Source of the DNA: Callorhinchus milii
Lineage: Eukaryota
Length of the DNA stretch: 64,000 nt
Reading direction: 5' to 3'
Assembly (NCBI RefSeq): GCF_018977255.1
Contig: NW_024704839.1
Span: 1 to 64,000 of the forward strand
Positions 1 to 64,000 of this stretch are shown one piece after another. How positions within the stretch are numbered: position 1 is the stretch's first letter; each line of letters opens with the position of its first letter. The translations under genes and the position numbers were made by a program. Under the pieces are notes generated by a model. That model saw only the letters and a list, made by a program, of their open reading frames with translations. It was not told the origin of the DNA and searched no databases.

Positions 1-413
1 CTCTTAACATTGTCCCATAGACTTTCTATGGGAACCGGTTCCCTATCTCTTAACATTGTCCCATAGACTTTCTATGGGAACCGGTTCCCTATCTCTCAAC
101 ATTGTCCCATAGACTTTCTATGGGAACGGTTCCATATCTCTTAACATTGTCCCATAGACTTTCTATGGGAACCGGTTCCCTATCTCTTAACATTGTCCCA
201 TAGACTTTCTATGGGAACCGGTTCCCTATCTCTTAACATTGGCCCATAGACTTTCTATGGGAACCGGTTCCCTATCTCTTAACATTGGCCCATAGACTTT
301 CTATGGGAACCGGTTCCCTATCTCTTAACATTGTCCATAGACTTTCTATGGGAACCGGTTCCCTATCTCTTAACATTGTCCCATAGACTTTCTATGGGAA
401 CCGGTTCCCTATC
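1..413. repeat. 46-bp tandem minisatellite (~9 copies) built from two palindromes
   Basis: Unit CTCTTAACATTGTCCCATAGACTTTCTATGGGAACCGGTTCCCTAT repeats directly. It contains CCCATAGA-CTT-TCTATGGG and GGGAACCGGTTCCC. Confidence 0.95.
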
Positions 414-745
414 ACTCACTCACCACTCACCACTCACACACTCACACTTCACCACTCACTCACCACACACTCACCCACCACTCACCATCTCACCATCCCA
501 CACACCCACTTACCCACCCACTTACCCACCCACTCAGCCACTCAGGCGTCACATAATGTTGTTGATGTTGTTGTTGTTGACGATGTTGTTGTCGTTGTTG
601 TTGTTGACGATGATGATGTTGTTGACGATGATGATGTTGTTGGAGATGATGATGTTGTTGTTGTTGACGATGTTGATGATGTTGTTGACAATGTTGTTGT
701 TGTTGACGATGTTGATGATGTTGTTGACAATGTTGTTGCTGTTGT
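414..745. repeat. CAC/CACT low-complexity tract followed by a (TGT/TGA)n trinucleotide tract
   Basis: Read directly. It explains the poly-L/M, poly-Q/H and poly-N ORFs. Confidence 0.9.
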
Positions 746-756
746 TTCCGCTGCAG

Positions 757-834
757 ACGCGCGACTGGAACGAGGAGCTGCAGAGCTGCCGTGAGCTCCC
801 CCACAAGACGCTGTCACAGAGACTCGTTAGAGAG
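757..834 (+). CDS. CLUH: Internal exon of clustered mitochondria protein homolog, truncated by the N gap
   Basis: Acceptor ...ttccgctgcAG at 755-756, then TRDWNEELQSCRELPHKTLSQRLVRE, matching the conserved Clu-domain motif RDWNEELQxxRELP. Confidence 0.8.
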
Positions 835-1078
835 NNNNNNNNNNNNNNNNNNNNNNNNNNNNNNNNNNNNNNNNNNNNNNNNNNNNNNNNNNNNNNNNNN
901 NNNNNNNNNNNNNNNNNNNNNNNNNNNNNNNNNNNNNNNNNNNNNNNNNNNNNNNNNNNNNNNNNNNNNNNNNNNNNNNNNNNNNNNNNNNNNNNNNNNN
1001 NNNNNNNNNNNNNNNNNNNNNNNNNNNNNNNNNNNNNNNNNNNNNNNNNNNNNNNNNNNNNNNNNNNNNNNNNNNNNN
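835..1078. other. Assembly gap (N run)
   Basis: Run of N. Confidence 1.
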
Positions 1079-1639
1079 GGATTATGAAATTTTGATAAAA
1101 ATAATAAAAATTAATAATTTTCCGAAAAATGCGCAAATCGCATGGATTATGTTAATGTGTGTATTAATATGCATACATTATGATAATGCGTGTAATTATA
1201 TGCATAGATTATGATAATCACGGAGATAATCGTAGTAATTTATGCGGATGCTTGCGATTGTGTTACTGTGTGCAGTTCTGATAATTTGCTTAGTTTCGTT
1301 TATCCAGAGTTATCAATCAGGATAACACGATTATCATCGATTAAACGTTTACCGATTATCTTAGTGTGTTTATATTATTTTAGGTCACCAGTTCAGATCT
1401 CATCACAGGATACAGCTCTTATGAATAAGATAGTTTTGCATGGACTTGGAAAGAAGCACTCGAACAGTTGGTGTGAAGCAATTTTAAACAAGCATGTGAC
1501 ATTCTATCATGCAGGTCAAACATGCGTCAATAATTCATGAATAACCAAACACTTATGCATTTGCGATATCATGCATTCGATTAATATGAATAACTAAAAT
1601 TCTTATGCAATTACGAGACTATGCATTTGAATTACGAGA

Positions 1640-2200
1640 CTATGCTTATGAGCGAAAACATCTGCGTTATGCCGATCTAGCTGCCGAAGCACGGCATCAT
1701 GGCTGGAACACAGAAGTCCGACCAGTGGAGGTGGGCTGCAGAGGTTTTGTGGCAACATCTACAACCAAACTGCTTAGAGACCTGGGAATTAAGGGCCAGA
1801 GCCAGCGTTCGGCCAATCAAAGCTGTATCGGAGGCGGCAGAAGGCAGCAGTCAGTGGCTCTGGATGAAGAGGAAAGACCCCAGCTGGGCCCCAAAGTGAG
1901 AGGGCCAGGAGGTATGCAGTCAACAATGCTTGACTCAGGGAGGAGGACGCCCCTGCCATGCATAGTCCCATGGGATGTTGGCTACCAACAACAAGGCAAC
2001 TCCTATGACTAATTGGGAATGGGACGCAAGCGTAGGATTGATCACCCTGTCGCTGGCCGCCTTTGGGGAGGGTGTATAGTATGAAAGGCCGAAACACCCT
2101 AGGAACCAAAGGGTCACTACTGACGATGCGCTCCCCAAATTTCACCAGGCTCACTGTTCATGAACTCTTGGAAGTGCTTGCACAAAGGATAGTAACATCT
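1640..2200 (+). mobile_element. 3' fragment of a restriction-like-endonuclease non-LTR retrotransposon (Hero/NeSL/R2-type), frameshifted, with 3' UTR
   Basis: AYERKHLRYADL...GWNTEVRPVEVGCRGFV...IKAVSEAAEGSSQWLW is the typical RLE C-terminus. It is split over two frames (1605..2012, 1699..1899). Confidence 0.75.
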
Positions 2201-2448
2201 CATCCTGTGTTCTTTGGAATCTGACTAAAATGAATGACTCAAAACTCTTATGCATTTAACGAACTGAATGACTAAAAACCCTCCTAACAACCAGGCATCT
2301 CATTAGTTCGGTTTTTTTTTTTGCATCGATCACAATCGGCGACTGGCCGAGTTTGAAACAAGCATGACACACTTCATTTTGCGGTAATAAAAAGCACTTA
2401 TTGTATCCCAGAGGCGAAAGTGTATGTATATACTGGTGGGTGAGGGCG

Positions 2449-4409
2449 TGTTGCGGGAGAGCTAATCTGGCTCTGTTTTAATTAATTCTTCGGCGAGACT
2501 CTATGACAGAAGAAACCGGTTTGACAAGATTTTCTTTGATGCTGGTCGATCTGGGTGTCGCTCGTTGTCGCTCGGTGGCGCACGGTGGCGCACGGTGGCG
2601 CACGGTGGCGCACGGTGGCGCTCGTTCAGCGATCTCCGCCTTTCCTGCGGGTTGTTCGCTGGTCGTCACTCTGACGAGGAGCGATGCTTCGTTCGTGGCA
2701 GGGTGGACGTTGGCGTCTTTGTTGGCTTCACTCACAGCTCTGCGACTCAGGGTAGCGATTCTTCTCAGGTGGTGCAGACCTCGGCTTGTAGCTGCGCGTC
2801 GCTACTCCGCGAACCTCGTCATTCTGGATGACGAAAACTTCTTCGTTGTTGGCGTTGAGATGAGATGGGGCCCATGGCCCGGACGATCTGGTGGTGGGGC
2901 CCGTGGCCCAGACGATCCGCTTGGATGGATTTTCCTTCGGTTTATATTGGAAAATTCCACTCGGCTTCCCGAGTTGTTCAAAGGCTGTGTCATAAAACCC
3001 TCCTGTGGCTGAACCATCTGCGTTCGTTGTGTGTGTGTCCGTCCGTGTGTTTCGCGTGCGTGTTTGTCCGTGTGTTTATTAGCTTTGAAGACACAGCTGT
3101 GTGTCGTTCTGGAAGAAAGGGGTGGGGGTTCGTGACGGCGCCACCTGAGTTATTCATTAACCCGACCGATGATTCGCGTTCGCATTGAGTTCTATATATA
3201 AAAAAAAATATTCGAATCCATGTTTTTGTTACTGAATAATATTTGTCGCGAAAACCTACGCGTTAAGCGAGCTTAATTATTCCCTCCCTTGCTCGGGGAT
3301 CATATCTTTTGTCTCACACAGCTTAAGTTGTTTTGGTTTGGAAGTTGAAATGCGACTTGTTTGCTGCTTGGTTCCATTATGCCCAAGTTATGCCGAAACC
3401 GTGTTCACGATGTTTCATCGTGATTTGATTTCTTTATGGGGAGATGTTATTTGCTCGTGTGCGCAAATCTTGCTGTCCGTGTTGCGGGGAGACAAAGACG
3501 GTTGTTTCCACGGTGGAAGCACCCGGTTTATTCGAAGGCGTGTGTTCATTTCCTTTGAGCCATTGCCCCAACCTTTATGGGTGTCATTTCCTGGCTTTGT
3601 GCCTGCGTGTGGAGATCCTCTCGGAAAGACAAAGACGGCCGTGTTGCTCGCTTCCCATGGGGTGTTGTGTTTGGTTAATTTTGAGAGCCTTCTCCGCCCT
3701 TGATTTCTCTTCTACTTTAATTCCGTACTTATTATTTGACTTCTTGTGATTATTTAATCTGATATCCCGGCTAGGGATCTTTGTTTTGGAGCGAAATAGA
3801 TGCCATAATTATTCTTTGGTGCTTCGGCCCGGCCGCGTAGAAATTATTTAAGGTAAATAATGTCAGTATTTAATTAACAATGATGGGTCGCGATTCTGGT
3901 GCAGACTGTAGTCTGATTTCCAATTGGAGTGAGGATGGATACTGTTTGCTTACTCTTCATGGCTAAGTTGGTAACTTTGTGTATCTAACATGGTTCAAAG
4001 ACCCGTCTGTGCTTTTTGTCGTCAATGCTGTTTCTTTGTTAAGAATATAATTATCTCTTCCTCCGTGGTGCCTGGTTTGTAAGGTTTTTTAACGAAAGGG
4101 TGTCATTCTAACCCCCCCCCCCCGCCTGCAATTCTCCCCTCTCTTGTTCCTCTTGTGTGAAATTCGCCTTGATTGCCCTCTTTCATGCCGTCTTTCCTTT
4201 GAATTGAGGTATGCGCGCATCTGTGGAAGTGTGGGGGCGTGTTCGTTACACGTTGCCCCGTGCCTATTAAAAAAAGATATTATATATGTTGGCAGAATAA
4301 TTCTTTAAAAAAATAATATTAAAAAATAAATAAAAAGGGGGTACATACACAACATGGCGAGGTCGTAGATGGTGCGCCTGCTGAACGGCTTCGTGGCGGC
4401 GGCATCACA
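2449..4409 (-). mobile_element. Probable degenerate LTR of a Gypsy family related to the 29.8-37.9 kb element (left boundary uncertain)
   Basis: 4355-4409 (TGGCGAGGTCG...GAACGGCTTCGTGGCGGCGGCATCACA) matches the terminus of the full element's LTR. TGTTG at 2449 may be the other end. No TSD found. Confidence 0.45.
2572..2620. repeat. 10-bp tandem repeat CGGTGGCGCA, about 5 copies
   Basis: Read directly. Confidence 0.85.
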
Positions 4410-4854
4410 ATTTTTCTAGGTTATTTAATTCAGTGTGTCTCTCTCCCTGTCTCCTAATTTTTTCAAGCTTTTGCACCGTGCCACTCACCGTGCCACTCAT
4501 TGACATGCTAATTTCTCTAACCCCTCCCTCTCTCTCCGCCCCCGCCCCCCAGCACCTGCCCCAGCAGACCCACCTCTCTCTCTGCCCACCCCCCTTTCTC
4601 TATTTAAGGCCTCGACACAGGCGTGGTTTATCTGTGTGCCGATGTACGTCTCTCTCTCTTTGTATCTCTGTGATATCTGTCTGCTTATATGTCTGTCTAT
4701 ATGTCTCTGGTTCTGTGTTTTATCTCTCTCTCAAATTTTGCATTCTCAGGAAGAACGTAATCAACCAGGTAGGGTGTTGACTGTTATGTTATCCGACTCT
4801 ATGTTGTATTACATTACATTTCTAAGTATACTAGATTTGTGTTTCTATTTCATT

Positions 4855-4899
4855 TATACCTGATGATGATTGCTTGTGTTGCAATCGAAACGTCGTATG
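4855..4899 (+). ncRNA. Minimal type-I hammerhead ribozyme motif (subfamily B)
   Basis: ATAC-CTGATGA(4860-4866)-T-GATTGC-TTGTGTT-GCAATC-GAAA(4887-4890)-CGTC/GTAT. Stems I and II pair, and cleavage is predicted after C4894. Confidence 0.75.
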
Positions 4900-5089
4900 C
4901 TAGTATTTAATTTATTATTTTTTCTTGATACGTGACTTTACCGAAATAACCAAAGAGTAGCACCCGCTAAGATAATGTGGAATTTCCACGAGTGCAGTAT
5001 GACATTTGTGAATGATGTTACCATGTAAACCGTTTCAAAGTGTGTTATGGTGATACATTGGTGTGTGCTGTCCTGGGTCCGTGAGTGTG

Positions 5090-5410
5090 CATAACGCAGA
5101 GAAGCCGTTCTGCTGAAAGGTGTACGGCCACAGGTTCCGCCAGCACTGCCACCGGAATATCCACCTGCGCAAGCATAGAGGCGAAAAGCCCTACCGCTGT
5201 AGTGCTTCTCGCAAAGTTTCAGTTCCCAGCAGCACCAGCAGATACACAACGGTGATAGACTGCACCGCTGCAGCGATTGCGGATGCGGGATCCCACAGCC
5301 CGCCGACCTGAGGGCAAACGAGCGCACGCACACGGGCGAGAAGCCATATGGCTGCGACATGTGTGGCCAGACCTTCACGCGCTCCACCGGCCTGCGCTTC
5401 CACCAACTTT
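5090..5410 (+). pseudogene. Decayed C2H2 zinc-finger array fragment
   Basis: HLRKHRGEKPYRC and HTGEKPYGCDMCGQTFTRSTGLRFH pieces lie in different frames with deletions. Confidence 0.7.
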
Positions 5411-5929
5411 TGCACGTGGAGGAAAATATTTAGCGGTGCTGTCGGGAAATCTTTTCGAGGCCGTCGTAGGTTTTCACATTTGTGCCATTTCACGCCACAT
5501 GCTGTGAATATTCTTCAATTCGTGCACTTTTGGGTTGTGCCGCGTGTTGTTCGCCATAGCACGTGTTAGTGGGAATTTCCCGGCATGTAGAGCGAAACGT
5601 CGGACATCGTGTTGAACAACGCGGAGTGGCACAACCCGAAAACGCTTAAAAATGTTCTACTGTTAAAAACAATGGGGGCATCTGAAATTTGCTCACAAAG
5701 TTCAACATGGAGTACGAAAAATAATCTTATCACGTATACGTGGGAAATTTGACAGCAACTCTTCTTCACAAAAACGCGACATATTCGTCAATAACACAAT
5801 CCTAAAAGTAAAATATATAATAGGCAAGGTTTTGGATATTGGTTGTTTTCCATACCAGATAAAGAGGCCAGATAGACTGAATGCATAAAAGTTGAAGACG
5901 ACAGTATACACAAGGCCGTGATGAAAGAT

Positions 5930-6300
5930 TTATTTTAAGAATGTTTCCAGATGAGCAATCTTAACTTGGAATATGTATCGCTGTGATGTATCCTTCGTAT
6001 TTGTGAATCGGGCATTGCATTGTTATATGTTGTATGGTCTGTTCTGGATGACCACAGTCGCACACTGGAGATTTTAATTTTCCATTTGTGCATCAGGTAT
6101 CCGCATCTCCCATGGTTTGTGCGGATGCATTTTAAGGTGGACCATGAGCTTCGTGGAAGATCAAAATTATTTATCTGCTTTGGATTTTTCACATGGTGTT
6201 TGTGAGTTCTGTTGAACTCCCTTCAGTTTTCCAAGCTTAATCGGGGTTGAATTCGCATTGCTAAAGGTTCAAGGAATTGGACCTGTCTTGCCTCACGGCA
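5930..6300 (-). mobile_element. Non-LTR retrotransposon C-terminal fragment (Vingi/Ingi-like)
   Basis: FDLPRSSWSTLKCIRTNHGRCGYLMHKW motif. It continues the 7082-7650 fragment on the same strand. Confidence 0.65.
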
Positions 6301-6302
6301 GA

Positions 6303-7081
6303 TGTGGAGCGTATGTTCACAGGAAGTTCCTGTTTTTTATGCTAATTTTGGTCACGTGACCAGGAAGTTACGATTTTAGATTTCCAATGTACCACGCGGG
6401 CGTCGGCCATTACATAGATAAGTCAAGATGGCGGCACGCATCGCATCTCAGTGAGACCACAGCCGCACTTGTCCATTGTGGGAGCTTAAGAAGCATTGTC
6501 TGTAAGTTGTTTATATTCCTATAATATTGGCAATGCTGTTGTAATGTTGGAATGACCGTTATAGTGATGTAAATGCCTTTATGGTGCCGTTAAGTTGTTG
6601 TAGTAAATACGAGGCCTAGTTAGTAACGAAGCCTGTGACTTTCCTTATTGTGGATGTTACTTGTGATTTAGTAGGTCGAGTCAGACTTGTGCCTATGTTG
6701 CGATCCTGAGAGTAAAGATGACGAAGTATCTCATCCACAGTTTAGTGTTATGTGTAATGCTGTACATTTGGGGTGCAGTGGGATGAATACACGATGTGCC
6801 TGTATGCAACGCACCGGCTTGTGCTTTTGTCTAGTTGTTCAGTGGTAATGTAGGGGCCTGGTCCGTCCAGGATCTATTGTTATCTAAGACAATGTTCTGA
6901 TGCTGTGGTGTTCATTGTGTTGGTGTTTCCGGATTATAACAGATGCTGTATCTGTGTTTTCTCACCAGTTTTACCTTGTTACAATCAATAAATGACGATT
7001 GGAGTTGGACGTTCATCCTGGCTCCGAGGATTTATTGAACGCAAGGTTATCTACTCGACTAGCGGTGCAACGCAGCGCACA
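6303..7081 (+). mobile_element. Probable solo LTR (~780 bp) nested in the LINE
   Basis: TG...CA ends with an imperfect terminal IR (TGTGGAGCG / CAGCGCACA) and AATAAA near 6987. It interrupts the LINE ORF. The TSD is only a partial match (GCAGA vs GCGAG). Confidence 0.5.
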
Positions 7082-7650
7082 GCGAGGCCGAGATAGGACC
7101 AAAATGGCTTGCATGACGTAATGCAATAGCGAGGGACGTTATTGAGGTCCTGATGAATGGGAAGGCGGCTGTTTTGCTCAATTCGCAGGATTTCCCGGAG
7201 GGTTGCAGAGTTGTGATGGATTGGGGAGAGACGTGACAGCACGGGAAGCCAGGGTGTTGGGGTCGACTTGAAGGTTCCAGTGGTACACTGCATTGCAATG
7301 TTCCATTGGACATTAACAAGTTGAGAGTGACTACTTCTGGTCCATACTGGTTCACAGTACTCGGCTATAGAGTACGCAAGGGCCATCATTGGTGTCCATA
7401 GCACTGGTGCTGATGCTCCCCAGCTTGTGCTTGCCAGTTTGTGGACCAGGTTGACCCTTGTTTTGGTTTTGGCGGCTACCTTTTTCATGTAGTCGCGGAA
7501 GGTTCGCGTACGGTCCAGCTTCATACTGAGATAGGTTGGAGTGGGGTTGTTGTTTCACAGTGTTGCCAGAGAAGGTCACTTTCAGAGTGTGCTGATGATT
7601 GGACAGGTGCTGATGATATGACAACTATTTCAGGACGATATTTGTAAGTG
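7082..7650 (-). mobile_element. Non-LTR retrotransposon RT C-terminal fragment (Vingi/Ingi-like), degenerate
   Basis: KLDRTRTFRDY...KLASTSWGAS...ALAYSIAEYCEPVW...TGTFKSTPTPWLPVLS. Confidence 0.75.
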
Positions 7651-8482
7651 TCCATCAGATAATTAAAATCTGGCCAATCACTTTAAGGAGTACAAATGAG
7701 TTTCATCTACTAAATGGAATGCGGCTGAGATATTGTTCGCCGACAAGATAGAGTGATGAACTCTGAGCATGTGCAGATGCTGAATGTTTTCGTTGCGTTA
7801 AAGGCGAATTGGAAAATGGCCTTCGCCCATTACGATCCACCACACCACTTGCTGTAAGGCCACGTACACGTGCTCCCCGACTCCCTCTATCTCTGTTTAC
7901 CACACGATCCGTGATGGGGACCAGCGGGAGCGAGGTTGAAGAGTTTCCCCACTAGCCGTGCTGGCCACTTAATGCCAGGGAAATTGATCTAGCGCATGGC
8001 CTCTGCCTGCCACGCTTATTCTCGAGCCTACCCCCTCCACGCTACTCAACATGCACACAATGTCAATGCCACACTTTGATACACTTACAGCGGTTTCTAT
8101 TGTCATAATCAGGGATAATTTTAGATGCGCGATGTGTTGATGATGCACCCAGGCCACACTCGCCATTCTCCCACTCACACCGTCTGTCTCAGGAAAACAG
8201 TTTTATTGCATTCCAACACGACCTGCCCTTTCCAACTTACCCCCTTGAGTGCTCGTGTATCTGGGTGCACCATCATATGCTACCCGGATTCTCCTGGAGG
8301 TGGTCTCGCGTCAAACTCACCCATGTTTTACCACAGGGTCCGGGAGTCTCCATCTCACACCGAACTTTGCCAATTCTCTCTCACAGGGGAAACCCATGGC
8401 CAGGTCACTCGCTAGGTTGCCGGGATGAAAACGCAGGTGGAGAGGTTCGGTTTGTGTGTTCTAGTTGACCTAAGCGCTAGTC

Positions 8483-8845
8483 GGGGTGTGTGCATGGGGT
8501 AAATGCATGTTGTGTCTGTGCATGGGGTGTGTGCGTGGTGTGTGTATGTGTGCGTGGGGTGTGTGTGTGGTGTGTGCATGGGGTGTGTGTGGGTGTATGT
8601 GTGCGTGAGGTGTGTGGTGTGTGCATGGGGTGTGTGTCTGTTTGTAGGGTGTCTGTGTGGTGCATGCATGGAGTGTTTGTGTGGGATGTGTGCATGGTGT
8701 ATGCAGTGTGAGTATGCGTGGGGTGTATGTGTGCGTGGTGTGTGGCGTGTGCGTGGGGTGCAAGCATGGTGTGTGTGTGTGTGGGGTGTGCTTGTTATGT
8801 GAATGGTGTGTATATGCGTGGGGTGTATGTGCGTGTGTGGTGCAA
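8483..8845. repeat. GT-rich compound microsatellite
   Basis: (GT)n/GGGGT/GCAT mosaic. Confidence 0.9.
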
Positions 8846-9169
8846 GCAAGTAAAACAATCTTCATAAACGTTCCAACAAAACCATAAATGCCAAAAAAAC
8901 ATTGCTACAAATGAAAAATATATATTTACAAAATACTGAAAAAATTGTATTTACAAAATACTGAACACGAGGCTTGTTTGCAAACTTTCATGAAAGCAAG
9001 ACATATTGCACATTTACATCTTCTGCATTAATACTGTCACTGTGACGGTCTTCCTCGAAATTCAATACACGGTGAAACTAAACTAATATATATTACAGTT
9101 ATTATATACGAGTTAAAAACATCCTTAGCTATTTCAGTAACAGTGAGTCAAGAGAAAGGAGGGTGTTAT

Positions 9170-11470
9170 TGGTCGGTGATGGGTGGGTGGTTAATGTGCA
9201 TGGGTGGTGGGGTGCGTGATGTGTGTATGTGGGTGGTGTGTGGGTGGGGTGTGTGCATGCGTTGGGTGTGTGTATGCGTGGGGTGTATGTGTGGTGTGTG
9301 TTGGGTGTGTGGTGGGTGGGTGGCGTGTGTCTGGGTGGGTGGCGTGCGTGGTGTGTGTTGGTGGATGGTGTGTGCATGCATTGGGTGTGTGTATGCGTGG
9401 GGTGTATGTGTGTGTGAGGTGTGTGTGTGGTTTGTGTGTGATGTGGGTGGGTGGTGGGTGGGTGGTGTGTGGATGGGGTGGTTTGTGTGGGTGGGTGGCG
9501 TGTGCATGGGTGGGTGGGTGCCTGATGTGTGTAGATGGATGGGGTGTGTGTGGGTGGGTGATGTGTGTGGGTGGTGTGTGTGTGTGTGGGGTGTGTGGTG
9601 GGTGGGGTGTGTGGGTGGGGTGTGTGTGGGTGGGTGGGTATGTGTGGGTGGTGTGTGTGTTTGGTGGGTGTGGGTGGGGTGCTTGTGGGTTGGTGGGTGC
9701 GTGTGGGTGGGGTGTGTGTGGGTGGGTGGGGTGTGTGTGGGTGGGTGGGGTGTGTGTGGGTTGGTGGGGTGTGTGTGGGTTAGTGGGGTGTGTGTGGGTT
9801 GGTGGGGTGTGTGTTGGTGGGGTGTGTGTGGGTGGGTGGGGTATGTGTGTGTGTGGTGGGTGTGGGTGGGGTGCCTGTGGGTTGGTGTGGTGTGTGTGGG
9901 TTGGTGTGGTGTGAGTGGGTGGTGGGGTGTGTGTGGGTGGGTGGGGTGTGTGTGTGGTGTTTGTTGTGGGTGGGTGGGTGGTTTGTATGGGTGGGTGGAT
10001 GGCGTGTGTCTGGGTGGGTGGCGTGTGCATGGGTGGTGGGGTGCGTGATGTGTGTATGTAGGTGGGTGGTGTGTGGGTGGGGTGTGTGCATGCGTTAGGT
10101 GTGTGTATGCGTGGGGTGTATGTGTGTGTGGTGGGTGGCGTGTGTCTGGGTGGGTGGCGTGCGTGGTGTGTGTTGGTGGATGGTGTGTGCATGCATTGGG
10201 TGTGTGTATGCGTGGGGTGTATGTGTGTGTGAGGTGTGTGGTGTGTGATGTGGGTGGGTGGTGGGTGGGTGGTGTGTGGATGGGGTGGTTTGTGTGGGTG
10301 GGTGATGTGTGTCTGGGTGTGGCGTTTGTCTGGGTGGGTGGCGTGTGCATGGGTGGAAGGGTGCGTGATGTGTGTAGATGGATGGGGTGTGTGGGTGGGT
10401 GATGTGTGTGTGGGGTGTGTGGTGGGTGGGGTGTGGGTGGGGTGGTGGGTGGGTGGTGTGTGTGGTTTGGTGGGGTGTGTGTGGGTTGGTGTGGTGTGTG
10501 TGGGTTGGTGTGGTGTGAGTGGGTGGTGGAGTGTGTGTGTGTGGGTGGGTGGGTGGGGTGTGTGTGTGATGTGTGTTGTGGGTGGGTGGGTGGTTTGTGT
10601 GGGTGGGTGGCGTGTGTCTGGGTGGGTGGCGTGTGCATGGGTGGTGGGGTGCGTGATGTGTGTATGTGGGTGGGTGGTGTGTGGGTTGGGTGGTGTGTGG
10701 GTGGGGTGTGTGCATGCGTTGGGTGTGTGTATACGTGGGGTATATATGTGTGTGAGGTGTGTGTGTGGTGTGTGTGTGATGTGGGTGGGTGGTGGGTGGG
10801 TGGTGTGTGGGTGGGTGGCGTGTGTCTGGGTGGGTGGCGTGTGTCTGGGTGGGTGGGTGCGTGATGTGTGTAGATGGATGGGGTGTGTGTGGGTGGGTGA
10901 TGTGTGTGGGGTGTGTGGGTGGGGTGTGTGGGTGGGTGGGGTGTGTGTGGGTGGGTGGGGTATGTGGGTGGTGTGTGTGTGGTGTGTGTGTGTGGGGTGC
11001 CTGTGGGTTGGTGGGGTGTGTGTGGGTGGGTGGGGTGTGTGTGGTGGGTGGGGTGTGTGTGGGTGGGGTATGTGTGTGTGTGGTGGGTGTGGGTGGGGTG
11101 CCTGTGGGTTGGTGGGGTGCGCGTGGGTGGGTGGGTTGTGTGTGGGTTGGTGGGGTGTGTGTTGGTGATGTGTGTGGGTGGTGTGTGTGTGTGGGGTGTG
11201 TGGGTGGGTGGGGTGTGTGGGTGGGGTGTGTGGGTGGGTGGGTTGTGTGTGGGTGGGGTGTGTGTGGGTGGGTGGGGTATGTGTGGGTGGTGTGTGTGTG
11301 TGGTGGGTGTGGGCGTGGTGCCTGTGGGTTGGTGGGGTGTGTGTGGGTGGGTGTGTGGGTTGGTGGGGTGTGTGTGTGGATGGGGTGGTGTGTGTGTGTG
11401 GTGGGTGTTGGTGAGGTGTGTGTGGGTGGGTGGGTGGGTGTGTGTGTGGGGTGTGTGCAGGTGGTGTGGT
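9170..11470. repeat. 2.3-kb strand-asymmetric GGGT/GTGT compound minisatellite
   Basis: Almost only G and T on the + strand, with recurring sub-blocks. It is the source of the long spurious H/T/P and V/W/C/G ORFs. Confidence 0.95.
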
Positions 11471-12394
11471 GAGAGGTTGCAGGATGGCCATGTCTTGGGG
11501 TCTGGGGTCGGGTCTCCGTCTCTTCCATTCCAGGTGTTGACATCCCCCGGTGGCGTCACCTGTTCCGGCCACAAACCCAGGGGAAGCATGGGTCATTAAG
11601 GGACAGGGCACTCAAGACACACAGCAGGTCTCCAAGTCGTGTCTCACGATGCTGCATGACACAGTGCGACAAGCGAGTGGAACACGGACGAGAGAAGCAG
11701 CCAGCTGGATGCAGTGCGACACAAATTTGGATTTATCTTTTCCATGTAAAATTTGTAGATAATATGTTTTGGGGTGACGGAATGTCAACATACATTTCCT
11801 CAGGATGATCATGTATTTTTAAGCTATGTTAATTAGACATTCCGATTGTTATGAAATAAATAGCTTACAATAAAACTGAACTCCTAGACAAAATAATCCT
11901 TTCCTTTACAATACAGATCTTTGGTTTGTTTCTGAAATTGAACATTTATCTTGTTGATTGTACTTTAGCTGAAAGATTTAAATGTATTACGCGAGAGCTG
12001 AGCTTCTGTTAACAAGCCAAAATAAGAGCTGAGCTATTTTTTAATGTAATCTCCGAGCGAATTGTTACATAATATTATTTAATGTTTGCTTTTCAACATT
12101 CCAGTTTCCTGAAATCTAAATAAATTGGCATATTTGCCCACGTGACAACATCGTTTGATTGGCTATCAGTAGAGGGAAAAGCTGAAAATCGGCAGATACC
12201 TCGACGATCTAACCCAAAAGTAACGAATTATGAATCTAAGATTGGTCGTGAAAGCCGAGATATAATATTTTTTAACCTTTTAACGTGCACAGTACTCGCT
12301 CACTCTCACAACGCGAGAAACCACAGAATCACAATTGTCTAAGCTCCGAGGTCCTCGATACGTTAAGATGTTATCGGCCAAATAATGAGTTGCT

Positions 12395-13110
12395 TTAAAA
12401 GGTGGAGGAAACTGGAGATCCGGAAAAAAAACCCCACACATGCGAGGCGGAAACACTCAACCCCATACAGACGGAACAGGTGGAGTCCACATTTTTGTTG
12501 TACTGCCTTCTCCTGGCAAGCCAGGATACGGCGTCCACGGGAAAGGGAGTAATCCACCAACCCTTACCTCCACTAGACTGGAGTGGTGGGCTGCGCCAAT
12601 GATGGGGGCCTTTATTCTTCCGCATTGCAACAGCAATGCTTCCGGACAAATCTAAGAAATGTCCGGAGTCGCTGCCGCACTCGTGCAAATCTCCGCCCAG
12701 GCCCCCTCGATGCCTTCGTTCCGGTGTTGGCGACAGCTTCACTTGTCGCTTGATGGCTGTGCTGGTGTTCCACCAGGGCAGTGTGGGAACTGCCGCTCGA
12801 GCTGCTGCGCTGGTGTTCCACCAGGGCAGTGTGGGAACTGGCGCTCGATCTGCTGTGCTGGTGTTCCACCAGGGCAGTGTGGGAACTGGCCGCTCGTGCT
12901 GCTGTGCTGGTGTTCCACCAGGGCAGTGTGGGAACTGGCGCTCGATCTGCTGTGCTGGTGTTCCACCAGGGCAGTGTGGGCACTGGCGCTCGATCTGCTG
13001 TGCTGGTGTTCCACCAGGGTAGTGTGGGCACTGGCGCTCGAGCTGAAAGAGAGTTGTAAGTGCCACTGTTATGCCTCTGTCTGTCTTTCATTATTTGTGC
13101 TGAAACTTTC
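12395..13110 (-). CDS. Kinase last exon with six 16-aa repeats (frameshift near 12890)
   Basis: AG acceptor at 13111-13112. Phase joins SRL|KVSAQIMK. Repeat is APVPTLPWWNTSTADR. Confidence 0.6.
12400..12560 (-). mobile_element. SINE-like repeat with a V-domain-like segment (second copy at ~18210-18362)
   Basis: GGAGGAAACTGGAGATCCGGAAAAAAAACCCCAC is the reverse of the V-SINE core, and the two copies align. Confidence 0.55.
12756..13042. repeat. 48-bp tandem repeat, 6 copies
   Basis: TTCCACCAGG recurs at 12768, 12816, 12864, 12913, 12961 and 13009 (one 49-bp step). Confidence 0.95.
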
Positions 13111-13519
13111 CTACTGCAGTACAATTCCATTATCTATCCTACGACTACTCCCTGCCCTGCCCCACGGCCACAACCAGGACTACCCCTATCAGAATATATT
13201 CAGAATCAGAATATTGATTTAGACTGTGGGAATATTACGACCTATAAAGCTCCTTCTCACAGATGTCAAGTACATCACTGCCCCTACCCCTATCGCTACC
13301 CCAAACGATCAAGCAGAGTGGTGGGAATTCCCCATTCCCATAGCAGGGGCCAATCTATAAATGAAGACCAATGTAAGAATTATGTCCAGTACTGCTGGAC
13401 ATTATACTGGACATCCGTGAAAAAGAGCTTCATAGCTTATCGAATTTGAAAAACATCAAAGTCACTTCATGAGAACTTAACCGACACAAATATTCTTCAA
13501 GATGCACGTGGAGACTCAC

Positions 13520-13750
13520 AATCGGCTCTTGGATGACACGAAATGTTTCTCGAGATCTAACCCAGAATCATTCGTCCTTCCCTTTTCGCATTGGCTCACA
13601 CGATCCACCTCCACGATCTCGTCCATTTTAATCGATGCGTCCACTGCATCCGGTTCATTGTGACTAGCGTGGCTTTCGACCTTGGTGCCATCCTGAATCC
13701 ACTTGGAGCTCAAAGCCCCTTCAGGCGTGAGCCGGCGAACGGGATCCCAC
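13520..13750 (-). CDS. Kinase exon, subdomain XI (WDPVRRLTPEGALSSKWI) plus tail
   Basis: ggcAG acceptor, GTGAGT donor, phase 2-2. Confidence 0.75.
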
Positions 13751-14017
13751 CTGCCAAAATATAAACGGGGAATCGTCAGGGTTCAGTTACCGTCTACATT
13801 TCTTCTAGGTGTGGCACATGCAATTATTTACATTCATTGTGCTAACGAATGTAAGAAGGCACAAGGCCAGAAATATTGCCCTGTTATGACACAAAGCCAC
13901 TTCCTGTCAGTAAAACATCACTCTTAGTAGTGTGTACTCTTTTATGAAAGTGCTGATGGTGAACACGAAAATAATTATGAATTAAGATAATATGTAGACA
14001 GTGCAGTTATATCTTAC

Positions 14018-14135
14018 TCAAGGCATCCTTCGACGAAATCGATTATCTCTCTGTTCGTATTCCAAAGCTTTTTCTCAATAGAGGAGGTGTTTGGAAAGAC
14101 CTTCCTGCCGTCCACCCTGTGGCACCCATTCTTGT
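14018..14135 (-). CDS. Kinase exon, CMGC-insert region (DKNGCHRVDGRKVFP...IIDFVEGCLE)
   Basis: acacAG acceptor, GTAAG donor, phase 1-2. Confidence 0.7.
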
Positions 14136-14300
14136 CTGTGTTGGAGAGAAAATGAGTGAAACGAGTTCCGAGGAATAAGAACAAAGTACATTTCGATTTA
14201 AAGCTTTCGTGACTGCAGGGATTCATCTTCTTGGTTCTTTCGGTAAAGTCACGTAGAATGGAAATAATAAAATAATAAAAATAAAACATAATAAAATAAT

Positions 14301-14348
14301 TCTCACGACGTTTCGGCCACAACGCAAGCAGCCGTCCTCAGGTGAAGA
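14301..14348 (-). ncRNA. Minimal hammerhead motif (subfamily A, CUGAGGA core)
   Basis: Reverse complement reads TTCAC-CTGAGGA-C-GGCTGC-TTGCGTT-GTGGCC-GAAACGTC-GTGAGA. Confidence 0.7.
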
Positions 14349-14387
14349 CCAGGTCTGTAATTTGTATTGTTGGGAAGACAGACCTGG

Positions 14388-14436
14388 TCTTCACCTGATG
14401 ACGGCTGCTTGCGTTGTGGCCGAAACGTCGTGAGAA
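14388..14436 (+). ncRNA. Minimal hammerhead motif (subfamily A)
   Basis: TTCAC-CTGATGA(14395-14401)-C-GGCTGC-TTGCGTT-GTGGCC-GAAA(14422-14425)-CGTC/GTGAG. Confidence 0.75.
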
Positions 14437-14580
14437 TTATTTTATATGTTTTATTATTATTTTATTATTTCCCTTCTACGTGACTTACCAAAAGAACCAA
14501 GAAGAAGAACAAAGTACATTACGGCAATGCTTGCCTGAATAATTGTGACAACAGAAGTAGCAACCTGCCCTCCCACTCAC

Positions 14581-14640
14581 CCGTGGAAATGTGCATTCTG
14601 GTCGCAGCATCAATCATAGGACTGGTGGGAGACCAAGAAT
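14581..14640 (-). CDS. Kinase exon (ILGLP...PMIDAATRMHIST) with a 1-nt deletion
   Basis: cacAG acceptor and GTGAGT donor. It is 60 nt where 61 are needed, giving an in-frame TGA at ~14614-14616. Confidence 0.65.
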
Positions 14641-15218
14641 CTGTGCACAGGTCACAGTGAAATTAATATACATGGGTTAGGTCATTGGACTGTGTGTATC
14701 GTAAACATACATACAGTAGACTTCCTCAAATGTAAAGGTCTATAAAACTGAAACGTTTATTCCCAAGAACTGCACATCCTTTTACACCACTGCCAAATAG
14801 ATTTAATTTGTATTGGGTACTTAATTAACAAATATTGCCCTTTGAAGGTGACTTCAGGAACCTTCGGGACGAACAATGAACCCGAAGAATGGAAAGGGTA
14901 AAAGTCTGTCACTCTGAGTTATTATGACCAAGGCCAAATCACATCATACGTGTCCAACTAGTGTCTGATCACATTAAAGATATGTCTATTCTCTATGTAC
15001 ATACTGGCAGCAGAGCAACATTTGTTCCCATGGAATGAGGCCAAAAGTATGATTGCTCCACAGATTACTTGAACCGTGTATTGCAATCCAGGGCAGTCTC
15101 CTATATCGTTGTTAGCGACTAATGGACCATCACTCAGCATTAGCAGTGTGAGCCGGCTCAACTAAAACTAAGCCATAGGCTTCAAAATCATAAATAATGA
15201 GATTATATTTTGCCATAT

Positions 15219-15394
15219 TTCAGGTACCGTGATCATTCGGTCAATTGGATTTCCTGTTGCCGTGAAAAGTGACTCCCCAGAAGCGAGCTCGGCAATTATG
15301 CAGCCCAGGGACCACATGTCCACTGCGCAGGTGAGTTCGAGGCCCAGTAATATCTCTGGAGCCATGTACTCGAACGTTCCGAAAAATCCGAAAA
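15219..15394 (-). CDS. Kinase exon, subdomains VIII-X (FGFFGTFEYMAPE...DMWSLGCIIAEL...DRMITVPE)
   Basis: gtgcAG acceptor. The expected donor reads ATATGG, and there is a weak alternative GT donor after 15228. Confidence 0.85.
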
Positions 15395-15754
15395 CTGCAC
15401 ACACACACAGAGGAATAGCACTGATTGAGCGAGGAGATCATGCACGTTATTTGCTTAGATTTTTTAGTGCACGCGGATTTTAAAAAACATGTTATAGGAT
15501 GTTAACCTTTATAATTCTATACAGCAATTGAATGTGTATCTTTCTACAACTGGGTCAAAACTGGAAAAGCGTGAGTGGCACTCCAAGAGATGGTTTGAAT
15601 TTTGGGTAAAGTTGTTTGCAAGCACCTATTAAGGCCTATATGACCTATTAAGGCCTCTGTGGCTGAGGATTAAACTGAGTCACTGAGATTGTAGTGCACT
15701 GCAGTGCTGCTCACCATGCCACGTTTCCACACGCACACACATAAGAATAACAGT

Positions 15755-16215
15755 CGCCATTTGCCACTAAGTGGCGGTGACGTCACCACGGCGCCTGTGC
15801 CAGGCCAGGTGCACTTTGAGGCCACTTGAAGTGTCGAAGGTTCACCGACAGGTCACGGGACCGAAATGAGTGGCAGATGCACCAACTATGCCCCCTGTTG
15901 TGCCAACACACATATAAGACAAAGATCCCCCGTGTAGCCTTAGCAGACTGTTGGGGCAAGTGCTGTTCACGAGCACCTATGAAGGCCGGCACGGCACACG
16001 AGGGGGTGGGGTGGCCAGCACTACGCCCGGCTGATTTTGTCTCCCTAGTGGCGATGTTTACTACACACCGCACTAGGTGCTAAGTTGGGGCTGAGTCGAC
16101 CTAGGGGGACCCAGCACCGGTTCAGATAATCGTCACTTGTGTCGGCCATGAGCGGGAATCGGGGCGGCCAGGTGCGTAGCGCACTGCGCTAACCGCTGCA
16201 CTAGCACTCCCACTC
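15755..16215 (-). mobile_element. tRNA-derived SINE and adjoining repeat (related segments at 27910-28290)
   Basis: Reverse A/B-box-like head near 16150-16210. Segments align with 27912-28285. Confidence 0.55.
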
Positions 16216-16286
16216 GTATATCCACGAAGATTCACAAAGACACACAGAGACACACCCTCGCACGAAACACAAGTAAAACCACTCAC

Positions 16287-16368
16287 TTGGCTTCGTCATC
16301 ATGACACTCACGCCAAAATCAATTATCCTGATGTTGCCGGTTGCATGGTCTTTGACCATGGTGTTTTC
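16287..16368 (-). CDS. Kinase exon with DFG (ENTMVKDHATGNIRIIDFGVSVMMTKP)
   Basis: ttttctAG acceptor, GTGAGT donor, phase 0-1. Confidence 0.85.
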
Positions 16369-16814
16369 CTAGAAAAAAAATAACAAAGGGCAATAGTGGT
16401 TAACGTTCAAATGTGTTCATGGCATGCAGCTCCTACCGTTTAGACATCCAGTTAAGACTGCATTTTACATATTCAGTTTAAGGTGGTTCTCTCCTTTACT
16501 CGTGTAAGAAATGTGTCTAACTTTGGGCCAATTGTAGCTGTTGTCATTGTGACGAATGTAAATTAGAATCTCTTCAAATAAACTGCAGAGTGAGCTCGAG
16601 AGCAAGAAGAGATAGACAATGTCCAAGATTGAAACGAGTGTCGATTATTTTTATACATTTATGAAAACAAAAACATTCGTGTTGTTCAATGCGGTATAAG
16701 GTGCAGGGTGTATGGTTTTTAATTTTAGAGTTACGGGAGAGGCATCTTTCGTCACAGTTGCCTCAAGGCAACACAAATCCATGAATGACGCAGTATGCTA
16801 TTGTATTTACTTAC

Positions 16815-16950
16815 CGGCTTCAGGTCGCCATAAATGATGGCCTCCTTCTTAAGTTTTGCCAGGGCTGTCAACAGGGATCTTGCATAGAGCCTGATTGTTG
16901 ACGGCGCAAAGATCGTGGAGTTGGCCTGGAATTGATCAAATAGGTCGGTG
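16815..16950 (-). CDS. Kinase exon with catalytic loop (...IIYGDLKP)
   Basis: tgcAG acceptor, GTAAGT donor, phase 2-0. Confidence 0.85.
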
Positions 16951-17228
16951 CTGCAAGACAAGATACCGTCAATGGTTATTTCCCTGCCACTTCTTGGTCA
17001 ATGCTTAGGCTCGCTTCATGAACTCGGGGACTTGTGTTTTACAATAGTTTAGGATTTTTATCATGTAAAACCAAATTAAAATTTCTCCCAGGGGAATGAT
17101 GATGAAACATGACCTGCATATTGGGTTTGAGAAATATAATAATATCAACTTATAACATGCACAGTAATCACTCACAGTAATATAAAGAGAAAATTACTCA
17201 GAGGTACGAGGAACCACAAACAGAAAAT

Positions 17229-17557
17229 TTCGATTTAAAACTTTCGTGACTGCAGGGATTCATCTTCTTGGTTCTTTCGGTAAAGTCACGTAGAAGGGAA
17301 ATAATAAAATAATAAAAATAAAACATAATAAAATACAATTCTCACGACGTTTCGGCCACAACCCAAGCAGCTGTCCTCAGGTGAAGAACAGGGCTGTCGG
17401 AAAGATTCGGACGCTGTCTTTCTGACAGCCCTGTTCTTCACCTGAGGACGGCTGCTTGCGTTGTGGCCGAAACGTCGTGAGAATGTTATTTTATTACGTT
17501 TAATCTTTATTATTTTATTATTTCCCTTCGACGTGACTTTACCGAAAGAACCAAGAA
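17229..17557. mobile_element. Palindromic Penelope-like insertion, hammerheads on both arms (17341-17388 minus, 17433-17483 plus)
   Basis: Same arms as the 14193 copy. Imperfect TSD CACAAACAGAAA / CACAAACAGGAA. Confidence 0.8.
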
Positions 17558-17655
17558 CACAAACAGGAAGTCAACCAAGTGATGAGGAGGCGCCAACAGA
17601 TGCCTAAGCTCTGCGGTCTTGTATATATCAAGGTATTATCAACAACATTTTGAAC

Positions 17656-17908
17656 CTATGAGACATCTCCTTTACCAGTGGCAAAATATAGTAATACGTT
17701 TTTACCCTTTCAACTGGTACAAAACTGACACCTTTATACAAGGCATCATGTTTGCAATAACTACAACACAAGCAGTCTGTTTGCATTTTGACTGCTTGTG
17801 TTGTGGTTATTGCAAACATGATGCCTTGTATAAAGGTGTCAGTTTTGTACCAGTTGAAAGGGTAAAAATCTATTACTATATTTCGCCACTGGTAAAGATG
17901 TCTCATAG
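17656..17908. repeat. Second-family long hairpin (~120-bp arms, 12-nt loop); further copies of the arm at ~18090-18195 (+) and ~43020-43215 (-)
   Basis: CTATGAGACATCT...GCAGTC / GACTGC...AGATGTCTCATAG. ORFs on both strands translate almost identically. Confidence 0.85.
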
Positions 17909-18483
17909 TGTAAATGCTTACTCCGTGCTCTCAATACTCTGATAGTGCGCTGTTTTTGAGTTGTACGCCTTTTGGCGTCATCTGGTCCAACACCAATGGA
18001 GACTAGGCTCTAAGGAAAGCTGTCTCGGGTGTGTACCAATCAACTTCAAGGACAGTGCATATCATTATCATCATCAGAGTTGTTTCTTTTTGTTTGCATT
18101 TTGACTGCTTGTGTTGTGGTTATTGCAAACATGATGCCTTGTATAAAGGTGTCAGTTTTGTACCAGTTGAAAGGGTAAAAACCTATTACAACATTTTGAG
18201 CGTTTACATGTTGGAAGGAACCGGAGCCCCCAGACAAACCCCACACTTTCGAGGGGGACAATACTCTGTCCCATACAGGTGGAACAGGTAGAGTCGACAT
18301 TTGTGTTCTACTGCCCTCTCCTGACAAGCCAGGGTATCACACCTCGACGCCCACGGTAGGGAGTTTCGTTCATAGGGCTCATTATGAGAATTTGCTGTTG
18401 CATCTGGTTTCATGATGAAGGTAATGGGTGAGACAGGACATTGCGGTAGGTAGCAATGTTGTTTACAGATAACGAGAAACATT

Positions 18484-18668
18484 ACTCTTGGTTCTTTCGG
18501 TAAAGTCACGTATAAATATAAAATAATAAATTAAATAATAGCATACGACGTTTCGATTGCAACACAAGCAATCATCATCAGGTATTATTTAATTTATTAT
18601 TTTATCTTTATACGTGACTTTACCGAAAGAACCAAGAGTAATTCCTGCAGTCACGAAAGCTCCAAAAT
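18484..18668. mobile_element. Palindromic Penelope-like insertion with a minus-strand hammerhead (18542-18585, subfamily B)
   Basis: 14-bp TSD TAACGAGAAACATT at 18470-18483 and 18669-18682. Confidence 0.85.
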
Positions 18669-18884
18669 TAACGAGAAACATTGTTTACTGTATTTGTAAT
18701 TATTATGAAGTGCTATGTTTTAATGTGCTGTACAATGTAAAATGGTGGTACCACTCTAATTAAGGTGGGAGAGTATCGTTGCATCATAAACAGTTACGTG
18801 CCAGGTTAAGGAGGCACCCATGTCCATTTCATCTTTTAAAAACTACCAATAAAGCCTTAAAATAAAACGGCTGGGACATTCCGA

Positions 18885-19265
18885 TGGGTGGTGACATGGC
18901 CTAATGGCAGTAGGATCCCCGCCTTTCGTCGAGGTTCATGGTTCGAATCCAGCAGCCTCCCTGATTAATGCAGCTCTAATAATAGCACGCACCGTGTCTG
19001 TCTCACAGCCGATGTCAAATTCGAAAATTACCCAAAAAATTACTTTAATTGCCGTTGTACAACTTAGGAATCATCGCCCCCCCCCCCTACTGGCAATCTA
19101 ATACCCCAGGTCACTGTTGCAAATGAGACGCATCCTGGTCTAATCTTAATTTTGGAGCTTTCGTGACTGCAGGAATTATTCTTTGGTTATTTCGGTAAAG
19201 TCACGTGACTTTACCGAAAGAACCAAAGAATAATGCATCCTGGTCTCTTAAGTTCTCACCTGCTC
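18885..19265 (+). mobile_element. tRNA-derived SINE, interrupted by the 19142-19234 insertion
   Basis: A box TGGCCTAATGG and B box GGTTCGAATCC. The 3' part resembles 20450-20530. Confidence 0.55.
19142..19234. mobile_element. Minimal loop-less palindromic Penelope-like insertion (no ribozyme retained)
   Basis: 12-bp TSD GCATCCTGGTCT at 19130-19141 and 19235-19246. Centre is AAAGTCACGTGACTTT. Confidence 0.85.
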
Positions 19266-19369
19266 AAACAAAAAAAAAATATCTGAAATTCAGCGAATGT
19301 TATCTGCACGTTTTAAAAACTTGCTTGAGATAAACACGATGTTGGCGCACATATGTGATATTTACTTAC

Positions 19370-19510
19370 GTGATGAGCTCCATAATGAAGGCGGGATGAT
19401 GTCTGAACAGAAGGTGTCCGAGAAATCTAATAATGCAGTTATTTTCTGTGTCCTTGGACTGCAACGCATTCATGATATGCGCCTCCATTCTGCATTTCTG
19501 AATGTTGTTG
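19370..19510 (-). CDS. Kinase exon, helix C to hinge (NNIQKCRMEAHIMNALQ...FRHHPAFIMELI)
   Basis: cacAG acceptor, GTAAGT donor, phase 2-2. Confidence 0.8.
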
Positions 19511-20667
19511 CTGTGGAGGGAATGCATCGATAAGTCTCACCCCACTCTTTAAGTCTTGCATATTTTTAGGCATTATCACACACATGGGATGGCTCAGTCA
19601 ACAGAGCTCCAGAATCATGGCTATGAGCGCTTAATCCCGGTCAACGTCGACATCGTCCCTGCCCGGTCGACGTAATCAGCGCCAACTGGGGAAGCTGCAC
19701 CAATTGGTTGGGAAGTTGTCAATGGTCGTTACTCGAAGGAGTTACCGCATCCCATCTCAGTGAGGTGAAAATTGTGCACCACTGGATTATGATCACTGTA
19801 GTTTTTGAGCTATGTTAAGCGAGTAAGGTAGAAAGTGTCCTGCTGCTCCAACCCAAACTGTGGACGATATTGTCAACCAATGTAGTCTTTGCTGCTTTAA
19901 TGTGGAATTGCAAAAGTAAAACAAAAATCTCTCCTGAAGACCTCTTGTGGCTAGCAGACCTTGGCATTGGTATTTAGTGCCTGAACATGTTGCCATATAG
20001 AAGAATAGAATATAATGAGCAAAAGGGCAGCACTCATCCACGCTGTTGGTCAGTGGTTTGATCGCCACGTTCACGTGGCAGGCACCATAAAATTACATAT
20101 TGCCTCTTCATGACAAATCAAACATTATTTTGATGGTGTTTGATGACATTTATGAAATTATAAACTCATACAGAAACAACAGCTTCTGATAGAGATGGAT
20201 ACATGACCCGGCAGCAGCACGTTCGCCACTCGTTGCAGAGGTTCAAGGTTCGATTCAAGTGGCCGCTCTTATTAATACTGCGGGTGTATAACCATAATGC
20301 ATGCTGTCTGCTTCGATGGATGCTAAAGATCACCTGACGTAATTTGCAAGAGTATGCCACTGTGTGCTTGTAACTGGGTACAATGTTTGCCAATATCGAA
20401 ACCTACACCACAAATCCCTCAATTTGTATTGTGCAACATAGCAATCATTGTCCCCTACTGGCAGATTAATGCTCCAAGTCACTCTTGCAAATGAGACTCA
20501 TCATGGTCTCTTCAGTTCTCACGAGGTTAAACAAAATCAACTTTAAAATTATTACTGTTTAGACTTCCTCTGAAATGTGTAAATTAACACAAATTCTTAC
20601 AAGCTATGGTTCTCTTCACGAATTCAGATCTTTTTAAAATGTGGTCCATGTCGTTGTTCAAACTTAC

Positions 20668-20804
20668 GTAGAAGTGTTCGCTAGCATCTTGATGGCCACT
20701 TCTTTTTTCGTCTTGTGGTCCAGGCATCGGAGTACCTGCCCAAAGGACCCCTTCCCAATCACATTCAGTACTTGGAAGCGGTACACCAAGTGTTCATCCG
20801 TGAT
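20668..20804 (-). CDS. Kinase exon, Gly-loop and VAIK (EHLVYRFQVLNVIGKGSFGQVLRCLDHKTKKEVAIKM)
   Basis: ttccAG acceptor, GTAAGT donor, phase 0-2. Confidence 0.9.
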
Positions 20805-21107
20805 CTGGAACAAGATTACACAAGTGTTCAGTACTCAACCAGGGCCCTCTCTGAGTGCTCAAACATTACTCAGTCTAAACACACGGCTCATTCAAGTTCT
20901 CATTTATCAGTCACTGGTTTGACATTCACACACTCATGCACATGTCTGAGCTCTCTCTGATGTCTCTGCCAAATACATCTTTGCCTCACGCTGGAAACCA
21001 CTAAATCATTCTATGCAAAGTGTGGGTTATAGAATGTCCTTTATCTGTATTTATGAAGCTTTTTTCTCAGAGCTGGATGACAAAGATAGTCACTACATCG
21101 CGCGCTT

Positions 21108-21200
21108 CGAGATGCACTTCTGCTGCTGTCTGGAATGCTCTTCCTTCCGATATTAGGAAGCCACTGGAGCGATGCACTGTTAAATCTAGATTTAAAACCC
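21108..21200 (+). mobile_element. L2/CR1-type LINE 3' end fragment (second copy at 26095-26215)
   Basis: WNALPSDIR...FK..LKT motif, shared between the two copies. Confidence 0.55.
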
Positions 21201-21646
21201 AAAATCACAGATGCCAAATTTCAGGCCCTTTCTCCTTCAGCCTCGTTCACTTTTACATAGCCATGTTCATTCAATTCCCGGATTCCACCCACACAGTTAG
21301 TGGCCTCACTCTGTATGCCCTGCATACTATACTCATAGGCTATGCCAACCCCACCCACTACTCAGGTAGCCCCACCTTTTGGTCGTATCAAGAGTTGAGC
21401 ATTAGGCCAGAACATTTTCATCGATACAAATTCAAAAAAAAAATTGTAGTTGCTTTGTGGCACCAGGAGAGCCTTTCTGAAAATGTCCAAAACCAGGACA
21501 TTGAGTCGCTTAACATTTAAGTGTTCTTCACATAGAAAATCATGAGCAACATATTAGGTATACACGTGCGTGTAAGGGATGTTGTGGTTTATAGTGGAAT
21601 GCATGATTTAGTTGCAATGAGCATGGCCCATATTGGAGAGTCTTAC

Positions 21647-21795
21647 CGGAATGTAGTGGTCGTTGATGTCATCGTAGCCATTATTGGAAGGGCCATTTCG
21701 TTCAGAACGAATCTTGAAATAATAAACTTCATTGATTTTCAATATTTCTCGACGTTCCTGCACTGTCATTCTGTCTTTGAATTTGTCCAAGACTT
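21647..21795 (-). CDS. Kinase exon, NAPA/DH-box region (EVLDKFKDRMTVQERREI...NNGYDDINDHYIP)
   Basis: gtgcAG acceptor, GTAAGA donor. Aligns with the class-2 DYRK N-terminal accessory region. Confidence 0.8.
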
Positions 21796-22062
21796 CTGCA
21801 CACACACATGCCCAAAGACACACATGGTCATTCATGCACATATACACGTGTGCAACAAACGTAATTACAATCACAAATAAACCGAGCACATAATGTTACA
21901 CTTAACAAAGAGACTCGATTTGGGCCTCTTGTATGTGTGCTGTTAACGGATTTGTAAAGCCATTTAGGGATTGGCTCTAGATAGATGTGGATGTGTGTTT
22001 GTTATAGAGGAGTGTGGCAGTAATTCATGTGGTGAATGATGCTGAATAAAGTGAAGTAAAAC

Positions 22063-22120
22063 CTTGTGGTGTGCAGCTCATCCCTGCCACTGGGAAGACG
22101 ACTTCATCTAATGGATTTGC
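22063..22120 (-). CDS. Kinase N-terminal exon (ANPLDEVVFPVAGMSCTPQ)
   Basis: aacAG acceptor, GT donor. Phase 0-1 joins to give TPQEVLDKF. Confidence 0.55.
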
Positions 22121-23012
22121 CTGTTTTTGTCACACAGATGCACACAGAGAGGCACACGTGAACATGCAGGCAAGCATACAGACATGGACATTTCTACAGA
22201 GACACAGTGGTACACCCACAAACACCCACTGAGAGACTGCTTGTGGAAGGGCCTAAATCGCAGGGAGCTCTCAGAGGATTACCCTAGAGGGTAATTTTTG
22301 GCCATCACTTCCGCGAGAACATGAAACGGTGCCCATATTCCCAGAAGCTAATGGCCAATTCCATAAAACATTTTAAACTGCATTTTTCATTGATTTCTAA
22401 TTTACAAAAATATGACTGAAGGGTCAATTGATGAAAGTATTTTATTAAACTGGTTCCAGGTCACGCACCTAACCGCATTCATGAAGTCCAAGTAGAGCTA
22501 CGACCAAAGTGTGCTGTGTAGTAAGCTTGTGTGTGTTTGTGTCCTGGTAGGTTCACTAGTACTAGAGTCCCTTACTGCAAACTCAGCTGATAAGCATTGC
22601 CTTGAATGTTTCACGAGTCTACCGTGTGTATGCGTGTTTGTGCCATTAGGTCAAAGCAGCCCGTCATGGTCCTGATTACCGCACCACCATTTCGAGTGCA
22701 CCACCGTACTAGTTGTAATAGATGTTTACTAACAGCACTTGCCCCAACAGTCTATAGAGCTTACACGAGTTGGGGGGGGGGGGTGGTGGAACTTTGTTTC
22801 TTTGCTGTCAGGTAATAAACACATTTGGTGAAGTGACCTGAAAGCCTGCACTGTGTGTCGGGCTTGTGGTCTGTGTCAATTGTATGTTAGAATGTCAGTT
22901 AAATATGTAGTCCACGACTACTACAACCGAAGAAGTGAACTTGTCTCTGCATTGTGCTTATAAGAGTTTGCTGTCAAGTGAGTTGCTATCCGTACATTCG
23001 GCGAACACTTAC

Positions 23013-23066
23013 CTTGTGCACAGGTGCAGAGTTATCAGCGAGTTGAGCCTTCTCCAAAAGATCGTT
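23013..23066 (-). CDS. Kinase N-terminal exon (NDLLEKAQLADNSAPVHK)
   Basis: gacAG acceptor, strong AAG|GTAAGT donor, phase 0-0. Confidence 0.5.
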
Positions 23067-23662
23067 CTGTCACACAGCAAAAGTATAATATTAAAACCTC
23101 AACAATCTCCTTTGACATTCTTCATTCAACCAAGTTTAGAGCAGCAAGGGAGACCTGTCCAGCAGATGTGACACTCTCCTGGAACTGTCTTCAAATGGGA
23201 GTTAAAATCCACGTTTAGATATTGAGAATACAGCTCGTTCTTCCTTGAAGGGTTCCTGAAAAAATTAAGTGCCACTTTGTGGTAATCAATTAGTTGTCCG
23301 TATATTTAAATATGAGCCTCGCCATACGAATGTGGAATTTACACCACAGGGAAATCACTACCGATGACATGAAGCGTCATAGCTTATTGAGCCCTTCCGC
23401 AACCATCACCAACAACATCTACCTAAACCACAATCGCCATTAGCATCACTAGCACCACCACGAAAATTGTCTCTGCCATCACCACAATCACCACCAAACA
23501 GCAACTAAACTATTACCTATCACTACAATTACAATCTTCACGTAAGTATCACTTGCAACACTCAACACGAGCAAAGAGGAGCTTCCCTATCACCATCAAC
23601 ACAATCACCAAGACCATGACAAACATCATAGTACCATCTTTAACATCATTACCATCACTTAC

Positions 23663-23673
23663 CTTGGATACAT
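23663..23673 (-). CDS. Possible first coding exon (ATG TAT CCA AG|gtaagt)
   Basis: ATG followed by a consensus donor beside a CpG-rich region. The next exon probably starts at ~23255, but its donor is unresolved. Confidence 0.4.
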
Positions 23674-23689
23674 CTCTCGTCGAATAACT

Positions 23690-23965
23690 CGCACTCACGC
23701 GACAGGGTGACATTTTAACGGCGCACACGCGGCAAAGCCAGTATCCAGGGGGCGCTGTAGCTCGAGCCGCGTGCCGTCTCCACGAAGTTAAACGCCAGAA
23801 TAACGCGCCAGGCTAGTGACGTCACGGCATCCGGTTTTATTTCACCCGCGTGGAGAGTCACGTGGGCGTCTGTAACAACCCTTAGCTGGTTGTGACGTCA
23901 CTCAATGCCTGGTGCCGTCCGCCGTGGCCTCGTGGGTCACGTGGTTTTCAGTGAAACGTCACCCA
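23690..23965 (-). promoter_or_regulatory. CpG-rich putative promoter of the kinase gene, with two full CRE palindromes and two E-boxes
   Basis: TGACGTCA at 23817-23824 and 23893-23900. CACGTG at 23859-23864 and 23938-23943. Confidence 0.5.
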
Positions 23966-24095
23966 CCCACTATATGATGGCATACCATAATGTATGTGCA
24001 CCTGCAATCGTTTTCTGTGTTCAGTATAATTTAGCGTGCATGTGTGTTATATACATGATACGTTGTCTACAATACATGCATGTTTGCATGTATAT

Positions 24096-24507
24096 GGGGC
24101 CGTCCATAAATGACGTCACGTGATTTTGGACGATGTTTACCCCCCCCCCCCATTAGTCACACGGCGTCACAAAAAGTCAGACCCCCCTCAAATATGACGT
24201 CACAAAGCTCTGCCCCCCCCCCTCACAAAACCATATTTCCATTTTGAAAATAAAACATGCTTCAAATCGCTTTAAACTATTGTCATTGTAGTGCGTATTT
24301 AATGTGGCGCTGCACTCTGATGTCGGAGGAGAAAACATTTATTACAAAGTAAATTTAATTAAGTAGAACGTGTTGTCTATATTTATTTAAAGTTGCGAAT
24401 TTTGATGTGACGTCACATTTCTCAACCCCCCACCCCCCTCGTCACACATCGTCACAAATGTCTGACCCCCCCCCCCCAGGTGCGTGACGTCATTTATGGA
24501 CGGCCCC
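24096..24507. mobile_element. 412-bp MITE, PIF/Harbinger-like
   Basis: Perfect 25-bp TIR GGGGCCGTCCATAAATGACGTCACG, with TAT on both flanks. Confidence 0.85.
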
Positions 24508-24549
24508 TATATTATACGTATGCGAGTCCATATTATTATAAATCATATC

Positions 24550-24758
24550 TTCTTGGTTCTTTCGGTAAAGTCACGTAGAAGGGAAATAATAAAATAATAA
24601 AAATATAACATAATAAAATATTTCTCACGACGTTTCGGTCACAACACAAGCAGCCGTCTATGTTTTATTTTATTATTTTATTATTTCCCTTCTACGTGAC
24701 TTTACCGAAAGAACCAACAAGATGAATCCCTGCAGTCACGAAAGCTTTAAATCGAAAA
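24550..24758. mobile_element. Palindromic Penelope-like insertion (ribozyme truncated)
   Basis: 12-bp TSD ATAAATCATATC at 24538-24549 and 24759-24770. Confidence 0.8.
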
Positions 24759-24859
24759 ATAAATCATATCCTTATATTTCATGCCATTATAAATCTCAAC
24801 GTTCATCCTTCAAAGTCCCATCACAAGGGAGAAACACCGACAAAAATATATTTGTTTTA

Positions 24860-25010
24860 ATCTTGATTTTAAGCTTTCGTGACTGCAGGAATCCATACTC
24901 TTTGGTTCTTTCGGTAAAGTCACGTAGGTATAAAAATAAAATAAATCACGACGTTTCGGGCGCAACACAAGAGTCCGTCATCAGGTGGGAAAGCATGGTC
25001 TGCTGCTGAT
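24860..25010 (-). mobile_element. Single Penelope-like arm with a hammerhead (24945-24988, subfamily C)
   Basis: Reverse complement reads CCCAC-CTGATGA-C-GGACTC-TTGTGTT-GCGCCC-GAAACGTC-GTGATT. Confidence 0.75.
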
Positions 25011-25209
25011 GCAAACCACTCTACGCCATATGGACCTGCACACTCAATTCCCTGTACAAGAATACATGTAAAACGTATGGGTTGACAGGTATGATATATG
25101 GATACGTACACATAAAAATGTACCCCTCTGCCCCCGTGATGTCTGCGCGCCGAGTGAGTATTTGTGACGGTTGTGGCACTTAGAGTGATGCCCACAAAGT
25201 TGTAACACC

Positions 25210-25562
25210 TCGATTTAAAGCTTTCGTGACTGCAGGGATTCATCTTCTTGGTTCTTTCGGTAAAGTCACGTAGAATGAAAATAATAAAATAATAAAACAT
25301 CATAAAATACAATTCTCACGACGTTTCGGCCACAACGCAAGCAGCCGTCCTCAGGTGAAGAACAGGTCTGTCCTAAAGGAGTTTTGAAACATGTTTAATA
25401 TTTATTCTTTTATTATTTCCCTTCTACGTGACTTTACCGAAAGAACCAAGAAGATGAATCCCTGCAGTCACGAAAGCTTTAAATCGTCGTGAGAATTATT
25501 TTATTATGTTTTATTTTTATTATTTTATTTCCATTCTACGTGACTTTACCGAAAGAACCAAG
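25210..25562. mobile_element. Three-arm (inverted plus tandem) Penelope-like insertion with a minus-strand hammerhead (25315-25362)
   Basis: TSD AAGTTGTAACACC(TCG) at 25197 and 25563. Confidence 0.8.
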
Positions 25563-25865
25563 AAGTTGTAACACCTCGTCCAGGCAGCACTCTTGTGTGT
25601 AACTGATGTCGGCAATATGGCTGCAGAGGCGCTGTAACGTGATATAATGAATCCGCGACAGATTGAATGATAAATGATGTTAATGCAGAGGGAATTCATT
25701 AACACATTCCTGCGGAGGGAGCTGGTAGGAACGTTGGGTTGCTCGGTCAATGGCCAGGGTCAACGGCGGCGTGGTGTATTCAGGAAATATGCCCGACTGT
25801 GAGGGCGGGCACAAGCCGGCGTGAGTAGGTTAAACGTTGAGTTTTATACGGGCACCACGGGGTGA

Positions 25866-25978
25866 CCAGCCCCTCCCCACCCAGCCCCACCCCTCCCACT
25901 CCCCACCCAGCCCTTCCCCACCCAGCCCCTCCCCACCCTCCCCACCCAGCCCCTCCCTCCCCACCCAGCCCCTCCCTG
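25866..25978. repeat. C-rich minisatellite (CCCAGCCCCTCCCCAC variants)
   Basis: Read directly. Confidence 0.8.
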
Positions 25979-26610
25979 CACGACGGACGGACACAATAAT
26001 CCCCTGTGGACTGGTGTAACCAGGAGGTTCCTACCAGTATAACCCACAATTTAGAATTAATTCTGTCGCGAATTCATTATACTGTATCCTGTTACAGCGC
26101 TTCTGCGGCCGTCTGGAACGCTCTTCCTTCCGATATTAGGAAGCCACTGGAACGGTGCACCTTTAAGTGATCTGGCTTGAAAACTAATTTCTTTAGAACT
26201 GCTTTTTGTGTTTAGTTTGTTGTCCTTCCCCCGGACCCCCGATTGGCATGGTTGGATACAATGCGAAAAAAGTTCGACATATATACGTGGTAATATGCTG
26301 AAACTTTATTAAGGGGTTACATATTATATGCAGAACAGACTACACCGAGCCCTACAAGGCATCTACTGCAACACCGCACATAAACATGGAGCCAAACATG
26401 CCGTCTCACACGGAGTTGTGAATAAAGTGACTAAAGCACAAATCCTAACTCACAGCAAAATTCGACAAGAATGCAACCTGCCCTCTGCTGACATACAATC
26501 GCAACATTATCTTAACCCATGAGACAAGAGGACTGGTCGATACCAACTGGGGTAGCAAATGCTGAAGCGATGATGGGCAGAAACCTAAACGCAACGCCAT
26601 TGTCAGTCTT

Positions 26611-26909
26611 TACTCTTTGGTTCTTTAGGTAAAGTCACGTAGGTATAGAATAAAATAAATCACGACGTTTTGGGCGCAACACAAGCGTCCATCATCAGGT
26701 GGGAAAGCATGGTCTGCTGCTGAGGTTTGAGATACACCCATCTCAAACCTTTTTAAAACAGTCTGCCTCAGCAGCAGACCATGCTTTCCCACCTGATGAT
26801 GGACGCTTGTGTTGCGCCCGAAACGTCTTGATTTATTTTATACCTACGTGTCTTTACCGAAAGAACCAAAGAGTATGGATTCCTGCAGTCACGAAAGCTT
26901 CAAATCAAG
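26611..26909. mobile_element. Palindromic Penelope-like insertion, subfamily C hammerheads on both arms (each with a point defect)
   Basis: 12-bp TSD ATTGTCAGTCTT at 26599-26610 and 26910-26921. Plus-strand CTGATGA at 26793-26799 and GAAA at 26820-26823. Confidence 0.85.
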
Positions 26910-27821
26910 ATTGTCAGTCTTATAGACACTTTATATTTAGTTTCATATTCTGTCGATGTTTCATATCAAGGTGAAGTTGCAAGCCTGAAATTGCTTGCTC
27001 ATATCACTGGTGGATGGAGGGCCTTGCATAGAGGGATCTCTATATGACCATATTCGGTCTACTCTTCCACGCTGGCCAGACGTCTTGGAAGAGGTGGAAG
27101 TACTCACACTTCACATCGACATGAGTTTTTTTTGTATCCAAAAAAATTCTTATCATATTCTACCCTTTTTCAAACTGTTTTATTAAAAGTTATATGGTGA
27201 CCTTACTATGATACATATTTGTGATCGAGAGATAAAAGTAATATAAAAAAATTGTTAGCATTTGACACCCTATGTGGTACCTGCCGATAAGCAACTTTTG
27301 GGTCAATGGTTTCAACGACCATCAGAAAATCTCCATACATGAAGATAGCTGAACAAAAGTTTCAGGGACTGTTGGCAGTGGAGTGAAAGCATTAATCAAA
27401 ATTGACACAGCGTGGGAAGGCCTCCATCCAGTCATGGGTTGTTAAAGGGCTGTGAATTATTAGATAAAAGTAAATAGAGTAGAGAGAGAGAACACAAAGA
27501 TATTGCCTAAGATTGGAAATTATATTTTACCCATTAAAGGCTGCACAGTGCACATGTGTACAGGCAGCCAGCAAAGACACCTGCTCACAGTACAGGAGAC
27601 CCTTGAATATCACGGGGTGATCGTTCGCGGTTTCTACCTATTGCAGGCAACCTTTTTCTGTTGCAATTTAGCTATCGAGGTGGTTAGTTTTTGGTGTTGT
27701 ATGGCTGATACCGCAGTGCGGGGCGGGCGAGAGACGCGAGGCAGTCAGTCGCACCTCAACCTTTGGTCGTGCCAGCATCTCGCGGACAAAGACGCCCCCC
27801 CGTATAACCTATTAACAGACT

Positions 27822-27906
27822 TGATTTGAAGCTTTCGTGACTGCAGGAATCCATACTCTTTGGTTCTTTCGGGAACCTACGTGACTTCACCGACAGAACC
27901 AAAGAG
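27822..27906. mobile_element. Short palindromic Penelope-like insertion nested in a SINE
   Basis: 12-bp TSD TATTAACAGACT at 27810-27821 and 27907-27918. Confidence 0.8.
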
Positions 27907-29032
27907 TATTAACAGACTGTTGGGGCAAGTGCTGTTAGCGAGCACCTATGAAGGCTGGCACGGCACACGTGGGGGTAGGTAGCCAGCACCACACCCGGTC
28001 ATGTTTGTCTCCCCAGTAGCGATGTTTACGCACCACACCAGGTACCGAGTAGATAAGCTGACCCAGGGGAGGCCCAGGACCGATTTAGATAATCGTCATT
28101 GGTGTTGGGCGTGAGCAGGAATCTAAATTGGGTTGCTGGGTTCATAGCGCAGCGAATTAATCGTAGCACTATTCCTCCCCACTCACGGACAATCAACCGC
28201 CAGTCGCCACTAATTGGTGGCGAAGTCACCACGGTGCTTGTGCCAGGCGATGTGCACGACGTTGAGGCCACGTGAAGTGTCGAACGCCCACTGGCAGGAG
28301 GTCACGGGGCAGACCCAGGTGCCATGGGTCGACTGAGATGACAAACACACACACATATACGCCCACTTTGGATCATCATCATCATCGGTAAGAACAGTAT
28401 TTATACGATTTATTGTCTGCGAATGCTTTTGTATCGGGTTTTAACATTATTATTTCAACTACTTGGCTTTTAGTGTATTAGGCATACAGTAGAGTACTTA
28501 TTTTAATTGAGACATTGTCTATTATTTGGTTGCCGTGTACCTAACCTCATTATTTATGTAAGGATTAAATATTGAATTTTGCGGTTTTGGCTTTAGTGGC
28601 ACTTTCCAAGAACGTACCCACCCCGCCCCGCGATATTCAAGAGTCACGTGTGCTGCTATCCTGCACGCCCATGCAAGTGATTTTATGAGGCACATCACAG
28701 TACCATCTCTCCACGATCCACGAAGCCTTTCTCCGCGTCACTGGGTTACAGAAACGCATCTTCTGCATCACAACCACTGCATTCAAATGTTCAACTGCGG
28801 CTCCCCAATGTTCCTCAAACATTGTCCACACACGCTCACCTAGAAGGGGATTGTGGTGTACGAAGTGGCAAACCAGGATATAAAGTACCGTGGAGTGGGC
28901 ATGGGGATCGCCCAGGACGGGAATAAATGGAGTGGCTGAGGAAGGCAGTCCCACATGAATGGGAACCAATACCAGGAGGAGAAAGTAGAGGGAGAAAACG
29001 GGTTTTGATTCCTTACCCGTACCCGGCCGCAC

Positions 29033-29118
29033 CAGGGTCGCAAACGGGTACCCGTACCCGGCCGGGTACGGGTAGCCGGGTATCGGGTAGGGTATCGGGT
29101 ACCCGGTTGCGACCTCTG
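29033..29118. mobile_element. Tiny hAT-like MITE or palindromic remnant built of GGGTACCC motifs
   Basis: Imperfect TIR CAG(A)GGTCGCAA(A/C)CGGGTACCCG. Confidence 0.55.
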
Positions 29119-29796
29119 ATATGGGGGTGGCACACATATCGACACCCTCAACATTAAGTCCATCTGCCGGAATGCAGGATCCGGCCGAAGTGAAAGCAAT
29201 GACAGCGAGGTGTGGCATGGCATAAATGGCATTGTCCATGATGACCTCTTGAACTTGAACGCGAGTGCCTATGAGTGAAGGACACATCAGGGGGTTAACT
29301 GTTGTTAATAAGGATGGGCTTATTGGCCCCAGATACAAATCATCACTGGTGATGAGCCTGTCACTCTTGTTGCGGTGCATCAATTATCTATCATAACGGC
29401 TGTGTGTTGCCTGGTCTGTCTTCCCGTAAAAACACATGAATCCCTTCGATCCGTCATCCATCCATCGGTTCCTGTAGCCGAGGTGGCATTCGGTGGTCAC
29501 TCGTTGCCATTGGTCAGTAACCGATTTGTTTCACCAAGTAAGAGCTCATTGGGAAACGCAAGTGTCATTTGAAACCGAGACCAGGTGTCCATCGAAGACA
29601 CCGTAACGGCATGCGTTTTCAAAAAGTGAAGCTCATCTGTCACCTGTCGGGCGCCGTATTCACAGCAATGCCTTGTTTGTCAACCCTGGCCTTAATTAAT
29701 TAATGATTGGAAACATTACAGTGTGGCCTGTGGCTCGGAGAGAGGTGGCTAGAGTTTAAAACTTGAGATAGAATATTTTGTCAGGGTTAGGGGTAG

Positions 29797-31172
29797 TGTT
29801 GGGGCCGCTGGTCCCCGGAGTCCCTCCCTGCTCCGTGCCTATGGCAGGGGCTCCGCCGTGCGCCGACCCCTCGCTGCTCTGCGAGCAGCTGCTGCCGTCG
29901 CTGGGCTCATCGCCCGACGGCTCCCCTCCCTGGTCCGTCCCTCCGCGAGCTCGTGTGAGAGGCATAGCTCGCCGCACGCCCTCGTTCACCTGCAGACGCT
30001 GCGTTGTCTCTCCACGGATCACGCGCTATTAAACGGGGGTCGGGGGCGAACGACGCTGCCCTCACACTGCGCGAGTCCCGGCGGCGACAGACGGATCGGG
30101 GACCTGCGGACGCACCGACCCCTTCACCCACACTACGAGCGCACACACCTGCACACACGCGACACCCACTCGTGCGCCGCTCTACGCAGCGCTCACTCAC
30201 GTGGTGAACCACAGTGTACACACGCGCACCCACACGCTCACACTGCACGACAATATCACGCGAGACCACGCTTCGCTATTAATGATTTATTATCTGATAC
30301 CTGGTAATTTAATGTTAAATCAGTGAGTCGACGAGGCTGGCCTACGCTGATACCTTTATACCTATTCCCGATTCATCTGCTATGATTCTAATTCACCTAC
30401 TTACTTCCTGCTGGATGCCCACGGCGGTTCGTTGATCCCGTGCTCGCAGCGCACCTCGATGCGTCTCACGGACGATCGGGTCGCTGGACTGGAGAGCGTC
30501 CTGTCGCCTGGCGCTGGAGAGAAGAGAGCTATTTTCCCTCTGCGCCCCTCTATTTATCCTCCCTACCTCAAAGGGGATGCTGCGCTAAACAATGGGCTCG
30601 CGATCCTCTGGCACGCGCACGGCGGTTCTGGGCGCTGTTGATATGCTAATCAGTGTGCTGCGTGCAAGGCGTAAATCCTACTTAATCCCTTACCCTCCCT
30701 AACAATGGGGCCTGCGCGCTCAAGCGCAATTATCCCAACCCTCCATGACTATGCGCAACAGCCCCTGTGACCCCGCTATTCATGCTGTCCCGTGCCTCCC
30801 CTGCTCGCCCCGTCGACCCGTGGGAGTGTGTGTGGGGGGAAATGCGCCTCAACCGCGGTGGCCGAATGCCCCACGCCGCGACCACACCATATTAAGGCCG
30901 GCCGCAGCGCCGCGGTGCCACGTAGCACGGGGGAGGTCATCCAATCCCCTGATCGCCGGAAACCGTGAGAATTAATCCCGATAAGGGTCTCTCGGATAAA
31001 AACCGGTCGGCCAGGCGACCTCCCCTCGGAGCTCTATGGGGGGGGGGGAAATGAGTGCGGGTGTGTTCATGTGAGGTGAGGTGAGGGGGACGCGGGGTCG
31101 GCTCCGTTGCTTGGTGGTGGCGAGGTCGGGGATTTGGTGCCTGCCGAACGGCTTCGTGGCGGCGGCATCACA
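29797..31172 (-). repeat. 3' LTR (1376 bp)
   Basis: Matches 36515-37888. By eye I found only two 1-nt homopolymer indels. Confidence 0.95.
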
Positions 31173-32956
31173 TAGCCCCCCGAGGTGCCAGTCCCCGTCC
31201 CGGGTTGACTGGAGCACCTCGCTTGGGCCGCGCCCACGAGGAAACGTTGCGGGGTCCGGGGGATCCGTCCGGACCTGGTGGCTGGCCTCGGGGCGGGTGG
31301 TTCCGTCCTCTGTAGCTCCTGCGGCGGTCTCCTCCTCCACTCCAGCGGCTCTCCCCGTCCCCCGGCACCTGTGGGCTGGGGCACAAACTCAGCAGCGGAA
31401 GGGTTTAGTGGCCGTCGTCCGCGCCGTCTCCGGACTGGATCGGGGCGTCTCGGGGACCAGGCGGGGCCCATGTAGTGTGCGAGGCCCCCCAACACGAGGG
31501 GTGCGGGTACTCCGGGATTTCGGGGCTTTCGGGTGACGGAGTCCTCTCTCGCCGGGGCCGCTTTCCATGGTTTTAAGCGGCGGACATTGACCACCGTCTC
31601 TCGACCCCTCTCCCCGCCGTAAATTAGTACCGTCCAGGGGGATATCTGCCGCACCACGGTCCAGGGTCCCCGCCAGTAGGTCGTCAGTTTCCCCACCTGC
31701 CCGGCCCCGACGCGAGGGGTGTGTAGCCACACCTTAGCGCCTGTCAGGAATAAGGGGGGTTCCATGCGGGGTCGGGTGCCCTGTTCCTGCCGCCGATGCG
31801 CGGCTTCCCCTTGCGGGTATGCTCGGCCTCGGGCTTCTCGCAGGGTCTCCAACAGGTGTTCCACGGGGCGGCTTCCCTCCTCCGGCTGGGGGGAAGGGAC
31901 GCCGAATAGCAGATCTGCGGGTAAACGAGACTCACGGCCGAACATCATTAAAAACGGGGTTTGTCCCGTCGACGTGTGTACGGTGGTGGCGTAGGCGAAA
32001 AGGGCGTAGGGGAGGTGTTCGTCCCAATCCCGTTGATTTGCGGCCGCCATACGTTTGAGTTTCCCCGCTAGGGTCTGATTCATGCGCTCTACCATACCGT
32101 TCGCTTGGGGGTGATACGCTGTGGTTCGGTCCTTCTGGATTCCGAATTCTCGGCACAGTGCCTGGAACAGCTCGGCCTCGAACTCGCTACCCTGGTCGGT
32201 GAGGACTCGTTCCGGGATCCCGTGCTTGAGTACGTAATGTTCTACGAATGCCCGGGCCACCACCAAGGCCGTTTTATCAGGGATGGCCACTGCCACGGGG
32301 TAGCGGGTGAAATACTCTACTGCGACTAGAATATACCGGTTGCCTCGATGGGATCGTGGGAATGGCCCCTGTAGATCGATCCCGACCAGCTGATTCGTGC
32401 GGCTGACGCGGAACGGCCTTAGGGGTACCTGGTATCGTGCCGGTTTCGGCCCGCACTGCTGACAGGCGCGGCAGCCCTGTACCCAGGCCGCCACGTCTTG
32501 TGCCAATTTGGGCCAGAGATACTGGCGACGCAGGGTCTCTCGAGTGCGTCGTTCCCCATCGTGGCCCCCGAGTGGGTGGTCATGCACCAGCCGTAGCAGC
32601 TGGGGTCGCACCTGGGCAGGAACACAGATGCACCCCGGCTGGCCGGCCTCGGTTAACTCCCGTACCACTCCGTTCTGCACACACAACCGGGCATACAAAC
32701 CGCTCCAGGGTCCTGGTAGGGCGCTCTTTTCCTCCCGCAGTGCCGCCTCCACGGCCGCCAGATCCGGATCTCGCTGCTGGGTCTGTCTCAGCTGCTCGTC
32801 GTTCAGGCCCGGGAAGGCGCAGCCGACGTCCTCCTGGATCCGTCCGATCGGGTCCCGAGCCGCGGGTCCCGCGCTTGCCGGGCGGTCGACGGGATCCTCG
32901 GTGCCACCTGTGAGGGTCTCTGTGGCGCACACTGCACTCTCTCTCGCTGGGGGGGG
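31067..32956 (-). CDS. pol: Gypsy integrase portion of pol
   Basis: HDHPLGGH...CRACQQC zinc site, GIDLQGP / LTDQGSEF / NGMVERMN DDE triad, and a WRGPW GPY/F-like module. The frame is open only from 32956 downward. Confidence 0.9.
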   Translation of the reverse strand, partial: PPPARESAVCATETLTGGTEDPVDRPASAGPAARDPIGRIQEDVGCAFPGLNDEQLRQTQQRDPDLAAVEAALREEKSALPGPWSGLYARLCVQNGVVRELTEAGQPGCICVPAQVRPQLLRLVHDHPLGGHDGERRTRETLRRQYLWPKLAQDVAAWVQGCRACQQCGPKPARYQVPLRPFRVSRTNQLVGIDLQGPFPRSHRGNRYILVAVEYFTRYPVAVAIPDKTALVVARAFVEHYVLKHGIPERVLTDQGSEFEAELFQALCREFGIQKDRTTAYHPQANGMVERMNQTLAGKLKRMAAANQRDWDEHLPYALFAYATTVHTSTGQTPFLMMFGRESRLPADLLFGVPSPQPEEGSRPVEHLLETLREARGRAYPQGEAAHRRQEQGTRPRMEPPLFLTGAKVWLHTPRVGAGQVGKLTTYWRGPWTVVRQISPWTVLIYGGERGRETVVNVRRLKPWKAAPAREDSVTRKPRNPGVPAPLVLGGLAHYMGPAWSPRRPDPVRRRRGRRPLNPSAAEFVPQPTGAGGRGEPLEWRRRPPQELQRTEPPAPRPATRSGRIPRTPQRFLVGAAQARCSSQPGTGTGTSGGYVMPPPRSRSAGTKSPTSPPPSNGADPASPSPHLT

Positions 32957-35439
32957 TCAGTGGCCGCGGCCTCTCGGGGGTCCGTTGCCTGCCGGCAGCG
33001 TCCCCCCGTGAAACAGGGGCAGGCCTCCTCCGCCCTTGTCTCGGCGTACACCGTGGGCCGCCTCGACAAGGCGTCCGCGTTTGCATGCGTCCGGCCAGCC
33101 CGATACTCGATTTGCAGGTTGTACTCCTGCAACTGCGCCAACCAACGGGCCATCTGCCCCCGCGGCTCCTTGAATGTAAGAAGGAACTGAAGAGCATAAT
33201 GGTCAGTGCGTACGCGACATCTCCTGCCGTACAAATACGGCCGGAACTGCTTACATGCGAAAATCACGGCGTACAACTCTTGGCGGGTCACGCAATAGTT
33301 CAGCTCGGCCCCACTCAAGGTCCGGCTGGCGTACGCGATGACTCGTTCCGTCCCATCCTGTACCTGTGACAACACCGCGCCCAGCCCGCTGCTGCAGGCG
33401 TCGGTGTCCAAAATAAAATCGGTGGTAAAATCGGGGAAAGCGAGGGTGGGGGCGTGGGTGAGGTGGTCTTTGAGAGTGGTGAAGGCCGTCTGGCAGGCCC
33501 CCGTCCACTGATAGGGGTGCTTAGGGGAAGTGAGTTGGGTGAGGGGGCGTGCAATCTCGCTGAATCCCTTTACAAATCGACGATAATAGGTGGCAAGCCC
33601 CAAAAATGATCTGATCTCCGTCAGATTCCTTGGCCGTGGCCACTCCACTACGGCGCGTACCTTCTCCGGATCGGTGTGCACGCCTGCCTCGCTGACGCGA
33701 TGCCCGAGGTACCCCACCTCGCGTTGTGCGATGTAACACTTACGTGGCTTGAGCTTGAGATGAGCCGCTCGCAGTCGCTGGAACACCTCTCGAAGCCTGG
33801 ACCAATGCTCAGACAAAGATCTACTGAACACTATCACATCGTCCAAGTAAATCAGGCACTGTTCCCATTGCAAGCCCCGCATCACCAACTCCATCAGCCG
33901 CTGGAACGTCGCGGGCGCATTGGTGAGTCCGAACGGGAGTACTCGAAACTCGAATAGCCCCATCGGGGTGGTGAATGCGGTTTTCGGCCGATCCTCCTCC
34001 GCCATCTCCACCTGCCAGTACCCGGACGCGAGATCGAGGGTGGAAAAATATCGCGCTCCGGCGAGGCTGTCGAAGGTGTCGTCGATGCGGGGTATAGGGA
34101 AGGCATCGCCGAGCGTGACTGCATTTAGTTTACGGTAATCGACGCAGAACCGTGTTGACCCATCCTTTTTCGTTACTAGTACCACCGGGGCTGACCAGGG
34201 GCTCGCCGAGGGCTGAATTATGTTATCGCGAAGCATGTCCCCAACTGCCTCTTTGATTTGGGCGCGTTCGGGTGCGCCCACTCGGTACGCAGGGAGTTTG
34301 ATGGGTCGGGCTGCACCGGTGTCAATTTGGTGCTTAACAAGATCGGTCCGACCCACGTCCGAGTCGTGTTCACTGAATACGTCGGCATACTCCCGCAGTA
34401 ACTCGCGCAGCCGATCGGCCTCTCCCTTAGGTAAATCCGCCCATGGTACATGTAACGCGTCGAGCAGGGGAACGACCTCGGCTCGGGGAGTCGGGCCGAC
34501 TCGCCAGGCCAGGTCCTGGTCACCCTCAGGACGCCCGGGGTCCTCAGCCCAGAGTGCGAACACCGAGTCGTTAGAGTGGCGTGCGTGCAGGGGGTGTACT
34601 GTGGCTATCGGGGTGCGCCGTCGCAGTATCGCTGGGGTATTGTGGGGGTTAAACATCCGCATAAACAATCGGTCCCCATCTGCGTTTACCAACGTGGCGG
34701 ATCCCACAACCCCATACCGTTTTGCCAACTCCGGGTGAGGAGTTAGCATTACCTCCCCTGATGGTCGGAGCGCGGGGTCGGTGGGGGATGTTGCCACCGG
34801 CACCAGCATCTCGGTGAGCGGGCCGATGGTGACTGTCGTCGCCAGGATAGCGGCCACAGGTGCAAAGCGGCGGCGCGTTGGTTCTCGTCCCAGGAACGGT
34901 ATCCGCTCGCCGTTGCTCTCCATGGTGGCGCATCGCTGGCGGGGTTGCACGTTGAGTCCCAACCGTTCTAGGAGGTCGGTGCCTGCGATACACTCGTGAC
35001 ACAACGCACTCGACACGTAGAACTCCTGCGTGCACACCTGGCTGCCTATGCGGACCTCTAGGGTGGCTCTCCCCAGCAGCCCCATTCCGGCTCCGCTCGC
35101 AGTGTGCAGCGCGCGGTCCGGGGCCTGCAGGTGACGCACGTCGACCCCGATCGCGCTGCAGTGCGCTGCGCTCACGAGCGAGGCCACCGCCCCCGTGTCC
35201 AGCAGGATTCGGGTACGCACTCCGTTTACCTCCCCTTCCACCAGCGACGTGGCCCCCGTGATCCCCGCCACCAGCTCCCGCAGCCAGTCGCCAGGAGTCA
35301 CCGTTTCTGTGGGCGTTGTTGCTGGAACCTGTGTGGAGATCACTCGCTCGCCATTATTCTCATTATCGTCTATTTGTATCGGGACCGCGTCGATTGCACC
35401 CCTAGTTGGTCCGCTTTCTAGGGGGCGTTGGAGTTTAAC
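32957..35439 (-). CDS. pol: Gypsy pol: protease, RT and RNase H (entered by -1 frameshift from gag)
   Basis: LLDTGA protease, FCVDYRKLN...LPFGL...YLDD RT, and LDTDACSSGLGAVL...TDH...NADALSR RNase H. Confidence 0.95.
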
Positions 35440-36683
35440 CCCCGCGTCTGCCTAGCTCGGGTGATTTCAGGACAGTCTCTCACTAGATGCCCTCGGCGGT
35501 CGCACATATAACATGCCCGGGGAGGGGGGGCGGCTCCGTAGCGGGTCCCCTGTCCGCTCCCTCTCCCTCCCCCAGTACGCAGTTGTCCCACATCGGACTC
35601 TAATTGGGCTACTCTCCCGGCCAGCCCCCCTACGGTCGAGCGTAGTTCCCCCATCTCAGACTGGAGGGTCTTCATATTTTTATTCGCTTCCTCGCGTACC
35701 TGGGTTACCCTCTCACCTACGTGGGTTACCCTCTCCCCTACTTGGGTTACCTTACCGTCCATTCGGTCTACTCGGCCAGCAATATCTCCCATGCCGGTCT
35801 GTAACCCAGCTACCCAACCCGGGGTTGTCTCGCGGGGTTTCTGGGCCTCTCTTGCCCGTCTCCCCATGGGGCTGGCGGGCTCATCCTCATCCTCCTCCTC
35901 GTCAGGGATCAGGCTCGCCACGGTGTACTCCTGTCCCGACCCTCGGAGCTGCGCGCGTTCGCTGGAGAGCTCCTCACACTCCAGCGCTTGCTCGACTAGG
36001 GTATCGAAAGGGAGGCCTGCGCTACTCTTTTTGGGCTGCCACCACGCGGTGCGAGCTAGGTACCTGAGTAGCTTGTCTGCAGCTAGCGCGTCAATGACCT
36101 CCTTCGAGAACTCTGGACGGGCGATCCGGGTTAGTGATCGCACGTCCTCAGCGTAGTCTCGGAAGTCCTCGCCAGTTTGGCGTCGGCGCGCCTCTAAGGC
36201 GGTCTTCGCCCGTATCGCGTTGCGCGTGCCGAAACGCAGGTCTAATCTACGCATTAGTTCTTCTAGTTGGGTTTGCGCGCTTTCGGGTAGTGCCTCTACA
36301 AAGTCGGCTGCCCGCCCGTCTAAGTTTAACGTAAGATGTCGCAACGCCTGCGCGTCCGACCAGCCATTAAGCTCTTTAGCCCCTATGATATTACGGGAAA
36401 ACGCTTTCCATGTAGGGGTCCCCTGGCCGGTGAACACATGCCTTACCTTTGCGTGGAGTAGCGCGCCACCTTCCCGTGAAGATGTGAGGGTTCGTCCCAC
36501 TTCTGGCACCAAGTTGTTGGGGCCGCTGGTCCCCGGAGTCCCTCCCTGCTCCGTGCCTATGGCAGGGGCTCCGCCGTGCGCCGACCCCTCGCTGCTCTGC
36601 GAGCAGCTGCTGCCGTCGCTGGGCTCATCGCCCGACGGCTCCCCTCCCTGGTCCGTCCCTCCGCGAGCTCGTGTGAGAGGCAT
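35418..36683 (-). CDS. gag: Gypsy gag with CCHC zinc knuckle
   Basis: ATG at 36681-36683 lies inside the 5' LTR. Motifs RRRQTGEDFRDYA and CYMCDRRGHLVRDC. Confidence 0.9.
   Translation of the reverse strand: MPLTRARGGTDQGGEPSGDEPSDGSSCSQSSEGSAHGGAPAIGTEQGGTPGTSGPNNLVPEVGRTLTSSREGGALLHAKVRHVFTGQGTPTWKAFSRNIIGAKELNGWSDAQALRHLTLNLDGRAADFVEALPESAQTQLEELMRRLDLRFGTRNAIRAKTALEARRRQTGEDFRDYAEDVRSLTRIARPEFSKEVIDALAADKLLRYLARTAWWQPKKSSAGLPFDTLVEQALECEELSSERAQLRGSGQEYTVASLIPDEEEDEDEPASPMGRRAREAQKPRETTPGWVAGLQTGMGDIAGRVDRMDGKVTQVGERVTHVGERVTQVREEANKNMKTLQSEMGELRSTVGGLAGRVAQLESDVGQLRTGGGRGSGQGTRYGAAPPPRACYMCDRRGHLVRDCPEITRARQTRGLNSNAP
36496..36511 (-). promoter_or_regulatory. Primer-binding site, tRNA-Leu-like
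   Basis: TGGTGCCAGAAGTGGG sits 3 nt after the 5' LTR. It is complementary to ...CCCACTTCTGGCACCA, resembling vertebrate tRNA-Leu 3' ends. Confidence 0.75.
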
Positions 36684-37888
36684 AGCTCGCCGCACGCCCT
36701 CGTTCACCTGCAGACGCTGCGTTGTCTCTCCACGGATCACGCGCTATTAAACGGGGGTCGGGGGCGAACGACGCTGCCCTCACACTGCGCGAGTCCCGGC
36801 GGCGACAGACGGATCGGGGACCTGCGGACGCACCGACCCCTTCACCCACACTACGAGCGCACACACCTGCACACACGCGACACCCACTCGTGCGCCGCTC
36901 TACGCAGCGCTCACTCACGTGGTGAACCACAGTGTACACACGCGCACCCACACGCTCACACTGCACGACAATATCACGCGAGACCACGCTTCGCTATTAA
37001 TGATTTATTATCTGATACCTGGTAATTTAATGTTAAATCAGTGAGTCGACGAGGCTGGCCTACGCTGATACCTTTATACCTATTCCCGATTCATCTGCTA
37101 TGATTCTAATTCACCTACTTACTTCCTGCTGGATGCCCACGGCGGTTCGTTGATCCCGTGCTCGCAGCGCACCTCGATGCGTCTCACGGACGATCGGGTC
37201 GCTGGACTGGAGAGCGTCCTGTCGCCTGGCGCTGGAGAGAAGAGAGCTATTTTCCCTCTGCGCCCCTCTATTTATCCTCCCTACCTCAAAGGGGATGCTG
37301 CGCTAAACAATGGGCTCGCGATCCTCTGGCACGCGCACGGCGGTTCTGGGCGCTGTTGATATGCTAATCAGTGTGCTGCGTGCAAGGCGTAAATCCTACT
37401 TAATCCCTTACCCTCCCTAACAATGGGGCCTGCGCGCTCAAGCGCAATTATCCCAACCCTCCATGACTATGCGCAACAGCCCCTGTGACCCCGCTATTCA
37501 TGCTGTCCCGTGCCTCCCCTGCTCGCCCCGTCGACCCGTGGGAGTGTGTGTGGGGGGAATGCGCCTCAACCGCGGTGGCCGAATGCCCCACGCCGCGACC
37601 ACACCATATTAAGGCCGGCCGCAGCGCCGCGGTGCCACGTAGCACGGGGGAGGTCATCCAATCCCCTGATCGCCGGAAACCGTGAGAATTAATCCCGATA
37701 AGGGTCTCTCGGATAAAAACCGGTCGGCCAGGCGACCTCCCCTCGGAGCTCTATGGGGGGGGGGAAATGAGTGCGGGTGTGTTCATGTGAGGTGAGGTGA
37801 GGGGGACGCGGGGTCGGCTCCGTTGCTTGGTGGTGGCGAGGTCGGGGATTTGGTGCCTGCCGAACGGCTTCGTGGCGGCGGCATCACA
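36515..37888 (-). repeat. 5' LTR (1374 bp)
   Basis: Direct repeat of 29797-31172 at offset 6718. Confidence 0.95.
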
Positions 37889-38273
37889 GTAGCATTAAAG
37901 GATTCCTTGGATTAATTCTGGGGTAAGGAAAGAGTTGGTTATGGCAAGGTCTTTGCTAAGCTAGGGCTCGTATTGTATTGCATTAGGACTAGGTTTTATT
38001 ACGAAAGGGGCTCGGGATTTGGTTTTGCCTTCTTCTTTCGCAGAGCAACAACTACAATTTCACATTCAGGTGGTCAAGCCAGATAGATTTGAGACTGGGG
38101 ATTCGTGAAGGATTAGCATTACGGTTACCACAAACACTCGCTATGTATGTTTCAGTCAAGGCTTTCTGTTCAAGGTTATTACTTGAGCCAAGATAACGGC
38201 TTGAGCTTCGCACATGGTGTTATATCCAACCCTCGACTCGGCGGCAATTATCCCAGCATCACCGCCACCGCCC

Positions 38274-38981
38274 CTACGAGAGCTTGTAGCGTCGGTGGAC
38301 GTTGAGGTGGCTTTTGAGGCTGCTCAGGTCGAGGAATGCACGATTGCACTCCGAGCACTGGAAGGGCTTCTCGCCCGTGTGCATGTACTGGTGACGCTTG
38401 AGACTGCAGTAGTATGAAAAGTTCTGCCCGCACATGCTGCAGCGGTACGGCTTCTCGCCCGTGTTGCGTGCGCTGGTGCGACTTAAGGTGGGCGCTCTGC
38501 GAGAACGCCTGTCCGCACGTCGCGCAGCGGTACGGCCGCTCGCCCGTGTGCGTGCGCAGGTGCGTCTCGAGGTTGCCGCGCTGCGAGAAGCGCTGGGCGC
38601 ACACGCTGCACCGGAACGGCTTGTTGTCTTCACCGCCCGCAATCGCCGGCACGGGAACCGGCAGCATGCGCCGCCGCCGCACCAGCTTAAAGTTCGGCAC
38701 GCGGTACGCGGCGGCGGCAGGAGGCAGAGTGTCGCTCCTGGACGGTGCCTCGTCCTGCCTGTCAATGTGGTCTTCAGTGAGCGGCTTGGGCAGGTAAGCG
38801 GCACACATGGGCGGGACCGTGCAGCCAGTGTCAATTTGTATTTTGTCGACCGGCAGCTGCTGCTGTTGTTGCTGCTGCTGCTGTTGAAGCCAGGGATAGG
38901 AGTCAACATTGGTTGCATTCGTTAGGTCCAGTCCCATCTCCTGAAGCGAGGTCACTTGTTGGATGACAAAGCCCGAATTAC
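38274..38981 (-). CDS. Zinc-finger gene last exon: poly-Q plus 4 C2H2 fingers (+1 frameshift near 38464)
   Basis: cccaAG acceptor. KPFRCSVC..HTGERPYRCATC.. then, in a shifted frame, GEKPYRCSMC..HTGEKPFQCSEC..HRRYKLS*. Confidence 0.85.
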
Positions 38982-39214
38982 CTTGGGAAAAATAATCAGA
39001 GAAGTCACTTTAGACGTCATATTGTGGATATGTTTTATTTTATGGCCACGACAGGGCAAAATCAATTCCTTCACCCACCCGCACTGACCAGGAACAATGA
39101 AGTATGTTCAAATAACCCCCATGATCTGACCAACGTGGGGTTATCTTCATTCAGCAGCGGATTGACAAAAGGGCAGTACTTGTCCATTAGGCATGCGCGT
39201 CTGTCTTTGTCTTG

Positions 39215-39385
39215 AGGGGGAGCAGTGGCGTAGTGGTTAGCGCACTGCAATACCAATCTGGCGACATGGATTTGATTGCCAGCCATGGCGAAAATCAGTA
39301 TCTAAGGATTCTTGAAACGGTCCTGGGACCCTCCACCCAGGTTGATTTGGCCTTAAATGAGTACCTGTTGCAGTGTGATAATGGC
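39215..39385 (+). mobile_element. tRNA-derived SINE in an intron
   Basis: A box TGGCGTAGTGG, degenerate B box, and a CCACCCAG...AAATGAGTACCTG core. Confidence 0.5.
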
Positions 39386-39589
39386 ACTGGATTGGAGAAA
39401 CAAAGGCACGAATATAATTGGAGACAATTTTAACCACGGGACATTTCGCCGTATACGAAAAGCAAAAAACATTCCCACACAAACAATTGAGTGCACGTAT
39501 CTGCGTGAGAATCAACATTAATCGATGAATGCTTGCATCGTCACATCTCCACGCGGTAAGACATTTGTTTATTTTCAACTCATCTTTAC

Positions 39590-39676
39590 CTCCGCACGCG
39601 TCTCTTTCTATCCTGGGCGGCGTCTGGCTGGGGCTGGAGTCTCTCTGGTCCGACGTGGGACTCTGATGATCACCGT
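39590..39676 (-). CDS. Zinc-finger gene internal exon (DGDHQSPTSDQRDSSPSQTPPRIERDACG)
   Basis: ttcAG acceptor, GTAAAG donor, 87 nt, phase 1-1. Confidence 0.65.
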
Positions 39677-40785
39677 CTGAATGGCAGAAGACAACGGACG
39701 TGTGGATTAACGCAGACGTTTAAAAATGGCACTGCTGCATCTCAGGATGAGCCAGGGGAAGTTCTTTCTCACAGGTGCCCAGCCCGAAGCTTGGGCTGCG
39801 ATGGCGGATAATTACAGAAGACTTTACGTAGATCAAGTGAACGATCGTGTGTAAACGTGAACAAAACAACAGAAGATGGAAAGAGCAATCAGAGAAAATG
39901 TAAATGAACTGCCCTCCCCCCCCCGCCACCCCCACTTTTATCCTTTCGTCAGTTGAGATAAGACAGACCCAGAAGAGGAGAGGTCGTCACCCCAACACAT
40001 AAAGCCGCATGTATGTTATATGATTTATAGCATGGTCCATTTCCAAGTCCCCTCCCACTATACCCGATCTCCCCCTAGAATGTTGGTTACTTCCTCCCGG
40101 CTCATCTTCCCCCCCCCCATAAACATAAGCTCCCATTCCCCCCCCCCCCCCGTTAGGGTGGGGTAGCGAGCATTCCTTCCCCACACCTATACATGTTCAA
40201 GTGCCAAAAGTCCCCCCCCCCGCCACCCTTGGTTTTTCTGTACCCCTCCGCAGAAATCATCGACACGTTTTATCGGGCTTGTGCGCTTACCATAATAAAA
40301 AAATGCATAAAATGTAAATTTAAAAAAATGAACAGCAATCGTTCAACATTATTGAGGATGAATTACACTTGCACGTACACGTGGTCCTCCGCACGTGTCT
40401 GTTTCTATCCTGGGCGGCACATGACCACATGTGTACACATGTACAGCCATTTTTGTCAAGCCATTGCTGGAAGAGGGCCTCCACACGCCGTGTCCGTCAC
40501 AGGGGTCCTTCAACCAACCATACTTCACCGCGCTGATGAGTGCACGCCTCTGAAGGTTTTGTAATGCGTTCTACCACTGGAGTCTGCATTCAACGATCAT
40601 TTCTAAAACTGTTTGTTCCATCTTCAAGATTTTTCCTCGTCTTAGTTTGCTATTCTATCAAACCTTGTCATTTTTTCATAATCACATCATATTACTAAAA
40701 CCCTCGTCTCCTCAAATCAGCCAATCACAGGGGGCGACAGATAGGATGGGACAGTGTACACTTTTATTCGTCTTAAAGTACTCAC

Positions 40786-40878
40786 CAGCGCAGCTTGCCT
40801 CGGTTTTGATCATGTGCAGCGACGGGTTTGGGCTGCAGTCTCCTGCCTCTGATGAGGCCCGGGTGTGCCCATCATTTT
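40786..40878 (-). CDS. Zinc-finger gene internal exon (ENDGHTRASSEAGDCSPNPSLHMIKTEASCA)
   Basis: cacAG acceptor, GTGAGT donor, 93 nt, phase 1-1. Contains the IKTE SUMO-consensus motif. Confidence 0.7.
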
Positions 40879-40945
40879 CTGTGTAGGCCAAAGAGCAAGG
40901 CACACAAACATTTGGGGAGGGGGAGAAATGAACAATGATCAGTGA

Positions 40946-41172
40946 ATTTTGATTTAAAGCTTTCGTGACTGCAGGGATTCATCTTCTTGGTTCTTTCGGT
41001 AAAGTCACGTAGAAGGGAAATAATAAAAGAATAAAAATAAAACATAATAAAATGTTATTCTCACGACTGCTTGTGTTGTGGCCGAAACGTCGTGAGAATT
41101 GTATTTTATTATGTTTTATTTTCATTATTTTATTATTTCCCTTCTACGTGACTTTACCGAAAGAACCAAGAA
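40946..41172. mobile_element. Palindromic Penelope-like insertion (ribozyme 5' core lost)
   Basis: 12-bp TSD AATGATCAGTGA at 40934-40945 and 41173-41184. Confidence 0.85.
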
Positions 41173-41599
41173 AATGATCAGTGACGTAAGCGTTCCGGCC
41201 AGGTGGTTCAGCAGTAGAGCAAGCGGATCGCCATCGGGAGTTTGGGAATTTTATATCCTGGTCGGTGGAATGACTTGGCCATCATCCCTCCGGGATCAAT
41301 AAAATGAGTACGACTTTGTAGGGAAGTTAACAATTGTTGTTCTATAATAGCCTGGCCCCCGCCATAGGAATATGGAATATTCACCATTGGATCAGTGCTG
41401 TAAAAAGAGATGAGCACTGCCTCAATGCTTGCTTTGGCTAATATTTGGCAGAAATACGACCACGTAAGTGTTTTTTTTCATCAGTTTGAAATGATTCTGC
41501 CAAAAGAGCAGGTAGTTGTATCTGGCTCAAAAACGTTTTTTTATAGACTTGACAAATGAGGTTGAAAAGCGTGGGGAAATGTTAAATACCCCGCCTGGT

Positions 41600-41860
41600 A
41601 TACAAGTCGTGGGTTCGATCCCGACCTAGACGCCTGTATATTTGGATGTTGCGTGTTCTCCCCGTGGTCGAGTGGATTTTTCTCCGGGTCCTCTGGTTTT
41701 TCTCTCAACATTAAGAATCAACATCATGCGTTCAAGTATTTGACTGCCATACAATTGCACGTGATGATAAGGCACTTCGTCGAGGTATCACTTGTGGCCA
41801 GGTCGCTTCTGAAAAAGAGCCATATAGCTCAGTGGGCCTTACCTGGTAAAATAAGAATAG
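41600..41860 (+). mobile_element. V-SINE-like element
   Basis: B box GGTTCGATCCC, then the V-domain-like TTGCGTGTTCTCCCCGTG...TTCTCCGGGTCCTCTGGTTTT. Confidence 0.6.
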
Positions 41861-42178
41861 TTTAGTTTAGCGTGAATGCATTTGCTCTATCGTCTGTCAA
41901 TAACAGAAGGCCACGATAACTCCTGTGAAGATGATCCAATATGAGCAAAATTTTAGCACAAATGTCGTGTTGCTATTATGAACTTATCTATAATAAAATC
42001 GACTAAATTGATACAAGGATAGGTGACAACCAGCACTGAAGGCCTTGCCTGCTAAGGCGATGTCATTACATTAGACGTCATTTCGCGACGTCACTTGTCA
42101 TACTCCGCGTGAATACATCTCATTGTACAACTTTAAACGTAAACATATTATTGCTTTGCGAGCCGAATGCACTTTTAC

Positions 42179-42677
42179 CATCGACATCTTGATCATCCGC
42201 ATCATCCATTGCTTTTTCCTCAAAAATTATTTCCTTGCTGTCCGAAATGGAGCGTCCGGCACTGGCCCCAGCACCATCAAAGTCTCCCAGCCTCTGTGCG
42301 CAAACCAGTAGCTCTCGGCTCAAGCCGCTGAAAAGTGTGAGCAGCACGTCCACCAGGCCTCCCAGCGTCACGTCGCCCGGAGATGGCGCAGCGTCCCAGG
42401 GTGACGTCCCAGCGTTGTGGAGCTCGGCACCCTGCAGGGCCTTCACCACCTGCCGCAGCACGGCGTAGAAGCCGAAGGGCAGGCGGTCGCGCGCCGTGGA
42501 AAGCAGCTCGGCACGCACGAGGCCGTCCCCGACGCAGGCGCGCAGGACCCCGTAGTCCCGGATGCCCAGCTCAGAGTCCATGGCCCGGGCCACCTCCTCG
42601 TTCACGCCCTGCGCCTCCAGCCACGCCGGGAAGTCCCTGCTAGGCTCAAGCACTGGGGTTGCCATCGCGCACGCCAT
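42179..42677 (-). CDS. Zinc-finger gene first coding exon, with a helical N-terminal domain I cannot name
   Basis: caccAG acceptor at 42679-42680, ATG at 42675-42677, GC3-rich open frame (DFPAWLEAQGV...LGIRDYGVLRAC...LPFGFYAVLRQVV), GTAAAA donor in phase 1. Confidence 0.75.
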
Positions 42678-43270
42678 TCTGGTGGGACGTGCAAACATAT
42701 CACGTTAGTTGCGTCATTAATTTGGTTAGCTGTTTGAAAAAGGAACTGAGCAGGTTCTCACCTGATGTAGAATCTCCTCTTTATGGGTATCGTGCAAGAA
42801 GATAGGCGTGGAGTCTGTGTTGAGGTCACGGTTGTTGCAGGGCTGGGATCAAGGCTGCGGTCAGCCACAAGCACAAGCAAGAACATAAATGTGCGAGTCA
42901 CAACACTGCCAAACGATGCCATTTTGCAATGCTGAAAGCTGGCCATTAACAAAAAGGGCAGCGTGAAATCCCAAAAGCAACCACACAGTTAGCTCTCTGT
43001 TGTGTACATACCTTTGGAACCTCATTTGCCAGTAGAAAAATATGATAATTGTTTTTTTACCCTTTTATCTGGCAACAAAACTGACACCTTTTTTTTACAA
43101 GAAGTCATGTTTGCATAGACCACAATACCTGCAGTCATAATGCAAACAAAAAACATAACTCTGATAATGTATGCATTGTCCTTGAAGTTGATTGGTCCAC
43201 ACCCGAGACAGCTTTCCTGACGCCAAAAGGCGTCATCTAGTCCAACACCATGTGAGACTAGGCTCTAAGG

Positions 43271-46035
43271 CAGGGGTCTCAAACTCGCGACCCGCGGGCC
43301 AATTGCGGCCCTCGGGACGATATTTTGTGGCCCCCACCTTAATATGAAAGTTTAATGTTAGTGCGGCCCGCGAGTTTTATATTGTAGCAACCCCGCTGTT
43401 AGCTGCTGTGTGGGACAATGTTATGATGCTCTGGTTTCCTACTGTGTGCCTGTCCAGTGAATGCGGCATGCATGTGAGTGACATGGGGGGCGGGGTCGTG
43501 TGTGTGTGGTTTGTGTACGTGTGAGAGTGAGTGAGAGAGAGAGCCGGGAGAGTAAAGAGTGGCTTTGGATGTGCGGAGAGCAGGAGGGTGAAATTCATAG
43601 TTTTCCGCTCTCTTTCGCGCAGGTCATGATGTATCCAGTGCTTCATTTGTAAATCACAAGGTGCCGGAACGCTAAGTACATATGACAGCGCAGGTACAAC
43701 GAGCACAGGTCCCGAAACGCACGTAAAACGACGCTTAAAACAGCACACACATGCCACTTACAATGCAGTGGGACTTATTTAGGCTATACTGCAGTGACGG
43801 TATCAGTCTTTGTGTCAGTGATTAATAAAGTGGCATCTTGAGCAAAGGCGGAAAAAGTGGAAATAACGTGAATTTGCGGAAATTACGTCTCCGTGCGTCG
43901 CTGGTTGGCTAAACAATTGACTGAAACTTTATTGCGTGAGCGACAGCAAGTGGAATGAATATATATCTTGTCACACAGCCCCAATCATGTCTTTTTCAAA
44001 GCCTGCAGTGAAGAGAAAGGTTGGTGACGAGCACAGACAATTTCAGGAAAAGTGGGAGATGCAATATTTCTTTGTTGAGCACATGAGCACCCCGACGTGT
44101 CTTATTTGTACAGAAAAAGTTGCGGTGCACAAGGAATACAACCTCAAACGTCATTACTCAACTAGACATGCTGAGGAGTATGCAAAATACCAGGGAGATG
44201 AGAGAGCCAACTGGGTTGCTAATCTTAAAACATGTCTACTGAGGCAACAAAATGTCTTCAAGAAAGCAACCAAAGAGAATAATGCAGCAGTCGAAGTAAG
44301 CTACGTGGTTAGTGAGATGATTGCTAAGGCAGGAAAGCCATTCACAGAAGGCGAGTTTATCAAAAAGTGCATCTTACAGGCTGCAAGTATAGTCTGTCCG
44401 GAAAATAAAGGTCAGTTTAGCAACATCAGCCTTTCTGCTAACACCGTGGCAGAGCGCATTTCTGACCTGTCAAGTGACATTTATGATCAACTGCGTGAGA
44501 AAGCCAAATTTTTCAATGCATACTCAGTCGCTCTTGACGAGAGTTCAGACATCACTGACACTGCCCAGCTCACAATATATGTCCGTGGTGTTGATGACAA
44601 TTTTGAAGTGATGGAGGAGTTGCTCACAGTAATTCCAATGCATGGCCACACCACCGCTCAGGAGATATTTTGCCAGCTGTGTGATGCCATTGTGAATGCC
44701 GGTTTGCCATGGAAGAAGTTTGTTGGAATAACAACCGACGGAGCGCATTCAATGACAGGGAGGAGAAATGGACTGGTGGCACTTGTTCAAAGAAAACTAG
44801 AAGAGGAGGGTGTGGAGGAGGCCATTGCTCTGCACTGCATCATCCATCAGCAGGCCCTTTGCAGCAAATGCCTGAAGTTTGACAATGTGATGTCTGTTGT
44901 TGTGAAATGCATCAACCAAATCAGATCCAGGGGCTTAAAGCACCGGATGTTCCGTACTTTTTTAGAGGAAATGGAGTCAGAATATGAGGATGTGCTCTAC
45001 TTCACCGAGGTACGTTGGCTCAGCAGGGGAAACGTCTTGAAGAGATTTTTTGAGTTGAGAGCAGAAGTGAAAACCTTCATGGAGAAGGATGGGGTGGCTG
45101 TTCCTGTGCTAAGTGATCCCAAATGGCTCATGGACTTCGCTTTTCTTGTTGACATCACGCATGAGCTGAATGTACTGAACAAGAAGTTACAAGGCCAGGG
45201 GCAGCTCGTCAGTGCTGCCTATGACAACGTGAGAGCATTCTCCACAAAACTTGTGTTATGGAAAGCCCAGCTCTCTCAGACAAACCTTTGCCATTTCCCA
45301 GCATGCAAGGCACTCCTGAATGCAGGCACACCATTCAGTGGTGAGAAGTATGTTGATGCCATTTTGAGGCTACAGGAGGAATTTGATCACAGATTTGCAG
45401 ACTTCAAGACGCACAGAGCCACTTTTCAAATTTTTGCGGATCCCTTCTCCTTTGATGTGCAAGATGCCCCTCCTGTGCTTCAAATGGAGCTCATTGACCT
45501 GCAGTGCAACTCTGACCTCAAAGCCAAGTTCAGGGAGGCGAGTGGAAAGAAGACAAGCTTGGGCAATTTTTGCGAGAATTGAACCCCAGCTTCCCTGAGC
45601 TTTCCCGAATGTTCAAGCGGACCATGTGCCTTTTTGGGAGCACATATTTGTGTGAAAAGCTCTTCTCCACCTTGAACTTCAATAAGTCCAAGTACAGGTC
45701 CAGACTTACTGATGATCATCTTCAAGCCATACTGAGGGTCGCAACTGCTTCCTCCCTCAAGCCAAATGTGGCTCAGCTATGTGAGAGGAAGCGCTGCCAG
45801 GTCTCCGGCAGCAAGAAGTAGGCAAGAGAAGCCATGTTCATAAGAACCGTTCATGTTCTTCAATATTCTATTCATGTTCAGAAGAACCCATTGAAGTTAA
45901 ATAACTGTTAGTAATGACATTTGAGAAGTTTGGATTTTTTTAGCAAAGTTTTTTTTGTGGAATACCTGATGCGGCCCAGCCTCACCCAGATACTGCCTCC
46001 AGCGGCCCCCAGGTAATTTGAGTTTGAGACCCCTG
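43271..46035 (+). mobile_element. hAT (Charlie/Buster group) DNA transposon, 2765 bp
   Basis: Perfect 16-bp TIRs CAGGGGTCTCAAACTC at 43271-43286 and 46020-46035. The 8-bp flanks differ (CTCTAAGG vs GGTTAAGC). Confidence 0.93.
43987..45821 (+). CDS. hAT transposase (GTF2IRD2/SPIN-like) with one frameshift near 45550
   Basis: BED-like CLIC...RHYSTRH, ALDESSD, TTDGA, HCIIH, VRWLSRG, and in the next frame FGSTYLCEKLFS...KSKYRSRL. Confidence 0.9.
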
Positions 46036-49000
46036 GGTTAAGCTGTGGGAAGTGAAATAGACGAGCGACCAATAAAACACTATGTAATATGGGGATGACG
46101 GTTTTTTGCTATTCTCAAAATAATACACATGCAGTCATGCAAATATCTGATTTAACACAGCACAGCAAAACCAGTTTCACCATTCAATTCCGCTCGTCCA
46201 GGCGAGTAGAATTCAATTACATTGATTCGATGCGACGTTTCTTATGGGATATAATAAGCGACAACATTTGGACCCCAAACGAAGAGGATTCTGGGATGTT
46301 TGTGGTTTTTTGACAATAACTCTGGATGGAATAGTCGCAGACTCATCAAGGGGGTACTCGTACTACTCGCCTCGTCGAGCGGCATCAAAATATATGAGTG
46401 GTTAAGCTGTGGGAAGTGAAATAGACGAGCGACCAATAAAACACTATGTAATATGGGGATGACGGTTTTTTGCTATTCTCAAAATAATACACATGCAGTC
46501 ATGCAAATATCTGATTTAACACAGCACAGCAAAACCAGTTTCACCATTCAATTCCGCTCGTCCAGGCGAGTAGAATTCAATTACATTGATTCGATGCGAC
46601 GTTTCTTATGGGATATAATAAGCGACAACATTTGGACCCCAAACGAAGAGGATTCTGGGATGTTTGTGGTTTTTTGACAATAACTCTGGATGGAATAGTC
46701 GCAGACTCATCAAGGGGGTACTCGTACTACTCGCCTCGTCGAGCGGCATCAAAATATATGAGTGGTTAAGCTGTGGGAAGTGAAATAGACGAGCGACCAA
46801 TAAAACACTATGTAATATGGGGATGACGGTTTTTTGCTATTCTCAAAATAATACACATGCAGTCATGCAAATATCTGATTTAACACAGCACAGCAAAACC
46901 AGTTTCACCATTCAATTCCGCTCGTCCAGGCGAGTAGAATTCAATTACATTGATTCGATGCGACGTTTCTTATGGGATATAATAAGCGACAACATTTGGA
47001 CCCCAAACGAAGAGGATTCTGGGATGTTTGTGGTTTTTTGACAATAACTCTGGATGGAATAGTCGCAGACTCATCAAGGGGGTACTCGTACTACTCGCCT
47101 CGTCGAGCGGCATCAAAATATATGAGTGGTTAAGCTGTGGGAAGTGAAATAGACGAGCGACCAATAAAACACTATGTAATATGGGGATGACGGTTTTTTG
47201 CTATTCTCAAAATAATACACATGCAGTCATGCAAATATCTGATTTAACACAGCACAGCAAAACCAGTTTCACCATTCAATTCCGCTCGTCCAGGCGAGTA
47301 GAATTCAATTACATTGATTCGATGCGACGTTTCTTATGGGATATAATAAGCGACAACATTTGGACCCCAAACGAAGAGGATTCTGGGATGTTTGTGGTTT
47401 TTTGACAATAACTCTGGATGGAATAGTCGCAGACTCATCAAGGGGGTACTCGTACTACTCGCCTCGTCGAGCGGCATCAAAATATATGAGTGGTTAAGCT
47501 GTGGGAAGTGAAATAGACGAGCGACCAATAAAACACTATGTAATATGGGGATGACGGTTTTTTGCTATTCTCAAAATAATACACATGCAGTCATGCAAAT
47601 ATCTGATTTAACACAGCACAGCAAAACCAGTTTCACCATTCAATTCCGCTCGTCCAGGCGAGTAGAATTCAATTACATTGATTCGATGCGACGTTTCTTA
47701 TGGGATATAATAAGCGACAACATTTGGACCCCAAACGAAGAGGATTCTGGGATGTTTGTGGTTTTTTGACAATAACTCTGGATGGAATAGTCGCAGACTC
47801 ATCAAGGGGGTACTCGTACTACTCGCCTCGTCGAGCGGCATCAAAATATATGAGTGGTTAAGCTGTGGGAAGTGAAATAGACGAGCGACCAATAAAACAC
47901 TATGTAATATGGGGGTGACGGTTTTTTGCTATTCTCAAAATAATACACATGCAGTCATGCAAATATCTGATTTAACACAGCACAGCAAAACCAGTTTCAC
48001 CATTCAATTCCGCTCGTCCAGGCGAGTAGAATTCAATTACATTGATTCGATGCGACGTTTCTTATGGGATATAATAAGCGACAACATTTGGACCCCAAAC
48101 GAAGAGGATTCTGGGATGTTTGTGGTTTTTTGACAATAACTCTGGATGGAATAGTCGCAGACTCATCAAGGGGGTACTCGTACTACTCGCCTCGTCGAGC
48201 GGCATCAAAATATATGAGTGGTTAAGCTGTGGGAAGTGAAATAGACGAGCGACCAATAAAACACTATGTAATATGGGGGTGACGGTTTTTTGCTATTCTC
48301 AAAATAATACACATGCAGTCATGCAAATATCTGATTTAACACAGCACAGCAAAACCAGTTTCACCATTCAATTCCGCTCGTCCAGGCGAGTAGAATTCAA
48401 TTACATTGATTCGATGCGACGTTTCTTATGGGATATAATAAGCGACAACATTTGGACCCCAAACGAAGAGGATTCTGGGATGTTTGTGGTTTTTTGACAA
48501 TAACTCTGGATGGAATAGTCGCAGACTCATCAAGGGGGTACTCGTACTACTCGCCTCGTCGAGCGGCATCAAAATATATGAGTGGTTAAGCTGTGGGAAG
48601 TGAAATAGACGAGCGACCAATAAAACACTATGTAATATGGGGGTGACGGTTTTTTGCTATTCTCAAAATAATACACATGCAGTCATGCAAATATCTGATT
48701 TAACACAGCACAGCAAAACCAGTTTCACCATTCAATTCCGCTCGTCCAGGCGAGTAGAATTCAATTACATTGATTCGATGCGACGTTTCTTATGGGATAT
48801 AATAAGCGACAACATTTGGACCCCAAACGAAGAGGATTCTGGGATGTTTGTGGTTTTTTGACAATAACTCTGGATGGAATAGTCGCAGACTCATCAAGGG
48901 GGTACTCGTACTACTCGCCTCGTCGAGCGGCATCAAAATATATGAGTGGTTAAGCTGTGGGAAGTGAAATAGACGAGCGACCAATAAAACACTATGTAAT

Positions 49001-52000
49001 ATGGGGGTGACGGTTTTTTGCTATTCTCAAAATAATACACATGCAGTCATGCAAATATCTGATTTAACACAGCACAGCAAAACCAGTTTCACCATTCAAT
49101 TCCGCTCGTCCAGGCGAGTAGAATTCAATTACATTGATTCGATGCGACGTTTCTTATGGGATATAATAAGCGACAACATTTGGACCCCAAACGAAGAGGA
49201 TTCTGGGATGTTTGTGGTTTTTTGACAATAACTCTGGATGGAATAGTCGCAGACTCATCAAGGGGGTACTCGTACTACTCGCCTCGTCGAGCGGCATCAA
49301 AATATATGAGTGGTTAAGCTGTGGGAAGTGAAATAGACGAGCGACCAATAAAACACTATGTAATATGGGGGTGACGGTTTTTTGCTATTCTCAAAATAAT
49401 ACACATGCAGTCATGCAAATATCTGATTTAACACAGCACAGCAAAACCAGTTTCACCATTCAATTCCGCTCGTCCAGGCGAGTAGAATTCAATTACATTG
49501 ATTCGATGCGACGTTTCTTATGGGATATAATAAGCGACAACATTTGGACCCCAAACGAAGAGGATTCTGGGATGTTTGTGGTTTTTTGACAATAACTCTG
49601 GATGGAATAGTCGCAGACTCATCAAGGGGGTACTCGTACTACTCGCCTCGTCGAGCGGCATCAAAATATATGAGTGGTTAAGCTGTGGGAAGTGAAATAG
49701 ACGAGCGACCAATAAAACACTATGTAATATGGGGGTGACGGTTTTTTGCTATTCTCAAAATAATACACATGCAGTCATGCAAATATCTGATTTAACACAG
49801 CACAGCAAAACCAGTTTCACCATTCAATTCCGCTCGTCCAGGCGAGTAGAATTCAATTACATTGATTCGATGCGACGTTTCTTATGGGATATAATAAGCG
49901 ACAACATTTGGACCCCAAACGAAGAGGATTCTGGGATGTTTGTGGTTTTTTGACAATAACTCTGGATGGAATAGTCGCAGACTCATCAAGGGGGTACTCG
50001 TACTACTCGCCTCGTCGAGCGGCATCAAAATATATGAGTGGTTAAGCTGTGGGAAGTGAAATAGACGAGCGACCAATAAAACACTATGTAATATGGGGGT
50101 GACGGTTTTTTGCTATTCTCAAAATAATACACATGCAGTCATGCAAATATCTGATTTAACACAGCACAGCAAAACCAGTTTCACCATTCAATTCCGCTCG
50201 TCCAGGCGAGTAGAATTCAATTACATTGATTCGATGCGACGTTTCTTATGGGATATAATAAGCGACAACATTTGGACCCCAAACGAAGAGGATTCTGGGA
50301 TGTTTGTGGTTTTTTGACAATAACTCTGGATGGAATAGTCGCAGACTCATCAAGGGGGTACTCGTACTACTCGCCTCGTCGAGCGGCATCAAAATATATG
50401 AGTGGTTAAGCTGTGGGAAGTGAAATAGACGAGCGACCAATAAAACACTATGTAATATGGGGGTGACGGTTTTTTGCTATTCTCAAAATAATACACATGC
50501 AGTCATGCAAATATCTGATTTAACACAGCACAGCAAAACCAGTTTCACCATTCAATTCCGCTCGTCCAGGCGAGTAGAATTCAATTACATTGATTCGATG
50601 CGACGTTTCTTATGGGATATAATAAGCGACAACATTTGGACCCCAAACGAAGAGGATTCTGGGATGTTTGTGGTTTTTTGACAATAACTCTGGATGGAAT
50701 AGTCGCAGACTCATCAAGGGGGTACTCGTACTACTCGCCTCGTCGAGCGGCATCAAAATATATGAGTGGTTAAGCTGTGGGAAGTGAAATAGACGAGCGA
50801 CCAATAAAACACTATGTAATATGGGGGTGACGGTTTTTTGCTATTCTCAAAATAATACACATGCAGTCATGCAAATATCTGATTTAACACAGCACAGCAA
50901 AACCAGTTTCACCATTCAATTCCGCTCGTCCAGGCGAGTAGAATTCAATTACATTGATTCGATGCGACGTTTCTTATGGGATATAATAAGCGACAACATT
51001 TGGACCCCAAACGAAGAGGATTCTGGGATGTTTGTGGTTTTTTGACAATAACTCTGGATGGAATAGTCGCAGACTCATCAAGGGGGTACTCGTACTACTC
51101 GCCTCGTCGAGCGGCATCAAAATATATGAGTGGTTAAGCTGTGGGAAGTGAAATAGACGAGCGACCAATAAAACACTATGTAATATGGGGGTGACGGTTT
51201 TTTGCTATTCTCAAAATAATACACATGCAGTCATGCAAATATCTGATTTAACACAGCACAGCAAAACCAGTTTCACCATTCAATTCCGCTCGTCCAGGCG
51301 AGTAGAATTCAATTACATTGATTCGATGCGACGTTTCTTATGGGATATAATAAGCGACAACATTTGGACCCCAAACGAAGAGGATTCTGGGATGTTTGTG
51401 GTTTTTTGACAATAACTCTGGATGGAATAGTCGCAGACTCATCAAGGGGGTACTCGTACTACTCGCCTCGTCGAGCGGCATCAAAATATATGAGTGGTTA
51501 AGCTGTGGGAAGTGAAATAGACGAGCGACCAATAAAACACTATGTAATATGGGGGTGACGGTTTTTTGCTATTCTCAAAATAATACACATGCAGTCATGC
51601 AAATATCTGATTTAACACAGCACAGCAAAACCAGTTTCACCATTCAATTCCGCTCGTCCAGGCGAGTAGAATTCAATTACATTGATTCGATGCGACGTTT
51701 CTTATGGGATATAATAAGCGACAACATTTGGACCCCAAACGAAGAGGATTCTGGGATGTTTGTGGTTTTTTGACAATAACTCTGGATGGAATAGTCGCAG
51801 ACTCATCAAGGGGGTACTCGTACTACTCGCCTCGTCGAGCGGCATCAAAATATATGAGTGGTTAAGCTGTGGGAAGTGAAATAGACGAGCGACCAATAAA
51901 ACACTATGTAATATGGGGGTGACGGTTTTTTGCTATTCTCAAAATAATACACATGCAGTCATGCAAATATCTGATTTAACACAGCACAGCAAAACCAGTT

Positions 52001-53175
52001 TCACCATTCAATTCCGCTCGTCCAGGCGAGTAGAATTCAATTACATTGATTCGATGCGACGTTTCTTATGGGATATAATAAGCGACAACATTTGGACCCC
52101 AAACGAAGAGGATTCTGGGATGTTTGTGGTTTTTTGACAATAACTCTGGATGGAATAGTCGCAGACTCATCAAGGGGGTACTCGTACTACTCGCCTCGTC
52201 GAGCGGCATCAAAATATATGAGTGGTTAAGCTGTGGGAAGTGAAATAGACGAGCGACCAATAAAACACTATGTAATATGGGGGTGACGGTTTTTTGCTAT
52301 TCTCAAAATAATACACATGCAGTCATGCAAATATCTGATTTAACACAGCACAGCAAAACCAGTTTCACCATTCAATTCCGCTCGTCCAGGCGAGTAGAAT
52401 TCAATTACATTGATTCGATGCGACGTTTCTTATGGGATATAATAAGCGACAACATTTGGACCCCAAACGAAGAGGATTCTGGGATGTTTGTGGTTTTTTG
52501 ACAATAACTCTGGATGGAATAGTCGCAGACTCATCAAGGGGGTACTCGTACTACTCGCCTCGTCGAGCGGCATCAAAATATATGAGTGGTTAAGCTGTGG
52601 GAAGTGAAATAGACGAGCGACCAATAAAACACTATGTAATATGGGGGTGACGGTTTTTTGCTATTCTCAAAATAATACACATGCAGTCATGCAAATATCT
52701 GATTTAACACAGCACAGCAAAACCAGTTTCACCATTCAATTCCGCTCGTCCAGGCGAGTAGAATTCAATTACATTGATTCGATGCGACGTTTCTTATGGG
52801 ATATAATAAGCGACAACATTTGGACCCCAAACGAAGAGGATTCTGGGATGTTTGTGGTTTTTTGACAATAACTCTGGATGGAATAGTCGCAGACTCATCA
52901 AGGGGGTACTCGTACTACTCGCCTCGTCGAGCGGCATCAAAATATATGAGTGGTTAAGCTGTGGGAAGTGAAATAGACGAGCGACCAATAAAACACTATG
53001 TAATATGGGGGTGACGGTTTTTTGCTATTCTCAAAATAATACACATGCAGTCATGCAAATATCTGATTTAACACAGCACAGCAAAACCAGTTTCACCATT
53101 CAATTCCGCTCGTCCAGGCGAGTAGAATTCAATTACATTGATTCGATGCGACGTTTCTTATGGGATATAATAAGC
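46036..53175. repeat. 364-bp satellite array, ~19.6 near-identical monomers, one EcoRI site per unit
   Basis: The ORF track recurs every 364 nt, with GAATTC at 46209 + 364n. Size and EcoRI site fit lamprey EcoRI satellites as I recall them (not verified by alignment). Confidence 0.97.
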
Positions 53176-53205
53176 NNNNNNNNNNNNNNNNNNNNNNNNN
53201 NNNNN
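53176..53205. other. Assembly gap (30 N)
   Basis: Run of N. Confidence 1.
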
Positions 53206-56200
53206 TTCCTGTGCGTAGGTAATACCGGATAAACTTGCTCCTAAAAGATTCGTGTCAGCCAGCGTGTTAATTGTGGCGGTATCAAATCAAGGGTAATAAA
53301 TGAGGCATAACCTACCATTACGCCGCTAGGCCCCTCCTGTCCGGGCTGCGAAACCTCCATAGTGAGTGTATGTAAAACGATGTACTCTGCTGTTTCCCTC
53401 AGCTAGGAGAGTGAGCAGCCGATTTCTGCACTGTTGGCCGACAGCTAGCCACGCCCTCAATTGGGTTTCGACATGATCAACCCTTCACTGTGATGAGCTC
53501 CGCCTGGGTTAATAGATAGTTGATCTTTCGGTTATAGAACAGAGCAACTCTAACTCGGACGAGGCTTTAATAGAGTAAAATCAAATGCTCTTGCTGTTCT
53601 GATTGACGACTCTTCCATGTGTGACTCAATTAGTGAAAGGAGGGAAAAACTGACATCCATCTAACCCGCTGGGATTAAGCTAATTTGGAGGTTCCTAAAC
53701 TTACACTTGATCATCTGGAGCACCCGAGTACCCGCGATTAGCGCCTAAATAGCCTCAGGATATGTCTTCTAGTCATCAGCACAAGTGCGCTAATGTCTCC
53801 GAACGCAACTTCTATACATGCGGGGTGGGCTACGAATCCGACTCTCATACGGACGGCCGGGTGCACTGCGACATACATCTGAGGCCTTGTTGGCTGGGCT
53901 CATGGTCTACGTGTACAGTCCCGAGGCTTCAAGCGGAGCTAAATACCGGCCCTATATGGGCACTGAAGTGACTAAACCATTTGACAGCTTTACTGCGAGA
54001 GTATAGCAAGCCCTCGCGGTACTTATGTAGATGTGAATGTCACCGGTCGTATTCGGTTCACCTAACAAAGATGAACCCGAATACCGGGGTTCCGCATGCG
54101 AGGGTAGAACACGCCGGCTCGCGCAGTGCTAAGAAGAGCTATTTAGCGTCTTAGTTGTCTAGTTAATTGGGTCGTGTTCGGGATTACCCTTTAATCGAAA
54201 TCAGAGAAAGCTTCAATGACCGTCGAGGTATCCAGCCATGTTTCGTGATTTTAAGTTATGCAACATCTCCAGACATGCACGTGTAGATACCGCTGGGTTA
54301 ATACGCGCGGAGGCTCACGTCCGTCATATCTCGCTGCCTGTTACCATGCGCCGCGTACTTCAGGGCTGCCAGGCATCATCACTAAGAACAGAAGAGTGAT
54401 GCTTTAGAGACGGAAATATACTAAGTTTGGACAGTTTGGCGAGACGGCTGCCGGCCCAAGCGACGGGGCGTAACGTACAAGATAGCAGAAAGATCATCCG
54501 TTAGCAACCATGACATGCGTGGAGTGGCGAATGATCCTTTCTCGTTATGTCCGATCTGGCTCTGAGTCGGACACCCTTTAAGCTCAGAGACTAATACCAA
54601 GCAGTAGAGCAAGTTTCCACTCGTAGACAGCCCGGTCTCACGAAGGCGAACCTGCGTGCAGGCGAGGACCGGATTCCGTGGCGCGTACCTTAGTTACCAA
54701 AACGGCCCAGTCTTAGTTTGGTACCTACAGTCTGCGGTAATAGTGCAGCTATTTTCACTTGGATGACGATTCGTACGTCTGTTTGAAGGAATACATGGGC
54801 TAATGGACCGGTACTGGTCAAAATAGCCCGTCACCTGGTAAGGATCAACAGCTGAGATAACGCACCCAAACACTACTTGTTTGTTGTCGCCTGTCACGTA
54901 GGACCAGCCCAGGTCTGTTGCTCACGTGGCTCTCAAAAGTAACCCCTTACCCGAGTTCCCTACACAGACACAGCCCTCTAATCTACCTCGCTCGTACATC
55001 GTGTGGGCATTTCGAAAGATGAACCTTAATGAGTCTGGTCTTCGGTCCCGTGATAGAACGACGCTGACGCCACGACTCATCATCAAATAAGGGGTCCGGG
55101 GGCGGGAGACCTGAACATAACCCCTAATAGTGGAGAGGGTATTTAAGCACGGCCAGGGATTGCAGCAAAGTTATCTTGGGTAACTAGAGATATGGTTCGG
55201 TCGAACCTGCCCGATACAAATACCCCCCAGGTAGCGCTCGGGTTTCGCGCTGAGGTTAGGGTGATCTATTAATTGCGTCGGGCGTTGGAATTACCTGGTG
55301 ACATTATGAGAACCTACCCGACTTATGAGTAAAATCTGGGGGCTCATCGGTGGTAACATGTCAGGGATTACGCTATGAGGCGAGATGTATATCCAGACAG
55401 TGTTCCCCAGAGTCACAGAGCGCTAGTCGTTTCTTCCGGGCTATGAGTATAAGGGCCAAGCGGGTCCGTCCGAAATCGAAATTGTACACAATGTCCCGGT
55501 GGTGCGGGCAGTTAAAACCTACACTAGGCGGAACATTTCTATGTTGAGTTATCCCGCGGTTCTCGAAGAGTCCTTCGGCGGTAAGTTCACTATTAAAAAG
55601 CCGCAATTAGAACTTGTTTTTCTGTCTCTTGTCTAAAGGAGAGATTTCGGCAGTATACAGCGGCCCGAAGATAGTCGTGGTGCTTTCTCCGGATGGAGCC
55701 TCCCACACGACCAAACAGTTCCAACGTTCAGCGATTTCGCGCGAACCAAGACTGGGGCTCACTCCGAGAAAGCTAAATTAATTGCTAGATCGACCCCGCC
55801 CCGACCCGAACAGCAAGCTATGTCAAATCTCAACTTGGCGCGTTACTGATTTGTAGCGGTGTAGATTACTCTCCGTTGAGCGAACTGTAAGATTTAAGGG
55901 ACGTAAAGCACACACGGAACTATTAGACCTCCCGGCGATAACATAATGGGCTTTAAGTTAAAACTAACCGATGCCTAGGGAAGTGCGGGCTCTGGTAACG
56001 CCAGAATGTTAGTGTATGATTGCGAACCCGGCGCTGATTATAAAGAGAGGCGGGTAAATCATCCCTAGGTCGCTTGCGTGGTCAGTAATCAGTCCAGGGG
56101 ACGTAAATTACAGCCATTGGCGCCTGTCGAGACACATCATGGAGCGGGCTAATGCATAATTACGACATCATTGAATGTAAGCCGCAGGACGAGAGTATAT

Positions 56201-59200
56201 TACTAAGAATATCGACGAGCGGATTCTAACACTCTTGATGAACGTTTGAAGCTAATTGATGGGTCTACATCACGGTGTTCCCGCTAGTGGTTGCGTGGCG
56301 CGTGTCTTCGTACAAAGTTTCCTTCAAACCATCAGAGTACATGAATGGTCAGGGGGGTCAGGTCAAGTCCGCCTTAATAGAGCGTCGCCGGATATGGGTT
56401 TGCTGGGAAAATAAGAGGAAAACTGGCGTGTTTGGACTTCGAAGCTTTAGCCCTATAAGAACGTATACCAAGGTGGGTGGCTGCTCAGATATTCCCGACA
56501 CGTTACTCGCCGCATCAAATGGGTGGACAGCAAGCAAATCGGCGCAATTTTTAACTGATGCGCGCCATGAAGTGGAACTGAAAACAACTACGGCGACAAC
56601 GCCCCCTCAACCACGTTATCTCAACGGGCTAATCCCTAACCCTTAAGTGGAGGCCTCTTCACTATGTATCTCAATAAATTTGAACCTCTCTCACATTGAA
56701 ATGAAAAAGCTACCGATGTAAAGAGACAGCTATTCACATTATCGTGATACCGGTCTACTTCGGTTGCCTGTGCTAGAGCGACCTTGTAAGGGACACAAAG
56801 TTCCGATCTATCTTGCGGCAAGATGAAACCATTATCGGTGCCCCCGTCATAGTACCCCTGGCTCAGCTTTTGGGTCCGAACAAAGGAAGTGGGCCTAGGG
56901 ACTTCGCCGGTGTAGATCACCTGAGCTTCCGTTAAAGTACTAAAGAAAACCCAGCTCTTCGATTGGGAATTCATGGTAGCGGTGAATGAACACAGGTACC
57001 CTGATACGACGAGATCTCGGACGGCTTTCCCGATTCACGGGTGCGTTCAGGTGAAGACCTTATTAGGAACCCTGCGACATTGGCACGGATCCTTATATAT
57101 ATGGCCGACGTCACTCCTATAAAGTTAAGAGTGCTGTTGACTTGCGTAGACGCCCTATGGACACGCCGACTGGAGCAGTCGTAGGGTGTTCATTCTCTGC
57201 TTAAGAGCGCGCGATCGCCTTCTCTCGATGCACACAGAAGAGCACAACCCAAGGTTATGTCAAAACTCGGCCAGCTATCGACTACTGCTTTAATAGTGCT
57301 CCCATCATCTTATATAATCGATAGCGTCTCATTTTGCAGGTGAATCTCCCGTGCGAGCGTTTTCGTAACTGGGATGCGAGCATTTGTGTGGCCCGTCGCA
57401 AGAGAAGATAAGATGCACCCATACGCTTCCTTCATGGGCATCACGAAGTTCCCCCGATATTGTCTTGTAACCAAATAAGCGAGAACGATTGCCGGTGACA
57501 ATTGACCTGCATAGAGTAGTATCTTATTACGTCGAAGAGCCCTCCCCCACCGATACACATTTCATCGTCGAAACGAGGCTAGCGTTGAGTGTACTGATCG
57601 CAGGACAGTTTAGTAATCCTGGGACCGCAATGCATGCATAAGCGACTGATTCTTTGTTGATTAGAAGATGATAAACGTGGAAATTGATTTAGTGAAATGA
57701 AGTAGAATGGTTCAACCCCGTGCTGTTCGGGTCATGTTTGGCAATATGGGCCTAAGAAAGCCAGCTAACTGGCCCCTATAATGTGCATAACACGAATACG
57801 GCATGCTTAACGGGACTAGGCGAGCTCGGACCTCCCTCTGGTCAGCTACCCATGACAGTCCGTGGAATTACACGGTATTGGAGGTGTCTGAACTCCTGCT
57901 CGCTATGGGCCGGGACCGGAACGCGCGAGATTACATCCAGTCTTCGATTGTCGGGGAGGATCCAACACGTGATCAGCCATTCTTCAACCAGTCGCAAAAC
58001 ATAATACACTACTCTAACATGTAATCGAGTTGAGGAATTTTGAGCCGTCGGGCTGGGGGGCACAGAAAGTAAATTAACTATATTCGGAAGGGATCCTGAG
58101 GGGTATGGCTGTTAATTAAGCTAACGTCCGGTTCTGGTACAAGCTACGTTTTGGGTAGCATAGATAAATGTTGGCGGTCTTATAGTATTGCCGAAGTGGT
58201 ACGAGCTCGAGCCCTCCAATTTGCGCGTGCTCAGACCTGACTGGATATAGTCACCCTAGCGTAGTGCGAATGAAATTAATTTCCTTGGACCTGTAATTGT
58301 CAGCGTACTTGAGAAGAAGGGAAACGAAAGCTAACTAATGAGGTCTTATAGGTTCCTTAATACCAGATGCACGGAGCAGTCCGGATACAAACTCCGACTC
58401 GGCAACATAGGGTGTTAACTGTGGTGTTATTGTTACATCAAGACCCCCGTGCTCTGACACAAGGAGCAGGAGACACTAGATGTTGACTAAGCTCTTTAAG
58501 CACAACCCTATAAGTTTTTCGAGCCAGGTTGCGGGAGTCGCGCGCAACGTGAGCGGCCGATGCTTGAGAATCCGCGTCCACAAATCCGCGTTCGAAGGTG
58601 TCGCTACTCTATCGCCACAACCCCCATGGAGCGGGATGGACCCGAAGTCGCCTAACAAATGTGAAGGGCAGTACAGCTATTTGAGTGGGGTCTATGTGTC
58701 TGAGTACGTCGACAGCAGTCTTGCTATACTGTTACTTCGAGAGATGACATAGTTTCCAATAACTAGTGCTGTTCCATCACAGAGACATCCTTTGAATTGT
58801 AGTGGACAGTGTCCGTAGCAGTCTGGTTATCTTAGGAGGGACGGCTGTTCGTGGGATCACTCACTAAGGCACGTTTGACAATTAAACTGAAAGATAACTT
58901 GCTGCGCTGACTAACGCAAGCATTCTGGCAGACATATCTTTCTAAGAGTCGCGAGGGGTCCCGCCTATTCTTGGATAACGCCTTCGATTATTAGGCACGG
59001 TTCCCGAGATGCGAGGCCGTAACTATTTAGCGGACAGAGGGATGCCTACAGATCCGCGACGATAACTTGGAGGTGTACAAAGTCCCCGTAAATCAGGGTT
59101 TATATGTACTCTCGGCGGATAATCGTAAGATTGGCAGAGACTAAGACAGAATCGAGTGCAGGTGAACCAGGATCCCTTTGCCTTAAGCGCGCGTGTTGCT

Positions 59201-62200
59201 ACACAGTCGTTTTAGGAGCAATCTCCGATCTTATGCAGTGTCGCAAACGACCCCAATCAGCAATTATTGAAAAGGCCGGCTTATTGAGTTACATGCACTT
59301 GGACGTATGATGCTGACTCATCTCAAGGTCTGGATCAAGAGGTATAAGAGCTCACGCCCATACCATCATGTCGCGTACGACTGGTAGATATGCAGACTCG
59401 ATACTTTTGTCGATGGGCCAGACTCACCGCTTGCTTTCCGGCATGTGTTGCCAAGTCTCGCTAAAAAGTTCTACAGTGTTATGTTTCAGAGTAGTGTAGC
59501 CAGTATTGATGGCTCCACAGGACCAACAAATGCGTACCAACGTTGTATACAGTTTCGAACTGAACACTCTGCTTGGTTAGCATGTTACCATATGATGCCT
59601 GAGCGCCTGGCTTGCATGGTCATGGTAATGGGCCTAAACCGATCAAGCATGGATATGTTGACTGAACATAAGCGTTGATATCAAATGAGTGTATCTGATG
59701 AATCCAAAGACGGGTAATGCATATACGACAATAGCCGTCAATCGAATCCCCAAGTGCTTGGTCTATTGAGTGGCTTCGCCACGAACAACGCATTCGATCG
59801 TGAATACTTGAAAAACTATGAATGTTAATGGCATAGGTTGATCCAAACATAAGTGATAACTTTTATTGTGGTGCGCTCTTTGATTATCGTTGGACCAGTC
59901 TCGGGGGGATGGTACCCAGAGAACCCATTGCTAATTTGCGTAGTGGGGATCTGCCAGCGTGATCGATACAACCTTCGAGACTAACAGGACGGGACTAGCG
60001 AAGTGGAGTGCCGATCAAATAGCTCGAACTTACGACCTGAAGCCCAGAATGTCATGGGTTCATTCGTGCGTAATGCATTCTAGGACGCTACCAGTGATCC
60101 TTCATTGACGACTATCCGGAGAAAGGTGCCAAATTCTTAATGCCCGAGGTTATCACCAGCAAGAATGTAAATGGATAGCATAATCAGTTCTGGTAGATAC
60201 GGTAAGCCACTCAATTTAGTTCCTGATGAGGTACTTTCCTCTATGAGATGTGAATCCCGCTCGGGCCGCCATGCTCCTCCGATACGTGTGGGGCGAGAAC
60301 GGGCCACGTAACGCAAAGCTTCTTTGGGATATACAAAGGTAGCTTGGGTTCCGAGTATAGTCTGCGATTTTACTTCGAACGATTATGAACGCTCAAAGCA
60401 GAGAAGAGCCCTCAGACTTGGGTACGTGACTAGTCCGAATAGGAGACACCGCTCGAATATTCACATTTTTATCGCTTCTGGCACGGCACTGATGATTGAG
60501 TCGGTGCATCGCCAAGATAGCATTTACCCCTATTACCCACTCTTGGACTAGCATGGCTCCTATTGGTGCCATGATAAATGGCACAAAATCTTCTGCTATG
60601 TTCCCGGTCGCTAGTCAGCAGGCTGTGATCCTCAGGTGATAATGATGACCTACGAGGAGTTACTGCCGGCCTGATTATAGCAGAAGACACGGTTGCTTAC
60701 ATCGTACCCATATTGCCTATAAGGTCGAGCATCAGGCATATCATAATCCGTAGGAGAATATAATTAAACTAGATTGCTGACCATTTTAGCTAAAAAGGGG
60801 GCGTTCTGTCGAGGTGAGGGCTATGAGAAAGCGGATAAGGCTAGGATTTTAGCTAGGCGCTCGGACTGTGAGAACAAACTGTGTGCGTGTCATTACCACG
60901 CAGGGGTAGACCGGATGTGGGGGTGACATCCTCATATAACCGCCGGAAAACCAGCATTCGGGTGTATCAGATATAGATCAAGAGACTGATAAAAACGGCC
61001 ACATAGAACGGTGAAATCAGAACGGTCTGATTGCGTGGCACAGGTAGCGTCTGTTCTCGATTACGCATCGTAGAAGACCCTACGTTTCATCGATCCGGAG
61101 GCAAGAAATAAGAGTGTACTGTCCCTATAGTATGATCGATTTCTCAGCACATACTAATCTCAACCCTAGCTTCACTCTTATTGTGGACAGTGTGCGGGGT
61201 CTTGACTATATTGAGCACGGTGCCAGCTTTGCCCAAAGGGAATGACCAGGCGTCCTAAGCGTCGATATGATGGTTCGGGACCTGTCACAACAAGCCGATC
61301 AAAGTTACTCCGAAAATGGTCCGCCTATGTGTCTGTATTGCGGGTTTACCAGGAGCGCTCACCTCCACCGAAGAGGCGACCTCGTAACCCCCGCGTTGAC
61401 AGGGTCCGGTGCCTCAGCTAGAGTGAGAGGCTAGGGAACTTAACTCTCCCAAAGAGGGGCGCGCTCGAGACCTCAGGAAAATAGATGGGTGGCAGCCTGC
61501 CAGACGTCTAAACCATAAAGGCATGACCCTTTAGACGATGACTGTGATCGATGGATTAGTGAAGCCAGCACCCGAGACAACATCAACCATTTGTTACGTA
61601 GCGGATGATTCGAGCTCTATCCTGCAGCCCGGATTGCGGTGGGTCGCGGCGCGCGGTGACTTCACTTGCTCCACATTGCAAATCTGGACTCGCTAGTCGC
61701 TCCCACAAAGGGACGTAATGAATGACTGGGATCGGCTCACTCAGGGAACACACCTACTCATATTTTCGACGCGGATTTCGTAGTGCCTGGGATATAACAC
61801 TTGCTTCCCGGCCAACAGATCTGGTGGATGTCTGCCGTACAAGCAGAGGGTTCCATAATCCTTACCAACGAACATCCGGAATCTTCTCTTTGGACCGTCG
61901 AGCGTTCTGACATCCGGAACCAATCAGCATAATGGAATATCGACAGTGTATCGTGACCATCTAATGCCCTATTTAAATATTCCACCACCGAGTCTAGACC
62001 ACGACCATCCCTAGAATATATACACCCTTTACCTGCTCTAAGTCCGGGGGTAAATAGAGCACAAGGCATCATTTTGATAGCCACGTTATTCTTTGAGACT
62101 AAGACACTACGTCCTATGAGTGCGCACTCTTCCCCGGGATATTCACACTACACAGATTGTATTGAACCCTCCAGGAGCGTAGTCACAACTTCGTTCATTA

Positions 62201-63594
62201 GCAACTGTTACGCTGAGTTTAAGAGGCTCATTTAGACGAATCATATAGCAATGATGAGACAATCGTTGTCTCCGTCTCTCAGTAGACTCCCGGAGATCTC
62301 TCCTTTTAAATCGAGCGGCGCTAAGAGCTTCCTGGGGCAAGAAAGTCGCCTCCCTGGCGTCCCCAGGGATATGCGGGAGCTGGAGTTTAATCCGTGAACT
62401 GAAACTGCTGCCGCCGCGGTACCCCCGTCCCCAAGACCCGTCCTATGAGGCGACCACGAGTCGGGCATAAGCCAGCGACCTTTGCTTTATACCACAGTGA
62501 TTGGATCCCTCATCGAAAGGGGCCGAGTCTGACGGGTGCCGTCCCTCTTGGATGATATTGGGGCATTTGTTACTGGCTCGGGAATGTGAGGCGGAATAGA
62601 AACTTAAACACAGATATACCGGAGTAGAGGCAGCCTTGAGTGGTATTGACTAGAGGCTCCGGTTCGTGTGTTTCGAGTGTTTCTAATGGTCAACTCTTCC
62701 TTTGTTGTTAGTTGGGATTCTGGCATATCTACTATGTAGGTTTCCGCGCTAGGGCCTGTCCAAACTAGTATAGGGATATAACAGATACTTAAATTGCGTG
62801 TAGTCTTATAATTTGTTCGCTAATCAGCCAAGTAAGTGTTCTAATATTAGACAAGGGTCTAAATTAGGGCCGAATCATTTGAAGAGTATGTTTGTGGGAG
62901 CTACAGTACACTTGTCAAAAATCGAGAACACAGCCATAAGCGCCGTCGAATCCTTACCCTCACCGGTGGATCGCAGTCGTGCCGATTATTGCGCGCACGT
63001 ACTACAAAAATGAGCAATCAGAACTAATGCATCGCACTCGGGGAACCACGTAATCCCTCAAAAATAGGCTCACAAGAAACCCCACATTGCGTCGCTACCG
63101 CCGCCTGCTTTCTCTACCGCGGTAAAAATTGACAGCTGTATTAACCGATCTTCTGTAGGATGCCAGAGCGCATGGGATTTTAGCCACTAAAGACCGAGGT
63201 TCCCTATTATTTAGATATTTTGGCGGAAACGCGCTCAGTGGTCCAGTTCTAATTTACGCGTTAAAGCAAAAAAGAGGGCCGTTGCACCTCGACGGTAGAC
63301 TCCTCACGCGGCATTCACTGAGGAACCGCAGGAATTGGGATCTCAGGCCGATAACTCGTCGATGTTGTATCACCAATGTGTAGAATCGGAAGATCTCGTA
63401 TCGGGCCTACTTGGGGGTTATCTGCCACTAGTCACATAAGCGTCCCGGAATGCCAAACTAGCCCTCACAGTTACGCGTAGGCACCATCCGTACGTCGGGT
63501 GCTCACAAACCAGACGCGAGACCTGGGTAGATATCGGTCAGCTAATTCCTTTAATGAGTCACATCGAGCGAAAGCAATCGCAATTGCTCTTCCT
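53206..63594. other. 10.4-kb featureless, random-like sequence; no annotation supportable
   Basis: Longest ORF is 123 aa with no motif. I see no microsatellites, long homopolymers or copies of the window's repeats, and base composition looks roughly even. Confidence 0.7.
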
Positions 63595-63920
63595 ACATGC
63601 AGTCATGCAAATATCTGATTTAACACAGCACAGCAAAACCAGTTTCACCATTCAATTCCGCTCGTCCAGGCGAGTAGAATTCAATTACATTGATTCGATG
63701 CGACGTTTCTTATGGGATATAATAAGCGACAACATTTGGACCCCAAACGAAGAGGATTCTGGGATGTTTGTGGTTTTTTGACAATAACTCTGGATGGAAT
63801 AGTCGCAGACTCATCAAGGGGGTACTCGTACTACTCGCCTCGTCGAGCGGCATCAAAATATATGAGTGGTTAAGCTGTGGGAAGTGAAATAGACGAGCGA
63901 CCAATAAAACACTATGTAAT
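63595..63920. repeat. Partial monomer of the 364-bp satellite
   Basis: Matches the array sequence from ACATGCAGTC to ACTATGTAAT. Confidence 0.95.
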
Positions 63921-64000
63921 CAGTCCCTCCAGAAAAACGCGATTATGCGATCGCAAGATTCCACGCAAAATCAGCCAAAGTCCGCATATTTATGCGGGGG
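63921..64000 (+). mobile_element. Left terminus of a probable hAT-type non-autonomous element inserted in the satellite
   Basis: The satellite stops abruptly at CAGTCCCTCCAGAAAAACGCG..., a CAG-starting end with repeated TTATGCG/CCGCAT subterminal motifs. The other end is outside the window. Confidence 0.55.

Follow-up and report, generated by a model that had tools for sequence, protein, structure and literature searches.

Minimal hammerhead motifs in short fold-back insertions as probable 3′ ends of lamprey Penelope-like retroelements

The window, a stretch of 64,000 nucleotides, contains minimal type-I hammerhead motifs within short insertions. These insertions are very likely pseudo-LTRs of Penelope-like retroelements (PLEs) from lamprey, i.e. 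their 3′ ends copied by reverse transcription, and most copies are predicted to be inactive in place. A description of the motif family dates from 2014 and includes a printed lamprey example, and the insertion pattern has long been known for PLEs. An original prediction for this DNA had recognized the motifs but missed both the fold-back PLE insertion context and the fact that the family was already described; every feature it named can be found in Cervera and De la Pena (2014; PMC4209133).

Searching both strands of the whole window for the pattern CTGANGA..GAAAC gave nine occurrences (1.02 expected), a number reached in none of 100 shuffles. With a relaxed search, a tenth full-length copy was recovered, as well as two 5′-truncated copies (24619-24658 on the minus strand and about 41066-41095 on the plus strand). 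The three subfamilies proposed earlier were borne out: the ten full-length motifs fall into variants A (two copies), B (five), and C (three), and derive from just seven insertions and three lineages. A published descriptor for minimal hammerheads, scripted anew from its published form (helix I 3-7 bp, CUGANGA box 7-8 nt, helix II 3-7 bp, loop 3-10, GAAANNUH), was passed by six of the ten copies (A 2/2, B 4/5, C 0/3) and found no match in 200 shuffles. The full-length copies are as follows:

4856..4898, plus: variant A, passes the descriptor, predicted cut after 4894; in insertion I1
14303..14345, minus: variant B, passes the descriptor, predicted to pair with its own antisense arm; in I2
14391..14433, plus: variant B, passes the descriptor, predicted cut after 14429, predicted to pair with the antisense arm; in I2
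17342..17384, minus: variant B, damaged (G10.1 and loop changed), fails the descriptor; in I3
17438..17480, plus: variant B, passes the descriptor, predicted to pair with the antisense arm; in I3
18543..18585, minus: variant A, passes the descriptor, predicted to form stem II, in sense orientation relative to the kinase pre-mRNA; in I4
24946-24988, minus: variant C, two stem II mismatches, fails the descriptor; in I7
25316-25358, minus: variant B, passes the descriptor; in I8
26660-26702, minus: variant C, the tenth copy, G12 changed to A, fails the descriptor; in I9
26789-26831, plus: variant C, stem I broken, fails the descriptor; in I9

Most structural details had been read correctly. One extra nucleotide, T or C, follows the CUGANGA box between A9 and G10.1 in all ten copies, and stem III consists in all ten of AC-GT alone, i.e. 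a loop-less palindromic ACGT (15.2-16.2). The alignment agreed with the claimed stem II sequences (GATTGC/GCAATC, GGCTGC/GTGGCC, and GGACGC/GCGCCC) and with the 7-nt loop TTG(T/C)GTT, one copy having TTGGGTT, and the predicted cut sites C4894 and C14429 are correctly placed. The core is somewhat less constant than had been stated: its boxes are intact in nine of the ten copies, G12 being changed at 26660-26702 (minus), and the G10.1-C11.1 pair is likewise kept in nine, G10.1 being changed at 17342-17384 (minus). For stem I, the pairs ATAC/GTAT (A) and TCAC/GTGA (B) were right, but the quoted starts were 1-5 nt off (the 4-bp stems lie at 4856, 18543, 14391, and 17438) and the CCAC/GTGA of variant C had gone unmentioned. 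This last stem I has only 3 bp, and stem II of variant C carries an A-C mismatch in 3/3 copies. Since no copy of variant C passes the descriptor, though boxes and loop are present, we place it as a deviant sister variant below descriptor-grade membership. A search with Rfam hammerhead models, as had been suggested, returned no hammerhead match (window at E 1; one copy at E 10), i.e. the motifs are not filed under an Rfam family. The only matches in the Rfam scans were microRNA-like hairpins, all below the gathering score and attributable to the fold-backs.

The motifs sit in 11 short insertions (85-350 bp), of which nine are head-to-head fold-backs with an inverted 5′-truncated copy. Target duplications of 9-16 bp flank nine of the 11; in random flanks, a repeat of 9 was reached in 2.6% and a repeat of 12 in 1.35% of 2000 trials. 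The insertions are:

I1, hammerhead at 4856..4898 and short end near 4959, plus: variant A, single arm, no inverted arm and no target duplication found
I2, 14193..14504: variant B fold-back, tailed left arm, 16-bp target duplication (14177-14192 / 14505-14520), kinase intron
I3, 17224..17557: variant B fold-back, 9-bp exact duplication within a longer imperfect one, kinase intron
I4, 18484..18668: variant A fold-back, tailed right arm without hammerhead, 14-bp target duplication, kinase intron
I5, 19142..19234: 93-bp fold-back of 3′ end and tail only, no hammerhead, 12-bp target duplication, kinase intron
I6, 24550..24758: variant B fold-back, 5′-truncated hammerhead (24619-24658, minus), 12-bp target duplication
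I7, 24859..25016, minus: variant C, single tailed arm, no inverted arm and no target duplication found
I8, 25213..25562: variant B, three-part (inverted tailed, direct tailed, and direct short arm), 16-bp target duplication
I9, 26611..26909: variant C fold-back, two hammerheads, 12-bp target duplication
I10, 27822..27906: 85-bp fold-back, variant C 3′ end and tail only, 12-bp target duplication
I11, 40946..41172: variant B fold-back, 5′-truncated hammerhead (about 41066-41095, plus), 12-bp target duplication

Every fold-back (9/9) joins one tailed arm to one short arm, the ends differing by 29-41 nt (median 34). In variants A, B, and C, the position of the short end is spanned by a stem-loop with a 7-bp stem and a loop of 29-33 nt; taken alone, its stability is unremarkable (z -0.3 to -2.0; +0.6 in one copy with a stem change). 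Four of the nine short ends overlap the target by 3 nt. The 5′ ends of the arms are scattered, inner ends differ from copy to copy, and single-arm and three-part forms occur. Short, non-coding, folding into predicted hairpins (-28 to -227 kcal/mol), and with direct repeats on both flanks, the fold-backs could be taken for miniature DNA transposons (MITEs) whose inverted repeats hold a hammerhead-like motif by chance. Such an origin is next to negligible, as the duplications are not of fixed length, the outer ends are unequal in all nine fold-backs, and neither the variable inner ends nor the single-arm and three-part forms fit it.

The same layout is documented for PLEs, whose insertions carry an inverted 5′-truncated copy and, at one end, a tail of 30-40 bp (PMC8557442, PMC3846280). 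This tail has been attributed to two internal sites at a stem-loop from which reverse transcription starts, both strands of the target being cut and extended (PMC11167929). In the scheme that we consider likely, staggered nicks by the element's endonuclease would lie 9-16 nt apart, with reverse transcription primed from both ends of the target near the 3′ stem-loop of the RNA. One priming event inside the loop would yield the short end and the other, past the stem, the tail end; both copies would stop after 30-180 nt and then join head to head. Arkhipova et al. prefer self-priming as the source of head-to-head repeats, which counts against such double priming. Two further ideas were discarded. 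Arms do not begin at the ribozyme cut: two starts lie within 2-3 nt of it and retain bases on its 5′ side, and the remaining starts are scattered. Nor does the tail encode a shared ORF start; the spacing to the tail differs by 1-4 nt and is out of frame between variants, so that no such start can be placed.

Among 121 frames of at least 75 aa scanned in the window, no match to a PLE reverse transcriptase or GIY-YIG domain was detected, and the PLE clade is therefore not fixed from protein. Absence of an ORF from the insertions is expected for truncated copies. For the frame upstream of the copy at 4856..4898, no protein relative was found among longer proteins. That no ORF adjoins any copy would also suit a non-autonomous, retrozyme-like family, i.e. 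short hammerhead units moving via circular RNA and borrowing PLE enzymes, in place of truncated ends of full-length PLEs. Animal retrozymes have been argued to be non-autonomous PLE derivatives (bioRxiv 10.64898/2026.07.22.740005), I8 contains a partial tandem, and two arm starts fall within 2-3 nt of the cut site. However, a retrozyme is by definition a tandem repeat whose every unit carries a hammerhead (bioRxiv 10.64898/2026.07.22.740005), and no such array is present among the 41 tandem-repeat rows of the window. Moreover, no arm starts exactly at the cut site, and the lamprey motif was published as PLE-associated (PMC4209133). We consider this alternative unlikely and retain truncated PLE ends as the preferred origin.

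The differences between variants are concentrated in the stems: in stems I and II, 11 of 20 positions differ, compared with 3 of 23 elsewhere in the motif (Fisher p 0.008). Four stem pairs are changed on both sides; 33 of 500 shuffles reach this number, the three lineages compared are too small a sample for a proper covariation statistic, and the shuffle ignores relatedness. Alignment cells are paired in 90% of cases, against 20-56% for slid pairings. These few lineages, the blindness of the shuffle control, and the two pairs broken in variant C leave some room for drift among dead copies with compensation by chance. This seems very unlikely, given that the differences avoid core and loop and that a fourth, published sea lamprey variant likewise keeps all pairs. 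Furthermore, sequences differ at 0-3 of 43 nt within a variant, even across separate insertions, and at 7-14 between variants, so the differences arose in the source elements. The alignment thus lends support to the earlier proposal of selection in those elements, and selection for RNA structure likely maintained the motif there. Under it, the core, loop 2, and the palindromic ACGU would have remained constant, and substitutions in stems I and II would have come in pairs.

The host is a lamprey, its proteins matching Lampetra planeri at 88% and Petromyzon marinus at 79%. Several insertions lie within introns of one gene:

12615..23066, minus: host gene for a DYRK2-like kinase (12 exon matches, against a Lampetra planeri protein); introns contain I2-I5 and a further, coreless insertion (family D, see below)

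For the region 13800-19600, 20 of the 24 sequencing runs listed hold at least half of its words (four organisms). No RNA run is among the matches listed, which has no bearing on expression. Relatives with the same tail were found neither in metagenome contigs (0) nor in prokaryote genomes (0), and two tail matches in viral contigs were dismissed as chance, lying inside phage coding frames.

Folding predictions suggest that few copies could act in place. Since the heads of a fold-back face inward, the antisense arm is transcribed first from either side, and the ribozyme is predicted to be buried in it; for the six copies facing their own antisense arm, the in-context probability of stem II was 0.00. 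Cleavage after GUC would probably require either a stem III formed jointly by two copies or folding of the motif by the element's protein, in line with published work on other members. The published dimer activity of such minimal hammerheads is low, and the hammerhead of an Anolis PLE needed the element's protein (PMC11167929). In a nearest-neighbor model (energies only), two collapsed monomers were favored over the double-hammerhead homodimers by 6.5-8 kcal/mol. A swapped A/B stem I retains only 3+2 pairs, and stem I changes may keep variant A from dimerizing with B and C. A natural B/C heterodimer was considered (25316-25358 and 24946-24988, both minus, 370 nt apart) and rejected, stem II of the C copy having two mismatches and not being predicted to form.

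Three of the hammerheads, all within introns, have the same orientation as the kinase pre-mRNA (18543..18585, 17342..17384, and 14303..14345), which raises the question of whether one or more copies act on the host, by cleaving this pre-mRNA in an intron or as regulatory double-stranded RNA. In favor of such a role, the fold-backs are predicted hairpins, and the copy at 18543..18585 both passes the descriptor and is predicted to keep stem II in context. Against this, the second copy is damaged, the third is predicted to be buried, and the free copy has no free partner of the same variant in the gene, the A/B stem I being as weak as noted. All in all, a host role appears highly improbable: the copies show ordinary decay changes in core and stems, and RNA-seq of the Anolis element gave no reads ending at the cut site (PMC11167929).

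A fourth fold-back family, termed D, shares the layout of these insertions but has no catalytic core:

17654..18187: family D insertion, three-part layout with tail asymmetry, 12-bp target duplication (17642-17653 / 18188-18199), kinase intron
18103-18121, 17790-17808, and 17759-17777: stem II-like hairpins without catalytic core, in 17654..18187
43025..43270, minus: another family D copy, diverged (about 80% identity), with a hairpin at 43118-43136 but no core

Its tail stem has covaried, retaining its shape (7 bp, 33-nt loop) although the sequence is entirely different. The hairpin is capped by a plain 8-bp helix and stands at the same distance from the tail stem-loop as in the hammerhead families. 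Tentatively, family D might be a sister lamprey PLE family that lost the catalytic core but kept the stem II hairpin and the shape of the tail stem-loop. If so, helix II and the tail stem would be the parts needed by the retroelement protein, catalysis would be dispensable, and A, B, C, and D would form a natural series bearing on the purpose of PLE hammerheads. As the function of these hammerheads is stated to be unclear (PMC8557442) and insertion in vitro did not require cleavage (PMC11167929), a coreless family that keeps the hairpin would offer a direct handle on it. The useful part of the present analysis is that one window holds three hammerhead variants together with a coreless family, all with a like-shaped end stem-loop and a strict rule of one tailed and one short end.

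The motifs closely resemble the minimal hammerheads of metazoan PLEs (PMC4209133), for which a larger helix II, a helix I of 4-5 bp, one unpaired base separating 9 from 10.1, G10.1-C11.1, a palindromic 15.2-16.2, and opposite-strand pairs 100-700 bp apart were reported. Shared with them are the type I topology without loop 3, the palindromic C15.2-G16.2, the extra base at 9/10.1, the G10.1-C11.1 pair, a 6-bp helix II, a 4-5 bp helix I, several families per genome whose helices apparently covary, and close opposite-strand pairs. They differ in the 3-bp stem I and A-C mismatch of variant C and in the lack of an ORF-bearing copy in this window. The same study includes a Petromyzon marinus motif, a row starred as PLE-associated in its supplementary Fig. 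S3. It has the UUGUGUU loop, the stem I of variant B, an A-like stem II, and a C-G-U-C stem III, with all pairs kept. By eye, 36 of 43 nt are identical to A and to B, and 33 of 43 to C, although none of the three variants is the printed sequence. With endonuclease-positive PLEs (Penelope/Poseidon, Neptune, Nematis, Hydra, and Naiad; PMC8557442, PMC3846280), the insertions share strong 5′ truncation, an inverted 5′ copy, partial tandems, a 30-40 bp tail at one end only, and target duplications (8-10 bp in Adineta), but here insert size is just 85-350 bp and duplication length 9-16 bp. The Poseidon element PAc of Anolis (PMC11167929) likewise has a pseudo-LTR hammerhead and a tail defined by two 3′ end points at a stem-loop; its sequence differs, and its reverse transcription started in vitro without target homology, whereas a 3-nt overlap with the target occurs at four of nine short ends here. 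Finally, animal non-LTR retrozymes (bioRxiv 10.64898/2026.07.22.740005) are also non-coding, PLE-related, and equipped with a type-I hammerhead, but they form tandem arrays with a hammerhead in each unit, in contrast to the dispersed fold-backs described here.

The two core boxes of the hammerhead, CTGANGA and GAAAC, separated by a gap of 10-40 nt, were found nine times on both strands, whereas 100 shuffles gave 1.02 on average and never more than 4. A relaxed search added a tenth full-length copy, in which G12 is changed, and two copies shortened on the 5′ side. The full-length copies form three sequence variants, A, B and C (two, five and three copies, respectively), differing at 0-3 of 43 nt inside one variant and at 7-14 between variants. 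A covariance model derived from the ten recovered the same twelve copies (ten by construction, being the model's own input) and four weak rows. The stems, the loop, the extra base and the loop-less AC-GT described in the original prediction were all seen in the alignment, and the observation of the motifs is confirmed. We also scripted the published descriptor for the minimal hammerhead (min-HHR) of Penelope-like elements (PLEs). Six of ten copies passed (0 in 200 shuffles); variant C failed in each of its three copies, as did one copy of B. The script gave the same cut sites as had been predicted, 4894 and 14429. The proposed search with Rfam hammerhead models gave no hit: no Rfam model detected these motifs in a scan of the window and of one copy.

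In the predicted structure, 90% of 130 cells were paired, against only 20-56% in slid controls. Both partners had changed in 4 of 13 pairs, two each in stems I and II, and differences between variants affected 11 of 20 stem I/II positions vs 3 of 23 others (p = 0.008). Since 33 of 500 shuffles reached the count of doubly changed pairs and the ten alignment rows represent three lineages, these pairs support compensation without proving it. In variant C, the outer stem I pair is broken, and each of the three copies has an A-C mismatch within stem II. In the published alignment of Cervera and De la Pena 2014 (PMC4209133), one row comes from Petromyzon marinus and carries the star that marks PLE association. 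Its stem I is UCAC/GUGA, its stem II is GAUUGC/GUAAUC and its loop is UUGUGUU; by eye, it shares 36 of 43 nt with A and likewise 36 of 43 with B. Combining B's stem I with an A-like stem II, all pairs intact, it constitutes a fourth state, which favours genuine compensation in the stems. The proposal that the structure was under selection is supported by the doubly changed pairs and the excess of stem differences, and weakened by the broken pairs of variant C and the small number of lineages.

Each motif precedes an AT-rich stretch, then a common block with a tail at its end. These parts delimit 11 insertions (I1-I11), with or without a hammerhead. Nine lie between exact direct repeats of 9-16 bp (repeats of at least 9 bp occurred in 2.6% of 2000 random flank pairs), while I1 and I7 each consist of one arm and lack a flanking direct repeat. 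All nine repeat-flanked insertions are head-to-head fold-backs of 85-350 bp, and in each the two outer ends lie 2-9 nt and 34-45 nt past an ACCA anchor. In A, B and C, a stem of 7 bp with a loop of 29-33 nt spans the short end; its stability is ordinary compared with shuffles. At the short ends of four of the nine (I4, I6, I8 and I10), the element's continuation overlaps the start of the target duplication by 3 nt, hinting at brief pairing during priming. No PLE protein domain was found in the 121 frames scanned within the window (137 listed plus three Gypsy frames, minus low-complexity and duplicate frames). A pyrimidine-rich stretch at 4500-4855, upstream of the sole hammerhead without fold-back, may be a further part of the pseudo-LTR.

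Three of the four weak covariance-model rows belong to another fold-back, with a 12-bp duplication, of which a second copy was located (together, family D):

17654-18187, first family D copy
43025-43270, second family D copy

The first has the same arm layout as I8, the three-part variant B insertion: inverted-tailed, direct-tailed, direct-short. A 14-17 nt word of it recurs in B-type copies, within stem II and loop (the 17 partly crosses a junction); the best among 3000 random 104-nt stretches was 12. Both copies carry a 6-bp hairpin equal to B's stem II, its second pair now A-T, within an 8-bp outer helix, about 52 nt ahead of a 7-bp stem with a 33-nt loop and unrelated sequence. This tail stem resembles that of variants A, B and C in shape but not in sequence, and between the two copies one of its pairs has changed from A-T to G-C; the second copy's hairpin loop differs at 4 of 7 bases. 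Neither copy contains exact core boxes, and six loose one-mismatch matches all lie elsewhere, none at the hairpin. Family D, known from these two insertions only, could belong to Naiad, a clade in which canonical hammerheads are known to be absent (PMC8557442). No coreless stem II in a PLE appeared in the titles and abstract openings of the literature searched, a coverage excluding most subscription papers.

A kinase exon matched Lampetra planeri at 88% and a Petromyzon marinus DYRK2-like sequence at 79%; by these sequence matches, the host is therefore a lamprey.

at least 23066 to 12615, minus strand, DYRK2-like kinase gene (exon matches with GT/AG-type ends adjoining)

I2-I5 are intronic in this gene, which is apparently intact with five PLE-type fold-backs within two introns. 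In the window, no counterpart was found for residues 1-24 of the closest protein. A 48-bp coding-length minisatellite (12756-13045, 6 copies) adjoins the last kinase exon, with one match to a short part of the Lampetra protein. Because the kinase coding span holds no free same-variant hammerhead pair, host cleavage by these hammerheads is unlikely. Other elements comprise:

~29750-37030, minus strand, Gypsy-type LTR retrotransposon whose two terminal repeats are near-identical, with long frames for gag, protease-RT-RNase H and integrase
43921-45821, plus strand, hAT/SPIN-like transposase in two frames (Spin-doc zinc finger, DUF4371, hAT dimerisation domain)
46036-53175, tandem array of a 364-bp unit (19.6 copies, 99% identical, run of N at end; diverged related copy near 63504), which may partly be an assembly product
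38251-39009 (minus), 5203-5430 (plus) and 42123-42704 (minus), pieces of C2H2 zinc-finger genes, one of them spread over two frames; a 194-aa frame without Pfam match may be an upstream exon

A lone motif was predicted to collapse through pairing of core bases 5-8 to CGUC and of the extra pyrimidine to G12. When modelled without tertiary contacts, the double-hammerhead homodimer lay 6.5-8 kcal/mol above two collapsed monomers, a predicted cost in line with low published activity: the Schistosoma min-HHR did not cleave as a monomer and cleaved weakly as dimers and trimers (PMC4209133; dimer cleavage is summarised in a 2019 review, PMC6765202). For strands to be swapped, those of stem I must match; 4+3 pairs are retained in B/C, and 3+2 in both A/B and A/C. 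In context, predicted stem II probability was 0.00 for six copies opposite their own antisense arm and 0.97-1.00 for copies 4860+, 18581- and 25354- (position and strand); 24984- was unstable even alone. Transcription of a head-to-head fold-back from either side would yield the antisense arm first. In source elements, the motif may process element RNA or aid its folding, the cut falling after GUC once two copies exchange strands via ACGU, probably protein-assisted. The genomic copies would be by-products of abortive insertion, with priming likely off both target strands, one per start site; self-priming is a published alternative route to head-to-head copies (PMC3846280).

Comparable insertions, with an inverted shortened copy, a 30-40 bp tail at one end and target duplications, were described by Craig et al. 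2021 (PMC8557442) and Arkhipova et al. 2013 (PMC3846280), and a 34-37 bp repeat by Schostak et al. 2008 (PMC2377424). Frangieh et al. 2024 (PMC11167929) reported that RT can start at two internal sites at a stem-loop, that both target strands are cut and extended, that the hammerhead cleaves only when the protein is present, and that insertion in vitro needs no hammerhead cleavage. A word search of the main text of a 2026 retrozyme preprint (bioRxiv 10.64898/2026.07.22.740005) gave no mention of lampreys. The hammerhead motif itself is already known and not novel. Cervera and De la Pena, in defining min-HHRs as lacking loop 3, listed the same traits as those noted in the window: helix II is longer and helix I short, one base between 9 and 10.1 is unpaired, G10.1 pairs with C11.1, 15.2-16.2 is palindromic, families covary, and some motifs form pairs on opposite strands with 100-700 bp between them.

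Follow-up and report, generated by a model that had tools for sequence, protein, structure and literature searches.

What kind of mobile element leaves short, palindromic, hammerhead-bearing repeats, and how do two copies of the same end come to lie head to head in one insertion? The question is raised by a family of repeats dispersed through the window (the whole 64,000-nucleotide stretch of DNA that was analysed), the host of which is, judged from its sequence, a lamprey: all 11 host proteins match lampreys only. An nhmmer profile of the repeat arm found 21 arms in the 64 kb, all of them at 11 loci. A preliminary description had ascribed one common arm sequence to 11 copies; an arm is present at all 11 loci, but the arms form three subfamilies (A, B and C) and not one. 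Nine of the loci are inverted repeats, as had been said of most copies, and represent inverted, truncated copies of the pseudo-LTR (pLTR) type; loci 4855 and 24860 are single arms and locus 25210 has three arms. The inverted copies measure 85-350 bp in total, too short to retain an open reading frame (ORF), and their centres differ copy by copy, which agrees with the earlier account of variable centres, from loop-less to long. These repeats are probably the extreme 3′ termini (pseudo-LTR and tail) of retrotransposons of the Penelope/Poseidon type, two heavily 5′-truncated copies being joined head to head between target-site duplications (TSDs) of 12-16 bp. The individual loci, with one example each of the 3′ domain and the hammerhead, are the following.

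4855..4959, plus strand: subfamily C single arm with a complete minimal hammerhead, an AT-rich spacer and a short end, without tail or TSD.
14193..14504: subfamily A inverted pair (tailed arm minus, short arm plus) with two complete hammerheads; TSD 14177-14192 and 14505-14520, 16 bp.
14193..14253, minus strand: example of the 3′ domain, a 7-bp stem around CCGAAAGA and an A-rich loop with the short end, then AAAGC, then the tail.
14390..14434, plus strand: example of the minimal type I hammerhead, with stem I, CUGANGA, a bulged pyrimidine, a 6-bp stem II, a 7-nt loop, GAAA-C-G-U-C and a predicted cut after C17.
17224..17557 (locus 17229): subfamily A inverted pair with two hammerheads, the tailless arm exceeding the other by 12 nt at the centre; TSD 17215-17223 and 17558-17566, 9 bp exact or 12 bp with one mismatch.
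18484..18668: subfamily C inverted pair with a hammerhead only in the tailless (minus) arm; TSD 18470-18483 and 18669-18682, 14 bp.
19142..19234: subfamily C minimal inverted pair without hammerhead, its centre a 4-nt self-complementary overlap; TSD 19130-19141 and 19235-19246, 12 bp.
24550..24758: subfamily A inverted pair, the tailless (minus) arm reaching into hammerhead stem II and the tailed (plus) arm shorter; TSD 24538-24549 and 24759-24770, 12 bp.
24860..25005, minus strand: subfamily B single arm that has both the hammerhead and the tail; no TSD was detected.
25213..25562 (locus 25210): subfamily A three-arm copy, with a tailed (minus) arm bearing a hammerhead, about 18 nt of filler, a tailed (plus) arm and a tandem tailless (plus) arm whose start precedes the predicted cleavage site by 2 nt; TSD 25197-25212 and 25563-25578, 16 bp, with an ambiguity of 3 nt at one end.
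26611..26909: subfamily B inverted pair that extends furthest upstream, to about 55-60 nt beyond the hammerhead on its 5′ side, with G12 lost from the left hammerhead and the first stem-I pair lost from the right; TSD 26599-26610 and 26910-26921, 12 bp.
27822..27906: subfamily B minimal inverted pair without hammerhead, the longer arm being the tailless one; TSD 27810-27821 and 27907-27918, 12 bp.
40946..41172: subfamily A inverted pair, the tailed (minus) arm ending 3 nt before the predicted cleavage site and the tailless (plus) arm reaching into stem II; TSD 40934-40945 and 41173-41184, 12 bp.

The two ends of an inverted copy are never identical. In each of the nine, a tailed end is paired with a short one, the offset being 29-41 nt; past a conserved AACCAA, short ends fall at 1-8 nt and tailed ends at 33-44 nt. 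The extension reported on one arm is one-sided in all nine, with a span slightly wider than the 30-35 nt first given, and the short ends do stop near one common point, as had been noted. In public contigs, heterogeneous AT-rich flanks cluster at the tail end (24757, 24859) and at the short end (24895), among the 24 loose ends listed of 2104. Exact TSDs of variable length, 12-16 bp, flank eight of the nine inverted copies (8/11 loci), as many as had been described; an identical search returned a direct repeat of at least 12 bp in 3 of 150 random pseudo-elements, and the same search found none at the single-arm loci 4855 and 24860. The length of some TSDs carries an uncertainty of 2-3 nt, because the element's own continuation overlaps six of the ten scorable ends (of 18 ends, eight were unscored). 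The TSDs are richer in AT than their surroundings (67% vs 57% locally). No empty target site was seen.

Small size and inverted arms are also what a MITE or foldback DNA transposon would show, with a hammerhead-like string present in its terminal inverted repeats by chance; the family is very abundant (134,921 contigs in one public run), and a hAT transposase is found 2.7 kb away from the last copy. No arm, however, flanks the hAT ORF, each copy has a different centre, single arms and a tandem arm exist, and the hammerhead covaries (see below). In place of the identical termini and fixed short TSD of such transposons, there are offset ends in all nine inverted copies and TSDs of no fixed length. 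A MITE or foldback transposon was rejected on these grounds, is extremely improbable overall, and had been discounted in the preliminary description as well.

The hammerhead itself is complete and minimal at 7 of the 11 loci. The family's description as hammerhead-bearing applies fully to these; loci 24550 and 40946 have a partial motif without the CUGANGA strand, and loci 19142 and 27822 have none. In an alignment of 11 rows, which included a sequence from another animal (L125), 16 core and loop columns are almost invariant and 86% of cells are paired. Five of the 11 hammerhead pairs, in both stems I and II, show compensatory (two-sided) change, with nine such cells observed against 2.3 in shuffles (0/500), and six slid registers all scored lower. 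A search of Rfam matched no hammerhead model; its 20 matches were all sub-threshold, 18 of them to miRNA models on the hairpins, plus one more and a snoRNA. Within these stubs the hammerhead would appear to be a passenger: its activity is predicted to require a dimer or protein aid, and in palindromic copies a hammerhead in read-through RNA would sit buried inside a long hairpin.

The stem of the 3′ domain is invariant among the lamprey arms bar one mismatch. Its stability is not greater than that of shuffles (z 0.06, -1.07 and -0.88), and the fold predicted in L125 and in two further sequences (L152, L153) differs from it. An in-frame ATG, the only candidate, lies within the loop in A and B and is absent in C; A and B also have an ES[FL]K match, and this evidence is significant on the discovery set only. 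When the tail was scored as an ORF start, 3-13 of 1000 shuffles did as well on the discovery set, where C was no better than shuffles (105 and 596 of 1000); on an independent set the figure for B was 58 of 1000 and A was in a different register. The tail of A and B might just represent the start of an ORF.

An origin from Penelope-like elements (PLEs) is very likely, and the preliminary assignment to this group is supported by a lamprey Poseidon hammerhead of like geometry, the priming stem-loop of a lizard Poseidon and the published inverted-plus-tail architecture. In L125 a minimal hammerhead and CCGAAAGA occur together with the same tail motif and a short arm in inverted orientation. In L152 and L153, both unrelated PLE ORFs that match RT and GIY-YIG, a minimal hammerhead and then a 7-nt complementary pair follow in the same order, and the ORF stops 140-210 nt upstream of the hammerhead; stubs of the present size would therefore carry no coding sequence anyway. 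We infer a parent PLE with RT and GIY-YIG. Among the window's 206 frames Pfam detected neither domain of a PLE, tblastn of 235 PLE proteins against the window gave no match at E≤1e-3, another search gave one at E 0.009, and no lamprey-labelled protein occurred among the 240 PLE-search matches listed.

The preliminary description had left a choice between 3′-end-only PLE products and a non-autonomous family. PLE ends are favoured here, with A and B looking like the ends of coding elements, and a non-autonomous status is possible mainly for C. The latter would correspond to a template that is a short, non-coding, PLE-derived RNA (about 200 nt, SINE- or retrozyme-like) mobilised in trans by a PLE protein, a reading that is unlikely for the family as a whole and most plausible for C, which has neither the ATG of A and B nor an ORF-start score better than shuffles. 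All 21 arms end within about 60 nt upstream of the hammerhead, as such a template would predict, but subfamily A runs on past its longest arm as one shared sequence (in 228, 64 and 14 contigs of three public runs) with no fixed 5′ end seen, and the spacing in L152 and L153 would leave the stubs non-coding in any case. Non-autonomous PLE derivatives are known (Chlamys, PMC8557442; animal retrozymes, bioRxiv 10.64898/2026.07.22.740005). At 25486, and in public contigs for 5 of the 15 joints listed of 1351, the tail is linked head to tail with a site immediately 3′ of the hammerhead; these joins, however, lie in the AT-rich spacer, a natural endonuclease target, and no tandem array with two consecutive hammerheads is present.

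For the PLE ends themselves, we regard two priming events, rather than fold-back, as the probable cause of the inverted structure. A PLE protein, presumably with RT and GIY-YIG, would nick both target strands 12-16 nt apart, and both 3′-OHs would serve as primers for reverse transcription of element RNA, one starting at the tail end, the other about 30-40 nt upstream, in the loop of the 7-bp stem, often assisted by 2-3 nt of pairing. Both cDNAs would end after 30-190 nt, short of any coding sequence, and would then be joined, through microhomology of 0-4 nt or a short filler, and filled in.

Target-primed reverse transcription followed by fold-back, as first proposed, proves insufficient. Among the nine inverted copies the longer arm is the tailless one in five, the tailed one in two, and equal or unclear in two. 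In those five (17229, 18484, 24550, 27822 and 40946) the tailless arm extends further 5′ and holds sequence missing from the tailed arm; fold-back cannot produce them, and as sole mechanism it is excluded for these copies. A tailless cDNA that folded back would have no template for the tail, and the 5′ break points of the two arms are independent of each other. Arm identity is 94.3% within a copy and 94.2% between copies, an equality also expected if every difference post-dates insertion. In four of the five subfamily A copies the arms differ at sites whose two alleles both recur at other loci, an example being 24581, read as G>T, at 9-17% of depth across four public runs.

A single priming from the same PLE origin, in which one cDNA folds back and endonuclease resolution sets the second end ("EN-mediated resolution" in the wording of PMC8557442), would suit the loop-less centre of 19142 on its self-complementary 4-mer and the centre of 14193, a natural small hairpin upstream of the A hammerhead; three near-centre variants, moreover, occur in both arms of a single copy (14193 or 17229) and in no other. 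These variants would be explicable by local fold-back or gene conversion. Against the longer tailless arms and the family-wide polymorphisms that separate arms within a copy, single priming is very unlikely.

Two primings may also have been coupled, as argued from the one tail and one short end of all nine copies, with their independent break points. We tentatively propose, as a reading less probable than its opposite, that each stub is the fossil of two coupled primings by a dimeric Penelope protein on two RNA copies, at the tail on one strand and the loop on the other; that the 7-bp stem, CCGAAAGA and AAAGC form a priming signal conserved between lamprey and lizard; and that C, its start codon lost, is a non-coding parasite with hammerhead and signal only. 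This reading has no precedent in the literature searched, which took in few subscription papers and no Repbase/Dfam entries.

Truncated PLE ends in inverted arrangement, bearing a tail and a minimal hammerhead, are already known, a lamprey example included. The residual value is mechanistic, since the inverted-plus-tail insertion process is called undefined in the PLE literature consulted, and the stubs provide a cheap natural test set for it. A stem-loop common to the lizard element points to an RNA signal; coupled priming, if true, would supply a concrete mechanism and a minimal cis element for this structure. The stubs also matter for annotation, because such hairpins are easily taken for MITEs or microRNA precursors.

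In L1 twin priming, two target-strand primers give rise to an internal inversion between intact TSDs, the two cDNAs spanning adjacent, non-overlapping parts of one RNA. Two primers and intact TSDs would be alike here, whereas both cDNAs would span the same 3′ region from two fixed starts. Endonuclease-positive PLEs are described as an inverted 5′-truncated copy with a 30-40-bp tail at one end (PMC8557442), and Pen2a as having a 31-bp tail and 9-10-bp TSDs (PMC3846280). Their insertion units share with ours the inverted truncated copy, the one-sided tail of about 30-40 nt, variable TSDs, strong 5′ truncation and partial tandems (PMC8557442; PMC3846280); the lamprey-host halves differ in being too short for an ORF (85-350 bp in all), and TSDs of 12-16 bp compare with 8-10 bp in the rotifer examples given there. 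Non-LTR retrozymes (bioRxiv 10.64898/2026.07.22.740005) are likewise short, non-coding and PLE-related with a type I hammerhead. Their working definition in that source is a tandem array with two consecutive hammerheads, one per head-to-tail unit, whereas the elements here are dispersed head-to-head pairs; no hammerhead was matched in the window's tandem arrays, and neither unit of the sole tandem join (25210) has the hammerhead core.

Pairs of minimal hammerheads on opposite strands, 100-700 bp apart, were reported in 2014 (PMC4209133). The Petromyzon marinus example, AEFG01030262, is placed at the 3′ end of an incomplete Poseidon ORF and is labelled "Poseidon, partial" (PMC4209133, Table S1, Fig. 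S3). Host group, 6-bp stem II, the same 7-nt loop, bulged pyrimidine, GAAA-C-G-U-C and a CAC/GUG-type stem I are alike, and a comparison by eye gives 36 of 43 letters shared with A, 36 with C and 33 with B. As printed it is identical to none of the three, and its upstream flank differs, so that it represents a sister subfamily. Finally, PAc, the Poseidon of Anolis carolinensis, encodes a protein that cleaves and extends both strands, initiating at two sites that bound the tail, hammerhead cleavage being unnecessary in vitro (PMC11167929). According to this account its ORF starts inside the hammerhead, whereas the lamprey-host spacer is, from sequence alone, non-coding. AT-rich targets and a hammerhead followed by a stem-loop are common to both, and the two RT start sites of PAc likewise bound its tail. 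Compared by eye (Fig. S1B of that paper), the PAc stem-loop has the same layout, a 7-bp stem with four identical and three compensatory pairs, an inner CCGAAAGA and AAAGC behind.

The repeats studied here, eleven loci named by their start positions, are most likely end stubs of Penelope/Poseidon elements. A profile search of the window finds the repeat unit, or arm, at all eleven loci of the preliminary description (11/11), with 21 arms there and none elsewhere in the window. Nine loci are inverted repeats of 85–350 bp, locus 25210 having an extra third arm in tandem, and two (4855 and 24860) are single arms. The arm is common to all loci as first described, but it is not one sequence, since the arms split into three subfamilies distinguished by hammerhead stems, spacer and tail (A, five loci; B, three; C, three). 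Exact flanking direct repeats of 12–16 bp had been claimed for eight copies, and eight were found; the flanks of 17229 match over 9 bp exactly, or 12 if one mismatch is allowed, and the same search found no flanking direct repeat at the single arms 4855 and 24860. A direct repeat of 12 bp was reached by 3 of 150 random pseudo-elements searched in the same way.

From 5′ to 3′, the arm is made up as follows:

Element 1: upstream sequence, up to about 60 nt
Element 2: minimal type I hammerhead, with stem I, CUGANGA, a bulged pyrimidine, a 6-bp stem II with a 7-nt loop, and GAAA-C-G-U-C
Element 3: AT-rich spacer, of a length particular to the subfamily
Element 4: 7-bp stem around CCGAAAGA and an A-rich loop
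Element 5: AAAGC plus a few further bases

When 10 window arms are aligned with L125, a metagenome contig used for comparison, 86% of hammerhead stem cells are paired and 5 of 11 hammerhead pairs show two-sided changes. Cells with such changes number 9 against 2.3 in shuffles (0/500), a result to be taken as support and not as a probability, since kinship of sequences can beat such shuffles. All slid registers score lower than the chosen one. The description of the family as hammerhead-bearing holds in full at 7 of 11 loci, the motif being partial at two and absent at two, and individual copies have core positions missing. The stability of the 3′ stem is not above that of shuffles and the stem does not vary among the window arms (the host being taken here as lamprey), so that the case for it hangs on a single comparison with the Poseidon element PAc of the lizard Anolis carolinensis.

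In all nine inverted copies, one end lies 1–8 nt and the other 33–44 nt past AACCAA. The one-sided extension reported earlier, with the other arm stopping at a near-constant point, thus corresponds to two end classes, tailed and short, one of each per copy (9/9). MITEs, already rejected in the preliminary description, are ruled out by offset ends, varying lengths of the target site duplications (TSDs) and varying centres. Arms beside a DDE transposase had been named in advance as evidence against a Penelope-like element (PLE); the studied arms do not flank the window's hAT-family transposase (43921–45818, two frames, with a zinc finger and a C-terminal dimerisation domain). The copies, chiefly those of subfamily C, might instead have their source in a non-autonomous short RNA; tandem arrays of a retrozyme type are absent.

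Target-primed reverse transcription is established for non-LTR elements. It has also been demonstrated in vitro for the lizard PLE, whose protein cuts both strands of the target and extends each of them. Reverse transcription by this protein begins at two sites that mark the limits of the tail, and one of these lies inside an AC-rich stem-loop (PMC11167929). Target-primed reverse transcription agrees with the variable TSD lengths, the AT-rich targets (67% against 57%) and the overlaps of 2–3 nt seen at 6 of the 10 scored ends of the studied copies.

If one cDNA folded back, as originally proposed, the tailless arm should be contained within the tailed one. This prediction fails in five copies, where the tailless arm is the longer (17229, 18484, 24550, 27822 and 40946); two copies (25210 and 26611) have a longer tailed arm, and in another two (14193 and 19142) the arms are equal or the comparison is unclear. 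Arm identity is 94.3% within a copy and 94.2% between copies, and in 4 of 5 A copies the arms differ at sites where both alleles are present elsewhere. Because the tailless arm is not nested and the arms are discordant at polymorphic sites, we infer two primings instead of fold-back: each nicked strand would be primed once, at the two start sites, and both products would then be joined, either by microhomology of 0–4 nt or by a short filler. Three variants, each confined to a single copy (14193 or 17229) but present in both of its arms, argue in the opposite direction, for some local copying close to the centre. All nine inverted copies have one tailed and one short end, an outcome with a probability of about 0.002 under a free even-odds choice per end, which suggests that the two primings are coupled. 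Within the literature searched, no published two-priming or template-switch model for PLEs was found.

Hammerhead cleavage as a source of truncation is not supported, as 2 of 21 arms stop 3 nt or less from the cut site and 12 cross it. With so few arms ending there, and with cleavage found dispensable in the lizard study (PMC11167929), the hammerhead has no demonstrated role. At 25486–25489, and in contig joints of 24609–24625 to 25209–25214, the tail end is joined head to tail to positions immediately 3′ of the cut site; these joins may stem either from a template jump from cleaved RNA or from insertion into an older copy's AT-rich spacer.

Four public sequencing runs were mapped onto 24400–25800, with 6,194 to 134,921 matching contigs per run, the depth sums not being copy numbers. 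Among the matches listed, both end classes have heterogeneous AT-rich flanks, and a single common continuation lies upstream of the A hammerhead. The contig numbers and the flanks at both ends indicate that the family is very abundant and its two end classes general. No empty-site joint was present among the best 15 of 1351 joints; junction contigs from other runs extend 17–27 letters into the repeat, below the 31-letter threshold.

The matches of a neighbouring protein are to lampreys only (11/11). The genes and other elements of the window include:

15171–15437 and 16755–16997, minus strand: protein-kinase exons, with several studied copies nearby
15171–16997 (minus), 5203–5430 (plus) and 38251–39009 (minus): protein-kinase exons and C2H2 zinc-finger genes
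29797–37068, minus strand: Ty3/Gypsy-type LTR retrotransposon, with long gag, protease-RT-RNase H and integrase frames, the latter two not sharing a reading frame
17656–17908, 18091–18198 and 43021–43148: another palindromic repeat family, with arms of about 120 nt
46036–53175 and 63504–63803: 364-bp tandem array of 19.6 units, 99–100% identical

The Ty3/Gypsy-type element looks very recent, its LTRs being 100% identical over at least 554 bp. Neither a TSD nor a hammerhead match was found in the second palindromic family; a 17-nt string of this family recurs at hammerhead stem II in copy 40946. The tandem array, likewise with no hammerhead match, is a satellite or an assembly artefact. Of the sequence words of 13500–20500, roughly three quarters are present in small public runs, a hint that the region may itself exist in several copies.

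PLE coding sequence was found in 0 of 206 frames of the window (low-complexity and tandem regions excluded), and tblastn of 235 PLE proteins against it gave 0 matches. An in-frame ATG is present in subfamilies A and B, where the encoded peptide ends in ES[FL]K; C is without ATG. An ES[FL]K-like start occurs in 13 of 46 near-full-length PLE ORFs, on which the A/B tail-peptide match was equalled by 3–13 of 1000 shuffles, and an [HRK]ES[FL]K-like start in 2 of 235 PLE proteins, neither of which resembles the tail peptides further. As the match is weak on an independent set, the likeness of these predicted peptides to PLE ORF starts is only suggestive.

Searches for relatives returned little. Rfam at E ≤ 1 gave no hammerhead family and 20 matches (19 miRNA models and one scaRNA, all below gathering score), which were set aside as generic hairpin matches. 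An exact 24-mer of the arm was absent from viral and metagenome contigs (0 and 0), and a hammerhead pattern search of viral contigs gave 0 loci. The stem-tail pattern had 76 loci in viral contigs, taken as chance since none had an upstream hammerhead; the loop-tail pattern had 68 loci (one viral, the other 67 from metagenomes), of which three had a hammerhead-like string and L125 alone was convincing. Patterns built on what we take to be the RT motif gave 0 and 5 loci in viral contigs, no PLE among them, and six in genomes (two PLE ORFs and four bacterial RTs). No lamprey-labelled protein was among the 240 matches listed from two PLE-query protein searches.

Outside contigs offer closer comparisons. 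At 615–890, L125 holds a PLE-type inverted end pair with a minimal hammerhead, CCGAAAGA, the same tail motif and an inverted short arm; its flanking duplication has decayed. L152 (334–2625, minus strand) and L153 (448–1482, plus strand) hold animal-type PLE ORFs that match RT and, weakly, GIY-YIG, with a minimal hammerhead 140–210 nt downstream of the ORF, a gap that stubs of the studied size would not bridge to reach coding sequence. Both are short contigs in two Poribacteria genome bins, most likely as host DNA contamination, and L153 is an inverted insertion in its own right.

The PLE assignment agrees with three published features. PLE insertions often have an inverted 5′-truncated copy and a 30–40-bp tail at one end (PMC8557442; PMC3846280); minimal hammerheads occur in metazoan PLE pseudo-LTRs, often paired on opposite strands 100–700 bp apart (PMC4209133); and the lizard Poseidon protein acts on both target strands and uses two start sites (PMC11167929). 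Every vertebrate lineage examined, lamprey among them, is reported to have PLEs (PMC4350176), and a supplement places a Petromyzon marinus hammerhead motif at the 3′ end of an incomplete Poseidon ORF, with a geometry equal to that of the window arms (PMC4209133); by eye, 36, 33 and 36 of its 43 letters match those of A, B and C. Elements of this kind, their architecture and a lamprey example are already published, and Repbase/Dfam entries may already contain the subfamilies. The two-priming inference and the lamprey–lizard conservation of the priming stem-loop may, within the literature searched, be unpublished. With the lizard letters taken from Fig. S1B of PMC11167929 and read as linear sequence, the lizard and window 3′ stem-loops share a 7-bp stem of four identical and three compensatory pairs, the same CCGAAAGA inside it and AAAGC behind.
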